A DNA stretch of 64,000 nt, taken from a virus (taxonomy: Duplodnaviria > Caudoviricetes). The notes under the pieces are model-generated. The model saw nothing but the letters and a program-made list of their open reading frames with translations. It was not told where the DNA came from and did no database searches. The position numbers and the translations under genes are program-made. How positions within the stretch are numbered: the first letter of the stretch is position 1; each line of letters opens with the position of its first letter. This document shows positions 1 through 64,000 of this stretch, one piece after another. The stretch lies in IMG/VR virus record IMGVR_UViG_3300027759_000044. The stretch is one strand, 5' to 3'.

Positions 1-1
1 T

Positions 2-1411
2 ATCACTGTAGCAGGCCCTACCGCTTTTACGGCAACTGCCACGTCAGACACGGCTGCAGGCGCAGAAGAAACGGCAAGAAAGCAAGCTTTTATTAAAGCT
101 ACTTCTACGTATGGAGTAGGTACTACTCAAATAGTAGGTCAAGAGGAAGTTAAAGTTAGATTAAATAATGATCCTGAGACTTATGGTAGTGGGGTGCCAA
201 CAACCTATACCGCAACATATACTATTCAAGCAGAACAAATAGCCCCGGCAAAAACTCCTGACCCTGTACCAGTAGCTACCCCACCAGAGACCCAAGTAAC
301 AACTACACCTCCCTTTACACCACCGCCAATAGATAATCAAACAGTAGTTCCAGTAGTAGCTCCTGACCCTCCGCCTAATTTTGCACCAGTAGTTGCACCA
401 GCTACAATTCCAGACAATCCGGGACTTGATGACGGGCCCCAAATACCAAACCCTGTTAAATTGGTATCACAAGAAATACCTATTGGTAATCAAACAACTG
501 ATGTAATTACACCTCCTTCAGCAAATCAACCTTCTAATTTACAAATTGCTAGTGTTGTTGCTGTTCAAGGACTTCAGGCTAATAAGAATCCAGCAGTTTC
601 TGAACAATCAAGACAAGATGCAGTAAATAAAAAAACAACAGATGATTGGCGAGTAAGATTAAGTTTAGCACCAAACACAAACTACTTATATAATGCAACT
701 CCTGCAGGTATATTAGAGCCATTACAAAATACGGATGGTGTTGTTTTTCCTTATGTACCACAAATACAAGTTTCATACGCTGCCAATTATGAAACGTCAG
801 ATATTGTACATAGTAATTATAAAATGATTCAATATAAAAATAGTGCAGTAGATCAAATAACCATAACCGGCGATTTTACCGCCCAAGATGCATTTGAAGC
901 AAATTACTTATTAGCAGTAATACATTTCTTTAGATCGGTTACTAAAATGTTTTATGGTAAAGACCAGGTTCCCAAACCAGGCACGCCCCCACCGTTATGT
1001 TATTTGCATGGGTTAGGAGATTTTCAATTTAATTATCATCCATTAGTTATTAGTTCATTTAATTATAGCTTGCCGAACGATGTGGACTATATACGTGCAA
1101 GCAGTCCTACATTGGCACCCGGAGCTGACTCAACTGCATATAATCTTAAGGGTGGACCACAATCAGCGGGAAACATTAGGATGAAACAAGGAGAAAAACC
1201 ATTGAATACGGGTGCAACAGTATCACCGGCTAACTTTCCAAATAAAGCAACAAACACACAACCAACATATGTACCTACTAAAATGAGCATCTCAATAACA
1301 GCCTTCCCGATAGTAACTAGAAATAATATTAGTAATACTTTTAGTTTAGAAAAATATGCAACTGGCGCATTATTAGAGGGTAATAAACTTAAGGGCGGGG
1401 GAATTTGGTAA
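2..1411 (+). CDS. Baseplate/tail-tube initiator-like protein (T4 gp48/gp54 or eCIS tube-initiator type), 5'-truncated by the window edge
   Basis: Frame is open from position 2 to TAA 1409-1411. Pro/Thr-rich linker, then a tube-like domain (GVVFPYVPQIQVSY...ITITGDFTAQ...GTPPPLCYL...ISSFNYSLP). Heads a gp53-gp27-gp5-gp25-gp6 gene run. Confidence 0.6.
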   Translation: MTVAGPTAFTATATSDTAAGAEETARKQAFIKATSTYGVGTTQIVGQEEVKVRLNNDPETYGSGVPTTYTATYTIQAEQIAPAKTPDPVPVATPPETQVTTTPPFTPPPIDNQTVVPVVAPDPPPNFAPVVAPATIPDNPGLDDGPQIPNPVKLVSQEIPIGNQTTDVITPPSANQPSNLQIASVVAVQGLQANKNPAVSEQSRQDAVNKKTTDDWRVRLSLAPNTNYLYNATPAGILEPLQNTDGVVFPYVPQIQVSYAANYETSDIVHSNYKMIQYKNSAVDQITITGDFTAQDAFEANYLLAVIHFFRSVTKMFYGKDQVPKPGTPPPLCYLHGLGDFQFNYHPLVISSFNYSLPNDVDYIRASSPTLAPGADSTAYNLKGGPQSAGNIRMKQGEKPLNTGATVSPANFPNKATNTQPTYVPTKMSISITAFPIVTRNNISNTFSLEKYATGALLEGNKLKGGGIW

Positions 1412-1722
1412 TGGCAAATAACACATCATATCCAGCAACAAGTCCATATTATTCAACTGACATAGTTAATAGTAAGTTTTTAGATGTAATGATAGATAGA
1501 CCTATCGTTAAAGACCAATCAGATATATATTGGGAGATTACATTAGTATATGAATATCGTCCTGATTTATTAGCATTTGACTTATATGCTGATAGTAGAT
1601 TGTGGTGGGTATTTGCTAGCAGAAATCCAAATAGATTAAAAGATCCAATGTTTGATTTTGTCACAGGTTTGGGAATTTACTTGCCTAAAGCAGAGATGTT
1701 AACACAAATATTGGGACTATAA
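1411..1722 (+). CDS. Baseplate wedge protein, T4 gp53/LysM-like
   Basis: ATG 1411 overlaps the upstream stop (TAATG). Motif YEYRPDLLAFDLYADSRLWWVFASRN resembles gp53-like proteins; synteny agrees. Confidence 0.65.
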   Translation: MANNTSYPATSPYYSTDIVNSKFLDVMIDRPIVKDQSDIYWEITLVYEYRPDLLAFDLYADSRLWWVFASRNPNRLKDPMFDFVTGLGIYLPKAEMLTQILGL

Positions 1723-4386
1723 ATGTATTCTATTAATATACAAGCCAATACCGGACTTTGGATAGTAATTGATGATACTACCGGTAAAACTATTAGTAGA
1801 GGAGCCGACCCGTTAATAGCCATTAATCTTGCTATTGAAAAGGGCATGCCAAGCACCTTTAAGGAGCCATTATTATCTCAAGCTGAGATAATAGAGAAAA
1901 AAAAGAAAGAAGAATTAGACGCTAGACTTGCTGCCGACGAAGCCGAACGAAACGCACGTGAAGCATCAAACAATAATCCAACCAATCTTAAGGGCTCCGC
2001 TGACAGTGATAGCGGTAGTGAAGCTAAAAATACTCAAGCTAAAAACAATCCTCCTAATGCTAGCGGTGTGTATAATGAAAATAGTAATGAAATGGAAGTG
2101 CAAGCTAAAAATTATGCGGGTTCTACTCAAGCAGGATCAGCTAATGTTGCAACAAAAAGACCAGGGTACACAACAGGTGACCTCCCTGGATTAAGAATAC
2201 AAAATCCATTATCAAATCTATCTAGTTATACATATCAGACAACATTATATATGATAACACCTGATGCTTATACTGCCTTTATTGAATCGGGTAGAACTAA
2301 TATTGATGCAATTAAAAAAGCAGTAACCACGTCGGCTGCTGCCGCAGTAAAAGCTAGTGAATCAGGCGCATATATTGTTGCACAAAGTGGTGGAATAGGA
2401 CCCACACAACAAAGAATACCAGGGGCCGAATTTGACTTTTATATAGATGAGTTAAAAATTTATAATTACCTACAAGGTTCGGCTACTACTACATCATCTA
2501 ATGATTATAAGATAACTTTTAATATATATGAACCGCAAGGATTTTCATTAATAACAAAATTAACTAATGCATCAGATCACTTAAGATCCGTTAGTAAAGT
2601 AAAAAACTTTAATAAACAATCTAATCCAACTAGACACTTTTTTATTCTAGGTTTACGTTTTCAAGGGTACGACGAAGCCGGACAAGTTCTAACAAAAAAA
2701 ACATTCCCTCAGGATAATTTTAATTCAGATTCAGGTGGAGTGTTTGAAAGATTTTTTGACATTGAAATTAGAAGTTTTAAATTTAAACTTGACGGAAAAG
2801 TAACAGTTTATAATATTGAATCAGTAGTTATTGGTCCGGGTACAGCTATGGGCGTTAAACGAGGTAGAATAGATAGTGGAGCAACAGTTCAAGGAGAGAC
2901 CGTAGATCAAGCATTGCAAGGAAAGGACGGATTATTAACAAAATTAAACAAACAATTAAAAGAACGGGCAGATGCAGATCCAAACAAAGTAAGTGTACCA
3001 TCAGAATATAAATTAGTTTACTTGGGCCCTGGTACAAAAGAATTAATAGGTGACTCACCAATTGTTAATATAACCAATTTGGTTAAAAATACATGGCCAA
3101 TGGGTGAGGGAATACAAGATATTAGAGGTGTGAATGAAAATGCCTCAGTTAGATTACTTCCTAATAGTAATCAACGTAGTATTACATGGAAAAATGGAGT
3201 AAGCATAATGCAAGCAGTACAAGATATTATCACCCAAAGTGATTATATGCTTGACGCATTAACTGCAATTATACCTAATCAAGAAGAACCAAATCCAAAA
3301 CCAAACAGTGAAAGCAAAAAGAGAGGTACCAAAACACCCGGTATATTTAGATGGTATAATCTAAGTGCAGAAGTAAAGGTTAAAGAGTTTGATACTTCAA
3401 TTAAAGATTTTGCATATGAAATTACATATATCATTCAACCATATGATACTCCTTATGTAAGAAGTAAACATTTAACCGCCACTAAAGAATATTATGGAGC
3501 ACATAAACGATATGATTATTGGTATACTGGAAAAAACTCGGAAATATTATCATATGAACAAACTATGAATAACGCATTTTTCAATGCTACTTTAAATCCC
3601 GGAACCGCAACTGGTAACGATGATGTTCCTAGTAGTCCGGGAAAATTTACTAATGAAACTAAAACTACACAGTTGAATGTGAGTAAACAAGCACAAAATT
3701 CTGTATTAGCTAGTTTATTTAGTGTAGCTGATTATGCTCAAGTTAAGCTTACTATTATGGGCGATCCGGATTATTTAATGACCGAGTCATCTGGTAGTCC
3801 TAATGCAGTATATCGTCAATTTTATGGTCAAGATTTTACTATTAATCCAAACGGTGGTCAAGTTTTTATTGAGATTGATTTTAAAGAAGCAGAAGATTAT
3901 GGTACAAATGGGTTGTTAACGGTCAACCAATCCGTATTGTTTTGGAATTATCCCAAACAAATAAAAGATATTGTTAAAGGTATTAGCTATGTTGTAGTAC
4001 AAGTACAGCATAGTTTCAGTAAAGGTAAATTTACACAAGAATTAACATGTAGAATTAATCCGTTTAATAATTACAACGATCCAGAACTATATCGTTCTGC
4101 TGCATCAGATCCTAATACTAATATTGGTTCCGAAGTAGAAGCAGGCGTACGTACCTCAGAAACACAAGGCGGCGGAGTTGATAAAACACAAACTGCAGGT
4201 AATACTGGACTTAAAGGAGATCCGATAGTACAACCGGTAAATCCTGAATTAGGAAATCAAGGCGGTACTTCTAATCAACCGTCCGTTCTAGCCAGCTCAC
4301 CTAATGATGATAGAGACCCGCCACCAGCTGTTGTTATAGCAAGTCAAGGAAGAGAGCCACCTGAATCATCTGGAAATGGAGCTTAA
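1723..4386 (+). CDS. Baseplate hub protein (gp27-like), inferred
   Basis: 887 aa between gp53-like and gp5-like genes. C-terminal KLTIMGDPDYL and VVQVQHSFSKGKFTQELTC resemble hub (gp27/gpD) C-terminal motifs. Confidence 0.5.
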   Translation: MYSINIQANTGLWIVIDDTTGKTISRGADPLIAINLAIEKGMPSTFKEPLLSQAEIIEKKKKEELDARLAADEAERNAREASNNNPTNLKGSADSDSGSEAKNTQAKNNPPNASGVYNENSNEMEVQAKNYAGSTQAGSANVATKRPGYTTGDLPGLRIQNPLSNLSSYTYQTTLYMITPDAYTAFIESGRTNIDAIKKAVTTSAAAAVKASESGAYIVAQSGGIGPTQQRIPGAEFDFYIDELKIYNYLQGSATTTSSNDYKITFNIYEPQGFSLITKLTNASDHLRSVSKVKNFNKQSNPTRHFFILGLRFQGYDEAGQVLTKKTFPQDNFNSDSGGVFERFFDIEIRSFKFKLDGKVTVYNIESVVIGPGTAMGVKRGRIDSGATVQGETVDQALQGKDGLLTKLNKQLKERADADPNKVSVPSEYKLVYLGPGTKELIGDSPIVNITNLVKNTWPMGEGIQDIRGVNENASVRLLPNSNQRSITWKNGVSIMQAVQDIITQSDYMLDALTAIIPNQEEPNPKPNSESKKRGTKTPGIFRWYNLSAEVKVKEFDTSIKDFAYEITYIIQPYDTPYVRSKHLTATKEYYGAHKRYDYWYTGKNSEILSYEQTMNNAFFNATLNPGTATGNDDVPSSPGKFTNETKTTQLNVSKQAQNSVLASLFSVADYAQVKLTIMGDPDYLMTESSGSPNAVYRQFYGQDFTINPNGGQVFIEIDFKEAEDYGTNGLLTVNQSVLFWNYPKQIKDIVKGISYVVVQVQHSFSKGKFTQELTCRINPFNNYNDPELYRSAASDPNTNIGSEVEAGVRTSETQGGGVDKTQTAGNTGLKGDPIVQPVNPELGNQGGTSNQPSVLASSPNDDRDPPPAVVIASQGREPPESSGNGA

Positions 4387-4400
4387 CTTAAAGAAATATT

Positions 4401-7400
4401 ATGGAATACGATGGATTTAAACCCCGTGGGGAAACAAAAGCAAATAAAGCTGATGCCGGTGGTGCAGCATTACGTAACCTACCATTATTTGGTATTGTAA
4501 AAAACAACATTGACCCTATTCGTTCAGGTAGATTGCAAGTTTACATTAGTGATTTAGGCGGACCTAATCCTGATGATAGTACAAGTTGGTCTACTGTAAG
4601 TTATATGAGTCCATTTTATGGTTTTACTACTCCATCAGGAGCCGACACCGGGTACGGAGAATATATAAAAAATCCGCACAGTTATGGTGTATGGAATAGC
4701 CCACCTGATCTTGGCACAACTGTTATTTGTGTATTCATTAACGGAGATCCTAATTATGGTTTTTGGATTGGATGTGTACCAGAACCAGATGCATTGCAAA
4801 TGGTTCCTGCAATTGGTGGTACTGACAATATTGTTGCAAATGCAGGAGAGGCAAAGGGATTAGGTGGCGCCGTCAGATTACCTGTAACTAATATTAACAC
4901 AAATAATCCGGGTATTGCCAACACCGGAAAGTTTTTAACTGATGCTAAACCTGTACATAGTTATGTTGCTAGTATATTAGCACAGCAAGGATTAATCAGA
5001 GATCCTATTAGAGGTGTTATTGGTTCTAGTGCCCAACGTGAAAGCCCAAGCCGAGTTGGTTGGGGAGTAAGCACACCAGGACGTCCTATATATGAAGGTG
5101 GTTTTACTGATGAAACAATTGCTAAGGCTGCAACAAGTGGTAAATCAACTGGATTAAAAGTTGTTGCCCGCAGAGGTGGTCATACATTAGTAATGGATGA
5201 TGGAGATATATTAGGTCGTGACCAATTGGTAAGACTACGTAGTAGTTTAGGACATCAAATATTAATGAGTGATGATGGCCAATGTTTACACATTATTCAT
5301 GCTAACGGACAAAGTTGGATTGAGTTAGGTAAAGAAGGCACAATTGATATGTATTCTACCAATTCAGTTAATGTAAGAACACAGGGTGATTTGAATTTAC
5401 ATGCTGATAATAATATTAATATCAATGCAGGTAAAGCATTAAACATAAGTGCTGATACGATTGCAATTAGCAGTGAAAAAGAAACTACACAAAAAGTTGG
5501 AACAGATTTTAGCTTATATGCTTCAGGACAATACACTACTAAAGTAGATGGTAAGATGAGTTTTGCTAGCGCAGCCGACTCATCTTTTTATAGTGACGCA
5601 ATAACATATTTTAATGGTAGCAAGATTAATTTGAACACAGGCACATCAAGTTTAGTACCACAAGAAGTTAAACCATTACCAATAACAGCGCATACTGACA
5701 CATTAAATGATGCGACTAAAGGATGGGCAGCTGCACCGGGCAAGTTATTAAGTATTGTGAGTAGAGCACCTGCACATGCACCATGGGCTAGCGCAAATCA
5801 AGGTGTAGATGTTAAAGTTAATAACAATGCAAGTGCCGCATTACCGGCAGCACCATTGCCAGCAGTAGCGGCCGCAAATGCAAGTGCAGGCGAAGTGGGA
5901 GTAACCGCACCTGTAACAGTAGCGGTTGCTTCTACTGTACCACCATCAGCGGCAATTAGCGCGGCATTAGATAAAAATACAACTGGTACAATGGTTGCTC
6001 AATTATCTACGTTAGCCGCTACTGGACCGGCAGCTGCCGCAGTTAAATTGGGTGCGGCTGTAGTAGAAACAGCAACTGGTCCAGTAGCGGCAATTGGTGC
6101 TATGGCACAAAGTCCTGCGCAAATGGAAGCATGTGGTGTTATTAAACCAGGTTCAGCTGCATTAGTTAATTGTTTAGTAGAGGGTGGTAAAACGGTACAA
6201 CAAGCATTAACCCCAAATTTATTTACAGGCAAAGACGGTGCATCAAACTTAACTAGCTATGTAAATAATCCAGTAGCACAAGTTGCCGGAGCAGTGGCTA
6301 CATTGTCACAAGCGCAATCAGCATTAACAACAGCCGGTTTAATTACTGGTAAAGAATCAGGCTCATCAATTGCAGGTTTAGTAATGTCAGCGGCAACAAC
6401 TGGAGTAACTAATACGGTAAACTTTGTTAAAAATGCCGCTACACAAGCACTTGGTGTAGTAACTGGAGTAGTAGGAACCGCTACTAAGGCAGTAAATAGT
6501 TTGTTGGGCGGCCCCGGTAATTTAATAGCAGGTGGTAATTTTGCGGGCGCATTAGCAACTAAAGTTACTGGTGCACTAGGTGGCATATCAGCCTCATTAG
6601 ACGGATTGAAAAAGACTGCATTGGCAGGACTTAAAGGAATAACAGGTTTACTAGATAACGCAAAAGGGGTAGCGGCTGCAGCCTTTGGGGCAATTACTGC
6701 TTCTTTACCAACACTAAAAGCCGGAGTTCCTCAAAACATCAAAGACATAACAGAAAAAGCAATTGCTGTAGCTCAAGCTCCGGTACAGGTACCGGGCACC
6801 AATTCATTGACAGGAGCATTAAATTCTATAACAGGAGCGGTAAAAGGAGCACTAGCAGGAGCCAATCCATTAGCAGGAGCATTGAAGGATGTGACTGGTG
6901 CCAACCCGTTGTCAGGCGCATTAAGTTCTGTAACTAATGTTGTAACCGGGGCAGTATCAACTGTAACCGGGGCAGTATCAACTGTAACCGGAGCATTGGG
7001 TACGGTGGATACAACACTTAGTACAGCCACCGGATTAATTAAAACATCATTGGGCGGAACTACAAACTTGTCTACTGGTTTAGATTTATTGCCCGGTGGA
7101 GGTGGAGGTTCGTCATTAGTTAATAATGCCGTCGGTGCTGTCAATAGTATACCGGGGGTAGCAGCCGTTAACGGTTTAATTGGTCAAGCAAAATCAATTA
7201 CAGATGGGATATCTAGTTTAACCTCAGTTAATCCGTTGGCATCTTCAGGTGCATTAAATGCGATTAAAGGAGCAGCCGGGGCATTGACAAAAGGTTTAGA
7301 TGATTTAAAGAGTGGTAAACTATCATTAGCAACATTGGCGTCTGCTGGATTGCCGGCGGGAGCAGCCGCACAATTAAATGCCGCTATGAGTTCAATGAGT

Positions 7401-7826
7401 TCAGGTGGCGCCGTCCCAATTAAATTACCTACAATAGCTATTAATACAAATGATAGAAGTGAATTAACGCAATCAATAACAGCATTATTGGGCAGTGTAA
7501 AAATACCAATGCCAAACTTTGAAGGAAACCCGGCTACATTGGGGAAAACAATGTCTGAAGCTGATATTGCAGAATACGACAAGGCAACGGCAGAACTTAA
7601 TAACCTTAGTGATAAACGATTTGATTTAATCAAAGACCTAAGGAACGCTCAAGGTGCTCTTAGAAAAGCTAAAGAAGAATTACCGGCCGGTGATCCTGGA
7701 ATTGCAAGTGCAGAGGCAGCATATAATACTGCTAAAGAAAATATAACTAATTTAGATAAACAACGTGAAGAATTGAAGAAAAGAGTATTTGAGGTTACTA
7801 CGGGTGATAAGCCCATGACAGCATAA
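4401..7826 (+). CDS. Baseplate central spike, gp5/VgrG-like, with long Gly/Ala-rich C-terminal extension
   Basis: N-terminal OB-fold motif FGIVKNNIDPIRSGRLQVYI...VICVFINGDPNYGFWIG; beta-helix segment GGHTLVMDDG...GHQILMSDD...SWIELGKEGTIDMYS; followed by gp25. Confidence 0.75.
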   Translation: MEYDGFKPRGETKANKADAGGAALRNLPLFGIVKNNIDPIRSGRLQVYISDLGGPNPDDSTSWSTVSYMSPFYGFTTPSGADTGYGEYIKNPHSYGVWNSPPDLGTTVICVFINGDPNYGFWIGCVPEPDALQMVPAIGGTDNIVANAGEAKGLGGAVRLPVTNINTNNPGIANTGKFLTDAKPVHSYVASILAQQGLIRDPIRGVIGSSAQRESPSRVGWGVSTPGRPIYEGGFTDETIAKAATSGKSTGLKVVARRGGHTLVMDDGDILGRDQLVRLRSSLGHQILMSDDGQCLHIIHANGQSWIELGKEGTIDMYSTNSVNVRTQGDLNLHADNNININAGKALNISADTIAISSEKETTQKVGTDFSLYASGQYTTKVDGKMSFASAADSSFYSDAITYFNGSKINLNTGTSSLVPQEVKPLPITAHTDTLNDATKGWAAAPGKLLSIVSRAPAHAPWASANQGVDVKVNNNASAALPAAPLPAVAAANASAGEVGVTAPVTVAVASTVPPSAAISAALDKNTTGTMVAQLSTLAATGPAAAAVKLGAAVVETATGPVAAIGAMAQSPAQMEACGVIKPGSAALVNCLVEGGKTVQQALTPNLFTGKDGASNLTSYVNNPVAQVAGAVATLSQAQSALTTAGLITGKESGSSIAGLVMSAATTGVTNTVNFVKNAATQALGVVTGVVGTATKAVNSLLGGPGNLIAGGNFAGALATKVTGALGGISASLDGLKKTALAGLKGITGLLDNAKGVAAAAFGAITASLPTLKAGVPQNIKDITEKAIAVAQAPVQVPGTNSLTGALNSITGAVKGALAGANPLAGALKDVTGANPLSGALSSVTNVVTGAVSTVTGAVSTVTGALGTVDTTLSTATGLIKTSLGGTTNLSTGLDLLPGGGGGSSLVNNAVGAVNSIPGVAAVNGLIGQAKSITDGISSLTSVNPLASSGALNAIKGAAGALTKGLDDLKSGKLSLATLASAGLPAGAAAQLNAAMSSMSSGGAVPIKLPTIAINTNDRSELTQSITALLGSVKIPMPNFEGNPATLGKTMSEADIAEYDKATAELNNLSDKRFDLIKDLRNAQGALRKAKEELPAGDPGIASAEAAYNTAKENITNLDKQREELKKRVFEVTTGDKPMTA
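6941..6991 (+). repeat. 21-nt tandem repeat (TGTAACCGGGGCAGTATCAAC, about 2.4 copies) encoding VTGAVST
   Basis: Two exact copies at 6941-6961 and 6962-6982, partial third copy to 6991. Confidence 0.9.
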
Positions 7827-7827
7827 C

Positions 7828-7834
7828 ATAAATA
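7828..7834 (+). promoter_or_regulatory. T4-like late promoter element (ATAAATA) upstream of gp25-like gene
   Basis: Intergenic ATAAATA resembling T4 late TATAAATA; SD-like GAGGA lies before ATG 7852. Confidence 0.65.
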
Positions 7835-7851
7835 CAGTAGAGGATAAGAAT

Positions 7852-8301
7852 ATGCCATCATACATTGGGTTCAGTACAATTAACGCTAACAAGCCACGAT
7901 CTACTAATTTGCCGGCCGGTCTTGCAGGTGGAGTAGGTTCTATGGTACAACCAGTTATACCTGGAAAAAAATACAGATTAGTAGACGAATCACTTGTAAT
8001 ACAAGATTTTATTAACTCATTAAATATTCAACAGGGACAAAAAGTAGGCAATCCTGGTTATGGTACTACTCTTTGGAGTTTTGTATTTGAGCCAAATACG
8101 TTTGATGTACAACAACAATTAGAAACTGAAATTAGACGAGTTGCTAATCAAGATCCGAGACTAATACTTAATACTGTTAGTGCATTCCCGCAAGAAAACG
8201 GTATATTAATTGAGGTAGAAATGGCTGTTACACCATTTAATAACGCACAAACACTTAGTGTTTTCTTTAATAATAGTACAAATACAGCAGTAATTCAATA
8301 A
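7852..8301 (+). CDS. Baseplate wedge protein gp25-like
   Basis: LNIQQGQKVGNPGYGTTLWSFVFEP...IRRVANQDPR is the typical gp25/GPW pattern; lies directly before gp6. Confidence 0.85.
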   Translation: MPSYIGFSTINANKPRSTNLPAGLAGGVGSMVQPVIPGKKYRLVDESLVIQDFINSLNIQQGQKVGNPGYGTTLWSFVFEPNTFDVQQQLETEIRRVANQDPRLILNTVSAFPQENGILIEVEMAVTPFNNAQTLSVFFNNSTNTAVIQ

Positions 8302-8329
8302 TCTTCCAAAAGTGATGTTTTCATTTAAG

Positions 8330-8336
8330 ATAAATA
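8330..8336 (+). promoter_or_regulatory. T4-like late promoter element (ATAAATA) upstream of gp6-like gene
   Basis: Intergenic GATAAATA, 19 nt before ATG 8356. Confidence 0.65.
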
Positions 8337-8355
8337 CTTAAAAGAGAATACCACT

Positions 8356-11300
8356 ATGGCAACTAGTTCACGACAATCAGCATTATTCGGCGTCAATGAT
8401 TGGAAGGCAATTTATCAAACCTTCCGTGAAGCCGATTTCCGTTCATATGATTATGAAACATTACGTAAAAGTTTCATTGATTATCTACGTGTTTACTATC
8501 CAGAAACTTATAACGATTATATTGAATCAAGTGAATTCATAGCACTAATGGACGTTATGGCGTTTATGGGTCAAGGTTTAGCTTTCCGTAGCGACTTAAA
8601 CGCACGTGAAAACTTTATTGACACAGCAGAACGTAGAGATAGTGTTATTAAATTAGCAAATTTAGTTAGCTATACTGCTAAACGTAGTTTAGCTGGTCAA
8701 GGATATATTAAAGTAGTAAGTATTCAAACAAGTGAAAACATTACGGATCTTAATGGATTCAATTTAAGCAATCAAACAGTATTATGGAATGACCCTGCGA
8801 ATGTCAATTGGTTAGAACAATTCAACACAATTATTAATGCCACATTGATTAGTACACAACGTATTGGTCGTCCGGGTAATACAGCACAACTATCAGGTAT
8901 TAAAACTGAAGAATATACTATAAATATTCCTCAGGGTAATTTACCAATTATTCCATTCACTGCGGTAGTAGATAACCAAGCAATGAATTTTGAATTAGTT
9001 AGTTCAACTACATTAAATGAAGATTATGTATATGAGATACCCCCTGCGCCTAGCGGTAAAATGAATATGGCTTATCGTAATGATAAATTAGGTTATGGTA
9101 GTCCAAATACAGGTTTCTTCTTTTATTTTAAACAAGGTAATTTACAGAATTTTGATTTTAATTTAGCACAGCAAATATCTAATCAAGTAGTTGATATTGC
9201 TAATATTCAGGGAGTTAATAACACAGATACTTGGTTATATCAATTAAGTACAGATAATAATTCTACAATCAATAGAACATTATGGAATCAAGTAGAGAAT
9301 GTATATGCAGATGCCTATTTACAAACAGAAAATAGTGTTCGCAGAATCTTTTCAGTGGCTTCCAGATTTAACGATCAGGTTAGTTATACTTTTGGTGATG
9401 GAGTATTTTCCGAGATTCCAGTTGGAACATTTAGAGCATATGTACGTGCGGGTAATGCATTGACATATACTATTAATCCAACTGAGATGCAAAATCTATC
9501 AGTTGCAATAAGTTATATTAGTAGGGTAGGACGAACAGAAACACTTACATTAGGATTAGAATTACAGACACCAGTGTCAAACGCACAGGCTAGAGAATCA
9601 TTAGCAAATATTAAACAACGTGCCCCTGCCCGCTACTACACACAGAATAGAATGGTTAATGGTGAAGATTACAACAATTTCCCATATACATTATACAGTT
9701 CTATTATTAAAAGCAAAGCTATTAACCGTAGTTCTGTTGGTGTATCAAAAAACTTAGACCTGTTAGATCCAACCGGAAAATACTCCAGCACTAATTCATT
9801 TGCCTCAGATGGTGGAATGTATCAAGATGATACTGACGGTAATGAATTATTAACTATCAATTCATCTGGTGATATCATCACATTCTTAACAGATACATTA
9901 GGTGCACTCTTAGCAGATAATCGTGCTAGACAATATTATATACAAGATTATACGAGATACAATGTTAATGCGGCTTCCGGTGACGGTACAGTATATTGGC
10001 AAGAACAAACAGTTAATGCTAGTAGTTTAACTGGTTATTTCTTTACCATTAATGGTAGCGATAATACTCCTATAGCAGTAGGAACATATTCTACCTATAA
10101 TATGAAATATACTACTAAAGGTGCAATGATGAAATTCACTGCGCCGGCAGGATATTATTTTAGCGACACAAATCGTTTAATAGCTGGTATTGCTAGCCCA
10201 TCAGATAAAACATATATATGGACTACTGTATTAAATGTAGTAGGTGACGGATACAATAATGGTGAAGGCGCATTTAGTAATGGATTAGGTCCAATTACAT
10301 TAAATGGATATGTACCACAAGGTGCAATAGTAACTACTATATTGCCCGCATTTGATAATTCATTGCCTAATATAGTAATACAAGAATGTATTGTTAGAAT
10401 GGAACTTAATCAAAGTTTTAGTTTAATATTTGATAACAGTTTAACTATTGCTCAAGATCGTTGGAGTATTGGCACATATAATGCTAGTAATTATTTTGTA
10501 AACTTTTTAAGTTTAGGTAATAACCGTTATAGTATAACATATCGTTCATTAGCATATTATTTTGGTAGTGTAGCTGATACCCGTTTCACATTTGAAGCTG
10601 GTAAATTAGTATATGATCCTTTTAGTGGAAAAATATTACAAGACTTTGTTAAAGTATTAGCAACCAATACACAACCTAGTAGTAATTATCCATTAGCAAC
10701 ACCTATAACAGCAAGTATTATTGGTCAAACAGTTGAAAGTGACGGCTATGTAAATGATTTTGAAGTTGAAGTAGCAAGTATAGATGTTAATGATAGAACT
10801 ATTGTAAGTAATCCAGATTTCTTTACAGAAGTAACAGGTTATGTTAATGGTAATACTAATATAGGAATTTACACATTCTTTGTATTATTACAAGATGCGG
10901 TAAATCTTTCACGTTACCAATTAATACCATCAACCGATGTAGTGTATATCTATTCAACCAAAACACAAATTGAAATAGTTAAGTACGAGTACCCAGAAGG
11001 TCAATTGTTCTATGCATTTACCGATAATTTATTTTATACAACGATTCAAGATCAAACAGTTAACACACCATTTTATGTTGTAACTGAACAACCACAATAT
11101 ATTATGAAACCAGGACGTCAAGGATTACAATTCCAATATCGTCATAATAGTAATAACACAACACGTATTGATCCAGCAACTACAAACATTATTGATTTGT
11201 ATGTTGTAACTCAGGCTTATTATACAGAGTATCAAAACTGGTTACAAGATATTACTAATACTGTACCAATACCAGACAAACCAACAATTAATGAATTAAC

Positions 11301-11739
11301 ACAGGCTTATGGATCATTAAATGATTATAAGATGTTAAGTGATAGTATTATTTTAAATAGTGTAATATTTTTACCATTGTTTGGATCTAAAGCACCCGCG
11401 CAACTAAGAGCAACAGTTAAAGTTATTAGAGCAAGTAATACAAATGCAAGTGATAGTGAAATACGTAGTGCAGTTTTAACTGCCATGAACACATATTTTA
11501 ATATTAACAATTGGAATTTTGGAGACACTTTTTACTTCAGTGAATTGAGTGCGTATTTACATGCTGAAGTAGGAGATTTGATTAGTTCTGCGGTACTAGT
11601 TCCAAATGATCCTACAATGAGTTTTGGTGATTTATACGAAATTAAATCAGCTCCGTATGAAATATTTGCTAATGGAGCAACAGCAAATGATGTTCTTGTG
11701 ATTGCAGCACTTACACCAGCACAGTTACAAATAAGATAA
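8356..11739 (+). CDS. Baseplate wedge subunit gp6-like
   Basis: DFRSYDYETLRKSFIDYL...DYIESSEFIALMDVMAF...ENFIDTAERRDSVIKLA; FGDGVF; QNRMVNGEDY are T4 gp6-family motifs. Confidence 0.85.
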   Translation: MATSSRQSALFGVNDWKAIYQTFREADFRSYDYETLRKSFIDYLRVYYPETYNDYIESSEFIALMDVMAFMGQGLAFRSDLNARENFIDTAERRDSVIKLANLVSYTAKRSLAGQGYIKVVSIQTSENITDLNGFNLSNQTVLWNDPANVNWLEQFNTIINATLISTQRIGRPGNTAQLSGIKTEEYTINIPQGNLPIIPFTAVVDNQAMNFELVSSTTLNEDYVYEIPPAPSGKMNMAYRNDKLGYGSPNTGFFFYFKQGNLQNFDFNLAQQISNQVVDIANIQGVNNTDTWLYQLSTDNNSTINRTLWNQVENVYADAYLQTENSVRRIFSVASRFNDQVSYTFGDGVFSEIPVGTFRAYVRAGNALTYTINPTEMQNLSVAISYISRVGRTETLTLGLELQTPVSNAQARESLANIKQRAPARYYTQNRMVNGEDYNNFPYTLYSSIIKSKAINRSSVGVSKNLDLLDPTGKYSSTNSFASDGGMYQDDTDGNELLTINSSGDIITFLTDTLGALLADNRARQYYIQDYTRYNVNAASGDGTVYWQEQTVNASSLTGYFFTINGSDNTPIAVGTYSTYNMKYTTKGAMMKFTAPAGYYFSDTNRLIAGIASPSDKTYIWTTVLNVVGDGYNNGEGAFSNGLGPITLNGYVPQGAIVTTILPAFDNSLPNIVIQECIVRMELNQSFSLIFDNSLTIAQDRWSIGTYNASNYFVNFLSLGNNRYSITYRSLAYYFGSVADTRFTFEAGKLVYDPFSGKILQDFVKVLATNTQPSSNYPLATPITASIIGQTVESDGYVNDFEVEVASIDVNDRTIVSNPDFFTEVTGYVNGNTNIGIYTFFVLLQDAVNLSRYQLIPSTDVVYIYSTKTQIEIVKYEYPEGQLFYAFTDNLFYTTIQDQTVNTPFYVVTEQPQYIMKPGRQGLQFQYRHNSNNTTRIDPATTNIIDLYVVTQAYYTEYQNWLQDITNTVPIPDKPTINELTQAYGSLNDYKMLSDSIILNSVIFLPLFGSKAPAQLRATVKVIRASNTNASDSEIRSAVLTAMNTYFNINNWNFGDTFYFSELSAYLHAEVGDLISSAVLVPNDPTMSFGDLYEIKSAPYEIFANGATANDVLVIAALTPAQLQIR

Positions 11740-11742
11740 GTA
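11736..11742 (+). promoter_or_regulatory. Late-promoter variant ATAAGTA upstream of the giant gene
   Basis: Overlaps the gp6 stop; one mismatch to ATAAATA; same variant at 52051. Confidence 0.45.
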
Positions 11743-11765
11743 ATATATAACCATAGAGAGAAATA

Positions 11766-14700
11766 ATGGCAACAAGAATTAGAACATTAAATTTTCTACC
11801 TGAAATATTTAAAACAACTACTAATAGTCAATTTTTAAATGCAACGCTGGATCAAATAGTAGACCAACCAAATACTAAAAGAATTCAGGGTTATATAGGT
11901 AGTAGATTTGGGTATGGCGTTAATGCTAAAAATTATTACGTAACAGAACCTACAAAAATTAGAACAGATTATCAACTTGATCCCGGTGTAGTATTTCTAA
12001 AAAAAGACACAAGTACTGCTCAAGATTTTATCAGCTATCCAGGTATAATTGATGGGTTAGAGTTAGAAGGTGCATTGATTGGTGACAATAACAGATTGTT
12101 TACTAGTGAATTTTATTCATGGGATAGTTTTGCTGGTCTAGATAAAATTATTAACTTTAATCAATACTACTGGATTCCTGAAGGACCTGAAGCTGTCACC
12201 GTTAGTACAGAAACAGTTTATAATGCTACTGATTATATTATTACAAGTACTGCTAACGGATATTTAGTAACCGCTACTGGACAATCACAGGGCTCTACTA
12301 ACCCTGCACTTACATTATTGCGTGGTGGTACATATACTTTTAATGTTAATCAAGCTAGTGAATTTTGGATCCAAGGTATGCCAGGCATTACTGGATATGA
12401 TCCAAATCAACCTAACGTACAGACCCGTGATGTATTTGGGGTCAGTAATAACGGTGCAGAAGTTGGTGTAGTAACATTTACGGTTCCTTTTAAAACAGCA
12501 CAAGATGAATATCAATTTCCTGGAAATAACCGCGTTGATTTAGTAACTACCTTATTGTATGCTGAGTTAGACGGCGTGTTACTTAGTAGTTTAACAAATG
12601 GAATAGATGGTATTACCTCACTTGATGGCCTTACTTTGATGTTCTATAATAACGAAAATGAAACTACATTTTATACAATTACATATACAGGTAGCACAAC
12701 AGATCCTACAATAACATTAGTTGTTGGAGACACTATTCCTATTGAAGAAAACATTACAGCAAATTTTGGTACAGAATATATTGGTAGACCATTTTATAGA
12801 ACTACCGGCAGTGTTATTACTTTAATTCCTTATTTAAGTTCATTATTAGATACATTATATTACCAAGACGGTACCTCAAGTAATAAAGTGGGTCAAATTA
12901 GATTAATATCTAGTAACACAACTAATAGAATTGATGTGCTTACTGATATTATAGGTCAAGCAAACTATACATCTCCGAATGGTGTAGTGTTTACTAATGG
13001 ATTAAAAGTAATATTCTCTGGCGAAATATATCCTGCTAGCTATGAGAATATTAGATATTATGTTGAAGGTGTAGGTACAGCAATACAATTGATTCCAGTA
13101 ACTGATTTTGTAGCGCCGGAACCATTCACTCAAGGTACATACATACCTTTTGACACGACACCATATGACATTGGAAATTTTGATGTTAATTTATATATTC
13201 CTGTATTACAAGATTATATTACTATTGCTAGAAATAGTATTGATAAGAACCCTTGGTCAAGAAGTAATAGATGGTTTCATATTGATGTAATTAACGCTAC
13301 TGCTACTTATAATAATAATCCGGCGTTAGCCACAATATATGCTACTTCAGCAAATAAAGCCAATCGTCCAATTATTGAATTTTACCCTAATCTGCGTTTG
13401 TTTGATTCGGGCGTTGTGGGCAAACCCCCAATTGACTTCATTGACTTTAGAACAACAGATGCGTTTAATAGTACAACCGGTGTTGCTGGACAAGAAAATT
13501 ATTATCCTGATGTAGAAGTTTATACCGGTTATAATGCTACTATCGCTACGGTTTCGGTAACACCGGTCAGTGTTACATCTTTTATAGTAGGACAATCTTA
13601 TAAGATAAGCACGTTGGGTAATACTAATTGGAATACCGTTGCCGGTACTACTGGTGTAACATATAGTCTTAATAATATTGTTATATGTGCAGTAGTCGGA
13701 TCAGGTACTGGAGCAGGCATAAAAATGTCTACTAATATTCAAATTAATTCAGAATATGTAACCGGCGCATTTCAAGTTGATCAATATATAAATGATAGCA
13801 CTAATTTGTTACCAAGAAATAGTCAAATTACTTCTATAACCGGCACCACAACATTTATATTAACAGTAGCTTGGCCTGAATCACAGGCTGTATCTGCTGG
13901 CAGCAATGCGTCATTGATAGCTAATGACATACAAAACGATAGTTATTCTGTATTTGACGGAGCACGTATTGTATTTGCAGCCGATGCTAATTTAAATGTC
14001 AGAAATAAAATATATGTAGTTAGATTTTCTACATTAGTATTTGGTGATACACCGGTAATTACATTAACAGAAGCTGAAGATGGGCTTGTCTTAGCAGATG
14101 AACAAACATTTACATTTAGAGGCTATAATTATCAAGGTATGGATTTTTACTTTGACGGTGCTAATTGGCAAGAAAGTCAACAAAAAACAACAGTAAATCA
14201 ACCACCGTTATTTGATGTATTAGATAATAATGGAATTAGTTTTGGTGATCCTGAGTTGTATGTTGGTACTTCATTTGCTGGTAATAAATTATTTGCGTAT
14301 AGAATTGGTTCAGGAATAGATGATCCTGTATTGGGATTCCCATTAACATATAGCTCAGTTGATAATCTTGGTGATATTAGTTTTGACGTATCATTAAACT
14401 CAGCCTCATTTAACTATGTAAGTGGAACTATTCCCATTACACAAAAAGTTAATACTGGATATGTTTATAATTATAGTGATTTGACAACCTCAGTAAGACA
14501 ATTGGGTTGGCAAACTGCAATTGGCCCTAGTGTACAATATCAAATATTTGAATTTAATTATTATGCCGGCATCCCAACTTCCACATTCACATGTGACATT
14601 GCTAAACTAGCTGACACAGATAGTGCGTGGCCTACTATACAATTATTTGTAAATAATAAAATACAATATTCAAGTGACTACACAGTAGTAACAACTGATA

Positions 14701-17700
14701 CACAAACAATAGTAACCTTTACCGTGCCTGACCCACTAGTAGACACCGTAATTGAAATATTATTATTAAGTGATCAGGTAAGTGAAACAGCTTATTATGG
14801 TATACCTATTAACTTGAATAATAATCCACTAAATGAAGATATTACTACAGTTAATGTGGGTGATATACGTGGTCAATATCAAAGTAGTTTCTACAATAAT
14901 CCAAACACCACCGGCGATGTATTTGGTTCAAACAATTACCGTGATTTAGGTAATATGGTACCATATGGTAATAGAATTATTCAAAATAGCGCAAGTTTAG
15001 TATTGCCAGGTGCATTCTTGCGTAAACAAAATCATAATCTATTCAATGCGTTAATGTATAATAGCAGAGAATATATTACATTTAAAACATTATTAGTTGA
15101 TACTATTAATACAACTGATTTTACAGAACGTTTATCTCCGTCGACCATGTTAGACAACGCATTGGATACAATTACTAAAGCAAAAACAGATAGTAATAGT
15201 TTCTTTTGGAGTGATATGTTGCCATCGAAAGCGGCATATATTACTAATACATATAGTTTTGCAAATGCATTAGATGTAAGTATATATCCATTAAGTAAAA
15301 TATATAATTTTGCCACAGCTAACTATAACGGAGTATTAGTTTATATAACCAATACATCAGGAATTATAACACAATTAATAAGTGGAGTTGATTACACAAT
15401 CAGTATTGATAGCCCATCATTAACAGTAACATTAGATTTAGCACCGGGTGATCAAATTACAATTAAAGAATATAATCAAACATATGGTAGTTATGTTCCA
15501 AATACTCCTACTAAATTAGGATTATATCCCTCAACTATTCCTACTGTTATATTAGACACAGCATTCTATCAACCTACATATTTTATTGTAGGTCACGATG
15601 GTTCATATAATAAATTATATGGTGACTACATTGACGGAGTATTAATTGATTTTAGAGATCAGGTATTACTTGAATTTGAAAAACGTATATATAATAATTT
15701 GAAATTAAGTAATGTTATTCCTATACAAGAATATGAAGTACTACCGGGCTTCTTTAGAGATACTGATTATAGTTATGATGAAATATTACAAATTTATACA
15801 ACTAGTTTCTTAGATTGGGTTGGTCAAAATAGAATTAATTATAAAACTCAGTTTTATAGTGCTAATAACGAATTTACATACAATTATAATCAAAGTGGTA
15901 ACAAGATAAACAGAGAAGTTATCCCACAAGGATATTGGAGAGGTATATATGAATACTTCTATGACACCAGTAATCCTGATACAATGCCATGGGAAATGCT
16001 TGGATTTACTGATAAGCCAACATGGTGGGAAACACGTTACGGTCCAGCGCCGTATACTAGTGATAACTTAGTATTATGGAATGATTTAGCAGAAGGTATT
16101 GATTGGAATAATGGTAATCCAGTTGTTATACCACAAGCAATTCGTCCTGAATTATTACAAATATTACCCGTAGATAGTCAAGGCAACTTAGTATCACCTT
16201 TTGTTTCTATTGTGGGTAACTACAGTAACACATCATTCAATCGTGACTGGATAGTAGGTGATGTGGGTCCGGCAGAATTCTCATATCGTAGAAGTAGTAG
16301 TTGGCCGTTTGACTTAATGCGTATACTAGCATTAACAAAACCAGCTGAATTTTTTAACTTAGGTGTTGATATTGACAACTACAAATACAATGAAGAATTT
16401 AATCAATATCTAGTTAATGACCGTAGTCATTTAGTTATAAGTGATGTAGAAATTTATGGTAATGGTGTTGCTAAAACAAGTTATATCAATTGGATTGTTG
16501 ACTTTGAAAAACAAGTAGGAATTGATTCTACCACTAATATTACTGACCTCTTATTTAACATTGATGTTAGATTAGTATACAGACTTGCCGGCTTCAGTGA
16601 TAAGAATTTATTAAAATTCTATGTTGAAAAATCAACCGCTAATAGTAACAACAGTAGTTTGTTGATACCTGATGAAAGCTATCAAGTATTGTTATATGAT
16701 AATCAACCATTTGATAAAATTGTTTATAGTGGTGTGGTTATTCAATTAACAACTACTGGTTACAAAGTATATGGTAATAGTCAAACCAATGCGTATTTTA
16801 CAATATTAGCACCAAAAATTAATGGCAATTATGAAAGAGTATCAGTTCAAGGATTGAGTGTACAATTAGCTAGAGATTATTATGACACACCTGAGGTAGT
16901 AGCATATGGTACTGAGTTCGTAACAGTACAACAAGTATCACAATTCCTAGATGGTTATGGAAGATATCTAGCAAGCCAGGGAGTATTATTTGAACAAATA
17001 GAATCTGGATTAACAGTTAGTTGGAGACAAATGGTAGCCGAATACTTGTATTGGGCACAATCTGGTTGGGAAGTAGGAAGTATTGTTAATATTAACCCAG
17101 CAGCCAATTTAATTTCTATCAACAAAGATAGTTATATTGTACAACCGTTAACACTACAAAGACAAAACTTTGTGTTAAATCAAAACTTGTATCCAATACA
17201 AAGTGTAGATTTAAGTATAGTTCGTGATGGAACATTATTTACAGCACAGCCGTTAAATCAGGGTGACACGGTTGCGTATGGACAATTTAGCATTAGTAAT
17301 TTTGAACATGGTATTGTATTTGATAATGTTACATTATTTGATGATGTAATATATAACTTGATTACTGGTCTACGTCAAAATCGTATTACTGTTCGTGGTG
17401 CTAAAACTGCTGAATGGAATGGTACAATTGATGCACAAGGTTTTATTTTAAATCAAGATAATATACTTGACTGGAATAAAACAGTAAAATATACAACCGG
17501 TAGCATTGTTAAGTATAAAAACAAATATTGGATTGCACTTACTATTATTCAAGCAAAAGAAATATTTGAAGAACGTGAGTGGAAAGAAACAGATTATAAC
17601 GAAATACAAAAGGGTTTATTACCTAATACTAGTACCCGTTCATATGAAAGCACAATATACTATGATGTAAATCGTGCTAACTTAGAGAATGATGCTGACT

Positions 17701-20700
17701 TATTAAGTTTTAGTTTGATTGGATATCGCCCTCGTGATTACTTGGCATTAGTTGATTTAACTGACATTACACAAATTAATGTTTATAAAAACTTTATTAA
17801 AAATAAAGGAACATTAAATGCGGTCAGTGCCTTTAAGGGTGCTAACCTGCCACAAGGTGGTATTGACTATGATGTATATGAAAATTGGGCTATTAAATCA
17901 GGAGAGTTTGGTGGTGTATTAAACAGTAACTTTATTGACTTTAAATTAAATCAAAATTTATTAACCGGCAATCCTAGTATAGTTGGATTAACTAATGGTA
18001 TATCCACTAGTGGTGTACAACAAGAAGTACCGTTATACAGTTTGTATAATTATGCTCGCCCTGTAACTAGTACAGATGTATTACCATTATTACCAACTGA
18101 TACTCCCTCTACATTGTTCCCTTATGCAGGATATGTTAATTTTAATGATGTACGTATTGCGGCATATTATTACTATAACTTGGCAAACAGTATATCTCCT
18201 CGAGGCGTAATAACACCCTTATCAGAATTATATGTAGGACAATATGTTTGGTTAGCTGATTATCAAGGCACTTGGCAAGTTATGACACCGGTAAGTTTGG
18301 GTGCTGTAATATTTGCAAAAAACAATTTAAATGGTACAGCAACACTAACATTTGTCAATCCACACGGACTAATAAAATATCAACCATTTGCTGTTGTTAA
18401 TTTCAATGATAATTTGAATGGTTATTACATAGTTAATACTGTAATTGACCTTAATACAGTATTGGTTAATGTAACATTAGAACCGGCAATTACTACAGTA
18501 ACTGGGCAGGGAATTGGATTTAAATTCCAATCACAACGTGTGGATAATCCTAGTGATATAATTGATTTACCTTTATTGAATACTGAATTTGTTAAAACTA
18601 AAGTTTGGGTAGATACTAATAATGACGGTGATTGGGCCGTATATCGCAAGAGTTTAAATTATGCTTATGATTCTGAATTAGTAAAAGATGGGTCAGAAAC
18701 TTTTGGTAGTGCAGTCGCATATACTGATACATTGGGTTACTTAATTGGTGACGCAGATGCTGGCCGAGTATATCGTTATTCTTTCAATGTATTATTTGAT
18801 AGATATGATTTGATTCAAACTTTAACAGGTACCGCTTCATTTGGTACAAGTATTGCTTATGCTAATGATATATTTGTGGTGTCTCAACCTACAGGTACAC
18901 CTGAAGTTTACATTTATCAATTGGTAGTTAACACTACCGTAGATGAATTACAATCGTTACAATCTGCTATCTCAGCGCCCGGTGGTGTAACTGAGTGGGG
19001 AAGTGCTATTGCTATATCTGGTGATACCAATTGGTTATACATATCAGCAGTAACATCTTCTACTAGTCTAGTATATGTTTATCGTTATTCAACTATCACA
19101 GAAGAATATGAACAATCTGCTACTATTGATTTGGGATTAACCAATGCTGATAACTTTGGATACTCATTGTCAACAGATTACTATGGTGATACTGTTATAA
19201 TTGGAACACCTAATCAAAACTATAATGCTTCTACGGAAAATTGGGGATACACCTATGTATATGATAGAACTGTTCAAAATTTTGAAGCACAATACACAAG
19301 TATCCCGTTAGTACCTCAGACATTTACGTTAGCGTGGACACCTAGCACAACTTCAATAACTGTTACTGCAAGTGATTCAACGTTAGATCGATTTACCTGT
19401 GCTAGTAGTTCTACTCTTAATATAGGTGACCCTATCACATTTACCGGAACAGTGTTTGGTGGAATAGCATTGAGTACGGTTTATTATGTATTAGCTAAAC
19501 CTTCAGGAACTACTTTTACTATATCTGCCACACGCAGTGGATCAACGTTACAATTAAATAACGGTAGTGGATCAATGACCGCAACACAACAAGACACACC
19601 ATTGTACGTATCAGTTAATGGAACTTTGATTGATGATTCAACATATTTTAATGTGGGTTCTACTATTACTATAGTACAAGGATTAAACGCAGGTGATATA
19701 ATCACGGTAAGTGGTAACAACTTTGTGTTATCCCAAACTCTTACAACTGAAAACACACCTAGAATTGGTGTACAATTTGGTATCAGTGTAGATACAAACA
19801 CATATGCTAGTGAAATATTAGTTGGAGCTCCGTTTGAATTAAACAGTACAAACCAAGAAGGCGCTGTATATCGTTATACCAATGGTGGTGGCAAGTATGG
19901 TATGATTATTGGTACAACTGAAACTAATGTCACTACTACTAGAATTATTTTAATTAATGGTTACATAGTAACATTAACTGCCGGTAATGTAACAGTAGTA
20001 GCAAATTCAATTAATCAAGCAAGTATTACTAATGTACAAGCATATGAGCAATTAGATATTTATGGTGACCCAACAGGCAACTTAATTATTAGTTTATTAG
20101 ATAATTCATTAGCATCACCAAATGATAAACTTAATATTACAGTATTAGATACAGCTACATGGGCCGAATTGGGAATTAACACCTACACTCAAACACAAAT
20201 AATTAATGATCCGCATACTCAAGTCACAACTCAATTTGGTAACGTAGTAAAATTTAATGAATTTAACTCATTTGTAGTAAGCGCACCTACTGCTACACGT
20301 TATACAGCAACAACATTTGATTCTACTGATGATGAAGATTATGATAATGACACATTATTTGATAATAATGCGACACAATGGATAGATACTTATCAAAATG
20401 CGGGTGCTGTGTATATGTTTGATTACCTATCAGTTTACAATGAATCATTAATAAACTGTGGTAATTTTGTATATGCACAGAGTACAAATGATATTAATGA
20501 AACATTTGGTAGTCAACCAATGTATGGTCATTCTATAGATTTTAACGCATCACGTGTAATTATTGGTACTCCGGATTTCAAACCAGATACCGTTGCAGGA
20601 CAAATTGTAACGTATTTTAATTCTATCGCAGAACCTGATTGGAGTGTATTCAGAAGTTCAAGTCCAGTTGTTGATATTAACCGAATTCAAAACATACAAT

Positions 20701-23700
20701 TGTATAGCGCAATTACTAATAATACATTAGATAATTTAGATTATATTGATCCATTACAAGGTAAAATATTAGGATCAGTAAGACAAAATATTGATGTAGT
20801 ATCAAATGTTGATCCGGCTGGTTATAATAGTCCTGATAATACGCAGGGCTCAATTGTTTGGGGCGGCGCCCAAGTTGGACAATTATGGTTTAACACAAGT
20901 ACTACACGATTTGTAAATTATCATCAGGATGATGTTGTATATAACAGTAAATGGTGGGGACAAATATTCCCAGGCAGTGATGTAACTGTTTATAGTTGGA
21001 TAACAAGTAATGTTCCCCCGATATCATATCCGGGCCCGGGGACACCGTTTACTATTGACAATTTTGCAATTGAATATATTTTAAATGCAACCGGTATATT
21101 AACTCCTGTATACTTCTATTGGGTAAGAAATACTAATATTATATTTACCAAGCTTGGTAAGACTTTAGCTGATAGTATTATTCAATCTTATATTGCGTCA
21201 CCTATTAATTCAGGAATCAGTTATTTTGCTCCTTTAGACCAAGATATATTTGCTTTATATAATTGTGGAGACAACATCAATGCTAATGATACAGTACTAC
21301 ATATAGGTTATTCTACTGGAACAAATGATGATGTTTCACATAGTTTATACAATTTAATTCGTACTAATTATGCTGACGATTTCTTACCTGGATTACCTAC
21401 TGTTGATGGATCTGGCGTTCCTAAATCATTATATGATAGAATGTTAGATAGTTTATGTGGTGTAGATGAATCCGGTGCAGTAGTGCCTGACCCATTCTTA
21501 CCTAAACCAGTTCAATATGGTATATATGCAAGACCAAGACAAGGTTTCTTTGTCAATAGATTACTTGCATTGAAAAATTATTTAACATATGCTAATGACG
21601 TACTAGCACAGTATCCTATTAGTGAAACACGCAGGTCATTGTTTTTGTTTACTGAAGGAGCGATAAATCGTTCAACCGACCCAGTATATAATACTGATCC
21701 AACAAGTCCTTATTATAGTGTCAATCCATGGACAGGTCCAATTATACCATTCTATAATACTACGGATTATTGGTATTATATTAATTGGTGGGCAACTGGG
21801 TATGATAATAATACTAAATCAGCGTTACAAGTACCTATCTATGCTGACTTAGCAACAATAAATGCCACCGCTGGTTTAATTGTTACTGTTACAGCAAACG
21901 GAGATGGTAAATCTGAAACCTATGTATATACTAATTTAAATATATGGGAACGTATTGGTTTACAAGACGGTACTATTGAATTTAGTAGTAATTTGTGGGA
22001 TTATTCGGTGGCTAGATTAGGCTTTGGTGACAATTTCTTTGATACTACGCCGTATGATACATATCCATCACAAGAAACACGTAGTATAGTTAGAGCATTA
22101 AATGAAGAAATTTATACTAATGAATTATTAATCTTTAGAAATAAAAGTTTAATTTTATTATTTGAATTCATTCAAAGTGAATCTATTGAATCACAGAATT
22201 ATTTACCATGGTTAAATAAAACATCATTTGTTGATGTTGGACACACCATACGTGAATTATTACCATTAGAAGTATTCCAATCAGATAATCAAGATTTCTT
22301 AGCCGGGTATGTTAATGAAGTTAAACCGTACCATGTAGTTATTAAAGAGTTCTTATTTAAATATACAGGTTCTGAGTTATATGAAGGAACTATAACTGAT
22401 TTTGATTTACCAGCTCAGTACAATACTGAAATTCAACAGTTTATAACTCCTGAATTAGTATACACTAATCCAAGCGGTGATAATCAATATTTACCTACAG
22501 ATCCTATATGGCAAACTGCTCCGTATTCTGAGTGGTTTAACAATTATGGATTAGGTATTACTGGAGTTGATGATTATCAGATAACCGTGTTGGCATCATA
22601 TGTTTCATTAAATTCGCCGGCTATGGCCGTAGATAATGCGTATGGTTTCCCAATTAATGGTATTATATTAATAGGTGATGAATTAATAGGATATTCTAAT
22701 GTTGACCGATCAAATAATACACTTAGTGGATTAACACGTGGTATTGATGGCACACCAATATCAATACATATTCCGGGAGAAATAATTACAATAAATTTAC
22801 CTGCAGTATTAGTATTAAATAGTGGTCGTGGATATACTGAACCTCCTAGAGTAATTGCATATATTGATACTACTATATATCCAGAACCAAGACGTGCCGC
22901 AGTACTACAAGTAGTAATGAATTTAGATTCAATATTGCGTGTAGATGTAATTGATCCAGGTGATGGATATGTTGTATTACCTGAAATTATAATCGATCCA
23001 TCTGTATCAGTGACATTTACGTCAGACGATGTTAATTTGATATCAAATACAATATCATTACCTTCACCATTATTACAAACTGGTGACTTGATAAAATATA
23101 CTATAGGAACAAATACCACTGCCGTTGGTGGATTAGATGTTGACCAATATTACTATGTACATGTATTAGAAACTACACCAACATTTGTTGTTGCTTTATA
23201 TACTACGTATAGTGATGCTATTAACGATAGTGATCGTGTATTCTTGTTTAATATTGGTTCAGGAGTTAATAATGTATTAAGCGTTAGTGCTAGAGCAAGT
23301 TGTGTATCAACTTCTTTACCAATAAGAGAAAATCAAATTACATTGAGATTTGATAGAACATCGTACAATTCAGAATTAACTGACTGGGTAGGAGGATCAT
23401 TTTATGGAAGTTTCTATGCTGGATTATATAATAATTCAGAAAGAATTTCTAGTTCAAGTATTGGATTACAATCAACTCAACCTGACATTGACACCATATT
23501 AGCCAGTGCGGCAGGCGCAGTTTTTGAAATTGAAGATGTTACAAACGTTGAAGTACTTACTTGGAGCTCACGTACTAGAATTGTATCAGCGATTAATACC
23601 AGTACTAATGTAATAACAATAACTGCTTCAGACGGTGGTGCATCACTTATCAATAGTGATACAATAACTAATCCAACTATAGGTTTTTATATTGGCATGC

Positions 23701-26700
23701 CAATTCAATTTATAGGATCTGTTGCCGGTAACATAATAGTAGAAACTACTTACTATATTAAATCATTAGTTGATGGAGATAAAATTACATTATCTGCTAC
23801 AATATCAGGTGGGGTGCCCGGTGGAGAATTGTCAATGGCGGGAACAACATTAGGATCAGCTGGTTTAACTGCTTATGTAGGTGAAGTAACTAACACCGCG
23901 GTAGTTACTATGTTTTATCCCGGTATATTAACAGCTACAGCTACTACAAGTACAACCAATTCAATAACAGTTCCGTTAACAGGTAGTGGTTTAGGCGGAA
24001 CTACTGGATTCTACACAAATTTACCAGTATTTTTTGTAGGTACTGTATTTGGTGGTGTTATTGAAAATGAGAGATATTATGTTACTACTGTAATAGACGA
24101 TGAAACATTTACTATGTCTACAACAGAAGATCCTGTAATGGTTAGTGTCACCAACACTACAGCTAGTACGGATTATATTACGTGTGATGATGCAACTGGT
24201 TTATCATTCAATGACCCTATAATATTTAATAGTATGAGTGTTAGTGGATCTGCCGTATCAACATTTGGTAATATAGCAGACGGGACCATTTATTATGTAA
24301 GTGCTATAATTAATGATACTAATTTTCAAATATCTACTGTACCTAATGGTGGAACATTTGGCTTAGCTGATCAGGCTGCAGGTACAGGTACAGGATGTAC
24401 AGGAACAGATCAAAAAGATATAGTACAATTAACTACCGCTACAGGTACAATGACATGTAATGTTGGATTACCGGTTAGTCCGGGTCAAGTTACCGGACAA
24501 CAATTTACATTCTATCCAACATCAACAACTACTGTATCTTCTCCTGCATTCACTCAAGGCAATTTGATTACCAGAACTATTAAGAATGCATTAGCTGACG
24601 GAGATTATCTATCATTAGAATCTGAAACCGGTGGTATAACTAATGTTTATGTAAATATGCCTATTAGGGTAGCTGCATCATATGGTGGATTAAGTACAGG
24701 TACAACATATTATGTTAAAGAAATTGGAACAGTAACTACTGAAGTAATTCAAACTACGTCAGCAAACGTATTAATTTCTACAGGTACAGCTGGATTTTAT
24801 GTTAATATGCCTATAACCTTTACAGGGTCTACCTTGGGCGGAACTATTGAAAACACATTGTATTTCGTCAAAACTGTAAATGTTAATGGAACTGATTTTA
24901 CTATCACGGAATCACTGGGTGGCACAACACTTGCCTTGAGTAATGATACAGGATCAATGACAGTAACCGGAGAACCCTACATTAAGGTGTCATCAACACT
25001 GGGAGGCGGGGTCTTACCACTATCAGATTCAGTAATTAATACAAGTACAATATTGACACAGTACCCAACATCAGCTCCGACATTTGATGTAAGTTGGATA
25101 TTAGGTGGGTATAGTGTTGAGGTCACCGGAGCAGGTACAGGATATGCAATTAACAATACCTTTACTGTATTAGGTGCAGCATTATCTGGTACCACTCCAG
25201 CAAATAATTTAGTAATGACAGTTAATACTATCGGAACTAATGGACAAATAACATCATTAATTAATTCAGGTACTCCTCCTGAAATTGTTGAACAATATTA
25301 CTTAAAAGTAATATCAACAACAGAATGTGAAGTGTATAGTGATTCACAATTACAAATTCCAGTTACTGGAATAAACTTCCCGTTCACCTCAGGTGATTAC
25401 GCATTATTACCGGAACCATTCTACTTTAATCAAAGTATCGTCAAATACAACAATAGAGTTTATCAATGTATTGTCAGTAACAATGACACAGAGTTCATAT
25501 TTGGTAAATGGGAAGAATTACGTAGTGACAGTAGAAAACTAAATGCCCTAGATAGAATTATGGGTTATTATCAGCCAACTATTAATATGCCAGGTTTGGA
25601 TTTGACGCAATTAGTAGATGGCATTATTTATCCAAATAGTACATACCAAGATAACGCTTTCCCTCCCTCTGAAGAATACACATTAGATACTATCTTACAG
25701 GATCAATTGTTTAGTCCACTTCAAGTGGATGTTACTTCTATAGTATGGAACGGTACTACATATTTTGCCCCAGCCAATACACCTACATATTCAGATATCA
25801 CTAATAGTACTAATGGAACTACTTGGGTATCTAATAAGTTATCAAATCAACCAATAGCATTAACTGATATAGTATACGCAGATACAAAATATGTCATGAG
25901 TTCACAAAACAATGTAACTCCTATATTAGTAAGTACTGATGGACTTGTCTGGACTACTACTGGGCTAACAATTGGGTCAGTTTCAATAGATAACACAAGT
26001 TTAAATAGTGTTGATTATTTTAACGGCATCTATGTTGCTGTTGGTGATAATATTGTATCTAGTGTGGATGCTTATACCTGGATAGAAAGATTTAACTTCA
26101 CTAATATGGTTTTATATGGTGTATCAGCTATAACTATTACTAATTTTAATGGATTTATTGCTGTTGGAGTTGGCCCTGATTATAGCGTTATCCCTACAAT
26201 AACACAAAGTGTTATATTAAAAAGTTTAGACGGAATATCATGGACAAATATTACACCATCTGCATCAGCCGAAACATTATATGGTGCATCTAGTGGTAAC
26301 AACACTATTGTAGTTGTTGGAAATAACGGAGCTATATTTACAAGTATTAACGGTAGTAACTGGAATAATATTAGTACCGGTAGTGCTAACTTAAGAGATA
26401 TTACTTATTCTGATAGTCTAGGATTATTTGTTATTGTTGGAGAAACTGGATTTATTAGTACATCTGATGGTAGCACATGGTCAGTAGAAACATCAGGTAC
26501 TACTGAAAATCTAAATAGCGTAATATGGAATAGTGATTTAAGTGAATTTATTGTAACAGGTAATAACAATGTTATACTTAAGAGTACAAACGGCACCAAT
26601 TGGACAATTAGTAATATATTTATTACTGACCCTACTATATATGATGTTCAAGGTGATTCATTCACATCGGGTTATGGTCCTGAAGAATTAGTACCGGGAG

Positions 26701-29519
26701 TAGTATCTGACAATTTAACAATGGTAGTTACAACTCGTCCGGGCACAAATTGGGAAGTAGCAACGTATCAACATGTTGGTTATAATGTTGTAGCCACAAC
26801 TCTAACTCCAATAACTGTTGGTCAATTAATCTTTAGTTTTGATAGATTAGTTTTAATACCAGCACAGTTATCTGTATTCCAAATTGACGGAACAACTGGA
26901 TTATCAACACGATTATATGATGATTCATTTACAATAAATTGGCTGATAAAAACAATTACATTGTCAAGTCCATTACCGGCTGGTGACTTATTAATGATAG
27001 AAGTATATGAGGTTGGTAATGGTGACCAATTAGAAAAATCTAATAGTCAAACTGATCCTATTAGAATTAATGAGGATACTGGATTTAATGAAATCTATTT
27101 AAATTGTAATTATAGCGCAACCCAAACATCCGGATCCGGAGTTATTATACCAGGTACATCACCAATCAATGTTATTGCGACAGAAACAGATAGTACAGAA
27201 AATTCTATATTATGTGATGATGTTAGATACTTTACAATAAATGATCAAATTATATTCTACGGAGATGTGTTTGGCGGGATAGTAGCTGACACACATTATT
27301 ATGTTAAGACCGTAAGTAACATAACAAATAAAATTACAATATCAGAAACTAATCCAGGAGGAGTAGCAGGACCTACATTTATATTAACTACTGATACTGG
27401 ATCAATGGATATTATAATAGAAGTTGGAAGCGGCGCCCCTTGGACAGATCCTATAGTTTATCACAATGGCACTAAACTTATATTAGGTCATACTAATAGA
27501 GTTACCCAAACTTCTAGTGCTACTAATTCTATAACATGTAATACTACTAGTGGTATGGAAGTAGGGGAAACAATTGTGTTTAGCGATACAATGTTTGGCG
27601 GAGTGATAAATTCACAAACAATATATTATATTGAATCAATTATTGATGCTAATGAATTTACTATTTCTGAAGCACTTGGTGATCCAGCATTAGTATTGAC
27701 TAATGCAGTTGGCGGTGCAATCGGCATTACTAATGATTATGCCTTTGGTATAGCAGATAATGGTATATCAGCAAAAATAATATTTGCGGCACAATATGAT
27801 GACACCACAGATTATCTAACCTATACTGTATTTGGTGAAACATTCCCTAATCAATACGGTTATACTATTCCTGAAATTCAATTGATTACCGGAGACGGAA
27901 CAGTGGGACCATTTACCTTAATTAATTATGTTGGTGATGATAATCCAGATAATGCAGTAGTGGAAGTTAACGGAGTTCGTATACTTGATACTGAATATAC
28001 AATTGATGATGTAACAAATACATTGACTTTTACTTCATTAACTCCCTCATCTAGTGATACTATTGCTGTAACTAGTTATAACTTAACTGAGAGACAAGAT
28101 TTTAATACCCAGTATGGTATAACAAGTGCCACAGTTTCAAGTATTGTTAATATTAACAATGAAATTACACCTCCTATCGTAACAACATACGTTACTGCAA
28201 CCACAACAGGCACTAATTTATTAACTTGTAGTGATACTAGTGGATTCATTGTAGATCAAACAATTATATTTCAGGGAACCGCATTTGGTAATGTAGTAAC
28301 GAATGGAACTGTGTATTATGTAAAATCAGTAACATTCCCCTATGATGGTACATTTACTATCTCATCAACATTGGGTGGCACAACATATACATTGACTACA
28401 GACTCCGGAGTTATGATAGCATATGTAGGTGGTCAACCTGCAGTCCGCGTCACTACTGGTAGCCCGCATGGATTAACTCCTCCAACTGCAAGTGATGAAT
28501 TAATCAGAATAGACGGTACTTTAGGTTCAATACAATTAAACAACAATACTTACTATGTCCACGTGATTAATGACACACAAATTGATTTGTATAATACACC
28601 ATACTTATCTGCTATAGGTGATGTTAATGATCCAGTCACAAGTATATCCACATATACATCCGGTGGTTATCTATGGATAGATGAAACATTTGTAGTTAAC
28701 AGTGTTTGGGAACAAGATAATGTTGACAGACTATGGGTTACTGTTAATGGGTATCGTGTCCCGGCATCATCGTTGTACTTAAATGCTAATAATAACTTAA
28801 GTATTTTGGTACCAATTATTTCGACCGATGAAATTACTATAACAAGTATGATATCAAGTGCTACTCCAAATCAATTGGTTTACTTACAAAATGTTAATAA
28901 GAACGGGGTAGGTACAGTATACAGAGCAAATACTGATACTAGAACTTGGTTAGTCGAACCACTATATTATACAAATGAAACAATATTTGTATCAGATGTA
29001 ACTAGAATCACAGACACAGTAGTACAAAATGTTGTTGCTCCGGCAGCAATAAATGGTATTATAAGTATAGGATTAGATGCTGATAAAAATACTATTTCAC
29101 AAGTAATAGTGTATAACACTACTTCAAGTAGTTATGTAAATTCTAGTAACTATACTATAGAAATTATAAATTTAGCTCCAATTTTACAGATAACCGATGA
29201 GGTTACTGTAGGAGATAGTTTAGTCATAACTACTATCGAGGGCAATTTAATATATATTAACGGGGAACAAATTAGATTTAGTACCGTAGATTTATCTAAT
29301 AATACTATAACTGGATTACAACGTGGTTCAAATGGTACCGGAATATTAGACTTTATACCAAAGTATTCTGAAGTATTTGGAATATTGTCCAATAATTTGT
29401 TACCTAGTGTAAACTACAACTTGACTTGGAACAGTAATGTTTACAATGTAACCGACGGAGACCCGTTACAGATTAGCGAGACAAATGCGGCATATTTCTT
29501 AAATTCGGGGGTGTCTTAA
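11766..29519 (+). CDS. Giant (5917 aa) modular baseplate/virion protein in the gp7 position
   Basis: Uninterrupted 17.75-kb ORF after gp6. Contains FG-GAP-like repeats, Asp-box-like repeats and about 11 copies of a GxPIxF...GG...YYV...FTIS module. Thr/Ser/Asn-rich, beta-type composition. Confidence 0.75.
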   Translation: MATRIRTLNFLPEIFKTTTNSQFLNATLDQIVDQPNTKRIQGYIGSRFGYGVNAKNYYVTEPTKIRTDYQLDPGVVFLKKDTSTAQDFISYPGIIDGLELEGALIGDNNRLFTSEFYSWDSFAGLDKIINFNQYYWIPEGPEAVTVSTETVYNATDYIITSTANGYLVTATGQSQGSTNPALTLLRGGTYTFNVNQASEFWIQGMPGITGYDPNQPNVQTRDVFGVSNNGAEVGVVTFTVPFKTAQDEYQFPGNNRVDLVTTLLYAELDGVLLSSLTNGIDGITSLDGLTLMFYNNENETTFYTITYTGSTTDPTITLVVGDTIPIEENITANFGTEYIGRPFYRTTGSVITLIPYLSSLLDTLYYQDGTSSNKVGQIRLISSNTTNRIDVLTDIIGQANYTSPNGVVFTNGLKVIFSGEIYPASYENIRYYVEGVGTAIQLIPVTDFVAPEPFTQGTYIPFDTTPYDIGNFDVNLYIPVLQDYITIARNSIDKNPWSRSNRWFHIDVINATATYNNNPALATIYATSANKANRPIIEFYPNLRLFDSGVVGKPPIDFIDFRTTDAFNSTTGVAGQENYYPDVEVYTGYNATIATVSVTPVSVTSFIVGQSYKISTLGNTNWNTVAGTTGVTYSLNNIVICAVVGSGTGAGIKMSTNIQINSEYVTGAFQVDQYINDSTNLLPRNSQITSITGTTTFILTVAWPESQAVSAGSNASLIANDIQNDSYSVFDGARIVFAADANLNVRNKIYVVRFSTLVFGDTPVITLTEAEDGLVLADEQTFTFRGYNYQGMDFYFDGANWQESQQKTTVNQPPLFDVLDNNGISFGDPELYVGTSFAGNKLFAYRIGSGIDDPVLGFPLTYSSVDNLGDISFDVSLNSASFNYVSGTIPITQKVNTGYVYNYSDLTTSVRQLGWQTAIGPSVQYQIFEFNYYAGIPTSTFTCDIAKLADTDSAWPTIQLFVNNKIQYSSDYTVVTTDTQTIVTFTVPDPLVDTVIEILLLSDQVSETAYYGIPINLNNNPLNEDITTVNVGDIRGQYQSSFYNNPNTTGDVFGSNNYRDLGNMVPYGNRIIQNSASLVLPGAFLRKQNHNLFNALMYNSREYITFKTLLVDTINTTDFTERLSPSTMLDNALDTITKAKTDSNSFFWSDMLPSKAAYITNTYSFANALDVSIYPLSKIYNFATANYNGVLVYITNTSGIITQLISGVDYTISIDSPSLTVTLDLAPGDQITIKEYNQTYGSYVPNTPTKLGLYPSTIPTVILDTAFYQPTYFIVGHDGSYNKLYGDYIDGVLIDFRDQVLLEFEKRIYNNLKLSNVIPIQEYEVLPGFFRDTDYSYDEILQIYTTSFLDWVGQNRINYKTQFYSANNEFTYNYNQSGNKINREVIPQGYWRGIYEYFYDTSNPDTMPWEMLGFTDKPTWWETRYGPAPYTSDNLVLWNDLAEGIDWNNGNPVVIPQAIRPELLQILPVDSQGNLVSPFVSIVGNYSNTSFNRDWIVGDVGPAEFSYRRSSSWPFDLMRILALTKPAEFFNLGVDIDNYKYNEEFNQYLVNDRSHLVISDVEIYGNGVAKTSYINWIVDFEKQVGIDSTTNITDLLFNIDVRLVYRLAGFSDKNLLKFYVEKSTANSNNSSLLIPDESYQVLLYDNQPFDKIVYSGVVIQLTTTGYKVYGNSQTNAYFTILAPKINGNYERVSVQGLSVQLARDYYDTPEVVAYGTEFVTVQQVSQFLDGYGRYLASQGVLFEQIESGLTVSWRQMVAEYLYWAQSGWEVGSIVNINPAANLISINKDSYIVQPLTLQRQNFVLNQNLYPIQSVDLSIVRDGTLFTAQPLNQGDTVAYGQFSISNFEHGIVFDNVTLFDDVIYNLITGLRQNRITVRGAKTAEWNGTIDAQGFILNQDNILDWNKTVKYTTGSIVKYKNKYWIALTIIQAKEIFEEREWKETDYNEIQKGLLPNTSTRSYESTIYYDVNRANLENDADLLSFSLIGYRPRDYLALVDLTDITQINVYKNFIKNKGTLNAVSAFKGANLPQGGIDYDVYENWAIKSGEFGGVLNSNFIDFKLNQNLLTGNPSIVGLTNGISTSGVQQEVPLYSLYNYARPVTSTDVLPLLPTDTPSTLFPYAGYVNFNDVRIAAYYYYNLANSISPRGVITPLSELYVGQYVWLADYQGTWQVMTPVSLGAVIFAKNNLNGTATLTFVNPHGLIKYQPFAVVNFNDNLNGYYIVNTVIDLNTVLVNVTLEPAITTVTGQGIGFKFQSQRVDNPSDIIDLPLLNTEFVKTKVWVDTNNDGDWAVYRKSLNYAYDSELVKDGSETFGSAVAYTDTLGYLIGDADAGRVYRYSFNVLFDRYDLIQTLTGTASFGTSIAYANDIFVVSQPTGTPEVYIYQLVVNTTVDELQSLQSAISAPGGVTEWGSAIAISGDTNWLYISAVTSSTSLVYVYRYSTITEEYEQSATIDLGLTNADNFGYSLSTDYYGDTVIIGTPNQNYNASTENWGYTYVYDRTVQNFEAQYTSIPLVPQTFTLAWTPSTTSITVTASDSTLDRFTCASSSTLNIGDPITFTGTVFGGIALSTVYYVLAKPSGTTFTISATRSGSTLQLNNGSGSMTATQQDTPLYVSVNGTLIDDSTYFNVGSTITIVQGLNAGDIITVSGNNFVLSQTLTTENTPRIGVQFGISVDTNTYASEILVGAPFELNSTNQEGAVYRYTNGGGKYGMIIGTTETNVTTTRIILINGYIVTLTAGNVTVVANSINQASITNVQAYEQLDIYGDPTGNLIISLLDNSLASPNDKLNITVLDTATWAELGINTYTQTQIINDPHTQVTTQFGNVVKFNEFNSFVVSAPTATRYTATTFDSTDDEDYDNDTLFDNNATQWIDTYQNAGAVYMFDYLSVYNESLINCGNFVYAQSTNDINETFGSQPMYGHSIDFNASRVIIGTPDFKPDTVAGQIVTYFNSIAEPDWSVFRSSSPVVDINRIQNIQLYSAITNNTLDNLDYIDPLQGKILGSVRQNIDVVSNVDPAGYNSPDNTQGSIVWGGAQVGQLWFNTSTTRFVNYHQDDVVYNSKWWGQIFPGSDVTVYSWITSNVPPISYPGPGTPFTIDNFAIEYILNATGILTPVYFYWVRNTNIIFTKLGKTLADSIIQSYIASPINSGISYFAPLDQDIFALYNCGDNINANDTVLHIGYSTGTNDDVSHSLYNLIRTNYADDFLPGLPTVDGSGVPKSLYDRMLDSLCGVDESGAVVPDPFLPKPVQYGIYARPRQGFFVNRLLALKNYLTYANDVLAQYPISETRRSLFLFTEGAINRSTDPVYNTDPTSPYYSVNPWTGPIIPFYNTTDYWYYINWWATGYDNNTKSALQVPIYADLATINATAGLIVTVTANGDGKSETYVYTNLNIWERIGLQDGTIEFSSNLWDYSVARLGFGDNFFDTTPYDTYPSQETRSIVRALNEEIYTNELLIFRNKSLILLFEFIQSESIESQNYLPWLNKTSFVDVGHTIRELLPLEVFQSDNQDFLAGYVNEVKPYHVVIKEFLFKYTGSELYEGTITDFDLPAQYNTEIQQFITPELVYTNPSGDNQYLPTDPIWQTAPYSEWFNNYGLGITGVDDYQITVLASYVSLNSPAMAVDNAYGFPINGIILIGDELIGYSNVDRSNNTLSGLTRGIDGTPISIHIPGEIITINLPAVLVLNSGRGYTEPPRVIAYIDTTIYPEPRRAAVLQVVMNLDSILRVDVIDPGDGYVVLPEIIIDPSVSVTFTSDDVNLISNTISLPSPLLQTGDLIKYTIGTNTTAVGGLDVDQYYYVHVLETTPTFVVALYTTYSDAINDSDRVFLFNIGSGVNNVLSVSARASCVSTSLPIRENQITLRFDRTSYNSELTDWVGGSFYGSFYAGLYNNSERISSSSIGLQSTQPDIDTILASAAGAVFEIEDVTNVEVLTWSSRTRIVSAINTSTNVITITASDGGASLINSDTITNPTIGFYIGMPIQFIGSVAGNIIVETTYYIKSLVDGDKITLSATISGGVPGGELSMAGTTLGSAGLTAYVGEVTNTAVVTMFYPGILTATATTSTTNSITVPLTGSGLGGTTGFYTNLPVFFVGTVFGGVIENERYYVTTVIDDETFTMSTTEDPVMVSVTNTTASTDYITCDDATGLSFNDPIIFNSMSVSGSAVSTFGNIADGTIYYVSAIINDTNFQISTVPNGGTFGLADQAAGTGTGCTGTDQKDIVQLTTATGTMTCNVGLPVSPGQVTGQQFTFYPTSTTTVSSPAFTQGNLITRTIKNALADGDYLSLESETGGITNVYVNMPIRVAASYGGLSTGTTYYVKEIGTVTTEVIQTTSANVLISTGTAGFYVNMPITFTGSTLGGTIENTLYFVKTVNVNGTDFTITESLGGTTLALSNDTGSMTVTGEPYIKVSSTLGGGVLPLSDSVINTSTILTQYPTSAPTFDVSWILGGYSVEVTGAGTGYAINNTFTVLGAALSGTTPANNLVMTVNTIGTNGQITSLINSGTPPEIVEQYYLKVISTTECEVYSDSQLQIPVTGINFPFTSGDYALLPEPFYFNQSIVKYNNRVYQCIVSNNDTEFIFGKWEELRSDSRKLNALDRIMGYYQPTINMPGLDLTQLVDGIIYPNSTYQDNAFPPSEEYTLDTILQDQLFSPLQVDVTSIVWNGTTYFAPANTPTYSDITNSTNGTTWVSNKLSNQPIALTDIVYADTKYVMSSQNNVTPILVSTDGLVWTTTGLTIGSVSIDNTSLNSVDYFNGIYVAVGDNIVSSVDAYTWIERFNFTNMVLYGVSAITITNFNGFIAVGVGPDYSVIPTITQSVILKSLDGISWTNITPSASAETLYGASSGNNTIVVVGNNGAIFTSINGSNWNNISTGSANLRDITYSDSLGLFVIVGETGFISTSDGSTWSVETSGTTENLNSVIWNSDLSEFIVTGNNNVILKSTNGTNWTISNIFITDPTIYDVQGDSFTSGYGPEELVPGVVSDNLTMVVTTRPGTNWEVATYQHVGYNVVATTLTPITVGQLIFSFDRLVLIPAQLSVFQIDGTTGLSTRLYDDSFTINWLIKTITLSSPLPAGDLLMIEVYEVGNGDQLEKSNSQTDPIRINEDTGFNEIYLNCNYSATQTSGSGVIIPGTSPINVIATETDSTENSILCDDVRYFTINDQIIFYGDVFGGIVADTHYYVKTVSNITNKITISETNPGGVAGPTFILTTDTGSMDIIIEVGSGAPWTDPIVYHNGTKLILGHTNRVTQTSSATNSITCNTTSGMEVGETIVFSDTMFGGVINSQTIYYIESIIDANEFTISEALGDPALVLTNAVGGAIGITNDYAFGIADNGISAKIIFAAQYDDTTDYLTYTVFGETFPNQYGYTIPEIQLITGDGTVGPFTLINYVGDDNPDNAVVEVNGVRILDTEYTIDDVTNTLTFTSLTPSSSDTIAVTSYNLTERQDFNTQYGITSATVSSIVNINNEITPPIVTTYVTATTTGTNLLTCSDTSGFIVDQTIIFQGTAFGNVVTNGTVYYVKSVTFPYDGTFTISSTLGGTTYTLTTDSGVMIAYVGGQPAVRVTTGSPHGLTPPTASDELIRIDGTLGSIQLNNNTYYVHVINDTQIDLYNTPYLSAIGDVNDPVTSISTYTSGGYLWIDETFVVNSVWEQDNVDRLWVTVNGYRVPASSLYLNANNNLSILVPIISTDEITITSMISSATPNQLVYLQNVNKNGVGTVYRANTDTRTWLVEPLYYTNETIFVSDVTRITDTVVQNVVAPAAINGIISIGLDADKNTISQVIVYNTTSSSYVNSSNYTIEIINLAPILQITDEVTVGDSLVITTIEGNLIYINGEQIRFSTVDLSNNTITGLQRGSNGTGILDFIPKYSEVFGILSNNLLPSVNYNLTWNSNVYNVTDGDPLQISETNAAYFLNSGVS

Positions 29520-29522
29520 ATG

Positions 29523-29529
29523 ATAAATA
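29523..29529 (+). promoter_or_regulatory. T4-like late promoter element, 5 nt before ATG 29535
   Basis: GATAAATA-AATAT-ATG. Confidence 0.6.
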
Positions 29530-29534
29530 AATAT

Positions 29535-29687
29535 ATGAGTGATAATAAAGAAGAAAATAAAGCTAAACCTGTACAGGAATATGGCCCTAAACCCGACGAA
29601 CATGGTGGGTTTTATTTCTCATCACATCTAAAAATAACTGATCCAAATACCAAAGAAGTACTGGTTCAAACAAGAGGCGATAACTAA
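29535..29687 (+). CDS. Small 50-aa protein (not in ORF track)
   Basis: MSDNKEENKAKPVQEYGPKPDEHGGFYFSSHLKITDPNTKEVLVQTRGDN*; fills the gap and its stop overlaps the next ATG (TAATG). Confidence 0.7.
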   Translation: MSDNKEENKAKPVQEYGPKPDEHGGFYFSSHLKITDPNTKEVLVQTRGDN

Positions 29688-30307
29688 TGTCAGTAATAAC
29701 ACTATCATATAAAGTAGAAGGGTTTTTAAAGATTTATGACCCTAATAGCGGAGAAGTTCTAGTAGATAAGCATAATGCTATTAACTACGAAAACATGAGT
29801 GAGGCCATTGCTGATACACTAAGCAGTCGCGGTTACGGAGAGATTTATCAAATGGCATTTGGGAACGGTGGTGCAAGCGTAGATGAAACAGGTGTTATCA
29901 CATATCTACCCCCAAATACTACTGGTCAAAATGCGGCCCTATATAATCAAACCTATGCTAAAATTGTAGATGATACTAGTGTTTTTAACCTAGATCCCAC
30001 ACGTAATAAAATGACAGTTTCTCACACAACCGGTCGTGTTTATACTGACATTTTAGTACAATGTTTATTAGATTACGGTGAGCCTGCAGGACAAAATGCA
30101 TTTGACAATAGTACTCAAACAGATTCAGCTTATGTGTTTGATGAATTGGGTTTATTAGCAAATTACGGAACAGATAGTAACGGGAATGTTCTTACACGAT
30201 TATTAACTCATGTGATTTTTCACCCAGTACAAAAGAGTTTGAATAGACAAATTCAAATAGATTACACAGTCAGAATTCAAAGTTTGACAAATCTAGTGAC
30301 AATTTAA
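29687..30307 (+). CDS. Virion structural protein (baseplate/fibre-associated), function unassigned
   Basis: 206 aa; YQMAFGNGG...FDELGL...LLTHVIFHPVQKSLNRQIQIDYTVRI resembles fibre-attachment proteins; structural context. Confidence 0.55.
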   Translation: MSVITLSYKVEGFLKIYDPNSGEVLVDKHNAINYENMSEAIADTLSSRGYGEIYQMAFGNGGASVDETGVITYLPPNTTGQNAALYNQTYAKIVDDTSVFNLDPTRNKMTVSHTTGRVYTDILVQCLLDYGEPAGQNAFDNSTQTDSAYVFDELGLLANYGTDSNGNVLTRLLTHVIFHPVQKSLNRQIQIDYTVRIQSLTNLVTI

Positions 30308-30308
30308 G

Positions 30309-30315
30309 ATAAATA
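30309..30315 (+). promoter_or_regulatory. T4-like late promoter element (ATAAATA)
   Basis: Intergenic GATAAATA upstream of ATG 30339. Confidence 0.6.
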
Positions 30316-30338
30316 ACAGAATATCGGGATAATTTAAT

Positions 30339-31547
30339 ATGGCATATACGATTGTAAAAAGTGATGGTACAGTACTAACGACCATTGCCGACGGTACTAT
30401 AAACACGACTAGTACATCATTGGGTTTACCGGGCAGGAATTATGCTGGTTACGGTCAATCACTTGATACTAACTTTGTTCATGCAATGGAAAACTTTGCA
30501 GATTCAACACCACCGGCAAATCCATTACGTGGTCAATTATGGTATAACACAAATACTAGTACACTATGTGTATGTCCAGCTGATAATACTACTACAGCAA
30601 GTAATTGGATTACCTTAGCGCAGTCGGGTGGTTCAGGCACAACAACATTTGGATCAGTAACAGTTACTGGAAATCTACAAGCAAATAACATTCAAGCAGT
30701 AAACAATTCAAATGCTGACTCTATCACAACTAGATTATTAACAGTTACAGCTAATGCCTCTATTTCATTAGCTAATGTCACAACTGGCAATATTATTACA
30801 TTAAATACAACAACTATAACAACTGGTGCTAACGCAACACCTGGAAATATTATTGGTACATGGACATTGTCAGGCGGTTCAGGTGGAACATCAAATGCCT
30901 TTATAGTAACAGGTGGTGTCATTAATGCTGTTAACGGTATTAAGACTGACAATTATTATTATGCTAATGGCGCAAACTTTAATCCATCTGGTTCATATAA
31001 TAACGCAAATGTGTTTGACTATTTGACTGGTTCAAATTCAATATCACAATTTACAGGTAATATAGCCCCTACTAAGATTACAACAAGTAATATTGCAGGC
31101 GGTGGAACAATTTTTGGCATTTGGACATTAGGTGCTAACGCAAGATTAAATGCAACTTATGCTGACTTGGCCGAGCGTTTTGAATCAGATAGTCCATATG
31201 ATGCGGGTACTGTAGTAGAATTGGGCGGCAACGCTGAGATTACTGCAGTGGTACATGAATTAAGTGAAGATGTATTTGGTGTTGTATCAAACACAGCGGC
31301 TTATCTAATGAACGCAGGTGCAGGAGATGATTCTACTCATCCCGCAGTTGCTGTAGGTGGTAGGATACATGTTAAAGTCACTGGTAAAGTTTGTAAAGGT
31401 CAACGTCTAGTCTCAGCTGGTAACGGTATTGCTCGGGCAGCTATTGAAGGTGAAGCAACATCATTCAATGTAATTGGTCGTGCTTTAGCTAATAAAACTA
31501 CTGATGATGTTGGAACAGTAGAAGCATTTGTTTCAATTAAAGGATAA
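30339..31547 (+). CDS. Tail fibre-like protein with C-terminal intramolecular-chaperone/autoproteolysis-like domain
   Basis: N-terminal ENFA...PPANPLRGQLWY anchor motif; Thr/Gly/Asn-rich shaft; C-terminal YADLAERF...GTVV...FGVVS...VKVTGKV...IGRAL resembles peptidase G2/S74-type chaperone domains. Confidence 0.6.
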   Translation: MAYTIVKSDGTVLTTIADGTINTTSTSLGLPGRNYAGYGQSLDTNFVHAMENFADSTPPANPLRGQLWYNTNTSTLCVCPADNTTTASNWITLAQSGGSGTTTFGSVTVTGNLQANNIQAVNNSNADSITTRLLTVTANASISLANVTTGNIITLNTTTITTGANATPGNIIGTWTLSGGSGGTSNAFIVTGGVINAVNGIKTDNYYYANGANFNPSGSYNNANVFDYLTGSNSISQFTGNIAPTKITTSNIAGGGTIFGIWTLGANARLNATYADLAERFESDSPYDAGTVVELGGNAEITAVVHELSEDVFGVVSNTAAYLMNAGAGDDSTHPAVAVGGRIHVKVTGKVCKGQRLVSAGNGIARAAIEGEATSFNVIGRALANKTTDDVGTVEAFVSIKG

Positions 31548-31550
31548 AAG

Positions 31551-32507
31551 ATGAGTTACGCACAATTTGGAACAATTCAAGCCAGTGACTACAATACTCT
31601 AGTAGGTACAAATCCGAACACATCCTCTGGTACACTAAACACAGTTTGGTCTACCGGCGGAACAGCAGCGGGTTATGGACAAACTGCTGAAGGAACTGTC
31701 GCAGTAGGTGATACTGTTACGGCAGCTAAATGGGCTAATTTAATTACTAAAACAGCAAATACGGCTTCTCATCAAGGTTCAAGCATTACGGCTGTTACTG
31801 CCCCGGCATCTGGAAATACAATTACATATAATGCTAACATTAGTACAAACTTAACAACAATTTACACCAGTCGGTTAAATGCTGCATCTCAGGGTAGTAC
31901 TACTGCTAACAGTGTTGTATACGGTAGCACATGGACTACAGCCTTGACCTTTACTCATACTGTTACTTTTGCCAATGGTGATGCAGCAAGATATTTCTTT
32001 AACTCGGGTGGACAATTAAAAATAACATGTTCACATGCTAATAGCACATCGGGTATTAATTTGTTATTTAATGGTTTAGCAAGTAATGTTGGCACAGTAG
32101 TCATGTCCGCACCCACATCAGGAACAGCAACCATTTCAGGAACAGCGTATACTGGTATTTATAAAATTGGTTCTGGTGGAAATGCTCCTACTATTCTTCC
32201 CAACAATGGATATTATGCTTTAACAACCAGCAACGCTAATGTGTTCACTCAAACAGCATCAACTGGGCCGGGCGCTTATTTAGCTACCTTTATTCGTGTT
32301 ATTGCTAAATCAAATGGTACAGTTGGTTCAAACGGTGACGTGGGTAACGTTGTTACTTTATATACTGTTTGGGATGAAGTTCCGGACGGCGGTCTTGTAG
32401 TAGGTACAGGCTCCACTGTTACCGTTACTGCTCAGGCGCCAGAAACAACTAATTTGGCTAACACTTGGGGTACTATTAGTGTTGCGGGATCTGCAACAGG
32501 CTCATAA
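31551..32507 (+). CDS. Virion structural protein (tail fibre-associated)
   Basis: 318 aa Thr/Gly/Ser/Ala-rich; VTFANGDAARYFFNSGGQLKI motif; follows the fibre gene. Confidence 0.55.
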   Translation: MSYAQFGTIQASDYNTLVGTNPNTSSGTLNTVWSTGGTAAGYGQTAEGTVAVGDTVTAAKWANLITKTANTASHQGSSITAVTAPASGNTITYNANISTNLTTIYTSRLNAASQGSTTANSVVYGSTWTTALTFTHTVTFANGDAARYFFNSGGQLKITCSHANSTSGINLLFNGLASNVGTVVMSAPTSGTATISGTAYTGIYKIGSGGNAPTILPNNGYYALTTSNANVFTQTASTGPGAYLATFIRVIAKSNGTVGSNGDVGNVVTLYTVWDEVPDGGLVVGTGSTVTVTAQAPETTNLANTWGTISVAGSATGS

Positions 32508-32532
32508 TTTTTAACAACGGAGTTGTATTCAT

Positions 32533-32539
32533 CTAAATA
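32533..32539 (+). promoter_or_regulatory. Late promoter element (CTAAATA) opening the glycan/radical-SAM island
   Basis: Intergenic, followed by SD AGGAG and ATG 32555. Confidence 0.6.
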
Positions 32540-32554
32540 CTCGTAGGAGTCTAC

Positions 32555-32860
32555 ATGGATACAAAGTCATTAATAACCGAAGCCAAAGCCCGCTTTAATC
32601 ACAATAGCGCAAAAGCATATTTAAAAGACAAATACGATAGTAAATTTATTGTAGCCGATCAAAACGGTTTATGGCGCTCTAATTTAGAAATTATCAACTT
32701 CTTAAATTCAACATCAGATTCAGAAGTTATTATTATTGATACCTTCAACAACCCTGTCAAAGTTATTAGACAAGATTTGTTAGATAAACTCAGCACAGTT
32801 TATAAAACAACTATGGAAGAATGGTATAACGAATGGGTTGAATTAGAGAAAAACCGATGA
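32555..32860 (+). CDS. Hypothetical protein, 101 aa
   Basis: Clear SD; ATGA overlap with the next gene. Confidence 0.7.
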   Translation: MDTKSLITEAKARFNHNSAKAYLKDKYDSKFIVADQNGLWRSNLEIINFLNSTSDSEVIIIDTFNNPVKVIRQDLLDKLSTVYKTTMEEWYNEWVELEKNR

Positions 32861-33660
32861 GCAAGGGTGCATTATTATTTGCGTTTAACTCACCTAAGTA
32901 CAACTACTATGATATGGCAGTTGCTACAGCTAAACGCATTAATCATTTTTTAAATTTACCTGTTACAATAGTAACAGATGAAAGTTCTATTCCTGATAAT
33001 AGAAATTATACCTTTGACAAAACTATAACAATAACCCCTGATAAAACTAATAAACGTGATTGGGGTATATGGATTAATAAGGGTAGATATAAAGCATTTG
33101 AATTAAGCCCGTATACCGAAACATTATTGTTAGATACAGATTATATGGTAAACTCATCTAAACTACTAAAAACATTTGATTTACCCACTGATTTCTGCTG
33201 TCACGATACTACTAGTTTTTTAATGCAACCGAGTGTTTCTCAAGAACTGTTAAGTGTTTATAGCTTTAATACATTATGGGCAACTGTAATTAACTTTAAA
33301 AGAACTAAACGGTCAGAACAAATATTTCAATGTTTAGGAATGGTACAAAATAATTTTGAACATTATGCTAATATACATGGATTCATCTCAGCCACGTTTA
33401 GAAATGATTATGGATTAACATTAGCTACACGTATTACTAACGGACATATTATGCCAATTGAAGATATAATTCCTTGGAACTTGTTGCATGTAGGAAAAAA
33501 TACTAGTGTTTATAGAAACAATGACCATGAATTTAATACAGAATATACAGTAATGTTTGATAACTGGCAACGTGGCAAAATTCGTAAAGAATATAATACT
33601 ATCAAAGATACTGACTTTCATGTTATGTCTAAAGAAAACTTTATGGAGCTAATAGCATGA
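32857..33660 (+). CDS. Glycosyltransferase, GT-A fold (GT8/mannosyltransferase-like)
   Basis: KGALLFAFN...FELSPYTETLLLDTDY (DxD motif); FRNDYGLTLA. Confidence 0.65.
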   Translation: MSKGALLFAFNSPKYNYYDMAVATAKRINHFLNLPVTIVTDESSIPDNRNYTFDKTITITPDKTNKRDWGIWINKGRYKAFELSPYTETLLLDTDYMVNSSKLLKTFDLPTDFCCHDTTSFLMQPSVSQELLSVYSFNTLWATVINFKRTKRSEQIFQCLGMVQNNFEHYANIHGFISATFRNDYGLTLATRITNGHIMPIEDIIPWNLLHVGKNTSVYRNNDHEFNTEYTVMFDNWQRGKIRKEYNTIKDTDFHVMSKENFMELIA

Positions 33661-34406
33661 CTAAAGGATTTGTAATAATGGCACAGGATACTGCTACAGT
33701 AAGTTATACTAACTGTGCTAAAGCATTGGAAAAAAGCATAAAACGTGTCATGCCTAATGCTAACGTTACTATAATTACTACTGATATGTTACCACACGGA
33801 AATTTGGGTGGTTACACAAATGATTGGCAAGTGTATGAAGCAAGCCCGTATGATGAAACTATTAAATTAGAAGCAGATATGTATATTCCACGCAACATTG
33901 ACTATTGGTGGGACGTTCTATCTACACAAGATGTTGTAGTATCAAGTTCTATTAGAAATTATAAGCAAGAACTATCTGATATTAGACTATATCGTAGATT
34001 TATTGATGATAACAATTTACCTGATGCATATAATGCGATAACATATTTTAAAAAATCAGATACGGCTAACCAATTTTTTGATATAGCAAGAAATGTCTTT
34101 GAGAATTGGGATGAGTATAAAAAAATACTAAAGTGTAATCCCGAAGAATTGGCTTCTACAGATTGGGTATATGCCATAGCATGTCATATTGTAGGGGTAG
34201 AAAAAACAATGATGCCGACATTTACTGAAATGTCGATGATTCATATGAAACAATATATTAATGGTACACCAACCGAAAACTGGACAGATACTTTTATATA
34301 TGAATGCTTATCTAATCAAATTAGAATTCAAACTATTCCACAACAATACCCATTTCACTATCATATAAAGAATTTCAGTGCTAAAATATTAGAAGGTATG
34401 AAATGA
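33657..34406 (+). CDS. Glycosyltransferase-like paralog of 32857
   Basis: KGFVIMAQ...YEASPYDETIKLEADM (ExD at the DxD position); STDWVYAIA. Confidence 0.6.
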   Translation: MTKGFVIMAQDTATVSYTNCAKALEKSIKRVMPNANVTIITTDMLPHGNLGGYTNDWQVYEASPYDETIKLEADMYIPRNIDYWWDVLSTQDVVVSSSIRNYKQELSDIRLYRRFIDDNNLPDAYNAITYFKKSDTANQFFDIARNVFENWDEYKKILKCNPEELASTDWVYAIACHIVGVEKTMMPTFTEMSMIHMKQYINGTPTENWTDTFIYECLSNQIRIQTIPQQYPFHYHIKNFSAKILEGMK

Positions 34407-34759
34407 CTACGTCCAATGATGAAAAAGATTACATTATACTATGGGAACAACCTAAGTTAGAACCACCGGAATTTAGATTGTATTACGATGATAACGGTAA
34501 TGTAATATATTATAATGGAGATAAATCTGGTATCGGTAATTACATTGTTATTGATGCTCTTACCTTTGCGGCCGCAAGACATGATATAAAAGTTATTGAC
34601 AATAAAATATCTACTGTTGCGGCCAATGCGGTAATACATAAATTAATGCCAAATGATATTGAAGGTATAGAGTGTCATCTTGAAGATATAAGTGTAGTAG
34701 TTGATAATACATATACTGATAAAAACAAAAAATGGAAATTAACAACATATGAACTTTGA
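34403..34759 (+). CDS. Hypothetical protein, 118 aa
   Basis: Overlap-coupled at both ends within the operon. Confidence 0.65.
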   Translation: MTTSNDEKDYIILWEQPKLEPPEFRLYYDDNGNVIYYNGDKSGIGNYIVIDALTFAAARHDIKVIDNKISTVAANAVIHKLMPNDIEGIECHLEDISVVVDNTYTDKNKKWKLTTYEL

Positions 34760-35702
34760 AGATATTATTGATGTAGCAGATTTAGACTGTATCTATCTTA
34801 GTTATGATGAACCACAGAAAGAAGAATTTTGGCTGAAAATTAAGAACATGGTACCTTGGGCAAAACGGGTTGATAGTATTAAAGGCAGTGATGCCGCACA
34901 TAAAGCGGCAGGGGAAGCAAGCGATACTGAACGTTTCATTTTAATTGACGGCGATAATATGCCTAACGAAAGTTTCTTTAATCTACAATTAGACTTCACT
35001 GGCAAAGACCCTAACTATAAGATAGCACAATATCGTTGGAAAGCAATTAACAATATCAATGGACTACGCTATGGTAATGGCGGAATGAGTTCTTGGACAA
35101 AAACTTATGTGCGTGAGATGAAAACACATGAGCATCAAACTGAGGGTGATGTTTCACGAATCGCTGACTTTTGTTTAGACAGCAAAGATAACTTATACTG
35201 GACAATGTATGATTGCTACTCTACTACTTATCCTAATTATACTCCGTTTCAAGCGTGGCGAGCTGGATTCAGAGAAGGAGTAAAAATGGTTCTTGACCAT
35301 GGTGCCAAACCCACAGTTGATGCACTAAAAGAAACGGTTGCCAGTCGCAATCTCAACAACTTAACAATCTGGCACAACATCGGTCGTGATGTAGAGAACG
35401 GTGAGTGGGCTATTTACGGAGCACGTCTTGGTACATATATGACCATGCTTACTGAGTGGGATCCTGCTAATGTACAATGGTTTGATAACTATACAGTACT
35501 ATGGGAAGAACATTTACATAGAGATCCTGACCGTGAATCGGCATTACTTGGAGCCGCACTACATGACAAGTTGGGACTACCAATGAATCATTTTGATGGA
35601 GGACAAAGCAAGTTCTTCAAGCGTCATTATAGTGCTGATAAATATAATCTCGGGCCGTTAGTCAAAGAGATGGATGTTATTAGAAAAATAGAAGGTTGGT
35701 GA
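34749..35702 (+). CDS. Glycosyltransferase-like protein (GT-A fold)
   Basis: DCIYLSYDEP...RVDSIKGSDAAHKAA...FILIDGDN (DxD)...NGLRYGNGG. Confidence 0.55.
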   Translation: MNFEDIIDVADLDCIYLSYDEPQKEEFWLKIKNMVPWAKRVDSIKGSDAAHKAAGEASDTERFILIDGDNMPNESFFNLQLDFTGKDPNYKIAQYRWKAINNINGLRYGNGGMSSWTKTYVREMKTHEHQTEGDVSRIADFCLDSKDNLYWTMYDCYSTTYPNYTPFQAWRAGFREGVKMVLDHGAKPTVDALKETVASRNLNNLTIWHNIGRDVENGEWAIYGARLGTYMTMLTEWDPANVQWFDNYTVLWEEHLHRDPDRESALLGAALHDKLGLPMNHFDGGQSKFFKRHYSADKYNLGPLVKEMDVIRKIEGW

Positions 35703-35703
35703 T

Positions 35704-37131
35704 ATGAGTGAAAATATTAAAGGTGATGAAATTGGCAAAGTTGATGGCAAATTTCAAAGCTTATATCAAAACTCATCTGAACACGTATTAAAAGAACTTA
35801 ACAACGTAAGCCCAAGCTTTTGTTTAGCTAAATGGTATAATGTAAGCATTCATATCCCTACTGGTAGAACACATAGTTGTTATCATCCTCCCACACATCC
35901 TATCCCAATTGAAGAAGTAAAAATTGATGTAAGCGCATTACATAATACCAAATATAAAAAAGAACAACGTAAGCTGATGTTGGAAGGTAAACGTCCTTCT
36001 GAATGTAATTTTTGCTGGGAGATAGAAGATAGTGGTAACCAGTTAAGCGATAGGGCATATAGAAGTAAAGATGTATTTGCTCCGGGTATAATTGGTGAAG
36101 CCATACAAATTGGTTATGAAGGTAATCCTAAGCCTAGATATGTAGAAGTTAACTTTAATCAAGCATGTAATTTTAAATGCACCTACTGTAGCCCACACTT
36201 ATCATCCGCATGGATGCAAGATATTGAAAAGAATGGGGCTTTTATTCTATCCGATCATTGGCATAATGATATGACTTGGATGAAAGAATCCAATATGATT
36301 CCAAACAACAGGTCAGATAATCAATATATTGAAGCATTTTGGGAATGGTTACCTGACATTTATCCCACACTACAAACATTTCGTATGACCGGCGGTGAGC
36401 CATTAATGGATAAGAATACATTTAAGATGTTTGAGTATGTAAAAGATCATCCAAAAAAAGATTTACAACTAAGTCTGACTAGTAACTGTTGTCCACCTGA
36501 AGGACAGTGGGATAGATTTATGAATGGTTTAAAAAATATTACTGATGCTGATGCTGTGGATCACTTTATGTTATTCTGTAGTTTAGACAGTTGGGGCAAG
36601 CAAGCTGAATATATCCGTACTGGAATGGATTTTGAACTATTAGAAAAGAATATTATTGACTTTTTAATCAATAGTAAAAAACATAGTTTGACTTTTATTG
36701 TAACGTTTAACGCATTAAGTTATACAGGCTGGTTAGAGTATGTTAAACAAATACATAACATGCGTAAGACATATTGTACTGATAGGCAACTGATTTGGTT
36801 TGATGTTCCGATGTTATCTAGCCCCGAATGGCTTAATCCTAGAATTTTTCCTGAACTTATTACGGAGCTTGAAAAATCTGTTAAGTATATGCTTGAACAC
36901 AAAGAAGCTGACCACAATAGATTTAAAGGCTTCAAAGATTTTGAAATCAACAAAGTTGAAAGACTTATTGATTGGGTAAAAACTGAAAACAATTTTGACA
37001 GAAGTTTAGCAATGAAAAACTTTTATATGTACTTTACCGAACATGATAAACGTAGAGAAACAAACTTTTTAGAAACTTTCCCCGAATTAACTGAACAATG
37101 GAATAAATGTAAGGACGAACATGGACGATAG
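35704..37131 (+). CDS. Radical SAM protein with N-terminal Twitch/SPASM-like Cys domain
   Basis: CNFKCTYC (CxxxCxxC), TGGEPLM; N-terminal FCLAKW...GRTHSCYHP...CNFCW. Confidence 0.9.
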   Translation: MSENIKGDEIGKVDGKFQSLYQNSSEHVLKELNNVSPSFCLAKWYNVSIHIPTGRTHSCYHPPTHPIPIEEVKIDVSALHNTKYKKEQRKLMLEGKRPSECNFCWEIEDSGNQLSDRAYRSKDVFAPGIIGEAIQIGYEGNPKPRYVEVNFNQACNFKCTYCSPHLSSAWMQDIEKNGAFILSDHWHNDMTWMKESNMIPNNRSDNQYIEAFWEWLPDIYPTLQTFRMTGGEPLMDKNTFKMFEYVKDHPKKDLQLSLTSNCCPPEGQWDRFMNGLKNITDADAVDHFMLFCSLDSWGKQAEYIRTGMDFELLEKNIIDFLINSKKHSLTFIVTFNALSYTGWLEYVKQIHNMRKTYCTDRQLIWFDVPMLSSPEWLNPRIFPELITELEKSVKYMLEHKEADHNRFKGFKDFEINKVERLIDWVKTENNFDRSLAMKNFYMYFTEHDKRRETNFLETFPELTEQWNKCKDEHGR

Positions 37132-38479
37132 AGTTGTATTTGTAAAAAGCGTAAGAGATAGATTAAACACAGTAAGCCCAAGCTTCTGTGCGATGAAATG
37201 GTTACACCAAACATTGTATCTACACACCGGTGATAATCATAGCTGTTATCATCCTAGACCACATCATATCCCGCTAGATGAGATTGCCGTTGACCCAAGT
37301 GCATTGCATAACACTAAGTGGAAAAAAAAACAACGTAAAAAGATGTTAGAAGGTGAGCGTCCGGATGAATGTTACTATTGCTGGAATATTGAAGACCTTG
37401 AAGGAGATCATATCAGTGATAGGATGATACATAGCGCAAGCGATTTTAGTGAACCATTCATTGAAAAACTAGCACAAATGCCATGGGATGCACCTGTTAA
37501 TCCACGTTATTTGGAAGTAAGTTTTGGTAATGCGTGTAATTATCGGTGTGGTTATTGTAGCCCGCAAGCTAGCACAATGTGGATGGAAGAAATTAAAAAA
37601 CATGGTAACTATGATTTAACATACAATCAATATGGTATTGATTTTTTAACATCAGGTACATATTATGGACCTAAAGAAGAAAACCCATATATTGAAGCAT
37701 TTTGGAAATGGTGGCCTAGCTTAAGAAATGATTTACATACATTACGTATTACAGGTGGAGAACCATTAATGAATCCTGGTGCTATGCAGTTCTTTGACTT
37801 GTTAGAGGATGAACCCGCGCCAAACTTAGAAATAACATTGAATAGTAACTTGGGAGTTACATTTGATAGAGTTGATAGATTGATTGAACGTGTAGGATCA
37901 TTAACATCACAAAATAAAATACGTAAGTTTAGTTTTTTTACAAGCATTGAAGGTTGGGGAGAGCAAGCTGAATATATGCGTACAGGTATGAAGTGCGACC
38001 ATTGGGAAAGAAATATGAGAGCTGTTATGAAAACCGGCGCAACTATTAACTTGATGTGTACATTCAATGTATTATGTGTAGCAACATTTGAAAAGTTGTT
38101 ACATAAGGTTATTGAATGGCGTAAAGAGTTTGGTAAACATAGTGTTGGTCTTGATACTCCGTATTTGAAAGAACCACCCCATTGGATGATTAACATATTG
38201 ACACCTGATTTTATTCCATATATGGATAAGACGTTGAAGTTCATTCAGGATAATCCAGAACACTTTCATGCAGTAGAATATGAAAAATTTAAACGTGTTA
38301 CAAATTATATGAAAGAGCATGTGATTAGTGAAGACAAGATCCGCGCTGGACGTAGAGATTTCTATAGTTTCTTTACTGAGAATGATAAACGTTTGGGTAC
38401 GGATTTAATTAAAACATTCCCTGAATATAAAGACTTCTATGATTTGTGTAAGGATGTTTATGACAACTATGATAAATGA
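37121..38479 (+). CDS. Radical SAM protein, tandem paralog of 35704
   Basis: CNYRCGYC, TGGEPLM; shares many blocks with the upstream gene. Confidence 0.9.
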   Translation: MDDRVVFVKSVRDRLNTVSPSFCAMKWLHQTLYLHTGDNHSCYHPRPHHIPLDEIAVDPSALHNTKWKKKQRKKMLEGERPDECYYCWNIEDLEGDHISDRMIHSASDFSEPFIEKLAQMPWDAPVNPRYLEVSFGNACNYRCGYCSPQASTMWMEEIKKHGNYDLTYNQYGIDFLTSGTYYGPKEENPYIEAFWKWWPSLRNDLHTLRITGGEPLMNPGAMQFFDLLEDEPAPNLEITLNSNLGVTFDRVDRLIERVGSLTSQNKIRKFSFFTSIEGWGEQAEYMRTGMKCDHWERNMRAVMKTGATINLMCTFNVLCVATFEKLLHKVIEWRKEFGKHSVGLDTPYLKEPPHWMINILTPDFIPYMDKTLKFIQDNPEHFHAVEYEKFKRVTNYMKEHVISEDKIRAGRRDFYSFFTENDKRLGTDLIKTFPEYKDFYDLCKDVYDNYDK

Positions 38480-39692
38480 AAATAATAAACATTCATGGTG
38501 TGTAAATGCATACCATGCTCTTAGTGCTAACAATGACGGTAGTACTAAAACATGTTGTATGATCGGGGAGGAATACAATAAATTATCTAAAACTTCTAAT
38601 GAATACTACATTGGAGTCAAAAGTATTAAAGAAAACTTTGACTGTGACGCCGCACAAAATCTTAGAGATAATCTTTCAAGGGGTATAAAAGATAATTCCT
38701 GTCGTCTATGTTGGCAAGAAGAAGAAGGCGGGAGAAAAAGTAAACGTCTACGTGATAATGAAAAATACCTACATGCTATTGAATTTGATGGTCAGGCTCC
38801 GTTTACAGGACTTGCTAAGGTAGAATTAAACTTAGGTAACAACTGTAACATTAAATGTAGAACATGTCATCCTACAATTAGTTCTACCTGGATGAAAGAG
38901 GCATTTGATTTGGATCACGCACCCCGCGGCACTACATATAAAACATTTAGTGTAGGTATGAAAAAGTATCACCAACATTATGATGATGATAGCAGTTTTT
39001 GGCCTGATCTTATTGAAAACTTAGAAACAATTAAACAATTTGATTTTTATGGTGGCGAACCTTTCTTAAGCAAAAAGATGTGGGAAATATTACGTATATG
39101 TGTTGAACGTGGATACGCCAAGGACATTGAGCTACATTATAATACAAATGGAACAGTATGGCCTAAAGATATTGAGTTATGGAAACACTTTCGCTCAGTG
39201 AATATTAGCTTTAGCATTGATGGTATTGGTGAACGTTTTGAATATATGCGTTATCCTGCAAATTGGCAAGAAGTTAGAGCAAATATGAAAAAAGCTGTAG
39301 ACTTTAATATTGAACATAATAACTTATCATTAAGTTGGTGTATGACTTTAAGTAGTCTAAACATATATTATTTGCCTGAACTATTAGATGAGTATTACAA
39401 AAACTGGACAAGTATGGGATTCTATTTGAATTTAGTTCATAATCCAAATCATTTCAATATAAGCAAAATGTCACCTGAAGCTAAACAAGCCGCATTAGAA
39501 CAACTAAACAGTATTCCAAAAGAATATGAAAATGCATGGTATCAACTTCCCGGTATTATTGGGTTTATGATGGCCGGGGAATATGATCCCACAACATGGA
39601 ATTATATGCTTAAAACAATAGATAAGCATGACAAATATAGAGAGCAAGATTATGCTAAAACATTTAGTGATTTTTCAAAGGCAATAAGATGA
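38460..39692 (+). CDS. Radical SAM protein with N-terminal Twitch-like domain
   Basis: CNIKCRTC, YGGEPF, YNTNGT. Start moved to ATG 38460 because of AAGGA at 38450-38454; 38469 is also possible. Confidence 0.88.
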   Translation: MTTMINENNKHSWCVNAYHALSANNDGSTKTCCMIGEEYNKLSKTSNEYYIGVKSIKENFDCDAAQNLRDNLSRGIKDNSCRLCWQEEEGGRKSKRLRDNEKYLHAIEFDGQAPFTGLAKVELNLGNNCNIKCRTCHPTISSTWMKEAFDLDHAPRGTTYKTFSVGMKKYHQHYDDDSSFWPDLIENLETIKQFDFYGGEPFLSKKMWEILRICVERGYAKDIELHYNTNGTVWPKDIELWKHFRSVNISFSIDGIGERFEYMRYPANWQEVRANMKKAVDFNIEHNNLSLSWCMTLSSLNIYYLPELLDEYYKNWTSMGFYLNLVHNPNHFNISKMSPEAKQAALEQLNSIPKEYENAWYQLPGIIGFMMAGEYDPTTWNYMLKTIDKHDKYREQDYAKTFSDFSKAIR

Positions 39693-40981
39693 GTGAACAA
39701 TTCTGGAAATCTAATAACTTAATGCAGATGCACATTGAGTTAACTAATTTATGTAACGCAGCCTGTCCTATGTGTGTTAGATTTTATAACAATAGTCCAC
39801 ATACTAGACCTGATTTAGAATTTGGACAAATCACTATTGATAAGTTTAAAAAATATTTCCCACCAGAAATTATTCGTAAATGTAATCTTATTTTATTTTG
39901 CGGCGTGCACGGAGATCCATGTATTGCTAAAGATATGTATGAGATATGTGAATATATCTATGAATGTTCTGAAACTACTGCTGTGCGTGTTAATACCAAT
40001 GGGGGTATGCGTAAAAGTGATTGGTGGGCTAAACTAGGCGCATTGTTTGCTAAACGAAAAAAGAGTTTAGCCGACGATTTTTGGGAAATTATATTTAGTA
40101 TTGATGGGTTAGAAGATACCAATCATTTATATCGTAGAAACGTAGAATGGTCAGCATTGATGGAAAATGTTAAGGCATTCGTTAATGCAGGTGGAGGAGC
40201 ATCTTGGGATTATTTGATATTTAAGCATAATGAACATCAAATACAAGAGGCAAAACGTTTTAGTGAACAGATTGGCTTTAGAGAGTTTATCCCTAAAAAA
40301 GCTTTGGGTGTAAGCTATGATGTTGAGAATAAGTTGACCATCATGCCTGTATTGAATAAAGAAGGTGAATTAGATTATACAATTGAATCACCTGTTAATC
40401 CAGAAAATAGAAACTTACCTAATGCTGATGGCACCTTACCATTAATGTATTGGCCCTTTAAGGTTGATGAATATCGCAAACTTAAAGATGATAAAGAATC
40501 TATAAGAATGAATTATGATATCAACGCTGATTCAATTTATCAGACTGCAATTAATAATAAAAACTTTGATGAGCAAGATTCATGTAGTATTATTTGCAAA
40601 TCCAAGACACCATTAGGCGGCAAAGAAATATTTGTTGATAACTTTGGCAGAGTTATGCCTTGTTGTTATATCGGGACACACTTAAATGGTAAATATAATG
40701 ATATTGCATCCATGCAATTATACAATCATATGAATCAATATGGCTGGGAGCATTTTAGTTTAGATACACATACATTAGAAGAAATACTTGATGCCGGACA
40801 CTTAGATAGAGTATTTGCTGATTCATGGAAGAAAGACTCAGTTAAGAATGGTAAATTAGCATATTGTGCTAATACATGCGGTAAGAAATCAGCTATTGAT
40901 AAAATATTTTCACATGAATTGAATGATAAAGCTAGTCAAATGGAAAAGTTTAGAACACAAAATGAACATAGAGTTGATTGA
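39689..40981 (+). CDS. Radical SAM protein with C-terminal SPASM/Twitch domain
   Basis: CNAACPMC, GVHGDP, FSIDGLEDTN; C-terminal FVDNFGRVMPCC...CANTC. Confidence 0.9.
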   Translation: MSEQFWKSNNLMQMHIELTNLCNAACPMCVRFYNNSPHTRPDLEFGQITIDKFKKYFPPEIIRKCNLILFCGVHGDPCIAKDMYEICEYIYECSETTAVRVNTNGGMRKSDWWAKLGALFAKRKKSLADDFWEIIFSIDGLEDTNHLYRRNVEWSALMENVKAFVNAGGGASWDYLIFKHNEHQIQEAKRFSEQIGFREFIPKKALGVSYDVENKLTIMPVLNKEGELDYTIESPVNPENRNLPNADGTLPLMYWPFKVDEYRKLKDDKESIRMNYDINADSIYQTAINNKNFDEQDSCSIICKSKTPLGGKEIFVDNFGRVMPCCYIGTHLNGKYNDIASMQLYNHMNQYGWEHFSLDTHTLEEILDAGHLDRVFADSWKKDSVKNGKLAYCANTCGKKSAIDKIFSHELNDKASQMEKFRTQNEHRVD

Positions 40982-43038
40982 TGGACAGCAAAAAACAGTC
41001 AGGATATAAAAAACTATTTACATTAAAAGTATCTAATCCTAAACCCAAAGTTGATACTGATTTTGATGATAAACATACTAAAGTTATGGCAGCAATATTG
41101 CCATATGCTAGAATTAAACCACAAAAAAACTTAATTGATGTTGCTACTGAGGATATAAGTCGTAAAACAAGTGTAATGTATATGTTATTGCCTCAATGGG
41201 CAAAGATGTTCGCACCCTATAATGTAGCCAGACTTGTTGCCCTAACCAAAGCCGCTGGGTATAGAACCACCGCAGTTGATTTAAATGCTAAAGCAGGACA
41301 AGAATATTCTAAATGGGATATTGACTTTGATCCATGGAGTAGTGCAAGAGAATGGAAATGGTTAGAAAACACATATCATACAGAGCTACATAAACACTTA
41401 GAACCTTTGTTAGAAAAATACTTAGACTATATCGGTGAAGTTAAACCCGATGTTATTGGCTTTAGTATATATTATTGTAACGAAGAACCAACTAAGTGGA
41501 TGGCAAAAGAAATAAAAAAACGTTATCCGAACATTGTTATAATGGTAGGAGGTCCGCAATGTCATCAGAGTTATTGGACACCCATACCTGAGTTTGATTA
41601 CATAGTATCAGGTGAGGGTGAAAAGATGGTGTTAGAGATACTAGAAGAAATAGAATCTGGTGTAAGACCAACGGAACAAAAATGGTTAAGACAAGAAGAG
41701 GGTCAACGATTAAACTTAGATGCATTACCTAGACCTGATTACAGTCATTTCAACTTTAGAGAATATGCAATGCCCAATGGTGCAAACGCAGAACTAAGTA
41801 GAGGGTGTGTAGCTAAATGTGTGTTTTGTAGTGAGACACACTTTTGGAAATTTAGAGGAAGGCAAGCAACATCTATTATAGATGAAGTAAGTGATTTATA
41901 TCACAACTATGGAATTGATGTTATTTGGTTTTTAGATAGTTTAGTTAACGGCAATCTTAATGAACTTAGAGCATTTGCTAAGGGTGTTGTAGCTAGAGGA
42001 TTAAAAATACATTGGACCGGATACGCAAGATGTGATGGTCGTATGGATTTAACTTACTTAAAAGACCTAGCGGATTCCGGATGTTTAAGTTTAAGCTATG
42101 GTATTGAATCAGGATCAAATAAAGTATTAAAAGCTATGGATAAGGGAGTTACTGTTGAAGAAATAGAACAGAACTTAAGAGATGGAACTATAGTAGGAAT
42201 AGAAGCATTCACTAATTGGATTGTAGGTTTTCCGGCAGAAGAACACCAAGACTTCTATGAAACACTGACCTTAATTTGGAGAAATAGAAACAACAATATT
42301 ACAGATATTGCCGGTGGACATGGGTTTACTATTCCTCCGGATACCATTGTAGGACAAGCATCAGAACAATATGGAATCATTAAAGCTTATTACTTAAACA
42401 ATTGGATTAAGGAAGACTTTACCAATAGTAAACTACATAGATTAGTTAGAGTAAAGACGTTCAACATACTATTACACTATCTTGTAACCAAGCTTGATAT
42501 GGGTTGTAGTGGTATGAGACCAACAATTGAATCATTTTATACTCTTAATGTTAAAAACAACACACCACTAGAGATGGAGTTTGAGTCATTTGATTTCAAT
42601 ATAATCAATACAGGTAATAATTTTGCTGATTCATTGATGAATGAAATATGGCCTTTGTTAAGACTGTTTTGGAAAGCACAGGGCGCATATGATATTGAGA
42701 TTATATTTGACCCAGCCCAGGATTTAAATGAGTTTAGTGATAGATTAGCAGGAAACTATTCAGCTAGTTATAAGTTCTCAATAGATGAGAATGGTAATTG
42801 GAATGCTAATTTTGATTGTGTTTATAAGCAAGATGATAATGCATGGAGATATTCGGATTATTCGAGAGCAGATTCAGTTGCAGCCTCACGTGCTAGACAA
42901 TTAGCAGAACCAGACTCTGGTGGCATAAGTACCTGGACAATGGAAAAATATAAAAAACATATGACATTGTTAGATGAGTTAATATTAGTAGATTTCTCAT
43001 TTGAACACAAATACATTAGTAATGGAATTTGGAACTAA
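40981..43038 (+). CDS. Cobalamin-binding (class B) radical SAM protein
   Basis: B12-binding-like domain PDVIGFSIY...VGGPQ...VSGEGE, then SRGCVAKCVFC, YGIESGS, WIVGFP. ATG 40981 overlaps the upstream TGA. Confidence 0.88.
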   Translation: MDSKKQSGYKKLFTLKVSNPKPKVDTDFDDKHTKVMAAILPYARIKPQKNLIDVATEDISRKTSVMYMLLPQWAKMFAPYNVARLVALTKAAGYRTTAVDLNAKAGQEYSKWDIDFDPWSSAREWKWLENTYHTELHKHLEPLLEKYLDYIGEVKPDVIGFSIYYCNEEPTKWMAKEIKKRYPNIVIMVGGPQCHQSYWTPIPEFDYIVSGEGEKMVLEILEEIESGVRPTEQKWLRQEEGQRLNLDALPRPDYSHFNFREYAMPNGANAELSRGCVAKCVFCSETHFWKFRGRQATSIIDEVSDLYHNYGIDVIWFLDSLVNGNLNELRAFAKGVVARGLKIHWTGYARCDGRMDLTYLKDLADSGCLSLSYGIESGSNKVLKAMDKGVTVEEIEQNLRDGTIVGIEAFTNWIVGFPAEEHQDFYETLTLIWRNRNNNITDIAGGHGFTIPPDTIVGQASEQYGIIKAYYLNNWIKEDFTNSKLHRLVRVKTFNILLHYLVTKLDMGCSGMRPTIESFYTLNVKNNTPLEMEFESFDFNIINTGNNFADSLMNEIWPLLRLFWKAQGAYDIEIIFDPAQDLNEFSDRLAGNYSASYKFSIDENGNWNANFDCVYKQDDNAWRYSDYSRADSVAASRARQLAEPDSGGISTWTMEKYKKHMTLLDELILVDFSFEHKYISNGIWN

Positions 43039-43041
43039 ATA
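43035..43041 (+). promoter_or_regulatory. Late promoter element CTAAATA, 5 nt before ATG 43047
   Basis: CTAAATA-TCACT-ATG, overlapping the upstream stop. Confidence 0.55.
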
Positions 43042-43046
43042 TCACT

Positions 43047-43808
43047 ATGGATAAAATAGATATAGATTCATTTGATAGGATAGTAGCGTACGGTTGTAGT
43101 TATACTGCAGGTGATGAGTTGTTAGACCATGAAATATTAGGTATTAGTTTTGAAGCATGTAATAAATTAAAAAATTCTTATAAAAAATTATATCCTTATA
43201 ATTTTTATAAGAATTTACCAAAAGATGTTTTATATAAAATAGAAACAACCAACCCACAAGTGTCATGGGCCGGACAGTTAGCTAAACAGTTGAATAAACC
43301 TTTTCTAAATAGAGCAAAAGGTGGCTCTGGTATAGATGAAATTTTGTTCACTGTGGTATCTGATAGGACAAATAAAACCATATCGGATAGAGATTTGATT
43401 GTAGTTGGATTAACCTATCCAGAAAGAATACTTCATATAACTGATAACCATATATGTACTTTACATCTAGGTAATCAACATGGCTGGCCGTCGGCCGATA
43501 CACATAAAGCAAGTGTTGAATTATGGAATAATAGTAATACTTTGTTTAACTATTACAAATCATTATTCATCTTAACTAAATTGGGATTAAATATTAAATT
43601 ACAACCAATTTGCATGCCTTCATTTCAGGATATAAATAAAAAACTATGTGATCAGGTTATTATGCCTTTAAGGGATGAAATAGCAGACTACATGTTTTTT
43701 ACGACAGAAACGTTAAATGTAGATTTGCCATACAAGTGTGGTTTTGGACATGTAGCAATTGAGGCTCATATTGAGTTAGCAGACAAAATTCACAAACAAT
43801 ATTTTTAA
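43047..43808 (+). CDS. SGNH/GDSL-fold hydrolase or acyltransferase-like protein
   Basis: Block I AYGCSYTAG, block II RAKGGSG, C-terminal GH. The track start 43029 is TTG; ATG 43047 preferred. Confidence 0.6.
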   Translation: MDKIDIDSFDRIVAYGCSYTAGDELLDHEILGISFEACNKLKNSYKKLYPYNFYKNLPKDVLYKIETTNPQVSWAGQLAKQLNKPFLNRAKGGSGIDEILFTVVSDRTNKTISDRDLIVVGLTYPERILHITDNHICTLHLGNQHGWPSADTHKASVELWNNSNTLFNYYKSLFILTKLGLNIKLQPICMPSFQDINKKLCDQVIMPLRDEIADYMFFTTETLNVDLPYKCGFGHVAIEAHIELADKIHKQYF

Positions 43809-43810
43809 AC

Positions 43811-44641
43811 ATGAGTAATACTTTTAAATTAAACGACATAAAACGAGTAGTAGCTTACGGATGTAGTTATACAGCCGGAGTTGAGTTAGCAGACGCTGAT
43901 TTTATTCCGCATCTTACTTTAGACGAAATTAATGCTGAGAAAAAAGCATTAGGGCAACATCTGTTTTATTCAAAGTATCCTGCGGTACTGTTTCAAGCTC
44001 CTCCGGAAAAGAAACAACTTGAGTATAATAGGGCCTGGCCAAAACATTTGATTAATTATTTAGAACTGCCGTTAGATTATTTAAATCGTTCAATTGCCGG
44101 GGCATCAATGGAAGCGATCGTATTTGCTATAGAACATGATTTACACAATGGCATAATTAATGATGATGATTTGATAGTAGTAGGTGTAACTAGCGCAGAT
44201 AGGATATTAACAATTAATGATGAAGGCTCGCCTAGTAGCCTAGTATTACATGATTTAGATTCTAGATGGACTAGCCAAGAGTTTAGAAAAATGTTTACTA
44301 TGGAAATTGCTAACGATCATTGGTTATTATACAATTGGTATCGTTCAGTAAAGTACATTGATATGTTATCAAAAACACTTAACAATAGGATATTACAAGT
44401 ATATTTACACACCAATGATCAGGCCTATAAAAATGTATTCAATGTACATAATAATGAATTTTTAAACATAATCAATTCATTGGAAAATATTGAATCAATT
44501 TTGGATAAAGATTTGTCTTTTGGTAAGGTAGAACCATATTGGAGTCATAAAACAGAACACGGCTTTTATCATCCTTACGAGATTCTACATAAAAATTTAG
44601 CTAAGATATTAGCAGAAAAAATTAAAGAAAAATATATATGA
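43811..44641 (+). CDS. SGNH-fold protein, tandem paralog of 43047
   Basis: AYGCSYTAG, RSIAGAS, FYHP. Confidence 0.6.
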   Translation: MSNTFKLNDIKRVVAYGCSYTAGVELADADFIPHLTLDEINAEKKALGQHLFYSKYPAVLFQAPPEKKQLEYNRAWPKHLINYLELPLDYLNRSIAGASMEAIVFAIEHDLHNGIINDDDLIVVGVTSADRILTINDEGSPSSLVLHDLDSRWTSQEFRKMFTMEIANDHWLLYNWYRSVKYIDMLSKTLNNRILQVYLHTNDQAYKNVFNVHNNEFLNIINSLENIESILDKDLSFGKVEPYWSHKTEHGFYHPYEILHKNLAKILAEKIKEKYI

Positions 44642-45861
44642 AAAAAGAAACCTTTTGTTCCTTACCGTTTAGTGCATTATTCTTAGGAAGTGATGGTGGT
44701 GTAAGACCCTGTTGTTCATTACGAGGAGAGCTAGGTAATATCAATGATAATTCAATTGAGGAAATTATTCACGGGAAAATTGCTACTTCTATTAGACAAT
44801 CCATTATTAATAATGAGATGCATTCTATGTGTAGCCAATGCCAAGAATTAGAGTCCAGAGGCGCTAGAACAGAACGTTCAGGTACTATTGAAATGTTTGA
44901 CAAGTTTAAAGATTATACCGAAAAAGACTTTTTATTAGAAAAACTTGACCTACGTTGGAGTAATACTTGTAACTTAACATGTAATTATTGTTATGAATAT
45001 TTTAGTTCTAAATGGGCAGAAATTAAGGGTATTAAAGTAAACGCAAATAAAGAAACAGCAGAAGAAAAGGTATTCTCATTCATTGAACAAAATTTACAAG
45101 ACAATCCAAACGTAAGATTTAATGTTAACTTACTAGGAGGCGAACCTTTATTACAAAAACCTAACTCTAGGCTTATTGAGTTAATTAAAAACAATTCAGA
45201 TATATACATTTTGACTAACTTAACAGTACCTCTAGAAACTAATAAAGTAGCAAATTTACTGTTAGAAGGTAATAATGTTGCATGGGGAATTAGTTTTGAG
45301 ACAATAGGTAATAGATTTGAATATGTAAGAAAAGGTGGAGATTGGAACCAGTTAGTTAAAAATCTACGATATTTAAATTTAAACAAGGTTAAGCACATTG
45401 ATTCTCATCCTTTATACTGTGTGTATAGTGCGTTTAATTTAGTAGAATACTTTGAGTTTTTAGGAGAAGAAGGATATTTTCATAAACAATATTGGCAAGT
45501 ATTACAGAATATTCCCGGTCTTGATGTATTTCAATTACCTTACCCAATGAAGGTTAAAGCTATTAAAGAGTTAGAGACATGTTTTAATCGTTATGAAAAT
45601 ACTTTTGATTTGTCATTACTAAGATCCGTTCATAGTGGATTAGTAAGTTCTATTGACAAACAATATTGGGATAGTACCGCATGTTTTACATGGCTTAATG
45701 ATTTAGATAAATCTATACCTGGTCAAAAACAATCATTTATTGATAATTGGGCAGAATTGTATGATGATATGTTATCTACTTATAATTGGCTTACTGATAG
45801 TAATGGAAATATGAATCCTAAAACAGAATATGAGAGACCAATCTATGTTAGAAAGATATAA
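44638..45861 (+). CDS. Radical SAM protein with N-terminal Twitch-like domain
   Basis: FCSLPF...DGGVRPCC...CSQC, then CNLTCNYC, LGGEPL. Confidence 0.9.
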   Translation: MKKETFCSLPFSALFLGSDGGVRPCCSLRGELGNINDNSIEEIIHGKIATSIRQSIINNEMHSMCSQCQELESRGARTERSGTIEMFDKFKDYTEKDFLLEKLDLRWSNTCNLTCNYCYEYFSSKWAEIKGIKVNANKETAEEKVFSFIEQNLQDNPNVRFNVNLLGGEPLLQKPNSRLIELIKNNSDIYILTNLTVPLETNKVANLLLEGNNVAWGISFETIGNRFEYVRKGGDWNQLVKNLRYLNLNKVKHIDSHPLYCVYSAFNLVEYFEFLGEEGYFHKQYWQVLQNIPGLDVFQLPYPMKVKAIKELETCFNRYENTFDLSLLRSVHSGLVSSIDKQYWDSTACFTWLNDLDKSIPGQKQSFIDNWAELYDDMLSTYNWLTDSNGNMNPKTEYERPIYVRKI

Positions 45862-45864
45862 TAT

Positions 45865-47106
45865 ATGGCAGTTTTAAACTATGAGAATTACCCTCAAATA
45901 TTATCATGGGGCAAAAAGTGTAACGTAGATACTACTACTATAAAAATTCATAACGGAAACTATCCGTATCATAGATATTTAACCATACGTGATTATACTG
46001 ATACTGATTATTGGTATGCTGAAGTATTACACGGTGATGCTTTTTATTGTTTCCCCTTAACAGATTTAATGTCGGAAGAAATATTAAATAGAGTTCGAAA
46101 TAAAGAAGTAACTATACTAGTATGCCATCATCATGAGGCATACCATTGTATAATACATGATCTATATGAGTTTTTAATTGTAGCAAATAACATCCCTCCG
46201 GAACAGGTACTATTATTAACTAATAGTCCGGATATTATAACTGAAATAAACTTTGTTAGTTCAATGTTTAATTTAAATCCAATTAAGGTTGAATGGATGA
46301 CAGAATTTGAAATGTCAGCCTCGGTAAAAGCACAAGAGCTTAATTTTCCTGAAATGAAACATACCGTAGCTAAAACTTTAGTTGATAAAGAATATCCTAA
46401 AAAGTTTTTAAGTTTTAATGGCTTACATAGACCACATCGGTCATTATTGGTGTCTTTATTAGCCGCTATGGATGTATTACAGTATGGCCATGTAAGCTAT
46501 AACTCATACACATTTCCAAACTATAAAAACCCTTCATCAAAAGAAATATATGATTTAATGTTAACATGGACTGAAAGCTCTACAGAGTTTACTGAAATTT
46601 TAACAAATAATAAAGAAAAACTTAGCCAGTTAGATACAATGTATTTGGATGACGCTCCAAAAATAGATAAAGGTATAATGGTGGAATCTTTTACCAAAGA
46701 ATGCGTACCATTTTATGAAGAAACGTATTTTAGTGTAGTAACTGAAACACTGTGTATGAGGATACACAGCCATGACGGTCATACTGGAATAGGAAGATTA
46801 TTAAGTGAAAAAACGTTTAAAGCTATCCTCAATAAACATCCTTTTATATTAGTAGGAGTTCCAAAAACACTTCAATTATTAAAAGAGTTGGGATATAAAA
46901 CGTTTAGTCCATGGATTAACGAATCGTATGATGATGAGTATGATGATTGTAAAAGACTATTAATGATTGCCCAAGAGATTAAAAAACTAGCTGAGTTAAC
47001 ACCTGTTGAATTAACTGAATTTTTAAAATTTGCTACTGGTATAGTAGAACATAACTTTAAAGTAATACATTCTAAAAAGGGGCCCTGGGCTACCCCCTTA
47101 AATTAA
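45865..47106 (+). CDS. Putative glycosyltransferase-like protein (unclassified)
   Basis: C-terminal YFSVVTET...SEKTFKAI...HPFILVG...LGYKTF...ESYD resembles GT10-like GT-B C-terminal domains from phage glycan islands (recollection, not a search). Confidence 0.45.
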   Translation: MAVLNYENYPQILSWGKKCNVDTTTIKIHNGNYPYHRYLTIRDYTDTDYWYAEVLHGDAFYCFPLTDLMSEEILNRVRNKEVTILVCHHHEAYHCIIHDLYEFLIVANNIPPEQVLLLTNSPDIITEINFVSSMFNLNPIKVEWMTEFEMSASVKAQELNFPEMKHTVAKTLVDKEYPKKFLSFNGLHRPHRSLLVSLLAAMDVLQYGHVSYNSYTFPNYKNPSSKEIYDLMLTWTESSTEFTEILTNNKEKLSQLDTMYLDDAPKIDKGIMVESFTKECVPFYEETYFSVVTETLCMRIHSHDGHTGIGRLLSEKTFKAILNKHPFILVGVPKTLQLLKELGYKTFSPWINESYDDEYDDCKRLLMIAQEIKKLAELTPVELTEFLKFATGIVEHNFKVIHSKKGPWATPLN

Positions 47107-47453
47107 CCGTATTTCTTAACTTCTTTAACCGGATCATTAAGTAGTTCGGCCATTCTATTTTTTAATACATAACGTTCACTTAATATATTACGAACATGTA
47201 TGGCTCTACGACCTACTTCTTCTAAACTATATTTGTGTTCTACTGTATACTTTTTGAAATCGTCCTCAAGTTCCCAAACTCTAGCATGTACCTCATATAG
47301 TTTATCTAAATCTTCTTTGATTAAATTAAAATTTAACTCTTTAAGTTGGTCAGTGTAGAAGTCTAGTTCTTCTTTATTATCACCTAGCTTTGCAAACTTA
47401 AGTTTGGCAATACAATAACGGTCTACTAGTTCAATTACTGGAAATTTATACAT
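47103..47453 (-). CDS. Small helical protein, DUF6165-like
   Basis: P-x-x-ELVDRxxIxKLK N-terminus, LYEVHARVWELEDDF, and RYVLKNRMAELL resemble DUF6165 proteins of glycan loci. Confidence 0.5.
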   Translation of the reverse strand: MYKFPVIELVDRYCIAKLKFAKLGDNKEELDFYTDQLKELNFNLIKEDLDKLYEVHARVWELEDDFKKYTVEHKYSLEEVGRRAIHVRNILSERYVLKNRMAELLNDPVKEVKKYG

Positions 47454-48642
47454 TTGTTATTTCTACCTTAGGAAAATATTTTAAGAAAACATCTTGTTTC
47501 ATGTTACGTATAGTTTTTATTCTATTACTTATCTCAGTAAAGAAGTTCCAAGCTAATGGCATAAACACTATTTTATCATCTATATTAAACTCTGCTATAG
47601 CATCCGGCCCTTTAATTAATATCTTAGTGCCCGGAGTATATAAGTTTTGTTTTAACGGATTATCATCAATGATTAAATCTAACTGAATGTCTATATAGTT
47701 TAATAATGTATTGCCCTTTGCGGCCGCGCCATATCCTACTATCTTATATCCTTGTTGTTTGTATGTTAACAGCGTTTGTTTAAGGGTAACTATATTATTA
47801 TTCACGTTTTGTACCCATTTGGTATAAGTATCAACCTTATGTAAAGCTGACTCGGTCGTTAATGCATTTTGTATGTTAAACGGTTTACCCTCAATCTTGC
47901 TGAACACAAATACATAACTGGTACCATGAATGGGAGTGCGTATAGCTTCAACCAAATATAATCCTGCTCTCTTTGCTAATTTATTCATGCTATTGATATT
48001 AAAATAATTAACATGCTCATGGTAAATAGTATCAAACTCATCATTGAGTACCATATTAGCCTGACTAGTTTGTACAAACAATTTAGTATGATTGCTCATA
48101 AGTTCACGGCAGTTGATTAAAAATTCTAAAGGATTTGGATTATGTGCCATTACATTTTGAGCTGTTATAGCATCAAATCTACTATTCAACTTGGATAATA
48201 CTTTATCATTAAAAAAATCACAAATTATTGTATGATTCTTTGAACTAGTAGGATAGATATTTTCTGCTGGATCAACTCCCCACGTATCATATCCTAATGT
48301 TTTAAAACAATCTAATTGCGTACCGTCATTGCATCCTATATCTAACACCCGATTGTTAAGCTTAGTGCAATATTCATTAACATAGTTAGCAAACCAGTTA
48401 GAATAGTCTTTTAATGTATTGCTAGTACCACTAACATATAGATAGTTTTTATATATTAATTCAGGGTCAACTATAGTAGTTAATTGGAGGTGAAGGCAAT
48501 CTAAGCATAGATTGACACCTAACGGGAATGTTAGTTCATCTTCATCTTTAGTGGATAGATAGCTATTAGCTAAAGGTTGTTTCCCTAAATCTAAAGATGG
48601 GGTTAAGTTATGTGACCCGCAAGCCAAACATGTATTATTCAT
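47446..48642 (-). CDS. NDP-hexose C-methyltransferase (SAM-dependent)
   Basis: N-terminal Zn site CLACGS...CLDC, VLDIGCNDG, DTIYHEH, C-terminal YGAAAKGNTLL. Confidence 0.85.
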   Translation of the reverse strand: MNNTCLACGSHNLTPSLDLGKQPLANSYLSTKDEDELTFPLGVNLCLDCLHLQLTTIVDPELIYKNYLYVSGTSNTLKDYSNWFANYVNEYCTKLNNRVLDIGCNDGTQLDCFKTLGYDTWGVDPAENIYPTSSKNHTIICDFFNDKVLSKLNSRFDAITAQNVMAHNPNPLEFLINCRELMSNHTKLFVQTSQANMVLNDEFDTIYHEHVNYFNINSMNKLAKRAGLYLVEAIRTPIHGTSYVFVFSKIEGKPFNIQNALTTESALHKVDTYTKWVQNVNNNIVTLKQTLLTYKQQGYKIVGYGAAAKGNTLLNYIDIQLDLIIDDNPLKQNLYTPGTKILIKGPDAIAEFNIDDKIVFMPLAWNFFTEISNRIKTIRNMKQDVFLKYFPKVEITNV

Positions 48643-49540
48643 ATTTTAAAAATTGATTTCTGTTACTAAAGGTAGCATTGTCAAACTTTGTAGATAATTC
48701 ATCTACAATAGTATTAACTGTTTCTTTAAATTCAAAGTCAAAAGTTTTTTGAAACTTTGTCGTATCCATAATAAAGTCATATGAACCTGTAACATCAGGT
48801 TGAACATTGACATTACTTGATAATAATGAACTTATTTTATTACTAAGTCCTTCAACGGAATCATAAAAACTAGCTAGATTGTATATCCCTGCTATTGGTT
48901 TTTTAATGATAGTATCTATTGCCCTAGATATATCAGCAATACCTAAAATAGGACGAATAATATTTTTATTGTTAATAAGAATGTTTCCGTTCTCAATAGA
49001 ATGTTTGGTCATTGAGTTTATCATTAACTCTTCCCTAACGTTAGGACTCCACCCGTTAACGGTACCAAATCGTAACCCTACAATATTATACCCCTTAAGG
49101 ATCATTGATTGTGCAATATTATCAAGTGTGTATTTGGTCAAGTCATAGTTATTAATAGGTTTAAAAATAAGGTCAGTATCTTCATTTGTTTCTGAATGAG
49201 TATCACCATATACGCTTCCACTACTTGCATAGATAAGAGTTTGTCCCTTATCAAGTTTATGTGCTAAGTTGATGAAGTTATTGACATTATTATTCCAACT
49301 AGAGTTAGCTTCTCCCTGACACATTTTAACTGAACTATGACCGGCTAATAATACTACAACCTCAAACTTTGCTATATAATCTTTGGTAAGTGAGTTGTAA
49401 TCAATTACATTACTAAATCCTAAATTTTTACCAAACCAACATGTATCTATGCTTTGTATATCATAAGTATATTGTAGGTCGTGTGTTAGGCGGGAACCTA
49501 TATATCCGTTCCCACCTATTAATAGTATCTTTTTAGCCAT
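48635..49540 (-). CDS. NAD-dependent NDP-sugar epimerase/dehydratase (extended SDR)
   Basis: IGGNGYIG, YASSGSVYG, YDLTK (YxxxK), LRFGTVNG. Start ATG 49540 (or 49543). Confidence 0.88.
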   Translation of the reverse strand: MAKKILLIGGNGYIGSRLTHDLQYTYDIQSIDTCWFGKNLGFSNVIDYNSLTKDYIAKFEVVVLLAGHSSVKMCQGEANSSWNNNVNNFINLAHKLDKGQTLIYASSGSVYGDTHSETNEDTDLIFKPINNYDLTKYTLDNIAQSMILKGYNIVGLRFGTVNGWSPNVREELMINSMTKHSIENGNILINNKNIIRPILGIADISRAIDTIIKKPIAGIYNLASFYDSVEGLSNKISSLLSSNVNVQPDVTGSYDFIMDTTKFQKTFDFEFKETVNTIVDELSTKFDNATFSNRNQFLKYE

Positions 49541-49545
49541 CATTA

Positions 49546-49552
49546 TATTTAT
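49546..49552 (-). promoter_or_regulatory. Late promoter element on the minus strand driving the inverted cassette
   Basis: Reverse complement reads ATAAATA-TAATG-ATG(49540). Confidence 0.6.
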
Positions 49553-49569
49553 TGACTATTTTAGGGTCG

Positions 49570-49576
49570 ATAAATA
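49570..49576 (+). promoter_or_regulatory. Late promoter element, divergent from 49546-49552
   Basis: GATAAATA in the intergenic gap upstream of 49641. Confidence 0.55.
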
Positions 49577-49640
49577 ATCGTATTAAGGTAATAACAGATT
49601 ATAATACTGATAAAAACGGAACATTAATAGAAAGATAACT

Positions 49641-49736
49641 ATGTTTATAATACGCTGGATTAAAAATATTATTAGAGAATACAAATATCGTAAACGAATT
49701 AAAGAATTACGTAAACGTGACCCATTTATTTATTAA
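49641..49736 (+). CDS. 31-aa basic peptide (not in ORF track)
   Basis: MFIIRWIKNIIREYKYRKRIKELRKRDPFIY*; first ORF after the late element; amphipathic basic helix. Confidence 0.55.
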   Translation: MFIIRWIKNIIREYKYRKRIKELRKRDPFIY

Positions 49737-49748
49737 TAGGTATACTTA

Positions 49749-50579
49749 ATGAGCCTTGCCAAATTAAATACCTTAATGTCTGATAACATAGATGATTTTA
49801 AAAAGTTTAGCATAGTTGCTACACGCAAAGATTTGTCTATTCAAACCGATATGAATGTACACTATTTTAGTCCATTAGACTATACACATAGAGAAACATG
49901 GAACTATGAAGATTTTAGTTACGATATATCTAAGTTAGGGTTTAGAGACAATTCAAATATTCCATCTGATATAGATATAGCTGCATTTGGTTGTAGTTTT
50001 ACTTTTGGTCAAGGTCTACCTAAAAATGTGTTATGGCATCATTTATTGGGAGATAGTTTACAACTATCTACGTATAACTTTGGGCAGCCTGCCGCAAGTG
50101 TAAAAACAGTATTAGATATATTTTCGTTAACGTGTAATCATACTAAAATAAAACATGCTATTTTTTTACTCCCACCATTTTTTAGATTACAGATAGCAAG
50201 CAAGCATAAGCATTCAGACAATGTTGAATTGATTCCTATAATACCTAATTATTCTAGTAATTTGGAAAATTCATATATGTTAGATGCGTCGGCAATTTAT
50301 AAATCATTGCCCAACGAAGAATTATGTAAAAATTTCAAAGATAATGTATATCTTATGGAATATATTGCTAAAAAAAATAATATTAAAATTTATTATTCTT
50401 CATGGGATAATTCAACGTATGAGATATTGCTTCAAATGAAATTTAAAAGTGCAATATTGTTACCAAGATGGATTGATTATACTACACCTGAGTTAAAAAG
50501 TTTGGCAAGAGATATGTTACATCCCGGACCGTCAAATCATTTGAAATGGGCTGAAGAAATTAAACCTTATATAATATAA
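49749..50579 (+). CDS. SGNH-fold protein (third copy)
   Basis: AFGCSFTFG, FGQPAAS, DMLHPG (DxxH). Confidence 0.65.
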   Translation: MSLAKLNTLMSDNIDDFKKFSIVATRKDLSIQTDMNVHYFSPLDYTHRETWNYEDFSYDISKLGFRDNSNIPSDIDIAAFGCSFTFGQGLPKNVLWHHLLGDSLQLSTYNFGQPAASVKTVLDIFSLTCNHTKIKHAIFLLPPFFRLQIASKHKHSDNVELIPIIPNYSSNLENSYMLDASAIYKSLPNEELCKNFKDNVYLMEYIAKKNNIKIYYSSWDNSTYEILLQMKFKSAILLPRWIDYTTPELKSLARDMLHPGPSNHLKWAEEIKPYII

Positions 50580-52054
50580 TGAACTACATAGGTATTTCAT
50601 CTGGATTCCATGATGCAGCTGTTAGTGTTATAGATGATACTGGCAACATACTCTTTGCTGGGCACAGTGAACGATATAGTAAAAACAAACATGATAAAGA
50701 TATATGTGACGGATTATTAACCGACGCACTATCACATACCAATTATGTGAATTTACAATATCATTACTATGAACGCCCGTGGTTAAAGTCATTGCGTCAA
50801 TTACGTAGTGGAGAAGGTTTTGTTTGGCCAACATGGAATAATTTATTAGGTACTGTATACAATGACATGAGTAAACCTAACATACACACTCATAATCATC
50901 ACTTAAGTCACGCAGCCGCAGGGTTTCAAACAAGTATTTTTCAAGATGCCACTATTGTAGTAATTGATGCTATTGGTGAGTTTGATACTATCAGTATTTG
51001 GGATGCTAGATATATTAATGGAATAGCAAAGTATAAAAAACTATGGGGACAACGATATCCAGATAGTATTGGGTTGTTTTACTCAGCAATGACTAAACGA
51101 GCAGGTCTTAAACCATTAGATGAAGAATATATACTGATGGGTATGGCAGCATATGGTAACACTAGACCTTTGCGAGAAATGTCTAATACTTTAATAGAAT
51201 CTTTTAGCAACCTCACATTCAAACAAAACCTACATGTAGGTGTATCTGATGATTTTGCCAAAGGTGCGGACAATATGGACATTGCACATAGCGCACAATT
51301 GATAGTTGAACAAATGATAATGGCAGTTATTAGTAAAGCACGAATGCTAGGTGGTAGTAGGAACTTAGTGTATGGCGGAGGAGTAGCATTAAATTGTTTA
51401 GCAAATAGATTGTTAGGAGAATATTATGACAACATTTGGATTATTCCTAATCCTGGCGATGCTGGTTCTAGTCTTGGAGCCGCTGCTTTGGGCTACGGTA
51501 AACAGCTTAATTGGATTGATGCTTATCTTGGTCATAATATCCCTGGTGACTACCCTGTTAATAAGTTATTGGATCATCTTGTTACCACTGGCATTGTTGG
51601 TGTGGCTAGTGGTCGTGCTGAATTTGGACCTAGAGCCCTTGGACATAGAAGCTTACTTGCAGATCCAAGAGGATCAGCAATAAAAGATAAGGTAAATGAG
51701 ATTAAACGTAGACAAAAGTTTAGACCATTTGCTCCTATTATATTAGAAGAATATGCTGATACTTACTTTGATATGCCTAAAGGTTTTACTAACAGTCGAT
51801 ATATGCAAGTTATCAGTAGATGTAGAGTACCTGAATTATTCCCTGCTATTGTTCACCATGACAATACCAGCCGTGTTCAAACAGTACCAAAAGACGGGTC
51901 GGGTATTAGAGAACTATTAGAAAAGTGGTATGTGTTAACTGGATGTCCAATGTTGTTGAATACATCATTAAACATACGTGGTGAGCCGATGGTTAATGAT
52001 AGAGCAGATGCTGATAGATTTGAAAAACTTTATAATGTCCCTGTAATTTCATAA
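50579..52054 (+). CDS. Carbamoyltransferase, NodU/CmcH family
   Basis: GFHDAA, HHLSHAAA, VVIDAIGE, GGVALNC, PGDAG, GRAEFGPRALGHRSLLADP, FRPFAP, LNTSLN. Confidence 0.92.
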   Translation: MNYIGISSGFHDAAVSVIDDTGNILFAGHSERYSKNKHDKDICDGLLTDALSHTNYVNLQYHYYERPWLKSLRQLRSGEGFVWPTWNNLLGTVYNDMSKPNIHTHNHHLSHAAAGFQTSIFQDATIVVIDAIGEFDTISIWDARYINGIAKYKKLWGQRYPDSIGLFYSAMTKRAGLKPLDEEYILMGMAAYGNTRPLREMSNTLIESFSNLTFKQNLHVGVSDDFAKGADNMDIAHSAQLIVEQMIMAVISKARMLGGSRNLVYGGGVALNCLANRLLGEYYDNIWIIPNPGDAGSSLGAAALGYGKQLNWIDAYLGHNIPGDYPVNKLLDHLVTTGIVGVASGRAEFGPRALGHRSLLADPRGSAIKDKVNEIKRRQKFRPFAPIILEEYADTYFDMPKGFTNSRYMQVISRCRVPELFPAIVHHDNTSRVQTVPKDGSGIRELLEKWYVLTGCPMLLNTSLNIRGEPMVNDRADADRFEKLYNVPVIS

Positions 52055-52057
52055 GTA
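52051..52057 (+). promoter_or_regulatory. Late-promoter variant ATAAGTA, 5 nt before ATG 52063
   Basis: ATAAGTA-TACTA-ATG, overlapping the upstream stop. Confidence 0.45.
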
Positions 52058-52062
52058 TACTA

Positions 52063-55000
52063 ATGCTTAGAGATGTATTTTATTACGGGAATAAACCCAA
52101 TGTTCACCCAAGAGAAAAACATGCAATTGATTTAGTTGATGCTAGACAACAAGCTACTACTGAACATTTTTGGATAATCAATGAATATTGCGATTATACC
52201 AATTTTGATTGGGATTGGGACTTTGATTTTTTACCTGATGAAGAAGTTTGGACAGGTGAACATAATAATGTATGGCCAAACAAACAAAATAAAGACAGTG
52301 GCACATGGCTATGTTCAACCCAATATAGCGACATTATTATATATCGGGCAGATGTTGAACCTGTTAATAGAAAAAATACAAAACATAATAATTGGGTAAT
52401 TTTAGATAAGATTGATGAAACCAAATTTGATTTTAGTTGGGAGCCCAATCCATATGATCCTCCTTATATATACAAATGGGGTTGTAAATTCTATCCCGCT
52501 GAAATTAAACATTATGTAGAGTATCATGTTGAGGGTGCTACTAATATAAAATATATGCCTGATGTAGTAGAATTATCTCCTGAATGGGATAAATGGAAAA
52601 TAAATTATTCTATTGACAAATCAAGTTTTGATTTTAGTTGGAGACCTGATCCTCGTGAACCAGCATTTATTTATATGTTTGGTAACACACAATATCTAGC
52701 TGAAACGATGCCAACAGTTGAATATCATGTATCGGGAGCAACAGAACAAAAATTTATTGATGACCTATCAATGAGAGCCAAAATATTACCCAATAGTACA
52801 CGATTTGAACATTTAGAAAATTGTGATGGAATAGATTATTCATGGGTACCTGATCCATGGAGTCCCCCGTATATCTATGCTTGGGGCAATCAATGGAATA
52901 AACCAGAAGATAAAATCTCTATTCAATATGTTGTTGAAGGTGCAACAGAATACAAATACATGGAAGACCGTGCTACACGTAAACCATGCATGGACAACTG
53001 GGAAATACCACCTTATGTTATAAAGAATAGTTTTGATTTTAGTTGGGAACCTAATCCACATGACCCACCTTACATATATCAATTTGGTACAGTACATCAA
53101 AAGACAGGCGGTCCTCGCTATACAGTGCCCGGTGCAACAGAATTAAAATATATTGATACTGTTAAAGCAGAAGTAGTAGCATGGAGATTTACAAATTGGT
53201 TGATTCCAAGAAATGTAGACCAGGCATCATTTGATTGGAGTTGGCATCCCGATGATACTGACCCGCCCTACATCTATCAATTTCCTAGTACATGGAGTAA
53301 AACAGGTGGACCTAAATTTACTGTAGAAGGTGCCACTGAAACAAAATATATAGATTCGTTAATAGCAAAAGTTAAACAAGATATGACACATTGGTCTATA
53401 CCTGAAGGATTAGATACTAGTGAGTTTGATTTTAGTTGGCATCCTGATGTTGAAGACAAACCCTATATATATCAATTTGGTACACAATGGCAAAAAACAA
53501 ATGGTCCTGTTTTTACTGCTCCATTATGCGATGAAACTACACCTATCAAGTATATAGATATTATCAAAGCAAAATATTTGCCTAATAAAACAAATTGGAT
53601 TATACCTGCAGGGTTTGATGAAACTAAATTTGATTTTAGTTGGCATCCTGATGCAACTAGCCCGGCATATATCTATCAGTTTGGCACACTATTAGATGAC
53701 GTTCATTTAGAAGACGGTCCTAAATATGTTACACCCGATAATGACGGGACCATTGTATTAATGGAAAACATATTGTTATCAGATACAGTAGTACAGTACC
53801 CTCAATATTATATTGAAACTACATTAGAAGCATTGATAGAACAACACATAGATGAAATCTTTTGGGCATTACGTAAGAACATTAACTATACTAAGTTTGA
53901 TTTTGCATGGCAACCAACTAAAGAACAAGCATTTAATATTAACACATTTGGTAGTCCTGACAGTGAGTTAACACAAACCTACTTAGTTAACGGTAAGATG
54001 TGGCAAAAAGGTTATAGAGATATTAGCTTTATTGAAAATACAAAACTAGATGAAGAATATCTATCTAAGTTATTCAAACAAGTTGACGCTTTCTTTGTGG
54101 ATAAAGGTAATAAAGAATCTGCTACTAGATTTGAACAACTAAAAATACACTTCCCTACACTACAAAAGACACGTTATCTAAACAGTTGGGTTGATACAAT
54201 CAATCGCTGTATCAACAAATCTACTACAGAACTATGCTGGATATTGAATAGTGAATTAGATTATACTAACTTTGATTTTAACTATTATCCTAACCCATGG
54301 CAAATGACAATGGTTCATGTATTTGGCACTCAATGGAGTCATTGGGGTAGTACGTTTATGGTCAATAAAGAAACCTTTGCGGAAGATACAAAGTATGTGA
54401 AAATTATTGAACACCTAACTAACTTAAACTTTGTAAAAACAAAACGTGCTATAGCTAGTAATTGCTTGTATGATGTTTACTTAATTGATTATGGTAATGA
54501 CGGAGTTAATGATATTGTTTCATTAATAGAAAGCAAGATTAAACGTGAAAACGTTTATACAATCAAGTATGAAACTGATTACTTAACTACATTGAAGAAT
54601 ATGCTATATGAGTTGGGTATAAAAAAGGATCACTACATTTGGGTATGCAGTTCAATATGTGATTACACTAACTTTGACTTTACTTATATATGTGATCCAT
54701 TCTCATTGGAGCAGTTACATGTATTCCCTAGTGATAAACAAAAGTTTGGAGATACATTCTTTATTAATGTAAACAAATTACGTATTCTTGTAGAAGATTT
54801 GGATAAGCTAGAAAATATAGAGAAGATTAACTTTAATCAGCATCAAAAAGTAAAACGTTTGCCTGCCCCTAGTTTTGTTACTGATGCTGATACACATTTG
54901 AATTTCAAAAAACATAGTTATAACTTCCCTTATGCTGTGTTTACTACAAGTGATAATTTAATCGCACCAGACATTAATGATGAACCAATCAGTATGTGGT

Positions 55001-55812
55001 CTATTGAATCTAAGAATATATTGATTACGAATATGGGAGGCACACGTATTGTTGTACCCAAAGAAGCTAATAATTATGTTGAAAAGGAGTTGTATGATTA
55101 TCCATACATTTCCAAAGCAACAAAGATAGGACAGTCAACGCCACTGGATATAGTCTTCCTAAGTAACGGTGAAACCGGAGCTGACGAGAACTACGAACAC
55201 TTACTGAACGTGACTAAAGGACTGAAAAATCGTGTTGTTAGAGTCGACGGGGTCAATGGTCGTGTTGCTGCCTATCATGCAGCCGCAATTGCTAGTCAAA
55301 CATCTTGGATGTTTACGGTGTTTGCTAAATTAAAAGTTAATAGCAAGTTTGACTGGACATGGCAACCTGATAGATTACAAGTACCTAAACATTATATCTT
55401 CTATGCAAGTAACCCTGTTAATGGATTAGTATATGGTCACCAAGCTATGATTGCGTACAACAAACAGATTACATTAAGTAATATGGGCAAAGGATTAGAC
55501 TTTACATTAGATAGTGAGCATGAAGTTGTTGAGATTAATTCGGGTGTAGCACGTTACAATACAGATGAGTTTAGTACATGGCGCACTAGTTTCCGTGAAG
55601 CTATTAAGTTACGATTAGATGATAGTGCTATTAGTAGACACAGATTGAAAGTATGGACAACCGTTGGTGAAGGAGACTATGCCCAATATAGTACACAAGG
55701 TGCTCAACATGCTGTAGAATACTTTGAACAAGTCAATGGGGATTTAGACAAATTACGACTAAGTTATGATTGGCCTTGGTTGCAAGAGTATTTTAATACT
55801 AAATACAATTGA
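52063..55812 (+). CDS. 1249-aa repeat protein built from GT-A-like fragments
   Basis: About 12 copies of FDFSWxPD-type motifs; C-terminal domain (DIVFLSNGE...RVDGVNGRVAAYHAAA...NGLVYG...WRTSFREA) parallels the 34749 protein. Confidence 0.7.
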   Translation: MLRDVFYYGNKPNVHPREKHAIDLVDARQQATTEHFWIINEYCDYTNFDWDWDFDFLPDEEVWTGEHNNVWPNKQNKDSGTWLCSTQYSDIIIYRADVEPVNRKNTKHNNWVILDKIDETKFDFSWEPNPYDPPYIYKWGCKFYPAEIKHYVEYHVEGATNIKYMPDVVELSPEWDKWKINYSIDKSSFDFSWRPDPREPAFIYMFGNTQYLAETMPTVEYHVSGATEQKFIDDLSMRAKILPNSTRFEHLENCDGIDYSWVPDPWSPPYIYAWGNQWNKPEDKISIQYVVEGATEYKYMEDRATRKPCMDNWEIPPYVIKNSFDFSWEPNPHDPPYIYQFGTVHQKTGGPRYTVPGATELKYIDTVKAEVVAWRFTNWLIPRNVDQASFDWSWHPDDTDPPYIYQFPSTWSKTGGPKFTVEGATETKYIDSLIAKVKQDMTHWSIPEGLDTSEFDFSWHPDVEDKPYIYQFGTQWQKTNGPVFTAPLCDETTPIKYIDIIKAKYLPNKTNWIIPAGFDETKFDFSWHPDATSPAYIYQFGTLLDDVHLEDGPKYVTPDNDGTIVLMENILLSDTVVQYPQYYIETTLEALIEQHIDEIFWALRKNINYTKFDFAWQPTKEQAFNINTFGSPDSELTQTYLVNGKMWQKGYRDISFIENTKLDEEYLSKLFKQVDAFFVDKGNKESATRFEQLKIHFPTLQKTRYLNSWVDTINRCINKSTTELCWILNSELDYTNFDFNYYPNPWQMTMVHVFGTQWSHWGSTFMVNKETFAEDTKYVKIIEHLTNLNFVKTKRAIASNCLYDVYLIDYGNDGVNDIVSLIESKIKRENVYTIKYETDYLTTLKNMLYELGIKKDHYIWVCSSICDYTNFDFTYICDPFSLEQLHVFPSDKQKFGDTFFINVNKLRILVEDLDKLENIEKINFNQHQKVKRLPAPSFVTDADTHLNFKKHSYNFPYAVFTTSDNLIAPDINDEPISMWSIESKNILITNMGGTRIVVPKEANNYVEKELYDYPYISKATKIGQSTPLDIVFLSNGETGADENYEHLLNVTKGLKNRVVRVDGVNGRVAAYHAAAIASQTSWMFTVFAKLKVNSKFDWTWQPDRLQVPKHYIFYASNPVNGLVYGHQAMIAYNKQITLSNMGKGLDFTLDSEHEVVEINSGVARYNTDEFSTWRTSFREAIKLRLDDSAISRHRLKVWTTVGEGDYAQYSTQGAQHAVEYFEQVNGDLDKLRLSYDWPWLQEYFNTKYN
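55799..55805 (+). promoter_or_regulatory. Late promoter element (CTAAATA) for the tmRNA precursor
   Basis: Inside the last codons of the upstream gene; 5 nt later is G55811, just before the first strand that pairs with the coding piece. Confidence 0.55.
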
Positions 55813-56090
55813 AGTTATTGCTGTATGAAGCGATGTAAAATAAGTTCAAGACGCCGGGGCAGTGCCGGCCATCTCCACCTAAGTGTATGAGGTATATTTA
55901 GGTGGGGATGACACAGGATCGATTGGGCAAAGAGTAACAAAGTGGACAGCTCGGCAAAGCAGAAGCCGTTAGGGTTGGGGGAACTCGGCCGTAGAAGCAA
56001 AAAAAGTAACCGCAAACGACTCACAGTTCGCATTGGCAGCTTGATAAAGGCTACCTAGGGTAAGACATACCTCGTAACAGAAACTCAGAA
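55811..56090 (+). ncRNA. ssrA: Circularly permuted (two-piece) tmRNA
   Basis: T-arm GCCGG-GGCAGTG-CCGGC (55853-55869), acceptor 3' strand CATCTCC-ACC (55870-55879), then 5' strand GGGGATG (55904-55910) with G3.U70 pair. GTTCAA 55844-55849 pairs with TTGGGC 55923-55928; GTTATT 55814-55819 with AGTAAC 55933-55938. Tag GCA AAC GAC TCA CAG TTC GCA TTG GCA GCT TGA TAA (56012-56047) = ANDSQFALAA. Ends approximate. Confidence 0.93.
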
Positions 56091-56116
56091 AAGGCTCTTC
56101 GGAGCCTTTCCTATTT
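56090..56116 (+). terminator. Intrinsic terminator-like hairpin after tmRNA
   Basis: AAAGGCTC-TTCG-GAGCCTTT: 8-bp stem with C(UUCG)G tetraloop and an interrupted U-rich tail. Confidence 0.75.
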
Positions 56117-56151
56117 AATAAATATCATGATATTTCTCAACTAAAAAGCAA

Positions 56152-56158
56152 ATAAATA
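56152..56158 (+). promoter_or_regulatory. Late promoter element (ATAAATA)
   Basis: Intergenic, upstream of SD AGAGGA and ATG 56184. Confidence 0.6.
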
Positions 56159-56183
56159 CTATCTCTAGAGGATGATAATAAAA

Positions 56184-57317
56184 ATGAAAAGAATTCTCGC
56201 TATAGTTGCCATGCTGGGTATGGCATTCACTACGCAAGCACAAACTACTACTACATCAGGAACAACCGGCGGTACAACCACTGGCACAAGTACACTGATT
56301 AATCAAAACTCAGCAATATCAGGTGGATACTCTTCTACCAGTTTAGTAGATACTAATAGTACAAGTAACAGTACCAGTACGGTTACTTCTAATAGTAATA
56401 CTACTAGTAATAGCAACAGCACCAGTACCGCTGCCGTTAATAGTACTAGTGCAAATACTAACAATAATACTAGTACTAGCGTAAACACTAACAATAACAT
56501 CAATAGTGGTACAAGTACTGTTAACAATAACAATGTTAGCTCCGGAACAATGACATACAATAACAATAACGTTAATACCGGAACAATGACTTATAACAAT
56601 AACAATGTTAGTACAAGCACAAGTAATAACACAAACATTAACAAAAATGAAAATACTGGTACAATGACATACAATAATAACAATGTCAGTACAGCCACTA
56701 ATAACAATAACAATGTTAGTACAAGCACAAGTAATAACAATAACGTTAATACTGGTGATATGACTAATAGGAATATCAATACTTCAACAAGTGCTAGTAC
56801 TTCAGTTAACAACAATGTTAATCAAAATAATTCAGTTAATACAAATATTCAACAAGGTGAGTTAACCAACAAGAATATTAATCAAACTGAGATTACACAA
56901 CGTGTTATTCAGCCGCCACCAACTGCTGTAGCTCCTGCTATGTTGTCAGGTGGTAATGCTGACCTATGTTCTACTGGTAGTAGTGGTAGTGTACAGACGC
57001 AAGTATTTGGTGTAAGTTCAGGTGGAACTATACGTGACATGAATTGTGAACGATTAAAATTATCTAAAACTCTATACGATATGGGTATGAAAGTGGCCGC
57101 AGTGGCTACTATGTGTCAAGACCGTCGTGTGTTTGATGCTATGTTAGCCGCAGGAACACCTTGCCCATACGAAGGCAAGATAGGTGAACAAGCTAAAGCA
57201 CAATGGGAAGCTAATCCAGATAAGATACCTAAAGTAGATGAGGAAAAACTAGATGACACTTATAAGAAAGTTGGCATTGGGGCTGTTCTTGGTCTTATTG
57301 TCAACAAAATATTCTAA
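56184..57317 (+). CDS. Secreted/membrane protein with Asn/Thr/Ser repeat region and Cys-rich C-terminal domain
   Basis: Signal peptide MKRILAIVAMLGMAFTTQA; GTMTYNNNNV repeats; DLC...NCERLKLSKTLYDMGMKVAAVATMCQD...GTPCP; C-terminal hydrophobic anchor. ATG 56184 fits the SD better than 56172. Confidence 0.75.
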   Translation: MKRILAIVAMLGMAFTTQAQTTTTSGTTGGTTTGTSTLINQNSAISGGYSSTSLVDTNSTSNSTSTVTSNSNTTSNSNSTSTAAVNSTSANTNNNTSTSVNTNNNINSGTSTVNNNNVSSGTMTYNNNNVNTGTMTYNNNNVSTSTSNNTNINKNENTGTMTYNNNNVSTATNNNNNVSTSTSNNNNVNTGDMTNRNINTSTSASTSVNNNVNQNNSVNTNIQQGELTNKNINQTEITQRVIQPPPTAVAPAMLSGGNADLCSTGSSGSVQTQVFGVSSGGTIRDMNCERLKLSKTLYDMGMKVAAVATMCQDRRVFDAMLAAGTPCPYEGKIGEQAKAQWEANPDKIPKVDEEKLDDTYKKVGIGAVLGLIVNKIF

Positions 57318-58956
57318 TAGTCAACAAGTTGATACAACAGGTAACCTGACTAACTTTACTAATCAGGCTACTGGTACTACCTCTACTTGGCAAAATGCTG
57401 GTACGATCGGTCAACAGTTAACTTGCTGGGAAGCCGGAGGTCCTGGCTATTGTGGTCCACTACCTAGAGTTGCAGCCTGGGGTTCAGGTAGTAATGTCAT
57501 CAACTTCTCTTATGGATTAACAGACTTAAATCAAGTAGTCAATATTAAAAACGCATTGCCTAATTCAGGAACAGGATTACAAGTTAACGGATTTAACTTT
57601 AGTTTCCAAGCTAAAAACGGTAACGGTTGGGATAATGGTATGCAAGATTATCTAACAGCGTATGTCAACATCTACAATAACACAAACTCAAAAGTAGTAG
57701 AGGCATACAACTATGACCTCAATCGTAAATACAACTGGACACAGTTTAGCTATTCAGAAACATTTAAGTCAGCATATGGTGCTCCTGATTTAGGCAATGC
57801 TCAGTACGGGTTCATTGGTAAAGATAATAACTTTTGGGTAGGGCCATATGGTCCAGAAATAACTGCGGTAAGTTTTAGTTTAAAATATAGTGTTGATCCT
57901 TGTGCTACCAACCCATTATATTCACCTAGTTGCAGAGGTTACAATGATGCTATGGCTAAACTAAATCCAATAGTAGTTGCGCCTGAAGATACTCCTCCAC
58001 CGCCATCACCGGATGGTATGCCTCCACCGCCACCGGGTTCAGAACCACCATCGGGAAGTCCACCTCCTCCAGGACAAGGCCCTGGCCCAAACAATAACCC
58101 CAACGGTCCTCCGCCAAACAATCAACCTCCTCCTCAAGGTGGTGGTCAACCACCTAAGCCAGGTGAAACAAAAACTGCAAGTGATAACAAAGCTGGTCCT
58201 AGTCTAGGATCAGTATTGAGTATGATTAATACTAATCAAGCTAGAATAGGTAATGAAACAAAAGCAGTTGTTCAAGCGGCAGAAAGTGCGGCAGCAAAAG
58301 ATGCACAGCAAGCACAACAGCAAGCTGAAACAGTGGCAGGAACATTAACTACTCAAAGTATTACTGGCAGTCTAACAACTACAGGTACAACGGCAACAAA
58401 AACAACCAGCTCATCACAAATGTCAGTTGTTTCTATTTTAAACACAGCACAGGATAGTATCATTAATATTGGAGGTCTACGTGCGCCAACTCAGAGTATA
58501 TTTGTTGAACCTAATACTACAATGAATAACAATACGTCATTTGGATCAACAGAAATGTATAGTTTACAATCACCTCAAGGACGTAATGCTACTACTATTG
58601 AAGTAGAAGTACCACAGAATGAGGGTATTAAAATGGGTTCACGCTCAGTGTTAAATGATGCAATAGAAGAACGTCCAGTTGCACAGAATACAAATACGCA
58701 AGAACAAAAGACAGAATTAGTGAATAGAAATGTTCAACCAAATGAATTAGCTGGGGGTGTCGATATAGCTAGAATGGCAATTCAACCTGCCGGTTATCAA
58801 GCATATTCATTTGCGTTAGCAGATGCACCGTTCTATTCACCAAAAGAGATTTATAAAAATCAAGTAAATGTAGACAACGCAAGAGTATTGCGTCAATTGT
58901 CTAGTGATAGATTACACCAAGACTTGGTAAACTTACAATATAAATTAGGACAATGA
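57253..58956 (+). CDS. Secreted protein with beta-rich N-domain, Pro-rich linker and low-complexity C-terminal half
   Basis: Signal-like N-terminus; DPCATNPLYSPSCRGY motif; poly-Pro stretch about 57990-58160; overlaps the upstream gene by 65 nt. Confidence 0.7.
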   Translation: MTLIRKLALGLFLVLLSTKYSNSQQVDTTGNLTNFTNQATGTTSTWQNAGTIGQQLTCWEAGGPGYCGPLPRVAAWGSGSNVINFSYGLTDLNQVVNIKNALPNSGTGLQVNGFNFSFQAKNGNGWDNGMQDYLTAYVNIYNNTNSKVVEAYNYDLNRKYNWTQFSYSETFKSAYGAPDLGNAQYGFIGKDNNFWVGPYGPEITAVSFSLKYSVDPCATNPLYSPSCRGYNDAMAKLNPIVVAPEDTPPPPSPDGMPPPPPGSEPPSGSPPPPGQGPGPNNNPNGPPPNNQPPPQGGGQPPKPGETKTASDNKAGPSLGSVLSMINTNQARIGNETKAVVQAAESAAAKDAQQAQQQAETVAGTLTTQSITGSLTTTGTTATKTTSSSQMSVVSILNTAQDSIINIGGLRAPTQSIFVEPNTTMNNNTSFGSTEMYSLQSPQGRNATTIEVEVPQNEGIKMGSRSVLNDAIEERPVAQNTNTQEQKTELVNRNVQPNELAGGVDIARMAIQPAGYQAYSFALADAPFYSPKEIYKNQVNVDNARVLRQLSSDRLHQDLVNLQYKLGQ

Positions 58957-58957
58957 T

Positions 58958-59047
58958 ATGAACGGTGAACTAATTTATGATATAGTATGTGGAATTGTAG
59001 TAGTTACTGCAATCATTGTTGTAGTGTGTTATCTAATTTTAAAATAA
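58958..59047 (+). CDS. 29-aa single-pass membrane peptide (not in ORF track)
   Basis: MNGELIYDIVCGIVVVTAIIVVVCYLILK*; exactly fills the gap between flanking genes. Confidence 0.5.
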   Translation: MNGELIYDIVCGIVVVTAIIVVVCYLILK

Positions 59048-59061
59048 ACTAGGAGAAAAAA

Positions 59062-59682
59062 ATGAGTGAAGAAATAAAAGACGTAAATGCAAAGGTTGAT
59101 GAACTAGAAGCAGCCGCAAAAAAATACGCAAGCAAGGATACGGTAATCAGTATTGGTGGATATGAGTTTACACCCGCCAAACTAATGGTAGCATTTACTA
59201 TCGTATCATCTATACTGGGTGGACTTTATGGTTCATTTGAAGTGTACAAAGACTATGTGGGTATGAAGAAAAAGATAGCTGAATACTCTGCACCAGACTT
59301 ATCTGGATTTGATAAGCGTTTAGCAGTTATTGAAGAAAATAGTCAAAAGGGTGCTGATTACACACGTGATATCAAAACCGATTTAAAGAACGATATTCGC
59401 CGTAACGAAACTGTAACTGAACAAGTAGAACGTAGTGTTAAGAATGCCCAACGTGAAACTGAGTCAGAAATGCGTGATATGCGTAAAGCTGTGCGTGAAG
59501 ACTTGGAAAGAGCTAGAAACGAAGCTAACGCAATTCGCAAGGATATGGAATCAACCCGTAAAGAAATTAACAGTGAATTTACTGCGGCACGTAGAGAAAT
59601 CAACCGTGAAGTAGAGACACTAAAGAGAGAAGTTGATAGCAAAATACAAAAAGCTATGGACAATCCTTTAGCTAACAAATAA
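59062..59682 (+). CDS. Membrane-anchored coiled-coil protein
   Basis: SD AGGAG; TM segment LMVAFTIVSSILGGLYGSF followed by a long charged heptad region. Confidence 0.75.
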   Translation: MSEEIKDVNAKVDELEAAAKKYASKDTVISIGGYEFTPAKLMVAFTIVSSILGGLYGSFEVYKDYVGMKKKIAEYSAPDLSGFDKRLAVIEENSQKGADYTRDIKTDLKNDIRRNETVTEQVERSVKNAQRETESEMRDMRKAVREDLERARNEANAIRKDMESTRKEINSEFTAARREINREVETLKREVDSKIQKAMDNPLANK

Positions 59683-59684
59683 GA

Positions 59685-59706
59685 TTGTCACTAATTTGTC
59701 ACATAT
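59685..59706 (+). promoter_or_regulatory. Pho-box-like direct repeat
   Basis: TTGTCAC-TAAT-TTGTCAC-ATAT: 11-bp-periodic 7-mers matching the PhoB consensus CTGTCAT-A(A/T)A(A/T)-CTGTCA(C/T). Confidence 0.75.
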
Positions 59707-59712
59707 CTCTCA

Positions 59713-59719
59713 ATAAATA
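59713..59719 (+). promoter_or_regulatory. Late promoter element downstream of the Pho-like box
   Basis: ATAAATA-CTAT-ATG(59724). Confidence 0.6.
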
Positions 59720-59723
59720 CTAT

Positions 59724-60566
59724 ATGAAAACATATCGTTCTATTTTTGTGAGTGATGTACATTTAGGTACCAAAGATAGTCAGGCTGATAAGTTAAATAA
59801 CTTTTTAAAACACAATACATGTGATACACTTTATCTAGTAGGTGATATTATTGATGCATGGCGTATACAGCAAAACAAGTGGCGCTGGAAACAAAGCCAT
59901 ACCAATGTAGTACGTAGAGTGTTAGGCCATGCTAAACGTGGTACTAGAGTTGTTTATATCGCTGGCAATCACGATGAGTTTTTAAGACCTATGATTCCAT
60001 ATGATTTTAGTTTTGGTCTTATAGAAATTCATAATCAAATAGAACATATAGGTATAGATGGAAAGCATTATCTAGTCACACACGGTGATTTATTTGATGG
60101 AATTACACGGCTAGCACCTTGGCTAGCATTTTTAGGAGACAAAGCATATGATTTCATTTTATCGCTCAATAGTAAGTTCAATTGGATACGTCATCGTTTT
60201 GGTTTTGGGTACTTTAGTCTTAGCAAATACCTTAAACACAAAGTAAAAAAAGCCATAGATTTTATGTTTCAGTTTGAAAAGAATCTAGCTGGGTATTGTA
60301 AGAAGCGAGGATTTGATGGTGTAATATGTGGTCATATACACCATGCTGAAATAAAAACTATAGATGGTGTCATTTACATGAATGATGGTGACTGGGTTGA
60401 ATCTTGTACAGCACTAGTAGAACATCATGATGGACGTTGGGAAATAGTTACTTGGACTAGGGAGAAGGACAATGTGGGTATTAATAATTCTAGCAGTTCA
60501 CATGAACGACCCAAAGGACATACCGGGACGAGTGGAGTTGACATTTCAGGACAAACTCTCATGTGA
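59724..60566 (+). CDS. Metallophosphoesterase of the LpxH-like/PlcP family (candidate phospholipase C)
   Basis: SDVHLG, LVGDIID, AGNHD, THGD, CGHIHH, NDGDWVESCTAL. The track start 59685 (TTG) lies in the Pho box; ATG 59724 preferred. Confidence 0.85.
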   Translation: MKTYRSIFVSDVHLGTKDSQADKLNNFLKHNTCDTLYLVGDIIDAWRIQQNKWRWKQSHTNVVRRVLGHAKRGTRVVYIAGNHDEFLRPMIPYDFSFGLIEIHNQIEHIGIDGKHYLVTHGDLFDGITRLAPWLAFLGDKAYDFILSLNSKFNWIRHRFGFGYFSLSKYLKHKVKKAIDFMFQFEKNLAGYCKKRGFDGVICGHIHHAEIKTIDGVIYMNDGDWVESCTALVEHHDGRWEIVTWTREKDNVGINNSSSSHERPKGHTGTSGVDISGQTLM

Positions 60567-60642
60567 ACAAAGTTTACAAAGTATGACATATTGGCTAAAG
60601 TTTAGTCAATTTAAAATTGAAGGAAAGTGTATAAAAAAATGA
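60472..60642 (+). CDS. 56-aa protein with hydrophobic N-terminus and two Cys (not in ORF track)
   Basis: SD GGAGAAGG; MWVLIILAVHMNDPKDIPGRVELTFQDKLSCEQSLQSMTYWLKFSQFKIEGKCIKK*; ends in an ATGA overlap with the GT2 start. Confidence 0.65.
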   Translation: MWVLIILAVHMNDPKDIPGRVELTFQDKLSCEQSLQSMTYWLKFSQFKIEGKCIKK

Positions 60643-61349
60643 AACTCAGTGATAAAATTACTATTGTTGTACCTTGTAAGAATGAAGAAAATTATATTCA
60701 TTATTTGTTAGATTCGTTGCGTAGTCAAGATATTGGTGATACTAGAGTTATCATTGCTGACTGTTCTACTGATAATACTAGACAAGTCATTAACGATAAC
60801 AGTGATTCATTGAATATTGAAATCATTGAGGGTGGTCCTGTTTCTATTGCTAAGAATAACGGAGCACGATTAGTTACTACTCCTTATATACTATTCATTG
60901 ATGCTGATGTTCGTTTCTTTAAAAATAATGTCATTTATGATGCTGTTAATAAAATTGACTCTATGAATTTGGATCTTGTTGGATTGAATATCAAATGTTA
61001 TGACAAAGACCCAAGAGCAATGCTCGGTTTCACTCTTTTTAATACAATAAACAACACATTGAAATATTTTTCACCCTTTGCAGTTGGAGCATTTATGCTA
61101 ACTCGTAAAGATAAGTTTATAGAATACGGTGGATTCCCCGAACAGTTCTCAACTTCCGAAGATTATTTTTTGTCAAGGAAATATAGCCCTAAAAAGTTCA
61201 GAATTGTTAAACATCACTTTGGTCAAGATAGTCGTAGATTTAAAAAGATGGGATATCTTGGTATGGGTAAATATTTAATAAAAAATTTTGTTAATCGCAA
61301 TAATAAAAAATACTGGGATAGTTTAGACTCATCTAAATATTGGTCGTGA
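60639..61349 (+). CDS. Glycosyltransferase family 2
   Basis: ITIVVPCKNEE, IIADCSTD, AKNNGA, LFIDAD, SED, DSRRF. ATG 60639 is coupled to the upstream TGA. Confidence 0.88.
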   Translation: MKLSDKITIVVPCKNEENYIHYLLDSLRSQDIGDTRVIIADCSTDNTRQVINDNSDSLNIEIIEGGPVSIAKNNGARLVTTPYILFIDADVRFFKNNVIYDAVNKIDSMNLDLVGLNIKCYDKDPRAMLGFTLFNTINNTLKYFSPFAVGAFMLTRKDKFIEYGGFPEQFSTSEDYFLSRKYSPKKFRIVKHHFGQDSRRFKKMGYLGMGKYLIKNFVNRNNKKYWDSLDSSKYWS

Positions 61350-61350
61350 T

Positions 61351-61372
61351 TTGTAACATCACTGTCACACAA
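61351..61372 (+). promoter_or_regulatory. Pho-box-like direct repeat
   Basis: TTGTAAC-ATCA-CTGTCAC-ACAA; the proximal half-site is a perfect consensus match. Confidence 0.65.
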
Positions 61373-61378
61373 TATCTA

Positions 61379-61385
61379 TTAAATA
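61379..61385 (+). promoter_or_regulatory. Late promoter element (TTAAATA) followed by a 5' hairpin
   Basis: Predicted +1 G61391 starts hairpin GTGCCA-TGG-TGGCAC; SD AAGGAG 61421-61426. Confidence 0.55.
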
Positions 61386-61432
61386 ATTATGTGCCATGGT
61401 GGCACACAAACTAACCCCACAAGGAGAAACCC

Positions 61433-62080
61433 ATGAGATTAGAAGATTTAGCCGCAAGATTAGTAGCTGTAGAAGCCAAATTAGCAAACCTAACTGGTAC
61501 AACAGTTAATACAGACAGTGCCACAAGCATTGAAGAACTAGACGCAAGACTTTCTGTAGTTGAAGTTCAGGTTGACCAATTAATCATTGAGAAAACAGAA
61601 GCTCACATTGGCGCTATTGTTGCCGCAGTAGCAAATGACGCACCAGTTGACGTAGCAGAAGTAGTTGCATTGTCATCAAGCGTATTCCATGAAGAAGCCG
61701 CTAGCATCGTTACTGATGTTGTTACAGCACAAACTGAAGCTGATCCAATTGTTCATACTGAAGTTGCTGATATTGTTTCAGCCGCTGTCATGGCAGTTGT
61801 TACAGCAGATCCAGAAGTTGTTATTGATCCAGTCGCAATCACAGAAGCTATCATGCAAGCAGTTGCTGATATGCCAGCCCCGACTCCAGAAGTAGCTCAA
61901 CAAGTTGCTGATGCAGTTGCGGAAGTTATCGCTACAGCTACAGGTGTTGAAGCAGTTGCCCCAGAAGTAACACAACAAATTGTGGAAGCAATCGCTACTC
62001 CTGCAGATCCTGCATTAGATGCAATTGAAGCACGTTTGAATATTGCTGAAGCAAAAGTTGATTTCTTGTTGGGAAAGTAA
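61433..62080 (+). CDS. Acidic Ala/Val-rich protein with terminal coiled coils, function unknown
   Basis: Strong SD; 215 aa without Cys, Trp or Tyr; three RLxxhE heptad motifs. Confidence 0.8.
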   Translation: MRLEDLAARLVAVEAKLANLTGTTVNTDSATSIEELDARLSVVEVQVDQLIIEKTEAHIGAIVAAVANDAPVDVAEVVALSSSVFHEEAASIVTDVVTAQTEADPIVHTEVADIVSAAVMAVVTADPEVVIDPVAITEAIMQAVADMPAPTPEVAQQVADAVAEVIATATGVEAVAPEVTQQIVEAIATPADPALDAIEARLNIAEAKVDFLLGK

Positions 62081-62162
62081 TAATTAGTATTAAACGTTGG
62101 TTTTTTACTCTTTTTAAATCGGACACAAAATAGCGTGTCGCTGGATTTGCGTAACCAGTACT

Positions 62163-62186
62163 AAGGGCCCTATAGGGCTCTTTTTT
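62163..62186 (+). terminator. Intrinsic terminator
   Basis: AAGGGCCC-TATA-GGGCTCTT stem-loop running into a T-tract (62181-62186). Confidence 0.75.
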
Positions 62187-62195
62187 ATTGGATAA

Positions 62196-62217
62196 TAGTA
62201 AAACAATTGTCATATTG
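62196..62217 (+). promoter_or_regulatory. Weaker Pho-box-like repeat
   Basis: TAGTAAA-ACAA-TTGTCAT-ATTG; proximal half-site near consensus, distal half degenerate. Confidence 0.5.
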
Positions 62218-62223
62218 CCTAGC

Positions 62224-62230
62224 ATAAATA
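62224..62230 (+). promoter_or_regulatory. Late promoter element (ATAAATA)
   Basis: 7 nt before ATG 62238. Confidence 0.6.
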
Positions 62231-62237
62231 CAGTACT

Positions 62238-63056
62238 ATGAAAAAACTACTACTATTATTATTCGTACTGATTAGTTCAGTTGTCCACGCACAATTACCA
62301 ACTAGTACTGTACCACTACCCGCTGATATTGCCGCAATTAAGAAAGCAAATGTTCTTATTGTGGCAATGACCAAAAAAGATAACCCTCCCTTCTTCAGTG
62401 GTGGCGAGGATGATATCAAAGGTCTTGACGTTGAAATTGCACGAAGAATAGGCGTAATGCTTGGAGTTCCTGTAAAATTTAGACGAGATGCCGAAAGTTT
62501 TGCTGAGGTTGTTGAACAAGTACGAGACGGGCGAGCAGATGTTGCAGTAAGTAAATTATCTGTCACAGCCCCTAGACTACAGGTTGTTAGATTCAGTGAT
62601 CCATATATTAAACTAAGACAAAGTTTAGTTATCAATCGTTTATGGTTAAGTCAAAACAGTCAAGGTAAAGAAACATATCAAGTCATTAGAGATTTTAACG
62701 GTAAGATAAGTTTTATTCGTAACTCAAGCTATGATACATTTGCCCGTATTAATTTCCCTAATGCTGTATTTCTTCCAGAAGATAAGTGGGACGTAATTAT
62801 CGATAAAGTTACACGTGGTGATATCGCAGCCGCTTATCGTGATGAATTTGAGATTAAGAAAATTGCTTTTGAAAAGCCAGATGCGGCAATCACAACAAAA
62901 AGTATTACAATCTCTGATAGCGTGGATAATATTGCTGTAGCAGTCAATCCTAAATCACTACAATTGTTAAGCATTATTAATTACGTTATTAAAAATGAAT
63001 ACAACAACATTGACACTAAAAAGTTAATGGATCGCTACAAAGCTGAAAAGAAATAA
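62238..63056 (+). CDS. Periplasmic amino-acid-type substrate-binding protein (SBP family 3)
   Basis: Signal peptide MKKLLLLLFVLISSVVHA; NPPFF...GLDVEIARRIG...ADVAVSKLSVTAPRLQVVRFSDPY. Confidence 0.85.
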   Translation: MKKLLLLLFVLISSVVHAQLPTSTVPLPADIAAIKKANVLIVAMTKKDNPPFFSGGEDDIKGLDVEIARRIGVMLGVPVKFRRDAESFAEVVEQVRDGRADVAVSKLSVTAPRLQVVRFSDPYIKLRQSLVINRLWLSQNSQGKETYQVIRDFNGKISFIRNSSYDTFARINFPNAVFLPEDKWDVIIDKVTRGDIAAAYRDEFEIKKIAFEKPDAAITTKSITISDSVDNIAVAVNPKSLQLLSIINYVIKNEYNNIDTKKLMDRYKAEKK

Positions 63057-63065
63057 GGACCTAGT

Positions 63066-64000
63066 ATGACAACCGCACATTTAAAATCGTTTTTAACAAG
63101 CCCGTGGACCATACTTGGTTCTATTATAGTGGGCGTACTGAGCGGCGTTTACGCACCTGAGTTCAGCATAAACTTTGACAGTATTGGTAGTATCTATATC
63201 AGCTTACTTAAAGTTGTTGTTCTTCCATTCTTATTAGCAACTATATTAGTTGGTATAATTGGCTTACTACAAAAAGAAGGTAGTCAACAACTAATTCGTA
63301 AAATCATTATTGGTTTTGTGTCTAGTATGTTCTTAGCCGCAATCATTGGTGTTGGTACAGTTCTTGTTACAGGAACTGAAATGACTCCTGAAAAGAAAAC
63401 ACAACTTGGTGTACTAGTTAATACTAAGGATAGTGGAACTGATTTGAACATCACTCTTAAAGAACCAATGCCTATAGCACCAGAAGTTAGTGCTGGTAAA
63501 ATGGCAGAGAAGTTTATTCCAGAGAATATTTTTAATACACTAAACAATGGTGAAAGTTTGAAGATTGTTATATTCTGTTTAATCTTTGGTGTTGCCCTTG
63601 GTCATCTACAAACTGAAGGTCAAAAGATGTTGGTTGAAGTACTTAAAAGCATTCAACAAGCAAGTATCAGCATCTTTAAGTTCTTAAACTACTTCTTACC
63701 AATAGCATTGTTAGCAATGATTGCCGCTCAAGTTGGTAAAGTAGGTGTAGGTATATTCTTAACTATGTTTGACTTTGTGTTCCAGCAATTCATTGGTGGA
63801 CTATTAGTAGTTGCCGCAGGTACTGCTATGATTTGGTGGAGGTCTGGATTAAGTCTCTCCACTGTTATCAAAGAAACTAAAGAAACATTGATTGTTGCTG
63901 TTAGTTCACGTAGCTCTTTAGCTTGCATCCCATACGCACAAGAAGCATTACATAAACTACACTTTGACAAAGGTGGAGTTGAATTAACAGTTCCGTTAAG
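63066..64000 (+). CDS. Dicarboxylate/amino-acid:cation symporter (DAACS, GltP/DctA family), runs off the window end (not in ORF track)
   Basis: SD AAGGA, ATG 63066; open to the end. YISLLKVVVLPF, FIPENIF, IVIFCLIFGVAL, LPIALLAMIAAQV and the HP1 serine motif SSRSSLACIP. Confidence 0.88.
   Translation, partial: MTTAHLKSFLTSPWTILGSIIVGVLSGVYAPEFSINFDSIGSIYISLLKVVVLPFLLATILVGIIGLLQKEGSQQLIRKIIIGFVSSMFLAAIIGVGTVLVTGTEMTPEKKTQLGVLVNTKDSGTDLNITLKEPMPIAPEVSAGKMAEKFIPENIFNTLNNGESLKIVIFCLIFGVALGHLQTEGQKMLVEVLKSIQQASISIFKFLNYFLPIALLAMIAAQVGKVGVGIFLTMFDFVFQQFIGGLLVVAAGTAMIWWRSGLSLSTVIKETKETLIVAVSSRSSLACIPYAQEALHKLHFDKGGVELTVPL

Follow-up and report, generated by a model that had tools for sequence, protein, structure and literature searches.

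The segment between positions 32555 and 55812 of the window (the whole 64,000-nucleotide stretch of DNA that was analyzed) belongs to an uncultured freshwater giant phage and carries a 23-kb set of enzyme genes inside the tail-fibre gene block. Our analysis indicates that this island most likely makes an unusual modified glycan, which is probably carried by the phage's own fibres. The nearest solved relatives of the encoded proteins are glycogenin, the PBCV-1 capsid glycosyltransferase A64R, the mycarose/TcaB9 3-C-methyltransferases and the NovN/TobZ O-carbamoyltransferases. An initial annotation of the same DNA had proposed the assembly of a glycan from unusual sugars, and as far as the sugar chemistry is concerned, this proposal is supported both by the solved relatives and by the bacterial polysaccharide loci described below.

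The island comprises 20 ORFs of 101-1249 aa and one mini-ORF of 31 aa at position 49642. Seventeen of the ORFs lie on the forward strand, to which the coordinates below refer unless stated otherwise, and three lie on the reverse strand (47103-49543). Most of the junctions between the ORFs are overlaps of 1-41 nt or gaps no longer than 8 nt, and the initial description of about 20 tightly coupled genes is thus correct in its coordinates, count and packing. The gene order along the window is a baseplate wedge gene (8356), a 5917-aa structural ORF (11766), two fibre genes (30339 and 31551), the island, and two fibre-like genes (56172 and 57253). The wedge protein is approximately 33% identical to those of the Rak2-like, Atu_ph07 and Phosso jumbo phages, the upstream fibre-type protein 30339 contains a Peptidase_G2/IMC domain, and the 5917-aa protein had no Pfam match. 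At the DNA level, the region 40001-48000 had no match in cultured phages. A tmRNA was found using Rfam and was missed by ARAGORN.

A TAAATA late-type promoter element is located at 32534..32539 on the forward strand, 16 nt upstream of the first island gene (32555). This hexamer was observed 8-30 nt upstream of six forward-strand gene starts, as compared with 0.54 expected, and these starts include the baseplate genes 7852 and 8356, the fibre gene 30339 and the island gene 32555. The element preceding 32555 is kept in the closest relative, L001, and the contig L081 has TATAAATA at the equivalent site. The island had been described as both opened and punctuated by late elements; the opening element is indeed present, but the punctuation is unsupported, because none of the genes within the island has TAAATA in the 8-30-nt position, where the relatives rarely have it either. 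Scans for sigma-70 promoters and intrinsic terminators between positions 29000 and 48999 gave results at the level of the shuffled background. Judging from the single late-type promoter element and the co-orientation with the structural genes, the island is predicted to be expressed late.

The conservation of the island was analyzed in IMG/VR contigs that contain relatives of ORF 37121. The best 80 of the 190 such contigs, 72-96% identical, were used, and all the occurrence counts out of 80 given below refer to this set. A core with the order GT8-GT8-GT-A-radical SAM follows the fibre genes in most of the 80 loci; co-occurrence across related phages was a check that the initial annotation had suggested. 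Behind fibre genes, the same core recurs in two further contigs, L081 from NCBI and the marine L083, as well as in RsoM2USA, a cultured Ralstonia phage. In RsoM2USA, the island ORFs 354-348 come after the virion proteins ORF356, ORF359 and ORF361; the virion analysis of this phage identified 10 abundant bands only. The core is thus shared by lake and marine phages and a Ralstonia phage from soil, and its order is fixed, whereas the periphery of the island is variable among 125 related loci.

The four to five glycosyltransferase (GT)-like genes counted initially were all recovered: 32857, 33657, 34749 and 52063, together with 45865 as a weak GT10 lead. ORF 32857..33660 encodes a GT8/glycogenin-like glycosyltransferase with a D-x-D motif at residues 93-95, and ORF 33657..34406 encodes a second GT8-like enzyme, a paralog of the first, which matches phrog_1903. 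As single sequences, neither of them matched a Pfam family at E<=0.01, and the GT8 assignment was reached by profile search only: a profile of 30 phage homologs (family profile A2) matched glycogenin-1 and glycogenin-2 in the PDB with E values of 7e-8 to 5e-6 over approximately 100 residues. In the alignment of the 30 sequences, the second Asp of the motif and a C-terminal His are invariant; in ORF 32857 (D93-T-D95) these are D95 and H255, and the corresponding motif of ORF 33657 is E-A-D. The two genes occur in 62/80 and 63/80 of the related loci, respectively. ORF 34749..35702 encodes a GT-A-fold glycosyltransferase of an unnamed family, with an invariant D67-x-D69, which is present in 74 of the 80 loci and whose family comprises 1725 representative clusters. 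Structure prediction, another check proposed at the outset, was performed for ORFs 34749 and 52063 and revealed GT-A domains in both. The AF2 model of ORF 34749 (pLDDT 84) had PBCV-1 A64R (2P6W) as its best PDB match in Foldseek, a weak one (E 1.6e-4, TM 0.29/0.41); further PDB matches were WrtF, RmlT and SunS, and the AFDB matches were GT2-like. Bacterial members of this family are fused to GT1 domains; the neighbours of one bacterial relative include a C39-peptidase ABC peptide exporter, several small ORFs and an outer-membrane efflux protein.

The conserved right-hand end of the island is formed by ORF 52063..55812, a multi-GT protein of 1249 aa with at least six beta repeats of approximately 66 aa followed by three GT-A-like domains. 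Its AF2 model (pLDDT 71) had multi-domain GT matches in AFDB, and two of its domains match GT-A proteins at Z 8-10 (model residues 622-886). ORF 34749 has a paralog in the last domain (hhalign 99.4%), where F-A-K stands in place of the DxD. Beyond this last domain, searches of Pfam, PDB sequences and cultured phages matched nothing, and the N-terminal repeats had no confident structural match, as the GT-A domains dominated the fold searches. A weak Atlas lead connects the protein to TET-associated GTs (0.80). The gene was found in 45 related loci, mostly immediately downstream of the carbamoyltransferase. Additionally, the 413-aa ORF 45865..47106 may possibly be a GT10-like (fucosyltransferase-type) transferase, given an Atlas feature score of 0.77 to GT10 clusters; a PDB profile search and a Pfam scan of 12 homologs gave no match for it.

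Six radical SAM enzymes had been counted in the island, and all six were confirmed. Four of them score above the curated cut-off of the NF033640 (N_Twi_rSAM) model, which is 170 bits for the whole protein over the full-length model. These N-terminal-twitch enzymes are encoded by ORFs 35704..37131 (312 bits; present in 80/80 loci), 37121..38479 (313 bits), 38439..39692 (298 bits; 1020 homologs at E<=1e-10) and 44638..45861 (212 bits), the last of which also has a SPASM domain at residues 7-69 (PF13186, E 4e-11). In the N_Twi enzymes, the motif CNxxCxxC (CX3CX2C) is invariant, and four cysteines within the N-terminal 100 residues (C21, C39, C88 and C91) are conserved. ORF 39689..40981 encodes a radical SAM enzyme with the CX3CX2C motif at residues 22-29 and a SPASM-like C-terminal cluster of Cys residues (299, 303, 325, 326, 393 and 397); with 45 bits, it is below the NF033640 cut-off and not a member of that family, and it is 54-57% identical to chromosomal genes of Bdellovibrionota. 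ORF 40978..43038 encodes a B12-binding radical SAM enzyme (PF02310 and PF04055) found in 10/80 related loci only. Its best solved relative is TokK (E 7e-7) and its best family matches are RiPP C-methyltransferases; it is probably a methyltransferase. Apparent insertions of 400-600 bp in the radical SAM genes of relatives are an artefact in which the next paralog was joined, and are neither introns nor inteins.

No reaction is assigned to NF033640, and a literature search found no functional study of the family. The genomic contexts of its bacterial members are nevertheless informative. In the bacterial genome G106, Wzm is followed by a Wzt (ABC ATPase and Wzt_C) that is fused to an N_Twi radical SAM domain, and downstream of this fusion three further N_Twi genes precede a TylF O-methyltransferase and a WbsX GT. 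In G172, an N_Twi radical SAM gene adjoins a GT2 gene and a GDP-mannose-dehydratase-type SDR gene, and on Bdellovibrionota chromosomes the N_Twi genes cluster with GT2 genes, a carbamoyltransferase and ABC ATPase genes. NF033640 is a large family, encoded by 31% of the Bdellovibrionota genomes that were sampled and by hundreds of phage contigs. A contig profile scan with the 38439 subfamily recovered six MAG contigs only, of which at least one (L083) is plainly phage and none is established as bacterial.

The carbamoyltransferase, the C-methyltransferase and the SDR "epimerase" recognized initially were confirmed by Pfam and by solved relatives. On the reverse strand, ORF 47446..48642 encodes an NDP-sugar 3-C-methyltransferase of the MtmC/TcaB9 type with a three-domain architecture (PF08421, E 1.4e-17; PF13489, E 1.2e-18; PF08484, E 4.4e-27), whose PDB matches include the D-mycarose 3-C-methyltransferase 4RV9 (E 8.5e-52) and TcaB9 (E 1.6e-34). 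Next to it on the same strand, ORF 48635..49543 encodes an SDR-family NDP-sugar epimerase or ketoreductase (PF01370, E 3e-21) with weak NCBIfam matches to the heptose epimerase, GalE and RmlD families. This cassette occurs in 4/80 related loci only, and a helical ORF of 116 aa (47103..47453, reverse strand) travels with it, being 89-90% identical across the four loci. ORF 50579..52054 encodes an O-carbamoyltransferase of the NodU/CmcH family (PF16861, E 3.5e-46; PF02543, E 2e-32) that has both the Kae1-like N domain and the YrdC-like C domain; its solved relatives are NovN (E 5.5e-49), GdmN and TobZ, with E values from 5.5e-49 to 1e-34, and it is 491 aa long, as compared with 576-702 aa in the solved carbamoyltransferases.

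Three proteins had also been labelled SGNH; all three are present, but their identity as SGNH proteins is weakly supported. Two are paralogous SGNH/GDSL-like proteins (43029-43808 and 43811-44641) with GCSYTAG instead of GDS, and this pair occurs in approximately 30/80 related loci. The third (49749..50579) carries an FGCSFTFG motif, matches DUF6473 (E 1.5e-3), is 19% identical to the other two and often precedes the carbamoyltransferase in relatives. Block I of the family reads GCS[YF]T, and one relative has GDSYTAG; a PGxSNE block and C-terminal His residues are conserved, and a catalytic Asp was not found in the alignment. Three of eight members match PF00657 (E of approximately 4e-4), and no PDB match was obtained. 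Two further small ORFs had no match in Pfam, PHROG or NCBIfam: the first island gene (32555..32860, 101 aa), with homologs at the equivalent position in L001, L059 and L083, and the 118-aa ORF 34403..34759, with a small ORF at the equivalent position in RsoM2USA (ORF351), L081 and L083.

We favour, with a confidence slightly short of even, the reading that the island encodes soluble cytoplasmic enzymes forming a self-contained set, transcribed with or just after the fibre genes, and that this set builds and tailors a short glycan on, most likely, fibre or baseplate proteins. The two GT8 enzymes and the GT-A protein 34749 would start and extend sugars directly on the protein acceptor from host NDP-sugars, and the 1249-aa multi-GT protein would add further residues. 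Unusual residues would then be supplied and decorated by the variable periphery: the 3-C-methyltransferase and the SDR would convert an NDP-4-keto-6-deoxyhexose into a branched deoxysugar, a hydroxyl would receive an O-carbamoyl group from the NovN/TobZ-type enzyme, and acylation or deacylation would fall to the SGNH-like proteins. Radical edits on the sugars, such as C-methylation, epimerisation or dehydrogenation/deoxygenation, would be the task of the five twitch/SPASM radical SAM enzymes together with the B12 enzyme. A scan of all the island ORFs found no hydrophobic 19-mer above 1.6, and hence no membrane segment; this solubility and the position between fibre genes fit a direct cytoplasmic glycosylation of virion proteins, and are compatible also with the editing of host lipid-linked glycans. 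Glycogenin and A64R, to which the core GTs are structurally closest, glycosylate proteins, and the bacterial relative of ORF 34749 described above lies beside a peptide exporter. The flanking fibre-type proteins (30339, 31551, 56172 and 57253) contain 27-46% Ser, Thr and Asn, which is not diagnostic, because the fibre proteins of most phages share this richness. It is important to mention what speaks against virion proteins as the acceptor: GT8 enzymes build LPS cores too, the bacterial contexts of the N_Twi family point to exported polysaccharides rather than glycoproteins, and ORF 40978 is closest to RiPP C-methyltransferases. A broader proposal, that a widespread lineage of aquatic and soil jumbo phages coats its tail fibres with a glycan rewritten by the uncharacterised N-twitch family of radical SAM enzymes and that this enzyme set is shared horizontally with predatory Bdellovibrionota, is put forward more tentatively, as a possibility.

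We consider it rather unlikely that the island instead edits host envelope glycans (the LPS core or undecaprenyl-linked O-polysaccharide) from the cytoplasmic side, before their export by host Wzm/Wzt or Wzx. On this reading, the altered surface would stop superinfecting phages or prevent progeny from sticking to debris. GT8 is the classic LPS-core family, the N-twitch family is fused to Wzt and located in bacterial ABC-transporter polysaccharide loci, and a published reading of pelagimyophage islands (PMC7029224) points in the same direction. The latent periods of jumbo phages are moreover long (270 min for RsoM2USA). Against this reading, the location in the fibre operon behind a late-type element leaves little time for surface turnover. 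Among the island ORFs, Pfam and NCBIfam revealed no flippase, polymerase, Wzm/Wzt or lipid-phosphate (lipid-carrier priming) transferase, and the island does not form a self-contained Wzx/Wzy or Wzm/Wzt polysaccharide pathway. In ABC-transporter pathways, soluble or peripheral enzymes assemble the polymer in the cytoplasm, so the missing membrane proteins are compatible with envelope editing; the lack of a lipid-carrier or export function of its own nonetheless counts against it, as does the retention of the core across soil, lake and marine phages, whose hosts presumably differ in their O-antigens.

A free or peptide-linked glycosylated natural product (aminoglycoside-/novobiocin-like or glycocin-like), directed against the host or competitors, appears improbable. 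Antibiotic deoxysugar pathways typically include a 3-C-methyltransferase, an SDR and a NovN-type carbamoyltransferase, RiPPs are commonly matured by radical SAM enzymes of the B12 and SPASM families, small ORFs are present at 32555, 34403, 47103 and 49642 (31 aa), and the bacterial relative of ORF 34749 mentioned above lies beside a peptide exporter. However, Pfam and NCBIfam revealed no PKS, NRPS, cyclitol synthase, exporter, precursor peptide or RiPP recognition element in the island, and the antibiotic-like sugar genes occur in 4/80 relatives only, the conserved core being GTs and radical SAM enzymes. The peptide-maturing record of SPASM/twitch and B12 radical SAM enzymes, together with the proximity of the fibre genes and the 5917-aa structural ORF, could also suggest that they modify fibre or giant structural proteins directly (cross-links, epimerisation, C-methylation), glycosylation being a separate decoration. 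This seems very improbable: the bacterial N_Twi genes are found in polysaccharide loci, not near peptide precursors, and Pfam detected no RRE/PqqD-like domain in the island ORFs. Hypermodification of the phage DNA, with bases glycosylated or carbamoylated by the island, is considered more improbable still. Phage GTs and radical SAM enzymes do participate in some DNA hypermodification pathways, and the weak Atlas link of ORF 52063 to TET-associated GTs is in line with this; against it, models for base hydroxymethylases, TET/JBP, nucleotide kinases and DNA-binding proteins were unmatched in the island ORFs at the Pfam/NCBIfam thresholds used, and the island sits among structural genes behind a late-type element.

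If the phage does glycosylate its virion, phage virion glycosylation would extend from mycobacteriophages to abundant environmental jumbo phages, and the large, fast-changing enzyme sets in the host-recognition regions of many aquatic myophages would be explained. The fibre surface would be chemically diversified, which would affect host range, defence evasion and particle stability. On the broader proposal above, both a new post-translational decoration of virions and a new carbohydrate radical chemistry would be involved. Whatever the target, the Wzt fusion and the constant pairing with GTs make a carbohydrate substrate of NF033640 directly testable, and the cultured Ralstonia phage RsoM2USA, which holds the minimal core, offers an experimental entry point.

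A literature search found no functional study of such islands. The four NF033640 enzymes resemble their family in score, in the CX3CX2C motif and in the Cys-rich N-terminal auxiliary-cluster domain. The island shares with the Wzm/Wzt O-polysaccharide loci the N_Twi radical SAM enzyme, fused to Wzt in G106, and differs in having no Wzm, Wzt or any membrane protein. Similarly, the MtmC/TcaB9-type ORF 47446, the adjacent SDR and the NovN-type ORF 50579 correspond to antibiotic deoxysugar (mycarose/noviose) tailoring, but an aglycone pathway, an NDP-hexose 4,6-dehydratase and a nucleotidyltransferase are absent from the island, so that the host or another part of the phage has to provide the precursors. 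Glycosylation of virions by phage GTs has a precedent in mycobacteriophages (Freeman et al. 2023, cited in PMC12619734). The mycobacteriophage and PBCV-1 A64R systems have soluble viral GT-A enzymes, encoded beside structural genes, that glycosylate virion proteins in the cytoplasm, as is proposed for the island; they have one to a few GTs and are not known to include radical SAM, carbamoyl or C-methyl tailoring. A close counterpart is the host recognition cluster (HRC) of pelagimyophages and cyanomyophages, interpreted in pelagimyophages as a means of modifying the host O-chain (Zaragoza-Solas et al. 2020, PMC7029224). The HRC is hypervariable, lies past the baseplate genes and a giant ORF, and mixes fibre genes with GT8/radical SAM cassettes, by whose gain and loss relatives differ (PMC7029224); the present island agrees with it in position, in GT8 and radical SAM content and in variation between relatives. 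The phage analyzed here, however, is of another lineage, with a Rak2-like/Atu_ph07/Phosso-type wedge, its core order is fixed, and its island contains in addition a mycarose-type C-methyl branch, a carbamoyltransferase and the 1249-aa multi-GT protein. Moreover, whereas the published reading of the HRC is a modified host O-chain, the reading favoured here is a glycan on the virion.

The island at positions 32555-55812 comprises 20 ORFs that are tightly packed, overlapping or separated by gaps of a few bases. Pfam and NCBIfam profiles bore out the radical SAM, C-methyltransferase, epimerase (SDR) and carbamoyltransferase genes proposed in the initial annotation. Six radical SAM enzymes were identified, four of which are full-length members of the N-terminal-twitch family NF033640 (N_Twi). 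ORF 39689 encodes a radical SAM enzyme with a CX3CX2C motif and a C-terminal SPASM-like cysteine cluster, and ORF 40978 a B12-binding radical SAM enzyme. The best solved relative of the three-domain sugar C-methyltransferase is D-mycarose 3-C-methyltransferase (E 8.5e-52), the NodU/CmcH carbamoyltransferase is related to NovN, GdmN and TobZ, and the SDR epimerase/reductase is encoded in a minus-strand sugar cassette. The most conserved protein of this variable cassette, a helical 116-aa protein (47103-47453, minus strand) to which no family could be assigned, shows 89-90% identity where it is present, versus 62-65% for its enzyme neighbours. A GCS[YF]T block I and further SGNH-like blocks are shared by ORFs 43029, 43811 and 49749, whose assignment to the SGNH family is weakly supported.

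The unannotated ORFs of the island were examined using family profiles and structure models. A profile built from 30 phage homologs of ORFs 32857 and 33657 matched glycogenin (GT8; E 7e-8), and the Asp of the DxD motif is invariant in their alignment. The model of ORF 34749 (pLDDT 84) shows a confident fold consisting of a GT-A domain and a helical domain. Among solved structures the PBCV-1 capsid glycosyltransferase A64R matches it best, and GT2-like matches were found in AFDB. ORF 52063 (1249 aa) contains at least six beta repeats of ~66 aa and, C-terminal to them, three GT-A-like domains; the final one, a paralog of 34749, no longer has the DxD motif. The copy number of the repeat varies, which gives the homologs of ORF 52063 lengths between 943 and 2717 aa. 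The repeat motif can be written as FDFSW-PD...PPYIY-FG...GATE-KY; it matches part of the 34749 glycosyltransferase profile, and one 1735-aa database protein has 14 matched stretches. The assignment of ORF 45865 to GT10 is a lead only.

Close relatives of ORF 37121 were found in 190 IMG/VR contigs, 80 of which were kept. The order is nearly constant in these 80 loci: the fibre genes are followed by two GT8 genes, a GT-A gene (often with a second one) and four radical SAM genes. The B12 radical SAM gene (10/80), the SGNH-like genes (~30/80) and the C-methyltransferase/SDR cassette (4/80) are variable. In 45 further contigs ORF 52063 forms the right-hand end of the island, usually with the carbamoyltransferase gene immediately 5' of it, and the set of radical SAM paralogs that precedes them varies. 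The GT8-GT8-GT-A-radical SAM core is also present in an NCBI contig (L081), a marine contig (L083) and the cultured Ralstonia jumbo phage RsoM2USA. ORFs 354-348 of the latter, all annotated as hypothetical, encode a small protein, two GT8 proteins, a second small protein, a GT-A protein (40% identity), an N_Twi radical SAM enzyme (36% identity) and a GT-A-like protein; they come after ORFs 356, 359 and 361, whose products were detected in virions.

The window is phage DNA, and near-identical DNA is contained in freshwater metagenomes of 12 studies. Upstream of the island, ORFs match a baseplate hub protein, a gp25-like wedge protein and a gp6-like wedge subunit, and the wedge protein shows ~33% identity with those of the jumbo phages Phosso, Atu_ph07, Serratia BF, Yersinia fHe-Yen9-04 and their relatives. 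The baseplate wedge gene and the fibre genes are separated by a 5917-aa ORF (11766-29519, plus strand), 28% of which is Ser, Thr and Asn; neither of its halves matched Pfam. Pelagimyophages have their giant VrlC-type ORF at this position, and RsoM2USA has ORF361, which encodes a virion protein. After the 5917-aa ORF come the genes for a fibre protein whose C-terminus is of the Peptidase_G2/IMC type (30339, plus strand) and, before the island, for a Thr-rich protein (31551). Immediately 3' of the island, Rfam identified a permuted (two-piece) tmRNA gene (55778-56113, plus strand), missed by ARAGORN, with 98.6 bits for beta_tmRNA (gathering score 84) and 104 bits for tmRNA_permuted. A 72-aa ORF on the minus strand (55815-56033) is probably spurious, because the tmRNA gene occupies this region; the 94-96% conservation of the ORF in relatives fits an RNA gene. 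Two Ser/Thr/Asn-rich fibre-like ORFs (56172 and 57253) lie downstream. The tmRNA is of the betaproteobacterial type and the core is shared with a Ralstonia phage, a combination that hints at a host among the Betaproteobacteria.

The sequence TAAATA occurs 8-30 nt upstream of six plus-strand starts (0.54 expected), including those of baseplate genes, of 30339 (fibre) and of 32555, with which the island begins. The element before 32555 is kept in the closest relative (L001), and a perfect TATAAATA is found at the equivalent site of L081. The island had initially been described as opened and punctuated by late elements shared with the structural genes; the opening element stands, and no such element is positioned before the inner genes of this island, as is generally the case in relatives, where it is rare at such sites. 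The island therefore looks like one long operon behind a late-type element, plus a putative divergent operon pair around the 205-nt gap (49544-49748) that separates the 49749 operon from the sugar cassette on the minus strand. AATAAATATA stands right next to the SDR start codon, which lacks a Shine-Dalgarno sequence, and the gap contains a very basic 31-aa mini-ORF (49642-49737) after a GATAAATA element.

Among bacteria, NF033640 was detected in 125 of the 401 Bdellovibrionota genomes sampled, where it often occurs in numerous copies and on contigs of megabase size, versus 2/400 other Pseudomonadota and 4/400 other Bacteroidota. On a GC-rich bacterial contig (G106:C19) the N_Twi genes belong to an ABC-transporter O-polysaccharide locus, in the order Wzm, a fusion of Wzt (ABC ATPase and Wzt_C) with an N_Twi radical SAM enzyme, three further N_Twi genes, a TylF-type O-methyltransferase, a methyltransferase and a WbsX glycosyltransferase. 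In genome G172 an N_Twi gene adjoins a GT2 gene and a GDP-mannose-dehydratase-type SDR gene, and in eight Bdellovibrionota chromosomal loci N_Twi and ORF 39689-type genes cluster with GT2, carbamoyltransferase and ABC ATPase genes. The 54-57% identity between chromosomal genes of one locus (L156) and phage ORF 39689 suggests that these phages and predatory bacteria have exchanged genes. The 34749 family is large, with 1725 representative clusters; in bacteria its members carry fused GT1 domains, and one of them adjoins a C39-peptidase ABC peptide exporter. A bacterial locus on metagenome contigs L147-L149 appears to be an undescribed glycosylated-peptide (glycocin-like) system: besides a GT1 fused to a 34749-like glycosyltransferase and a further GT1, it encodes a C39-peptidase ABC exporter, an outer-membrane efflux protein and a transglutaminase-core protein, and it contains four small ORFs. 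Taken together, the bacterial contexts of the N_Twi and 34749 families support a role of the whole island in carbohydrate chemistry. Two bacterial N_Twi genes (G172:C134:10522-12165 and G710:C12:7013-8575) carry an in-frame insertion of ~145-165 aa, located between model positions ~140 and ~152, which is possibly an intein.

No protein of the island has a lipid-carrier, flippase or exporter function, and all of them are soluble. As the best single reading, we tentatively propose direct glycosylation of virion proteins in the cytoplasm, since the island lies within the fibre genes and starts behind a late-type element, the core glycosyltransferases have enzymes that glycosylate proteins as their nearest relatives, and the core is kept in phages whose hosts presumably differ widely. 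A serious, if less probable, rival is that host LPS or O-polysaccharide precursors are edited on the cytoplasmic side, which is the published reading for comparable host recognition clusters of pelagimyophages. Less likely still are the synthesis of a natural product, either free or linked to a peptide, a direct radical modification of structural proteins, and DNA hypermodification.

Cassettes of radical SAM and GT8 genes beside tail fibres have been described at the gene-content level in aquatic myophages (PMC7029224), and a T4-like environmental genome is reported to carry as many as 12 radical SAM genes (PMC5332604). The island is thus a further example of a described kind. Apparently new are the fusion of Wzt with a radical SAM enzyme, the domain architecture found for the 1249-aa multi-glycosyltransferase protein, the fusion of 34749-family members to GT1 domains and the recognition of the cultured phage RsoM2USA as a carrier of the minimal core.

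Follow-up and report, generated by a model that had tools for sequence, protein, structure and literature searches.

The DNA analysed here, referred to as the window, is the whole 64,000-nt stretch of IMGVR_UViG_3300027759_000044. It carries a circularly permuted tmRNA gene at 55812-56113 on the + strand. An earlier sequence-only reading had placed the acceptor 3' half ahead of the GGGGATG 5' half, and direct reading of the DNA confirmed this order: the T-arm and CAUCUCC-A-CC (55853-79) lie upstream of GGGGAUG (55904-10), which is the gene order of the Rfam family RF04321. The other elements noticed in that reading, namely the G3.U70 pair, the helices between the pieces, the tag ANDSQFALAA with a double stop and the UUCG terminator, were all present as well. 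The features of the locus and the evidence for each are as follows.

55780-55809, + strand: putative promoter region, TAAATAC overlapping a weak sigma-70-like pair
55780-85 and 55804-09, + strand: sigma-70-like pair TTGCAA / 18-nt gap / TACAAT, 9 of 12 positions
55800-06, + strand: late-type element TAAATAC, just upstream of the tmRNA gene
55812-55879, + strand: acceptor piece (Rfam alignment; covariation in 30 family members)
55820-24 and 55844-49, + strand: 3'-side strands of P2, GCUGU and GUUCAA (Rfam alignment, covariation)
55853-57 and 55865-69, + strand: T-stem GCCGG/CCGGC (direct reading)
55858-64, + strand: T-loop GGCAGUG (direct reading)
55870-76, + strand: acceptor 3' strand CAUCUCC (direct reading, Rfam alignment)
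55877, 55878-79 and 55880, + strand: discriminator A, then CC, then U as the next base (direct reading)
55880-55903, + strand: intervening spacer, 24 nt (folding; family covariation of the closing stem)
55904-55950, + strand: 5' part of the coding piece (Rfam alignment, covariation)
55904-10, + strand: acceptor 5' strand GGGGAUG (direct reading)
55906 and 55874, + strand: G3 and U70 of the G3.U70 pair (direct reading)
55911-22, + strand: D-loop analogue ACACAGGAUCGA (Rfam alignment)
55923-28 and 55946-50, + strand: P2 partner strands UUGGGC and ACAGC (Rfam alignment, covariation)
55952-55990, + strand: two hairpins at the usual place of pseudoknot 1 (folding)
55952-55 with 55965-68, + strand: first hairpin, CGGC/GCCG (folding)
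55973-90, + strand: second hairpin, GGUUGGG-GGAA-CUCGGCC (folding, covariation)
56012-41, + strand: tag frame GCA AAC GAC UCA CAG UUC GCA UUG GCA GCU (direct reading, Rfam)
56012, + strand: resume codon GCA (direct reading)
56042-47, + strand: tag stops UGA UAA (direct reading)
56058-56072, + strand: post-tag hairpin GGGUA-AGACA-UACCU, its conserved block running on into CCUCGUAACAGAA (folding)
56090-56119, + strand: terminator and 3' end of the coding piece, AAAGGCUC-UUCG-GAGCCUUU then CCUAUUUAAU (3'-terminal hairpin of beta_tmRNA)

All seven of the seven acceptor-stem pairs form, G3.U70 among them, and the two pieces are joined by the P2 helices GUUCAA:UUGGGC and GCUGU:ACAGC. The tag ANDSQFALAA opens on an alanine resume codon, ends in an Ala-Ala degron and is followed by UGA UAA. 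The position of the promoter region and the start of family conservation suggest that the acceptor piece begins near 55812. At the other end of the gene, the UUCG-loop hairpin of the intrinsic terminator spans 56090-56109 and is followed by CCUAUUU; its sequence differs among relatives, always at the same position. The post-tag hairpin fits the beta_tmRNA consensus, and in one relative (L002) its pairs are altered on both sides (CAGUA/UACUG). No true pseudoknot 1 was recovered in 55952-90, which folds as two hairpins, and a conceivable pairing of GUUAU at the 5' end with GUAAC close to the 3' end lacked covariation support. The T-loop GGCAGUG departs from the usual T-loop sequence, yet it is of the alphaproteobacterial type.

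Rfam covariance models, which the sequence-only reading had named as a check, recognised the gene end to end. RF04321 (tmRNA_permuted) matched 55819-56044 with 104.3 bits (cut-off 47, E 3e-19), the alignment covering model positions 1-213, the full model, and RF01850 (beta_tmRNA) matched 55778-56113 over its full length with 98.6 bits (cut-off 84, E 1e-28). These two full-length scores place the gene far beyond chance. The fold of the whole gene had a z of -3.2. ARAGORN, named as a check in the same reading, reported no gene over the window, a result that we ascribe to the detector and dismiss as an argument against the gene; it found 5 of 32 family members tested and missed 27. Surveys of phages that rely on ARAGORN thus under-count this tmRNA family. 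The phage tmRNA gene is genuine and probably functional.

The T-arm and acceptor pattern was present in 21 IMG/VR contigs, and a looser pattern was found in at least 120 IMG/VR viral contigs, with 59 distinct genes among the matches listed. Covariation was read from an alignment of 30 family sequences. Acceptor pairs 4 and 5 alternate between G-C/C-G and U-A/C-G, acceptor pairs are altered on both sides in seven sequences, and G3.U70 is unchanged in all 30. The T-stem has a pair that is G-C in 24 sequences but C-G in 6; in P2a, a pair is A-U in 19 and G-C in 11; and in the outer P2, a pair is G-C in 14 and A-U in another 14. Covariation is also seen in the second hairpin (55973-90), where two pairs change from G-C to A-U. 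The family has 42 distinct tag frames, 39 of which end in Ala-Ala by way of 11 codon pairs, and ANDSQFALAA itself is spelled by nine different nucleotide versions. The tag is thus under clear purifying selection as a peptide, kept through synonymous changes.

With 24 nt, the spacer between the two pieces is the shortest among the 59 distinct family genes in the matches listed (range 24-383 nt). Together with the acceptor stem it forms a single continuous 19-bp hairpin; the fold of 55870-55912 has an energy of -26.7 kcal/mol and a z of -8.0, and the stem closing the spacer covaries across the tmRNA family. The gene does not encode a complete 3'-terminal CCA, as positions 55878-80 read CC and then U. 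Of 71 family contexts, 65 encode CCA; the terminal A is unencoded in the other 6, all of which have the CAUCUCC acceptor (the window and L001-L003, L005 and L007, among others). Since CCA can be completed post-transcriptionally, an unencoded CCA is not disqualifying. From tRNA biology, maturation of such an RNA would have to include 3' trimming and addition of the A. With its 24-nt spacer and unencoded CCA, the gene offers a compact natural example for the study of two-piece tmRNA maturation.

A late element had been claimed beside the gene, and TAAATAC does lie at 55800-06, with the same motif before baseplate genes. TAAATAC is scarcer than chance in the window (12 found, about 30 expected), and the shorter TAAATA is about six times denser in the intergenic gaps of the window. 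Five gene starts, those of the baseplate genes at 7852 and 8356 among them, have it 13-25 nt upstream. The exact T4 late consensus TATAAATA was also considered; it is depleted in the window and never stands ahead of a gene; only TAAATA(C) is promoter-like. A late element ahead of the tmRNA gene is therefore credible for this phage, and expression may be late. A sigma-70 scan around the gene gave matches at chance level (7 found, 7.2 expected). In 19 relatives a promoter with 10-12 of the 12 sigma-70 positions lies exactly where the pair lies in the window. The form of RNA polymerase that would read the promoter region is inferred.

Contigs from RNA libraries matched the gene closely. In lake metatranscriptomes, run X18 gave a 168-nt contig over 55928-56081 with two differences and one gap, and run X16 gave a 53-nt contig identical over 55917-55969. 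Many further RNA-library contigs were 90-95% alike and ran on into unlike sequence, so these stem from relatives; RNA ends and strand cannot be read from contigs. Cover in four libraries was much higher on the coding piece, which we did not count toward a discrete transcript or processing. The flanks (55500-55805 and 56112-56383) had no contig in four RNA-type libraries, where missing cover proves nothing.

The window encodes baseplate and virion proteins (PHROGs, Pfam), among them a wedge protein about 33% identical to those of Rak2-like, Atu_ph07-type and similar jumbo phages. Its long ORFs, one of them 5917 aa in length, are open when read with the standard code. Completeness ratings of 27-33% for three syntenic IMG/VR contigs of 95-116 kb put the genome at about 350 kb. 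We therefore estimate the carrier to be an uncultured freshwater jumbo myovirus, of about 350 kb going by the completeness of its relatives. DNA of the phage was found in freshwater and lake metagenomes of many studies. Two independent contigs, L007 (95 kb) and L010 (109 kb), align collinearly with the window to either side of the gene, with 77-86% identity. L001, L003 and L005 are unrelated phage contexts that have only the tmRNA in common with it, at 80-87% identity. The gene thus moves between phages and is also stably retained.

The absence of smpB from the window, as previously claimed, holds for the ORFs of at least 95 aa scanned with Pfam or PHROGs, the 5917-aa ORF being excluded. No smpB was found either in four related contigs of 95-116 kb, each about 25-33% of a genome.

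The tmRNA had also been put forward as a clue to the host, and for this it proved poor, as the same family sits in many unrelated phage contexts. Among 185,579 species, with one genome per species, the only cellular matches to the T-arm and acceptor, a few chance hits apart, came from metagenome-assembled genomes of Gracilibacteria with one-piece tmRNAs, and the search gave no permuted gene of cellular origin with this T-arm and acceptor. In Gracilibacteria, UGA codes for Gly. We rejected them as host because the ORFs of the window are open in the standard code and the tag ends in UGA.

The sequence-only reading had described the gene as alphaproteobacterial-type architecture with a beta-like tag, and searching the two halves separately bore this out. 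The tRNA-like half alone (55812-55948) was best matched within the clan by alpha_tmRNA, with 55.2 bits (family cut-off 50), and the tag half alone (55949-56118) by beta_tmRNA, with 41.4 bits. The whole gene of L007, a near-identical tmRNA, scored 99.3 bits with the beta model and 76.2 bits with the alpha model. The cyanobacterial tmRNA model gave nothing on the closest relatives, L007 included. Judged by model fit, the gene is a mosaic of an alpha-type tRNA-like half and a beta-type tag half.

The alphaproteobacterial two-piece tmRNA, RF01849 (Caulobacter; Keiler, Shapiro and Williams 2000, as cited in PMC9004378), has the same gene order and the same type of T-loop, its Rfam consensus being GGCgGUA against GGCAGUG in the window gene; this consensus also agrees with the GGCRGUA-type T-loop that the sequence-only reading gave for alphaproteobacteria. 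The D-loop analogue AGGAUCGA matches as well (alpha consensus AGGAUCGAC, window gene AGGAUCGAU), and the tRNA-like half by itself clears the family cut-off. The window tag, in contrast, has 10 residues and is of the ANDxxFALAA kind, and the beta model is the better fit for the tag and the 3' domain. The betaproteobacterial two-piece tmRNA, RF01850 (Sharkady and Williams 2004, as cited in PMC9004378), is the best model for the whole gene, which passes its cut-off. Its consensus tag ANDE.FA.AA resembles ANDSQFALAA, and its post-tag block GGCUA..GGG...CCU.GU.AC.AA and 3'-terminal hairpin match the window gene. The canonical T-loop UUCGAUU and D-loop analogue UGGUUUCGA of this family are not found; the window gene instead has GGCAGUG and AGGAUCGA.

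We consider it likely, with good confidence, that the phage has a functional ssrA copy of its own here, circularly permuted in form. Direct support for this comes from the identity of the gene, its fold with covariation, the selection on the tag, the conserved synteny and the near-identical contigs in RNA libraries. Processing, charging, use of SmpB, timing and benefit to the phage can be proposed from what is known of tmRNA. Transcription from the promoter region, with the phage's late-type TAAATAC, would yield a precursor of about 300 nt that begins near 55812 and ends at the terminator near 56113. Within this precursor, the 24-nt spacer and the acceptor stem would pair as the 19-bp hairpin. 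Cleavage by RNase P would fall 5' of G55904, the trailer beyond CC55879 at the 3' end would be trimmed, and the CCA-adding enzyme would supply the missing terminal A. Two RNAs would result, an acceptor piece with about 65 nt and a coding piece with about 210 nt, and pairing in the acceptor stem and in the P2 helices GUUCAA:UUGGGC and GCUGU:ACAGC would keep them joined. Charging by host AlaRS would go by way of G3.U70. With SmpB, presumably that of the host, the charged RNA could then enter stalled ribosomes, where translation would move to the tag frame, append ANDSQFALAA and stop at UGA-UAA, and host proteases would degrade the tagged protein. The benefit would presumably be free ribosomes when host tmRNA drops or non-stop mRNAs rise in infection.

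The RNA might instead be a decoy that binds SmpB, AlaRS or ribosomes and damps host trans-translation or tmRNA-linked signalling, without productive tagging. There is a precedent in the tag-less tmRNA-like form of mycobacteriophage DS6A, which inhibited endogenous tmRNA in E. coli (PMC11915505), and the unusual T-loop and unencoded CCA could mean altered activity. A pure decoy, however, would not need a tag, whereas here the tag frame is unbroken and its peptide is clearly under purifying selection across the family; resume codon, stops and G3.U70 are retained as well. We therefore regard a decoy as improbable.

The mobility of the gene raises a second alternative, that it is a passenger: a cellular ssrA that the phage, or a mobile cassette passing between phages, acquired recently, with no role in the phage cycle. 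The tmRNA does move, being 80-87% identical between phage contigs with otherwise unrelated flanks, and in relatives it often lies in or beside tRNA arrays. Such arrays are known to be exchanged. Nevertheless, the gene holds its position even between phages whose nucleotide sequences are about 80% identical, occurs in at least 120 viral contigs, and has its own promoter, in the phage's own promoter style; the search of 185,579 species, one genome each, gave no permuted cellular counterpart of its T-arm and acceptor. On these grounds we think a passenger very improbable. That the gene is an integration-site remnant, a stretch of host tmRNA in a temperate phage that restores the target gene after integration, is scarcely credible: tmRNA genes are frequent integration targets of genomic islands and prophages (PMC4383910; PMC9004378), but here the gene has both of its halves, its tag frame, a promoter and a terminator, not merely a 3' fragment, no integrase was found among the window ORFs scanned, and the completeness estimates of relatives point to a jumbo myovirus of about 350 kb.

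Two-piece tmRNA genes in phages are already known as a kind, and the functional permuted ssrA proposed here is a further well-supported member. Buchholz et al. 2022 described a two-piece ssrA in the Methylophilales phage Melnitz (PMC9004378). Phage tmRNAs had been taken, in the sequence-only reading, to be mostly one-piece; two-piece forms are in fact not rare, making up 53 of 133 distinct phage tmRNAs, and 50 of those 53 come from aquatic phages (PMC9004378). Like the window gene, the tmRNA of Melnitz and the pelagimyophages is circularly permuted, occurs in large aquatic myophages, has an alphaproteobacterial-type tRNA-like domain whatever the host class, and has its own promoter and terminator (PMC9004378). 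The Melnitz gene, however, is reported to stand behind an early promoter (PMC9004378), whereas the window gene stands behind the late-type TAAATAC. Unlike in Melnitz and the pelagimyophages, no glutamine riboswitch or other Rfam element adjoins the window gene. The window phage is from freshwater, and Melnitz and the pelagimyophages are from the sea.

Al-Shayeb et al. 2020 reported tmRNAs, and in some cases SmpB, in huge phages (PMC7162821). These tmRNAs and the window gene share a setting in phages larger than 200 kb with many translation genes, and the window gene adds a well-documented case of large aquatic phages that carry their own ribosome-rescue RNA alongside tRNAs. In contrast to some of the huge phages, no SmpB was found among the window ORFs scanned, and the survey of huge phages used ARAGORN (PMC7162821), which misses the window gene. 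In blastn searches against 50,697 deposited phage records, no real match to the gene appeared, even at E 5, phages of the Melnitz type included. The family is thus less well covered so far, with no deposited phage holding a blastn-detectable relative and 5 of 32 members detected by ARAGORN.

The mosaic of halves and the spread of the cassette across unrelated phages warn against naming a host from a phage tmRNA. A more tentative suggestion, which we hold to be possible but doubtful, is that tmRNAs with the GGCAGUG T-loop form a separate, largely phage-borne permuted lineage rather than repeated captures from alpha- or betaproteobacterial hosts. Such a lineage would combine alpha-type tRNA-like domains with beta-type tag domains and would travel as a mobile cassette among freshwater and marine giant phages, driven here by a late promoter. 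If this were true, published phage tmRNA counts would be serious underestimates, since ARAGORN misses most of these genes. ARAGORN was the tool of both phage surveys (PMC9004378 and PMC7162821), and the tmRNA database holds 79 phage sequences (PMC11915505).

The permuted tmRNA family was assessed with two detection tools. ARAGORN recognised only 5 of the 32 genes tested, these loci being drawn from the set L001-L149. By contrast, the Rfam tmRNA_permuted model (RF04321) scored the window's gene at 104 bits and the two relatives tested at 109 bits (L032) and 75 bits (L036). As so few of the family's genes were detected by ARAGORN despite these scores, counts of phage tmRNAs made with that program are likely to be too low.

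The acceptor end of the phage gene was also found outside the viral contigs. Five contigs from Candidatus Gracilibacteria metagenome-assembled genomes (L023, L024, L026, L027 and L030) carry one-piece tmRNAs whose ends match the phage gene in both the T-loop, GGCAGUG, and the acceptor strand, CAUCUCC-ACC. This likeness may reflect either convergence or shared descent.

In four marine-type relatives (L006, L011, L014 and L019), the spacer between the acceptor and coding pieces measures 135-183 nt and is crossed by a frame of 83-99 codons without a stop. Two of these loci are given here.

L006:6674-6971, permuted tmRNA locus with a stop-free spacer frame
L011:10055-10352, permuted tmRNA locus with a stop-free spacer frame

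The motif ..GWMN..ER.. was present in all four frames and GLTGYNTQGM.VYP in three of them. The conservation of residues, together with nucleotide changes of the synonymous type, points to a putative small protein gene within the predicted cut-out segment of these tmRNA genes. At 24 nt, the window's spacer is too short for such a gene.

The tmRNA gene lies within or adjoining arrays of 19-25 tRNA genes in several relatives, as listed below. No tRNA genes were found across the window's 64 kb.

L005:80-4356, tmRNA in or beside a tRNA array
L145:1148-7607, the same
L126:1386-9952, the same
L068 (no coordinates given), the same

TAAATAC is scarce across the window (12 found vs about 30 expected). 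It occurs in short intergenic gaps, 13-25 nt upstream of gene starts, those of baseplate genes among them, and looks like a late-type promoter element of this phage.

7829, 8331, 32534, 55800, 56153 and 62225, plus strand, TAAATAC copies in short intergenic gaps

In one contig from the lake metatranscriptome run X16, position 55969 is connected back to 55812, with 14 other letters in between. Misassembly of related tmRNAs may account for this contig, or it may come from a relative that is arranged differently.

Elsewhere in the window, Radical_SAM matches were obtained in six of eight consecutive ORFs, four of them exceeding the Pfam cut-off. Among these ORFs, one has an additional B12-binding domain and one has a SPASM domain. 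The series is followed by a sugar C-methyltransferase and an epimerase on the minus strand, and then by a carbamoyltransferase. This region (35704-45861) is a large predicted modification cluster carried by the phage. A single very long ORF lies immediately downstream of the baseplate wedge gene.

11766-29519, single ORF of 5917 aa

Follow-up and report, generated by a model that had tools for sequence, protein, structure and literature searches.

A predicted Pho box at a fixed distance from the late-promoter core in large freshwater T4-like phages

The locus described here raises the question of whether the phosphate sensor of a bacterial host can reach into the late transcription of a T4-like phage. 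The window, i.e. the whole 64-kb stretch of DNA that we analysed, carries three sites, on the + strand like all the features given below, where a Pho-box-like pair of repeats ends exactly 11 nt before the hexamer TAAATA. The first, TTGTCAC-TAAT-TTGTCAC (59685..59702; core at 59714..59719), and the second, TTGTAAC-ATCA-CTGTCAC (61351..61368; core at 61380..61385), agree with the pattern YTGTMAY-N4-YTGTMAY at 14 of 14 positions, and the 64 kb, both strands included, have no other exact match to it. The third, TAGTAAA-ACAA-TTGTCAT (62196..62213; core at 62225..62230), matches at 12 of 14, the downstream half-site being perfect and the upstream half-site having two mismatches. On recheck, the coordinates and the 11-nt gap of the original prediction were correct at all three units. 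With up to two mismatches allowed, the composite pattern occurs three times in the window, where chance would give 0.08, none of 100 shuffled windows reached three, and no other TAAATA in the window had a box of at least 12/14 at the same offset; the suggested test of enrichment over a shuffled background and the claim of bare TAAATA sites elsewhere were both borne out. The box/11 nt/TAAATA pattern in the window is real. The claim of three consecutive units, on the other hand, was overstated because the third unit is weak, and its box is mostly unconserved, while the first two are strong.

The same arrangement is found in related phages. In G001, a complete related genome of 348,701 bp with ~85-90% nucleotide identity to the window, the exact box has two copies in 697,366 positions, both with TAAATA 11 nt downstream and both at promoters homologous to those of the window. 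Six related genomes, 2.16 Mb in total, contain ten perfect boxes, eight of which have TAAATA at exactly 11 nt, as the prediction of enrichment in related phages would have it, and one at 21 nt; a reversed-pattern control over the same 2.16 Mb gave no composites. When the regions upstream of unit 2 were aligned (alignment A1, 13 rows, the window and 12 relatives), box, 11-nt gap and TAAATA were present in 13/13 rows, with the repeats and the hexamer invariant and the sequence of the spacer variable. For unit 1, 39 of 58 unique relatives have the box in front of the homologous gene, and the 11-nt spacing is seen in 27 of 40 boxed relatives, with TAAATA in nearly all of these. The box of unit 3 is kept in G001 with one more change and is missing or altered in most of ~50 relatives; the TAAATA upstream of its gene is kept in nearly all. 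An exact scan of the whole collection returned 124 composites; 54 of them precede pstS homologues and 39 the PlcP-like gene described below. Contigs from RNA libraries showed only that sequences are present. Over 178 unique phage composites the consensus reads TTGTAAY-A..A-YTGTAAY-A, and the repeats and TAAATA hold constant as spacers and flanks diverge. Judging from these sequences, the arrangement is common to hundreds of uncultured freshwater T4-like phages.

Unit 1 begins with a PlcP-like metallophosphoesterase of 280 aa (59724..60566; Pfam Metallophos, 3.8e-11), whose ATG stands 4 nt past the hexamer in a leaderless-type geometry. PlcP proteins fall in the YbbF/LpxH-like group without being LpxH and have an upstream Pho box, often together with a glycosyltransferase in the operon; here the Atlas cluster is named MPP_YbbF-LpxH, the box is present, and the operon includes a family-2 glycosyltransferase of 236 aa (60639..61349; Pfam Glycos_transf_2, 4.6e-21). 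LpxH itself was rejected for this gene, which scored 45.6 and 33.6 bits against the LpxH equivalogs of NCBIfam, far under their cut-offs of 134 and 190. Characterised PlcP proteins are SMc00171, MED193_17359 and PB7211_983, and the published partner of PlcP, Agt, is from a different glycosyltransferase family than GT2. A small ORF of 56 aa (60472..60642) lies between the two genes, and the bacterial copy L105 has a translated match to the intergene stretch as well; upstream of the glycosyltransferase, neither box nor TAAATA was seen in the relatives. Many PlcP-like proteins in databases (293-295 aa) are probably mis-started at a TTG within the Pho box. Unit 2 carries a phage-specific gene for an acidic, Ala/Val-rich protein of 215 aa (61433..62080), which has no family in Pfam, NCBIfam or PHROG. 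Its 5' UTR contains a conserved hairpin (61390..61406), 4-5 nt past TAAATA and followed by AAGGAG, with six predicted pairs, one of which shows G-C/A-U covariation in five sequences. Downstream of the gene, a conserved two-hairpin RNA motif (62111-62163) adjoins the intrinsic terminator that closes the unit (62163-62190), and no Rfam family matched at 62111..62190. The box was also seen upstream of candidate small RNAs. Unit 3 encodes a family-3 periplasmic solute-binding protein of 272 aa (62238..63056; Pfam SBP_bac_3, 3.5e-18), with its ATG 7 nt past the core, and a sodium:dicarboxylate/amino-acid symporter of the SDF family (63066..64000, cut by the window end; Pfam SDF, 1e-43), which is full length in G001 and is followed there by an Asp/Glu racemase and a porin. 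The idea of a nutrient regulon stands for the phosphate genes, i.e. the PlcP-like gene of the window and the pstS of relatives; whether it extends to this amino-acid uptake operon is doubtful.

Form, position and company make it very probable that the box is a site for PhoB. Pho boxes of the proteobacterial type are two CTGTCAT-like 7-bp direct repeats 4 bp apart, with an 11-bp period, located in the -35 place, ending about 10 bp before a -10 element and sited upstream of Pho-regulon genes. Units 1 and 2 have exactly these repeats, as had been proposed, in the -35 place and 11 nt before the hexamer, and the genes downstream are the PlcP-like gene and, in relatives, pstS (PF12849, 1e-35). When pstS upstream regions were picked by protein homology, the box was present in 46 of 55, with the exact 11-nt gap to TAAATA in 35. 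Bacterial homologues of the phosphoesterase, at 55-60% identity, also have CTGTCAT-type Pho boxes upstream, and in a candidate host order the region between phoU and a pstC-like gene has a TTGTAAT box. It could be argued that the repeats are bound, with no role for phosphate, by some other OmpR-family regulator of the host or by a phage factor that escaped recognition, since sites of this family are similar, being direct repeats with a 10-11-bp period, and since, as work on cyanophages warns (PMC10976474), a Pho box that is only predicted cannot be relied on until binding is tested. We consider this very improbable given the highly specific association with pstS (54/124 composites; 46/55 upstream regions) and with the PlcP-like gene, and the presence of the same box at phoU/pstC and plcP in bacteria. 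Moreover, G001 has no Trans_reg_C domain and encodes no regulator of the OmpR/PhoB type. The bacterial copy of the operon that comes closest to the phage version lies in a low-GC genome bin, where PhoB (289 bits; cut-off 296), encoded beside phoR, is the only OmpR-family protein found.

That copy, 75-79% identical and adjoining pyrG, also bears on the origin of the promoters. The PlcP-like operon is clearly bacterial in origin, and the boxes might be functionless relics of captured host genes, their 11-nt spacing reflecting common descent. We give this hardly any credence: the repeats and TAAATA remain invariant amid diverging spacers and flanks, and the box precedes the phage-specific 215-aa ORF and the candidate small RNAs as well. 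In addition, the bacterial versions have a 10-nt spacer, varied TAnnnn hexamers and an ATG that is 7-8 nt away, which marks the phage promoter as rebuilt, not inherited.

TAAATA is the phage late-promoter core. In G001, 114 of its 466 copies are intergenic though intergenic DNA makes up 4.8% of the genome, the highest intergenic share among hexamers of the same composition, and it lies at most 60 nt upstream of 134 of the 389 ORFs, where no -35 or other upstream signal was seen. An A is preferred at -1 of the hexamer, making the core a 6-7-bp (A)TAAATA. It is found upstream of portal, terminase and sheath genes and not upstream of the polymerase, gp46, gp47 and gp55 genes. This intergenic enrichment, the lack of a -35 partner and the placement at virion genes support what the original prediction had said of the hexamer. 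The distance from TAAATA to the ATG in G001 has a sharp peak at 4 nt (14 genes) and 5 nt (17 genes); these 31 form a class of leaderless-type late genes to which unit 1 belongs. The sigma70 promoters of G001 are a separate class, with TTGACA, 16-18 nt and TATAAT (17 exact copies), and their canonical form is TTGACA-N17-TATAAT. The suggested search for a phage gp55 and a phoB-like gene succeeded for the first and failed for the second: G001 encodes a gp55-like sigma factor (phrog_12791, 1.6e-70; T4 gp55 structure 7d7c_F, E 2e-4), whose best fold match is gp55. The evidence for gp55 comes from G001 only, the gene being outside the 64-kb window, and with it both marks of a late promoter are present, a core without a -35 and a gp55 homologue. 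The gp55-like protein has an extra domain of ~160 aa in which no sigma-4-like fold was recognisable. A homologue of the clamp loader gp44 was found, and a search for the gp45 clamp with a pelagimyophage protein as query gave no match.

Taken together, it can be hypothesized, with a probability of about 0.4, that these are composite promoters in which a TAAATA read by gp55 is combined with a predicted PhoB box that modulates initiation by host phosphate status. The T4 late core TATAAATA spans -13 to -6 (PMC2988020), and therefore the 11-nt spacer would put the end of the box near -23, as in sigma70 Pho promoters. The Pho box, two TGTMAY repeats with an 11-bp period, would occupy the -35 place, fused at 11 nt to a TAAATA read by the phage gp55-type late holoenzyme, and transcription would start 5-6 nt past the hexamer. 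The mRNA of unit 1 would thus begin with the A of its ATG and be leaderless, and that of unit 2 would begin at the base of the 5' hairpin. Under phosphate starvation of the host, phosphorylated PhoB would sit on the box, which spans roughly -22 to -40 relative to the presumed start, and would modulate initiation there, most likely upward, and the phosphate-economy genes of the phage, i.e. those for the PlcP-like protein and glycosyltransferase here and pstS in relatives, would thereby track host phosphate. Of this scheme we infer the binding of PhoB, the sign of its effect, and gp55 rather than sigma70 as the partner holoenzyme. A direct input of host phosphate status into phage-specific transcription is probable.

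Alternatively, the promoter may be of dual use, where PhoB works with sigma70 only, TAAATA serving as a weak -10 for early phosphate-dependent expression, and gp55 acts late and independently of PhoB. The two inputs would then be additive, as in an OR gate, with no PhoB-gp55 interplay. To our knowledge, PhoB activates transcription only through contact with sigma70 region 4, and the -10 of E. coli phoE is TAAAAA. In the candidate host order, the box/11 nt/TAAATA arrangement occurs at pstC/phoU in two bacterial genomes, and therefore the sigma70 holoenzyme is probably able to use it; other sites there have the box, 10 nt and TATTTT, TATGCT or TATACT. Some phage pstS genes have tandems, box/13 nt/TATAAT/2 nt/TAAATA or box/10 nt/TATAAT/5 nt/TAAATA, and a consensus TATAAT between box and TAAATA points to the sigma70 route, in those pstS promoters at least. 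However, the ATG of the PlcP-like gene is 4-5 nt past TAAATA in 17 of 24 relatives, which would leave a sigma70 start, 7 +/- 1 nt past the hexamer, within the start codon or even after it. TAAATA also lacks the T at -7, yet the unique phage promoters with an 11-nt gap show no drift to TATAAT or TAAAAT, and hexamers at the equivalent bacterial position are diverse. Dual use seems rather unlikely to us. The leaderless geometry, with the ATG 4-5 nt on, a spacer of 11 nt instead of the bacterial 10 and the invariance of TAAATA fit a gp55 reading better than a sigma70 reading. T4 gp55 is without sigma region 4, and gp33 sits on the flap tip (PMC2988020, PMC7892883). That PhoB directly activates such a region-4-less polymerase, via a new contact with the extra domain, a gp33-like factor or core polymerase, is possible though doubtful. 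We know of no PhoB contact surface on a gp55 holoenzyme.

Another possibility is that PhoB at -22 to -40 is a repressor which blocks the gp33/gp45-activated late complex, such that phage pstS and plcP are made only with the host Pho regulon off. No new protein contact would be needed, the box overlaps upstream DNA that is held by the T4 late activation complex (PMC7892883), and the logic is coherent, as the phage would supply the function only when the host does not. Nevertheless, repression is improbable: cyanophage pstS and other genes rise in phosphate-starved hosts (PMC10976474), box position and strict phasing are of the class II activation type, and the equivalent position serves activation in the bacterial homologues.

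The composite promoter can be set against several known systems. The original prediction knew of no described mechanism, but T4-like phage genes governed by a host PhoB have been described in cyanophages: the P-SSM2 genes pstS and phoA (Zeng and Chisholm 2012, as cited in PMC10976474) and genes of S-PM2d (PMC10976474) are under host PhoBR. What differs is the fusion to a late core. In both cases, T4-like phages carry phosphate-related auxiliary genes behind host-type Pho boxes. In cyanophages, the host regulator binds the phage promoters and expression goes up upon phosphate starvation, whereas both are predicted from sequence here. The cyanophage box, of 8-bp PyTTAAPyPy(T/A) repeats, lies at variable positions from -25 to -162, in contrast to the fixed 11 nt here, and a fixed fusion to a late-promoter core is not described for it; its cargo is pstS, phoA and replication genes in cyanobacterial hosts, instead of a PlcP-like lipid module. 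The PhoB-sigma70 promoters of proteobacteria (E. coli pstS, phoA and phoE; bacterial plcP, PMC4796936), where CTGTCAT-like 7-bp repeats with a 4-bp spacer replace the -35, share the strict distance to a -10-like element and the gene types (pstS, plcP). They have a 10-nt spacer, a variable TAnnnT and an ATG 7-8 nt past the hexamer, unlike the 11 nt, the invariant TAAATA, which is the late core, and the 4-5 nt of the PlcP-like family. T4 late promoters, in which TATAAATA is read by gp55 with gp33 and the gp45 clamp (PMC2988020, PMC7892883), are alike in their AT-rich, -10-like core without a -35, the gp55 homologue in the lineage and the virion genes downstream. However, they are activated by the sliding clamp with no site-specific upstream activator, whereas here a regulator site is predicted at -22 to -40, the core is (A)TAAATA, and many transcripts are apparently leaderless. 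Host PhoB also binds Pho boxes in a prophage, at the stx2AB promoter region of 933W (PMC3978041), close to genes that are expressed late; for the present boxes binding is predicted. Unlike the present phages, 933W is lambdoid and temperate, with a sigma70 promoter under Q antitermination and no phage sigma factor. Finally, T4 middle promoters, with a MotA box at -30 and a sigma70 -10 used together with AsiA, are likewise composite, an activator box at a fixed distance standing in place of the -35. Their activator is phage-encoded, remodels sigma70 and serves a whole temporal class, whereas the box here occurs two to three times per genome and matches a host regulator.

If PhoB does activate the gp55 holoenzyme, a late promoter that is otherwise activator-free and coupled to replication would become nutrient-gated. 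Host phosphate-sensor control of phage auxiliary genes would no longer be limited to cyanophages. It would extend to a very abundant clade, the large freshwater T4-like phages of proteobacteria, and the cargo under control would comprise pstS, the PlcP-like lipid-remodelling module, an uncharacterised membrane protein and candidate small RNAs. The question that this sets up is whether an activator of the OmpR/PhoB family can work on a sigma-4-less holoenzyme or whether two holoenzymes share one hexamer, and either answer would add to the textbook account, in which T4 late transcription lacks a site-specific activator. The composite motif could also provide a simple marker for phosphate-responsive phage genes in metagenomes.

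The original prediction had placed Pho-type boxes exactly 11 nt upstream of a phage late-promoter core, TAAATA, in three consecutive units, and all three were recovered: in unit 1 the box spans 59685-59702 and TAAATA begins at 59714, in unit 2 the box spans 61351-61368 and TAAATA begins at 61380, and in unit 3 the box spans 62196-62213 and TAAATA begins at 62225. The exact pattern YTGTMAY-N4-YTGTMAY occurs on the two strands of the window at units 1 and 2 only, and the upstream half-site of unit 3 carries two mismatches. When up to two mismatches were allowed, box/11 nt/TAAATA was found three times in the window against 0.08 expected, and none of 100 dinucleotide-preserving shuffles gave three composites. 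At the 11-nt offset, no comparable box precedes any further TAAATA of the window. A consensus scan flagged possible sigma70 promoters at units 1 and 3 (TTGTCA/16 nt/TACTAT or TACAGT), a reading that we rejected: relatives do not conserve the second hexamer, and transcription from it would begin inside the gene.

A T4-like myovirus is the source of the window, which corresponds to its tail and baseplate region and encodes baseplate wedge and hub proteins and, in the tail-fibre region, a single ORF of 5,917 aa (11766-29519, + strand). In IMG/VR, relatives of the unit 1 phosphoesterase gene number more than 596 and lie on contigs reaching 350-520 kb; no close isolate genome was found in the phage collection, the sole matches there being two short ones, at ~70% identity, to pelagiphages. 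As a stand-in for the whole genome of the window's phage we used the related genome G001 (348,701 bp, CheckV 100%), which shares 83-93% nucleotide identity with the window over the shared parts. Pieces of the three units were present in four lake-water metatranscriptome runs, as contigs that show presence only.

The three units differ in how well the composite is conserved. For unit 1, among 58 unique sequences upstream of the phosphoesterase gene, 39 have the box, and in a second count the gap was 11 nt in 27 of 40 boxed sequences, nearly all of them with TAAATA; relatives with this gap have an ATG 4-7 nt past TAAATA. For unit 2, box, 11 nt and TAAATA were present in all 13 rows of an alignment of the window with 12 relatives; the spacer differs between rows, and no change occurs in the repeats or in TAAATA. 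We consider it highly improbable that the boxes are functionless relics. The unit 2 transcript region has a 5' hairpin, beginning 4-5 nt past TAAATA and with one covarying pair, followed by a strong AAGGAG. In unit 3, TAAATA and its closeness to the ATG are conserved in ~50 relatives but the box is not; it is kept in the closest relatives only, with an in-register single TTGTAAT half-site in a few others, so unit 3 is at best a weak, lineage-specific site.

The unit 1 gene encodes a metallophosphoesterase of the LpxH-like group that falls below the LpxH cut-offs and is therefore a PlcP candidate; a 56-aa ORF and a GT2 glycosyltransferase follow on its 3' side. Database proteins of this family are mostly 293-295 aa long, which fits a TTG start inside the Pho box (59685); the more likely start is the conserved ATG (59724; 280 aa), 4-7 nt past TAAATA. 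Unit 2 encodes an acidic 215-aa protein of unassigned family, with a structured RNA motif and then a terminator 3' of it; the weak unit 3 encodes a family-3 binding protein together with an SDF symporter. Beyond the window end, the region downstream of the symporter in G001 (27986-31534, - strand; L084 7986-11534) carries a 201-aa ORF, an Asp/Glu racemase and a Gram-negative porin. The last of these has a separate, full TATAAATA promoter without a box, and two perfect TTGACA-N17-TATAAT early promoters lie 3' of the porin.

The RNA motif (62111-62190, + strand) consists of two hairpins whose loops are conserved, in most cases with a terminator 3' of them, and was also found in L003, L009, L015, L029, L071, L312, L345 and ~25 more loci. 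Across 27 distinct sequences, 243 of 243 pair cells are paired (100%), five of the nine pairs show compensatory changes, and the covariation score is 0.396 versus 0.168 in shuffles, none of 500 of which reached the observed value; an Rfam search returned no family at the motif. Its positions are 3' of the 215-aa ORF, 3' of phage pstS, in the interval that separates pstS from the PlcP-like gene, or within the 5' UTR of the PlcP-like gene. Since in L345 and L312 the motif stands alone, immediately 3' of a composite promoter, it is a candidate Pho-controlled small RNA of ~70 nt.

Several independent lines of comparison make it very probable that the box is a PhoB site, as predicted. Another complete related genome, G005, has a perfect composite in front of a gene of the PstS family (PF12849, 1e-35). 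Scanning IMG/VR for the exact pattern gave at least 124 composites, and among those listed at least 54 precede pstS homologues, at least 39 the PlcP-like gene and at least 4 the 215-aa ORF; others among the matches listed precede a second PstS, outer-membrane beta-barrels and a recurrent 319-aa membrane protein. When phage pstS homologues were instead gathered by protein similarity, which is unbiased as to the box, 46 of 55 unique upstream regions had a box matching at 12 or more of 14 positions, 39 of them perfect, and the next TAAATA followed after exactly 11 nt in 35 regions, after 10 nt in one and after 21 nt in eight. The positional enrichment that the original prediction called for is likewise seen genome-wide, where six related genomes (2.16 Mb) contain 10 perfect boxes, with TAAATA following eight of them after 11 nt and one after 21 nt; a reversed-pattern control occurred in these genomes at similar frequency and gave zero composites.

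Bacterial homologues of the phosphoesterase (55-60% identity), mostly from Hyphomonadaceae and other Alphaproteobacteria, have CTGTCAT-type boxes at the same place, in agreement with published plcP Pho boxes (PMC4796936); in Hellea and Robiginitomaculum, no large same-strand ORF directly follows the homologue. That some protein other than PhoB binds the box seems to us quite improbable. G001 has no Trans_reg_C domain, the DNA-binding domain of OmpR/PhoB-type regulators, so no phage-encoded PhoB-like regulator is evident in this relative, in keeping with the host sensor originally proposed.

Two further observations concern other phages. A multi-pass membrane protein of 319-323 aa, with no Pfam family, lies directly 3' of Pho-box/TAAATA composites in other phage contigs (L289:3636-4595, - strand; L346:5494-6453, - strand; L294:233-1204, + strand; and others) and is a candidate phosphate-related transporter. 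In the isolated pelagimyophage Mosig, a homologous gene annotated as 'UDP-2,3-diacylglucosamine hydrolase' is divergent from pstS, and the intergenic region (L182 3283-3432; record 93979-94128) contains several copies of a (T/C)TTAAC motif, two of which lie 11 bp from each other, with TAAATA 5 nt before the ATG. This arrangement may be a SAR11-type counterpart of the box/TAAATA promoters, and the position of the gene opposite pstS is a further pointer to PhoB.

TAAATA itself is the core of late promoters in this phage lineage. In G001 it has the top intergenic enrichment among hexamers of the same composition, with 114 of 466 copies in the non-coding 4.8% of the genome, and it lies within 60 nt upstream of 134 of 389 ORFs, with A favoured at -1 and no conserved -35-like signal upstream of the sites. 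Portal, terminase and sheath genes have TAAATA upstream, and those for polymerase, gp46, gp47 and gp55 do not; the sigma70 promoters of G001 form a canonical class of their own (TTGACA, 16-18 nt, TATAAT; 17 exact copies). The late sigma factor expected from the original prediction was found in G001 rather than in the window itself, as a gp55-like protein (86506-87417; L087:6506-7417) matching phrog_12791 (1.6e-70) and, by sequence, T4 gp55 (7d7c_F, E 2e-4), which is also the best fold match of its AlphaFold model (pLDDT 87). At 303 aa versus 185 aa in T4, it resembles gp55 and sigma region 2 only in its C-terminal part; a confidently modelled alpha/beta insertion of ~160 residues separates the first helix from the sigma-2-like core. 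In a search for a sigma-4-like domain in this protein, Pfam returned nothing and the inserted domain had no confident PDB match. A gp45 clamp was not found with the pelagimyophage protein as query, and a neighbouring ORF considered as a gp45 candidate turned out to be no clamp. The distance from TAAATA to the ATG in G001 peaks sharply at 4 nt (14 genes) and 5 nt (17 genes), so these 31 genes appear to have leaderless late mRNAs starting 5-6 nt past the core, which implies that such mRNAs would be widespread in this jumbo T4-like lineage. Genes of this kind are spread genome-wide in G001 (L083-L100), and examples in the window are at 59714 and 43036.

Which polymerase reads the composite is the harder question, and we give a probability of roughly 40% to PhoB acting on a gp55-defined start. 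In favour of this reading, TAAATA is unvarying in unique phage promoters with the 11-nt gap, the corresponding hexamer varies in the bacterial homologues and in Pho promoters of the candidate host order (e.g., TATGGT, TAAGGG, TATTTT, TATACT), and the spacer is 11 nt in phage versus 10 nt in bacteria. The PlcP-like gene belongs to the leaderless-type class, with 4 nt from TAAATA to the ATG here and 4-5 nt in 17 of 24 relatives, and the equivalent distance in the bacterial phosphoesterase homologues is 7-8 nt. The sigma70 hexamer occupies -12 to -7 and transcription starts 7 +/- 1 nt past it; a sigma70 start would miss the unit 1 start codon. In T4, TATAAATA spans -13 to -6 (PMC2988020, 'A(-13) in place of T'), which puts TAAATA at -11 to -6, one base nearer the start than the sigma70 hexamer, so that the 11-nt spacer holds the end of the box near -23.

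Against a gp55-defined start, PhoB is to our knowledge known to act solely through sigma70 region 4. This region is lacking in gp55, and the flap tip is taken by gp33 (PMC2988020, PMC7892883); nor does the inserted domain of the gp55-like protein show a sigma-4-like fold. A complex prediction of this protein with the C-terminal domain of PhoB from the candidate donor genome scored 0.00, which speaks neither for nor against. Box/11 nt/TAAATA is also found at pstC/phoU in two bacterial genomes, and TATAAT, the consensus sigma70 -10, lies between box and TAAATA in some pstS promoters. A model in which the same promoters serve both sigma70 and gp55 is, in our judgement, possible but on the unlikely side, and one in which PhoB represses the composites is improbable. 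The TATAAT-containing variants upstream of phage pstS (L384, L386, L387, L403, L411, L437, L455) read box/13 nt/TATAAT/2 nt/TAAATA or box/10 nt/TATAAT/5 nt/TAAATA, TAAATA thus lying 21 nt from the box, i.e. 11 nt plus one helical turn.

As to the host, the phosphoesterase/small ORF/GT2 operon also occurs, at 75-79% identity, beside pyrG in a low-GC bacterial bin (L105, contig CAXNNI010000080.1 of the 'Gammaproteobacteria bacterium' MAG G002). The contig has ~30% GC, and the bin, of ~0.8 Mb, has phoB-phoR and pstS, with PhoB the sole OmpR-family protein found in it; L105 may stem from a lineage of donors or hosts, or the contig may be chimeric. Perfect boxes in the order of this bin, the candidate host order, are of the TTGTAAT flavour, like the phage consensus, and one lies between phoU and a pstC-like gene, which again points to PhoB. 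The window also encodes a permuted, two-piece tmRNA (55778-56113, + strand; Rfam RF04321, 104 bits), missed by ARAGORN, which reported no tRNA or tmRNA in the window; it scores 98.6 bits, above the gathering score, with the Betaproteobacteria tmRNA model RF01850, which hints at a betaproteobacterial host. Taken with the low-GC operon copy, this beta-type tmRNA would hint at a streamlined freshwater proteobacterium.

Expression and EMSA data have established that the host PhoBR system controls genes of T4-like cyanophages (PMC10976474 and work cited there), and PhoB binds the promoter region of a lambdoid phage (PMC3978041). In the pelagimyophages, the nearest described group, late promoters were not predictable (PMC7029224), and our literature search found no publication that connects Pho boxes with late cores of the gp55 type. 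Since PhoBR control is already established for T4-like cyanophages and this connection was not found published, the composites of the window are a further variant on a known theme, and what is new here is the type of box, the host range, the strictly phased fusion to a late core and the cargo.

Follow-up and report, generated by a model that had tools for sequence, protein, structure and literature searches.

Phosphorus is often limiting for the microbes of lakes and oceans, and simple arithmetic shows that each copy of a 350-kb phage genome holds about 0.7 million phosphorus atoms. Bacteria starved of phosphate can draw on their own membranes: PlcP, a Mn-dependent phospholipase C that resembles LpxH, cleaves membrane phospholipids such as PC, PE, or PG into diacylglycerol (DAG) and a phospho-head group. 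A neighbouring gene for a phosphorus-free lipid, such as agt, btaAB, or ols, is a further mark of plcP. Glycosyltransferases of the GT-A fold that act on DAG are also known, among them cyanobacterial MgdA/Sll1377, Mycoplasma MG517, and rhizobial Pgt. To our knowledge, the responses to phosphorus stress known in phages act on uptake, through pstS and phoA, and in 2012 Zeng and Chisholm reportedly found that host PhoBR drives these two phosphate-stress genes in cyanophages. In the pstS promoter of E. coli, two direct TGTCA-type repeats of 7 bp with an 11-bp period replace the -35 element and are separated by about 10 bp from the -10 element. The bacterial PlcP–Agt operons of S. meliloti (SMc00171), P. 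aeruginosa (PA3219–PA3218), Phaeobacter MED193, and SAR11 HTCC7211 have the layout Pho box, plcP, glycosyltransferase, and glycosyltransferases of the Pgt type also adjoin plcP in bacteria (PMC4796936).

The same layout is found in the window analysed here, a 64-kb stretch of phage DNA, in which a PhoB-type Pho box (59685..59702, + strand) precedes a plcP-like gene (59724..60566, +) and a GT2 gene (60639..61349, +). The first gene encodes a 280-aa metallophosphoesterase of the PlcP family, a predicted phospholipase C, and the second a 236-aa soluble glycosyltransferase of the GT-A fold and inverting type, for which GTG 60627 is an alternative start. We consider it rather likely that the two genes form an auxiliary cassette of a freshwater jumbo phage, which combines a PlcP-type phospholipase with a GT2 for lipid remodelling during phosphorus starvation. 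Host PhoB, bound to the Pho box in the -35 position, would activate the cassette only when the cell is starved of phosphate. The PlcP-type enzyme would then cleave host membrane phospholipids into DAG and a phospho-head group, and the GT2, which occupies the slot of Agt, would glycosylate the released DAG into a phosphorus-free glycolipid; since GT2 enzymes invert, this product should be beta-linked, and an alpha linkage is predicted for the product of the Agt-type GT4 found in sister phages. The phage probably recycles the phosphorus of host membranes in this way and substitutes glycolipid for it when phosphate is scarce. If this is true, the cassette would open a second phosphorus route, in which host membrane phospholipids are cannibalised and phosphorus from their head groups is released to meet the very large demand of phage DNA, while the membrane is kept intact until lysis. 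The original prediction had already interpreted the locus along these lines; its interpretation is supported, every testable part of it having held, and its observations are confirmed in part, with the start codon and the gene overlap corrected below.

Sequence comparisons support the placement of the cassette in a bona fide phage genome. The window itself contains matches to structural PHROGs, and relatives in IMG/VR reach 96% identity. The 96%-identical locus belongs to a 348.7-kb record that is 100% complete according to CheckV and contains a terminase; it is one of five related records of 331–525 kb that are 95–100% complete, with a terminase in all of them. A binding protein and a symporter at the end of the window had prompted the idea of a bacterial island, which was rejected because the same genes occur in complete IMG/VR phage records. 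In addition, the closest "genome" matches are phage contigs binned in MAGs under the labels Haliscomenobacter, Polynucleobacter, Fischerella, and Gammaproteobacteria, and these labels were not taken as hosts; the hosts are probably heterotrophic Gram-negative bacteria. The stretch is present in freshwater metagenomes from 15 studies, and the gene family has at least 596 matching stretches in IMG/VR. Pieces of plcP, of the GT2 gene, and of an acidic ORF that follows them were found on short metatranscriptome contigs (RNA libraries, in which DNA carry-over is possible). Literature searches returned no paper on a phage or viral PlcP.

The 5' end of the phosphoesterase gene had been placed at TTG 59685, but this start is an ORF-calling artefact that takes in the Pho box. 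The true start is ATG 59724, since homologues align to the longer ORF only from residue 14–17 on and since an in-frame stop is located at most 60 nt 5' of the equivalent Met in 49 of 60 distinct relatives. The 13 surplus codons are promoter DNA, and the intergenic promoter measures 41 nt when the gene begins at ATG 59724.

In the Pho box, the 7-bp sequence TTGTCAC occurs twice as a direct repeat, with a period of 11 bp. As had been claimed, this box is the best of the window: TTGTCAC-TAAT-TTGTCAC is the sole match without mismatch to YTGTCAY-N4-YTGTCAY in the 64 kb, with a mean of 0.01 in shuffled sequences. The same repeat is found at the same position in 42 of 63 distinct upstream regions of related phages (background, 0.0065 per 100 nt). 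It is followed after 11 nt by TAAATA (59714..59719, +), a -10-like or phage promoter element that ends 4 nt before the ATG, from which the mRNA is inferred to be leaderless or nearly so. The 18-bp box, the 11-nt interval, and TAAATA have the geometry predicted for a PhoB-activated promoter, and the position of the box at -35, ahead of the ATG, suggests that host PhoB controls the cassette. This arrangement agrees with that of validated plcP–agt operons, which have a CTGTCATNNNNCTGTCAT box (PMC4796936). However, TAAATA, which other genes of the window also have upstream, is similar to a late-promoter element of phages, and the cassette may therefore be transcribed independently of PhoB and sigma-70.

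The window contains three copies of the composite motif (box-N11-TAAATA), where 0.39 would be expected. In related genomes of 330–525 kb, the exact composite is restricted to one or two copies per genome (none in reversed controls), one of which is always upstream of plcP. The second copy lies about 80 nt upstream of pstS in one relative (G344), and in three others (G340, G342, and G343) it is the homologue of the second composite of the window (61352..61385, +), located upstream of the acidic 215-aa ORF (61433-62080). The third composite of the window (62197..62230, +) is weaker, with 2 mismatches, and precedes the gene of a binding protein (62238-63056), downstream of which a DAACS symporter gene starts at 63066; a terminator-like hairpin with a T-run (62163..62182, +) is predicted to close the second unit. 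Relatives have kept the Pho box, which is close to unique in whole phage genomes, and a dependence on PhoB may be proposed from its sequence. A broader and more tentative view is that lake jumbo phages run a small Pho regulon of their own through host PhoB, by means of hybrid Pho-box/TAAATA promoters and leaderless transcripts, with a phage-specific PlcP–GT2 core that makes a beta-glycosyl-DAG and passes the phosphorus of phospholipids to phage DNA. Its putative members would be plcP with its glycosyltransferase, the acidic coiled-coil protein, the binding protein with the DAACS symporter, and, in some genomes, pstS. At its core, a small, soluble, inverting GT2 would have displaced Agt, and the resulting beta-glycosyl-diacylglycerol would not be a product of the bacterial pathway.

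The Pho box is absent from about one third of related phage copies and from all four of the divergent phosphoesterase–GT2 pairs examined, which indicates that phosphate control is not universal. These many copies without a box would also fit a function unlinked to phosphate, in which the same enzymes remodel envelope lipids and thereby alter the host surface, the recovery of phosphate being a side effect. Superinfection exclusion, resistance to grazers or to membrane stress, and cell stability over the long latency of a jumbo phage are among the purposes that may be envisaged, and three papers indicate that lipid remodelling in bacteria alters phage attachment and susceptibility to predators (PMC9938194, PMC9457565, PMC9804370). 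We nevertheless regard such a purpose as unlikely, since in this clade a near-unique promoter motif is common to the cassette and to pstS, and since the Pho-box layout is the same as in bacterial operons for phosphorus starvation.

The association of the phosphoesterase with a glycosyltransferase is conserved among phages. In 80 IMG/VR loci, whose flanking genes vary, the gene 3' of plcP encodes the GT2 of the window in 62 cases and a GT4 in 17, and the remaining locus ends too early. The GT4 of these sister phages is of the Agt type (40% identity to P. aeruginosa Agt1, E 8e-83) and fills the same slot, in agreement with the earlier proposal that the phage uses a GT2 instead of a GT4. More divergent GT2s show the same association: five of the six representatives of 50% clusters with a readable context (42–47% identity) have a PlcP-type neighbour that carries GNHDE and CGHIH, the gene order being inverted once. 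One GT2 relative, P0133, has no adjoining phosphoesterase. Cellular relatives have either plcP–GT4 or plcP with an OlsF-like gene, and the loci and genomes searched yielded no cellular pair of plcP with a GT2 of the window type; a search of 250 Bacteroidota genomes for this GT2 family gave no match at E <= 1e-20, apart from a misbinned contig. The exchange of GT2 and GT4 in a single slot is a natural experiment for the identification of a new family of lipid glycosyltransferases.

The GT2 predicted directly downstream of the phosphoesterase is indeed present, with a clear match to PF00535 (E 5e-21; 75.9 bits, cut-off 23.3) and a weak one to the Pfam GT21 model (22.7 bits, cut-off 21.7); as a PF00535 GT2, it differs from Agt, a DAG glucosyl/glucuronosyl transferase, which is recognised by the GT4/GT-B domains Glyco_transf_4 and Glycos_transf_1. 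It has the motifs DxD (D88, D90) and ED (E174, D175), and its C-terminal segment is basic and aromatic. D88, D90, and D175 are invariant in 62 homologues, E174 is conserved in at least 90% of them, and the structural model has a GT-A fold (pLDDT 95.6). Judging from conserved residues and predicted structures, both this enzyme and the phosphoesterase look catalytically intact. The two genes had been described as an overlap-coupled operon. They do not overlap (stop at 60566, ATG of the GT2 gene at 60639), but shared transcription is likely, because the 72-nt spacer that separates them (60567..60638, +; 60 nt with GTG 60627 as the start) was found to contain neither a terminator-like site nor a further Pho-box promoter. 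In relatives, the junction varies between an overlap of 17 nt and a gap of 129 nt.

Fold searches with the GT2 in the PDB, AFDB Swiss-Prot, and AFDB clusters returned generic GT-A neighbours (TarS/TarP, PcManGT, AglE, Rv2957, CrtQ, and PgaC) that indicate no acceptor, and the outcome was the same for a PDB sequence search and an Atlas search. From the gene neighbourhood alone, the acceptor is most likely DAG. The nearest solved and Swiss-Prot folds, which are glycosyltransferases of teichoic acid, O-antigen, N-glycans, and carotenoids, would also suit a division of labour in which the PlcP-type enzyme acts alone on membrane lipid and the GT2 modifies a polyprenyl-linked glycan, LPS, a teichoic-like polymer, or phage protein or DNA; other sugar-modifying genes are abundant in the window, and P0133 again has no phosphoesterase beside it. 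Such a division appears quite improbable, given that the pairing is kept down to about 42% identity, survives an inverted gene order, and accommodates an Agt-type GT4 in the GT2 slot of sister phages.

The first step of the proposed pathway depends on the identity of the phosphoesterase, which sequence, signature residues, and a phylogeny with two validated PlcPs place in the PlcP family rather than with LpxH. The protein, a core with a helical lid and a disordered tail (residues 248-280), matches the calcineurin-type Metallophos family of Pfam (E 4e-11) and has the GNHD motif that had been noted, whereas LpxH of K. pneumoniae and of P. aeruginosa has GNRD. Its metal-binding motifs (DxH, GD, GNH[D/E], H, and GHxH) are all intact, and the seven ligands (D11, H13, D41, N82, H120, H204, and H206) are invariant in 148 family members. 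The PlcP-family residues H83, E85, R88, C202, I205, Y218, and N220 are all present; the corresponding residues in 20 LpxH sequences are R, F, G, H, T, R, and V, respectively. Identity is 56.7% (E 1e-78) with the PA3219 orthologue of P. aeruginosa, identified by its synteny between csaA/HTH and Agt1-cyaB, and 45% (E 1e-84) with the SMc00171 orthologue of S. meliloti, identified by its synteny beside sinI/sinR. The validated PlcPs share just 46–47% identity among themselves (PMC8528852). The phylogeny of PlcP against LpxH that had been suggested as a check was run as a maximum-likelihood tree: both validated PlcPs are within the family, where they bracket the phage clade that includes the window protein, and LpxH is split off at 100/100. 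All of these results bear out the PlcP-like reading.

Curated LpxH models point in the same direction, as the window protein scores 45.3 bits with NF003743 (cut-off 134) and 33.4 bits with TIGR01854 (cut-off 190). In 81 Pseudomonadota genomes, scores with the LpxH model are bimodal (213–361 versus 30–60 bits), and both classes are found together in 8 of them. True LpxH proteins from 20 genomes score 213–361 bits and are 20–27% identical to the window protein (overall range for LpxH, 17–27%), compared with 39–60% for the low-scoring class. In addition, homologues occur in genomes that have no LpxH-model match above the cut-off, including a Dehalococcoidia genome. The resemblance to LpxH is nonetheless real, with a calcineurin-like core, a full match in the seven metal ligands, and a helical lid at the equivalent insertion point; the best 25 fold matches in the PDB are all LpxH, which suggests that the two enzymes have an acyl-chain lid architecture in common. 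Although LpxH is thus the nearest solved fold and the label of the family in JGI, GenBank, and PLSDB, and although AMG surveys place viral "lpxH" under LPS biosynthesis (PMC10653327, PMC9611531), a UDP-2,3-diacylglucosamine hydrolase of the LpxH type, in a pair that modifies lipid A or LPS, is highly improbable and was dropped, since the curated scores, their bimodality, the identity values, the discriminating residues (beginning with H for R in GNxD), the tree, and the genomes without LpxH are all contrary. In databases and AMG surveys, the "LpxH / LPS biosynthesis" label hides the likely role of the family.

Among isolated phages, the Pelagibacter phage Mosig EXVC030M (MT647606) has a "putative UDP-2,3-diacylglucosamine hydrolase" that is a PlcP-family protein with 49% identity to that of the window. 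This gene, which the genome announcement does not discuss, is transcribed divergently from pstS, has no adjoining glycosyltransferase, and represents a separate acquisition in the tree. As in the cyanophages with pstS and phoA, the window has phage genes behind a host-type Pho box, which would place them under the control of the host starvation sensor, and the pstS of a sister phage is behind the same motif. However, the relatives of the window are freshwater jumbo phages, and the target is the internal pool of membrane phospholipids instead of external phosphate. MgdA/Sll1377, MG517, and Pgt provide a precedent for DAG glycosylation by enzymes of the GT2 and GT21 types and for glycosyltransferases other than Agt after plcP, but they are larger and membrane-embedded, whereas the GT2 of the window is a small soluble protein whose C-terminal tail is basic. 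In addition to its layout, the cassette shares with the bacterial PlcP–Agt operon a phosphoesterase that is 45–57% identical to validated PlcPs and lies inside their clade and, in sister phages, an orthologue of Agt with 40% identity to Agt1. It differs in being carried by a jumbo phage, in having a 236-aa GT2 (GT-A, inverting) in place of a GT4 (GT-B, retaining), and in its promoter, which joins the Pho box to a phage-style TAAATA beside the ATG.

The region 59685-61349 holds two genes on the + strand, the first encoding a calcineurin-type metallophosphoesterase (Pfam Metallophos, E 4e-11) and the second a family 2 glycosyltransferase (GT2; PF00535, E 5e-21). A mechanical ORF call starts the phosphoesterase gene at TTG 59685, where the original prediction also began it. 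The true start is ATG 59724, because all homologues align to the longer ORF only from residue 14-17, an in-frame stop codon lies within 60 nt 5' of the equivalent methionine in 49 of 60 distinct relatives, and the extra codons are exactly the Pho box sequence TTGTCAC-TAAT-TTGTCAC. The gene stops at 60566, and the GT2 gene starts at ATG 60639, 72 nt further on, or at GTG 60627; the earlier claim that the two genes are coupled by an overlap is therefore wrong for the window. Among relatives, the two genes overlap by up to 17 nt or lie up to 129 nt apart, and neither a terminator-like site nor a further Pho-box promoter was found in the window's spacer. With start and spacing corrected, the phosphoesterase-GT2 pair is real.

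The phosphoesterase could be read either as LpxH or as PlcP, the phosphate-starvation phospholipase C of bacteria. In its AlphaFold model (pLDDT 77.7), the core is confidently predicted, residues 125-195 form a helical lid, and the tail (248-280) is disordered; the best 25 PDB fold matches are all LpxH. In an alignment of 148 family members and 20 LpxH sequences, seven metal ligands are common to both (D11, H13, D41, N82, H120, H204, and H206) and eight positions are fixed differently, the first being H83 (GNHD) versus R (GNRD) in LpxH. Against two curated LpxH equivalog models, the window protein scores 45 bits (cut-off 134) and 33 bits (cut-off 190). Across 81 Pseudomonadota genomes, LpxH-model scores were bimodal, with 20 genomes at 213-361 bits and a second class at 30-60 bits; both classes occur together in eight genomes. 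Over its full length, the window protein shares 39-60% identity with members of the low-scoring class; with true LpxH it shares 20-27%, over part of that length. No LpxH-model match above cut-off was found in genomes of Hyphomonas, Hellea, a Rhizobiales MAG, and a Dehalococcoidia MAG; in the last three the sole match is the homologue, and in Hyphomonas the model returned nothing at E 0.001.

Two experimentally validated PlcPs were recovered via chromosomal pieces labelled as plasmids in PLSDB. The Pseudomonas aeruginosa gene, identified as PA3219 by the order of its neighbours, is flanked by csaA/HTH and by a glycosyltransferase then cyaB, and its product is 56.7% identical to the window enzyme (E 1e-78). 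The Sinorhizobium meliloti gene adjoins sinI/sinR, is SMc00171 by the same reasoning, and encodes a protein with 45% identity (E 1e-84). Their sources, a 167-kb P. aeruginosa "plasmid" with the chromosomal azoR3-csaA-PA3219-cyaB region (NZ_CP042268.1) and a 3.72-Mb S. meliloti replicon with sinI/sinR labelled pSymB (CP090106.1), look like mislabelled or chromosomal pieces. Identity among validated PlcPs is itself only 46-47%, and PA3218 lies immediately 3' of PA3219 (PMC8528852). In a careful maximum-likelihood tree of 79 sequences, LpxH is separated from the family (100/100), both validated PlcPs fall inside it, bracketing the window's clade, and this phage clade (23 rows) is monophyletic (100/99). 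Two more phage lineages stand apart from it, one formed by loci L198/L201 and the other by Pelagibacter phage Mosig. The scores far under the curated cut-offs, the eight residue differences, and the tree split largely rule out LpxH. The enzyme is thus best identified as PlcP, and the PlcP-like reading of its GNHD motif stands. The model suggests that it would hold a diacyl lipid in LpxH fashion, yet it belongs to a different family.

Of 80 IMG/VR loci, 62 have this GT2 gene 3' of plcP and 17 a GT4 gene; the remaining one ends before the next gene. The flanking genes vary, which argues that the pair moves as a unit. The GT4 of a 378-kb relative has Glyco_transf_4 and Glycos_transf_1 domains and shares 40% identity (E 8e-83) with P. 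aeruginosa Agt1, whose product is monoglucosyl-DAG (PMC8528852). Just upstream of this plcP-GT4 pair (L075 1859-7236) are CsgF-like, CsgG-like, and curlin-repeat-like proteins. Cellular plcP-GT4 pairs occur in Rhodobiaceae, Rhodospirillaceae, SAR202/Dehalococcoidia, and in many Pseudomonadota, and cellular neighbourhoods are of types already reported by Sebastian et al. (PMC4796936). In one pseudomonadotal relative (L191 3997-5781), the gene after plcP encodes an OlsF-like bifunctional acyltransferase (Acyltransf_2 + Acetyltransf_5), an aminolipid rather than a glycolipid partner. Within the phage clade, GT2- and GT4-linked plcP genes are interspersed, with GT4 linkage on the basal branches, which suggests that GT2 displaced Agt, the usual GT4 partner; the proposal of a GT2 used instead of a GT4 is borne out by the occupancy of this slot.

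An exhaustive HMMER search gave 66 cluster representatives of the GT2 at E <= 1e-30. In five of six representatives with readable context (42-47% identical, phage-like contigs), the gene lies directly beside a metallophosphoesterase gene, once in reversed order; the four divergent partners with readable DNA share 38-45% identity with the window enzyme and have GNHDE and CGHIH. The GT2 family conserves DxD (D88, D90), ED (E174, D175), and an RRFKK segment, and the model has a GT-A fold (pLDDT 95.6). No transmembrane stretch was found in the protein; its last 41 residues contain 10 Lys/Arg versus 3 Asp/Glu, a basic C-terminus compatible with interface binding of an anionic membrane. Its fold neighbours are generic, including the lipid-acceptor enzymes AglE, Rv2957, CrtQ, and PcManGT as well as teichoic-acid enzymes, so the proposal that DAG would be the acceptor draws on the conserved pairing and the Agt swap.

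The 41-nt intergenic region 5' of plcP contains a textbook PhoB-type Pho box (59685-59702, + strand) and, 11 nt after it and 4 nt before ATG 59724, a TAAATA hexamer (59714-59719, + strand). As originally predicted, a Pho box lies directly upstream of the phosphoesterase gene: it is the sole exact match to YTGTCAY-N4-YTGTCAY in the window (shuffles, mean 0.01). In relatives, a TGT[C/A]A[C/T]-N5-TGT[C/A]A[C/T] repeat (at most one mismatch, within 100 nt upstream of plcP) occurs in 42 of the 63 distinct loci from phages, 18 of the 19 GT4-linked ones among them, over a background of 0.0065 per 100 nt in these loci. The box is absent from one lineage of short-form plcP copies and from the divergent phosphoesterase-GT2 pairs. 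Three box-N11-TAAATA composites are present in the window (0.39 expected by chance), upstream of plcP, of an acidic 215-aa ORF and, in weaker form, of a binding protein and DAACS symporter. Five whole relatives have only one or two exact copies each, and their reversed controls none; in the four genomes with an exact composite before plcP, that copy is among the matches. In G344, a sister jumbo phage related to L131, the second of only two exact composites in 359 kb, the other being the plcP copy, ends ~80 nt upstream of the PstS gene (G344:C1:149595-150570), independent support for the composite as a putative mark of phosphate-starvation genes. TAAATA lies 4-7 nt from the ATG in the plcP-GT2 and binding protein-symporter units, so their mRNAs would be leaderless; since it also precedes other window genes, it may be a promoter element of the phage's own. 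The spacing of 18-bp box, 11 nt, and -10-like hexamer resembles that of the promoter type validated for P. aeruginosa plcP-agt1, and the E. coli pstS promoter is spaced similarly.

The acidic ORF (61433-62080; 61352-62080 with its own composite), whose product has no family match, also has a hairpin on its 5' side and a strong Shine-Dalgarno sequence. In several relatives, the second genome-wide copy of the motif belongs to its homologue. At 62197-64000, a family-3 solute-binding protein gene is followed after 9 nt by the sodium:dicarboxylate (DAACS) symporter gene, a pair kept in relatives L076, L086, and L147. In Mosig (L001 7851-8000), plcP is divergent from pstS, and the common intergenic region has TTAACA-N5-TTAACA repeats with an 11-bp period and AATAAATA 7 nt ahead of the ATG, an arrangement that may be a Pho box of a different type.

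At least 596 phosphoesterase relatives were confirmed in the IMG/VR scan. The closest (96% identical) is in a 348.7-kb record where the genes around the pair are kept as in the window, binding protein and symporter among them. Five related records of 331-525 kb (CheckV completeness 95-100%) each encode a large terminase and PhoH, and PHROG matches in the window include a virion structural protein and a Nol-like carbamoyltransferase AMG; the replicon is a jumbo phage. Its DNA is present in freshwater metagenomes of 15 studies. The nearest "genome" matches are contigs of this phage group that ended up in unrelated GTDB representative MAGs (L002-L006) named Haliscomenobacter, Polynucleobacter, Fischerella, and a Gammaproteobacterium, a pattern that looks like bin contamination, and these names were rejected as host evidence. 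Elsewhere, the window has a 5917-aa ORF (11766-29519) flanked by proteins of 887-1141 aa without Pfam match, and a cluster (35704-52054) in which a sugar C-methyltransferase, an NAD-dependent epimerase, and the Nol-like carbamoyltransferase accompany five radical-SAM enzymes, one of them carrying a B12-binding domain and another SPASM; together they probably form a pathway that modifies sugars or glycans.

Short contigs from metatranscriptome libraries of lakes match plcP (85-90% alike), the GT2 gene, and the acidic ORF; these are compatible with DNA carry-over, resolve no transcription start, and are weak evidence of expression. Our literature search found no paper connecting PlcP with phages or AMGs; in the literature searched, viral "lpxH" appears only in LPS-biosynthesis AMG lists (PMC10653327, PMC9611531), and the Mosig genome announcement leaves its plcP copy undiscussed. 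As far as sequence reaches, the original interpretation is supported: the cassette would be a variant, carried by jumbo phages, of the bacterial PlcP-glycosyltransferase lipid-renovation operon. The phage version stands behind a host-type Pho box, with a GT2 typical of phages replacing Agt.
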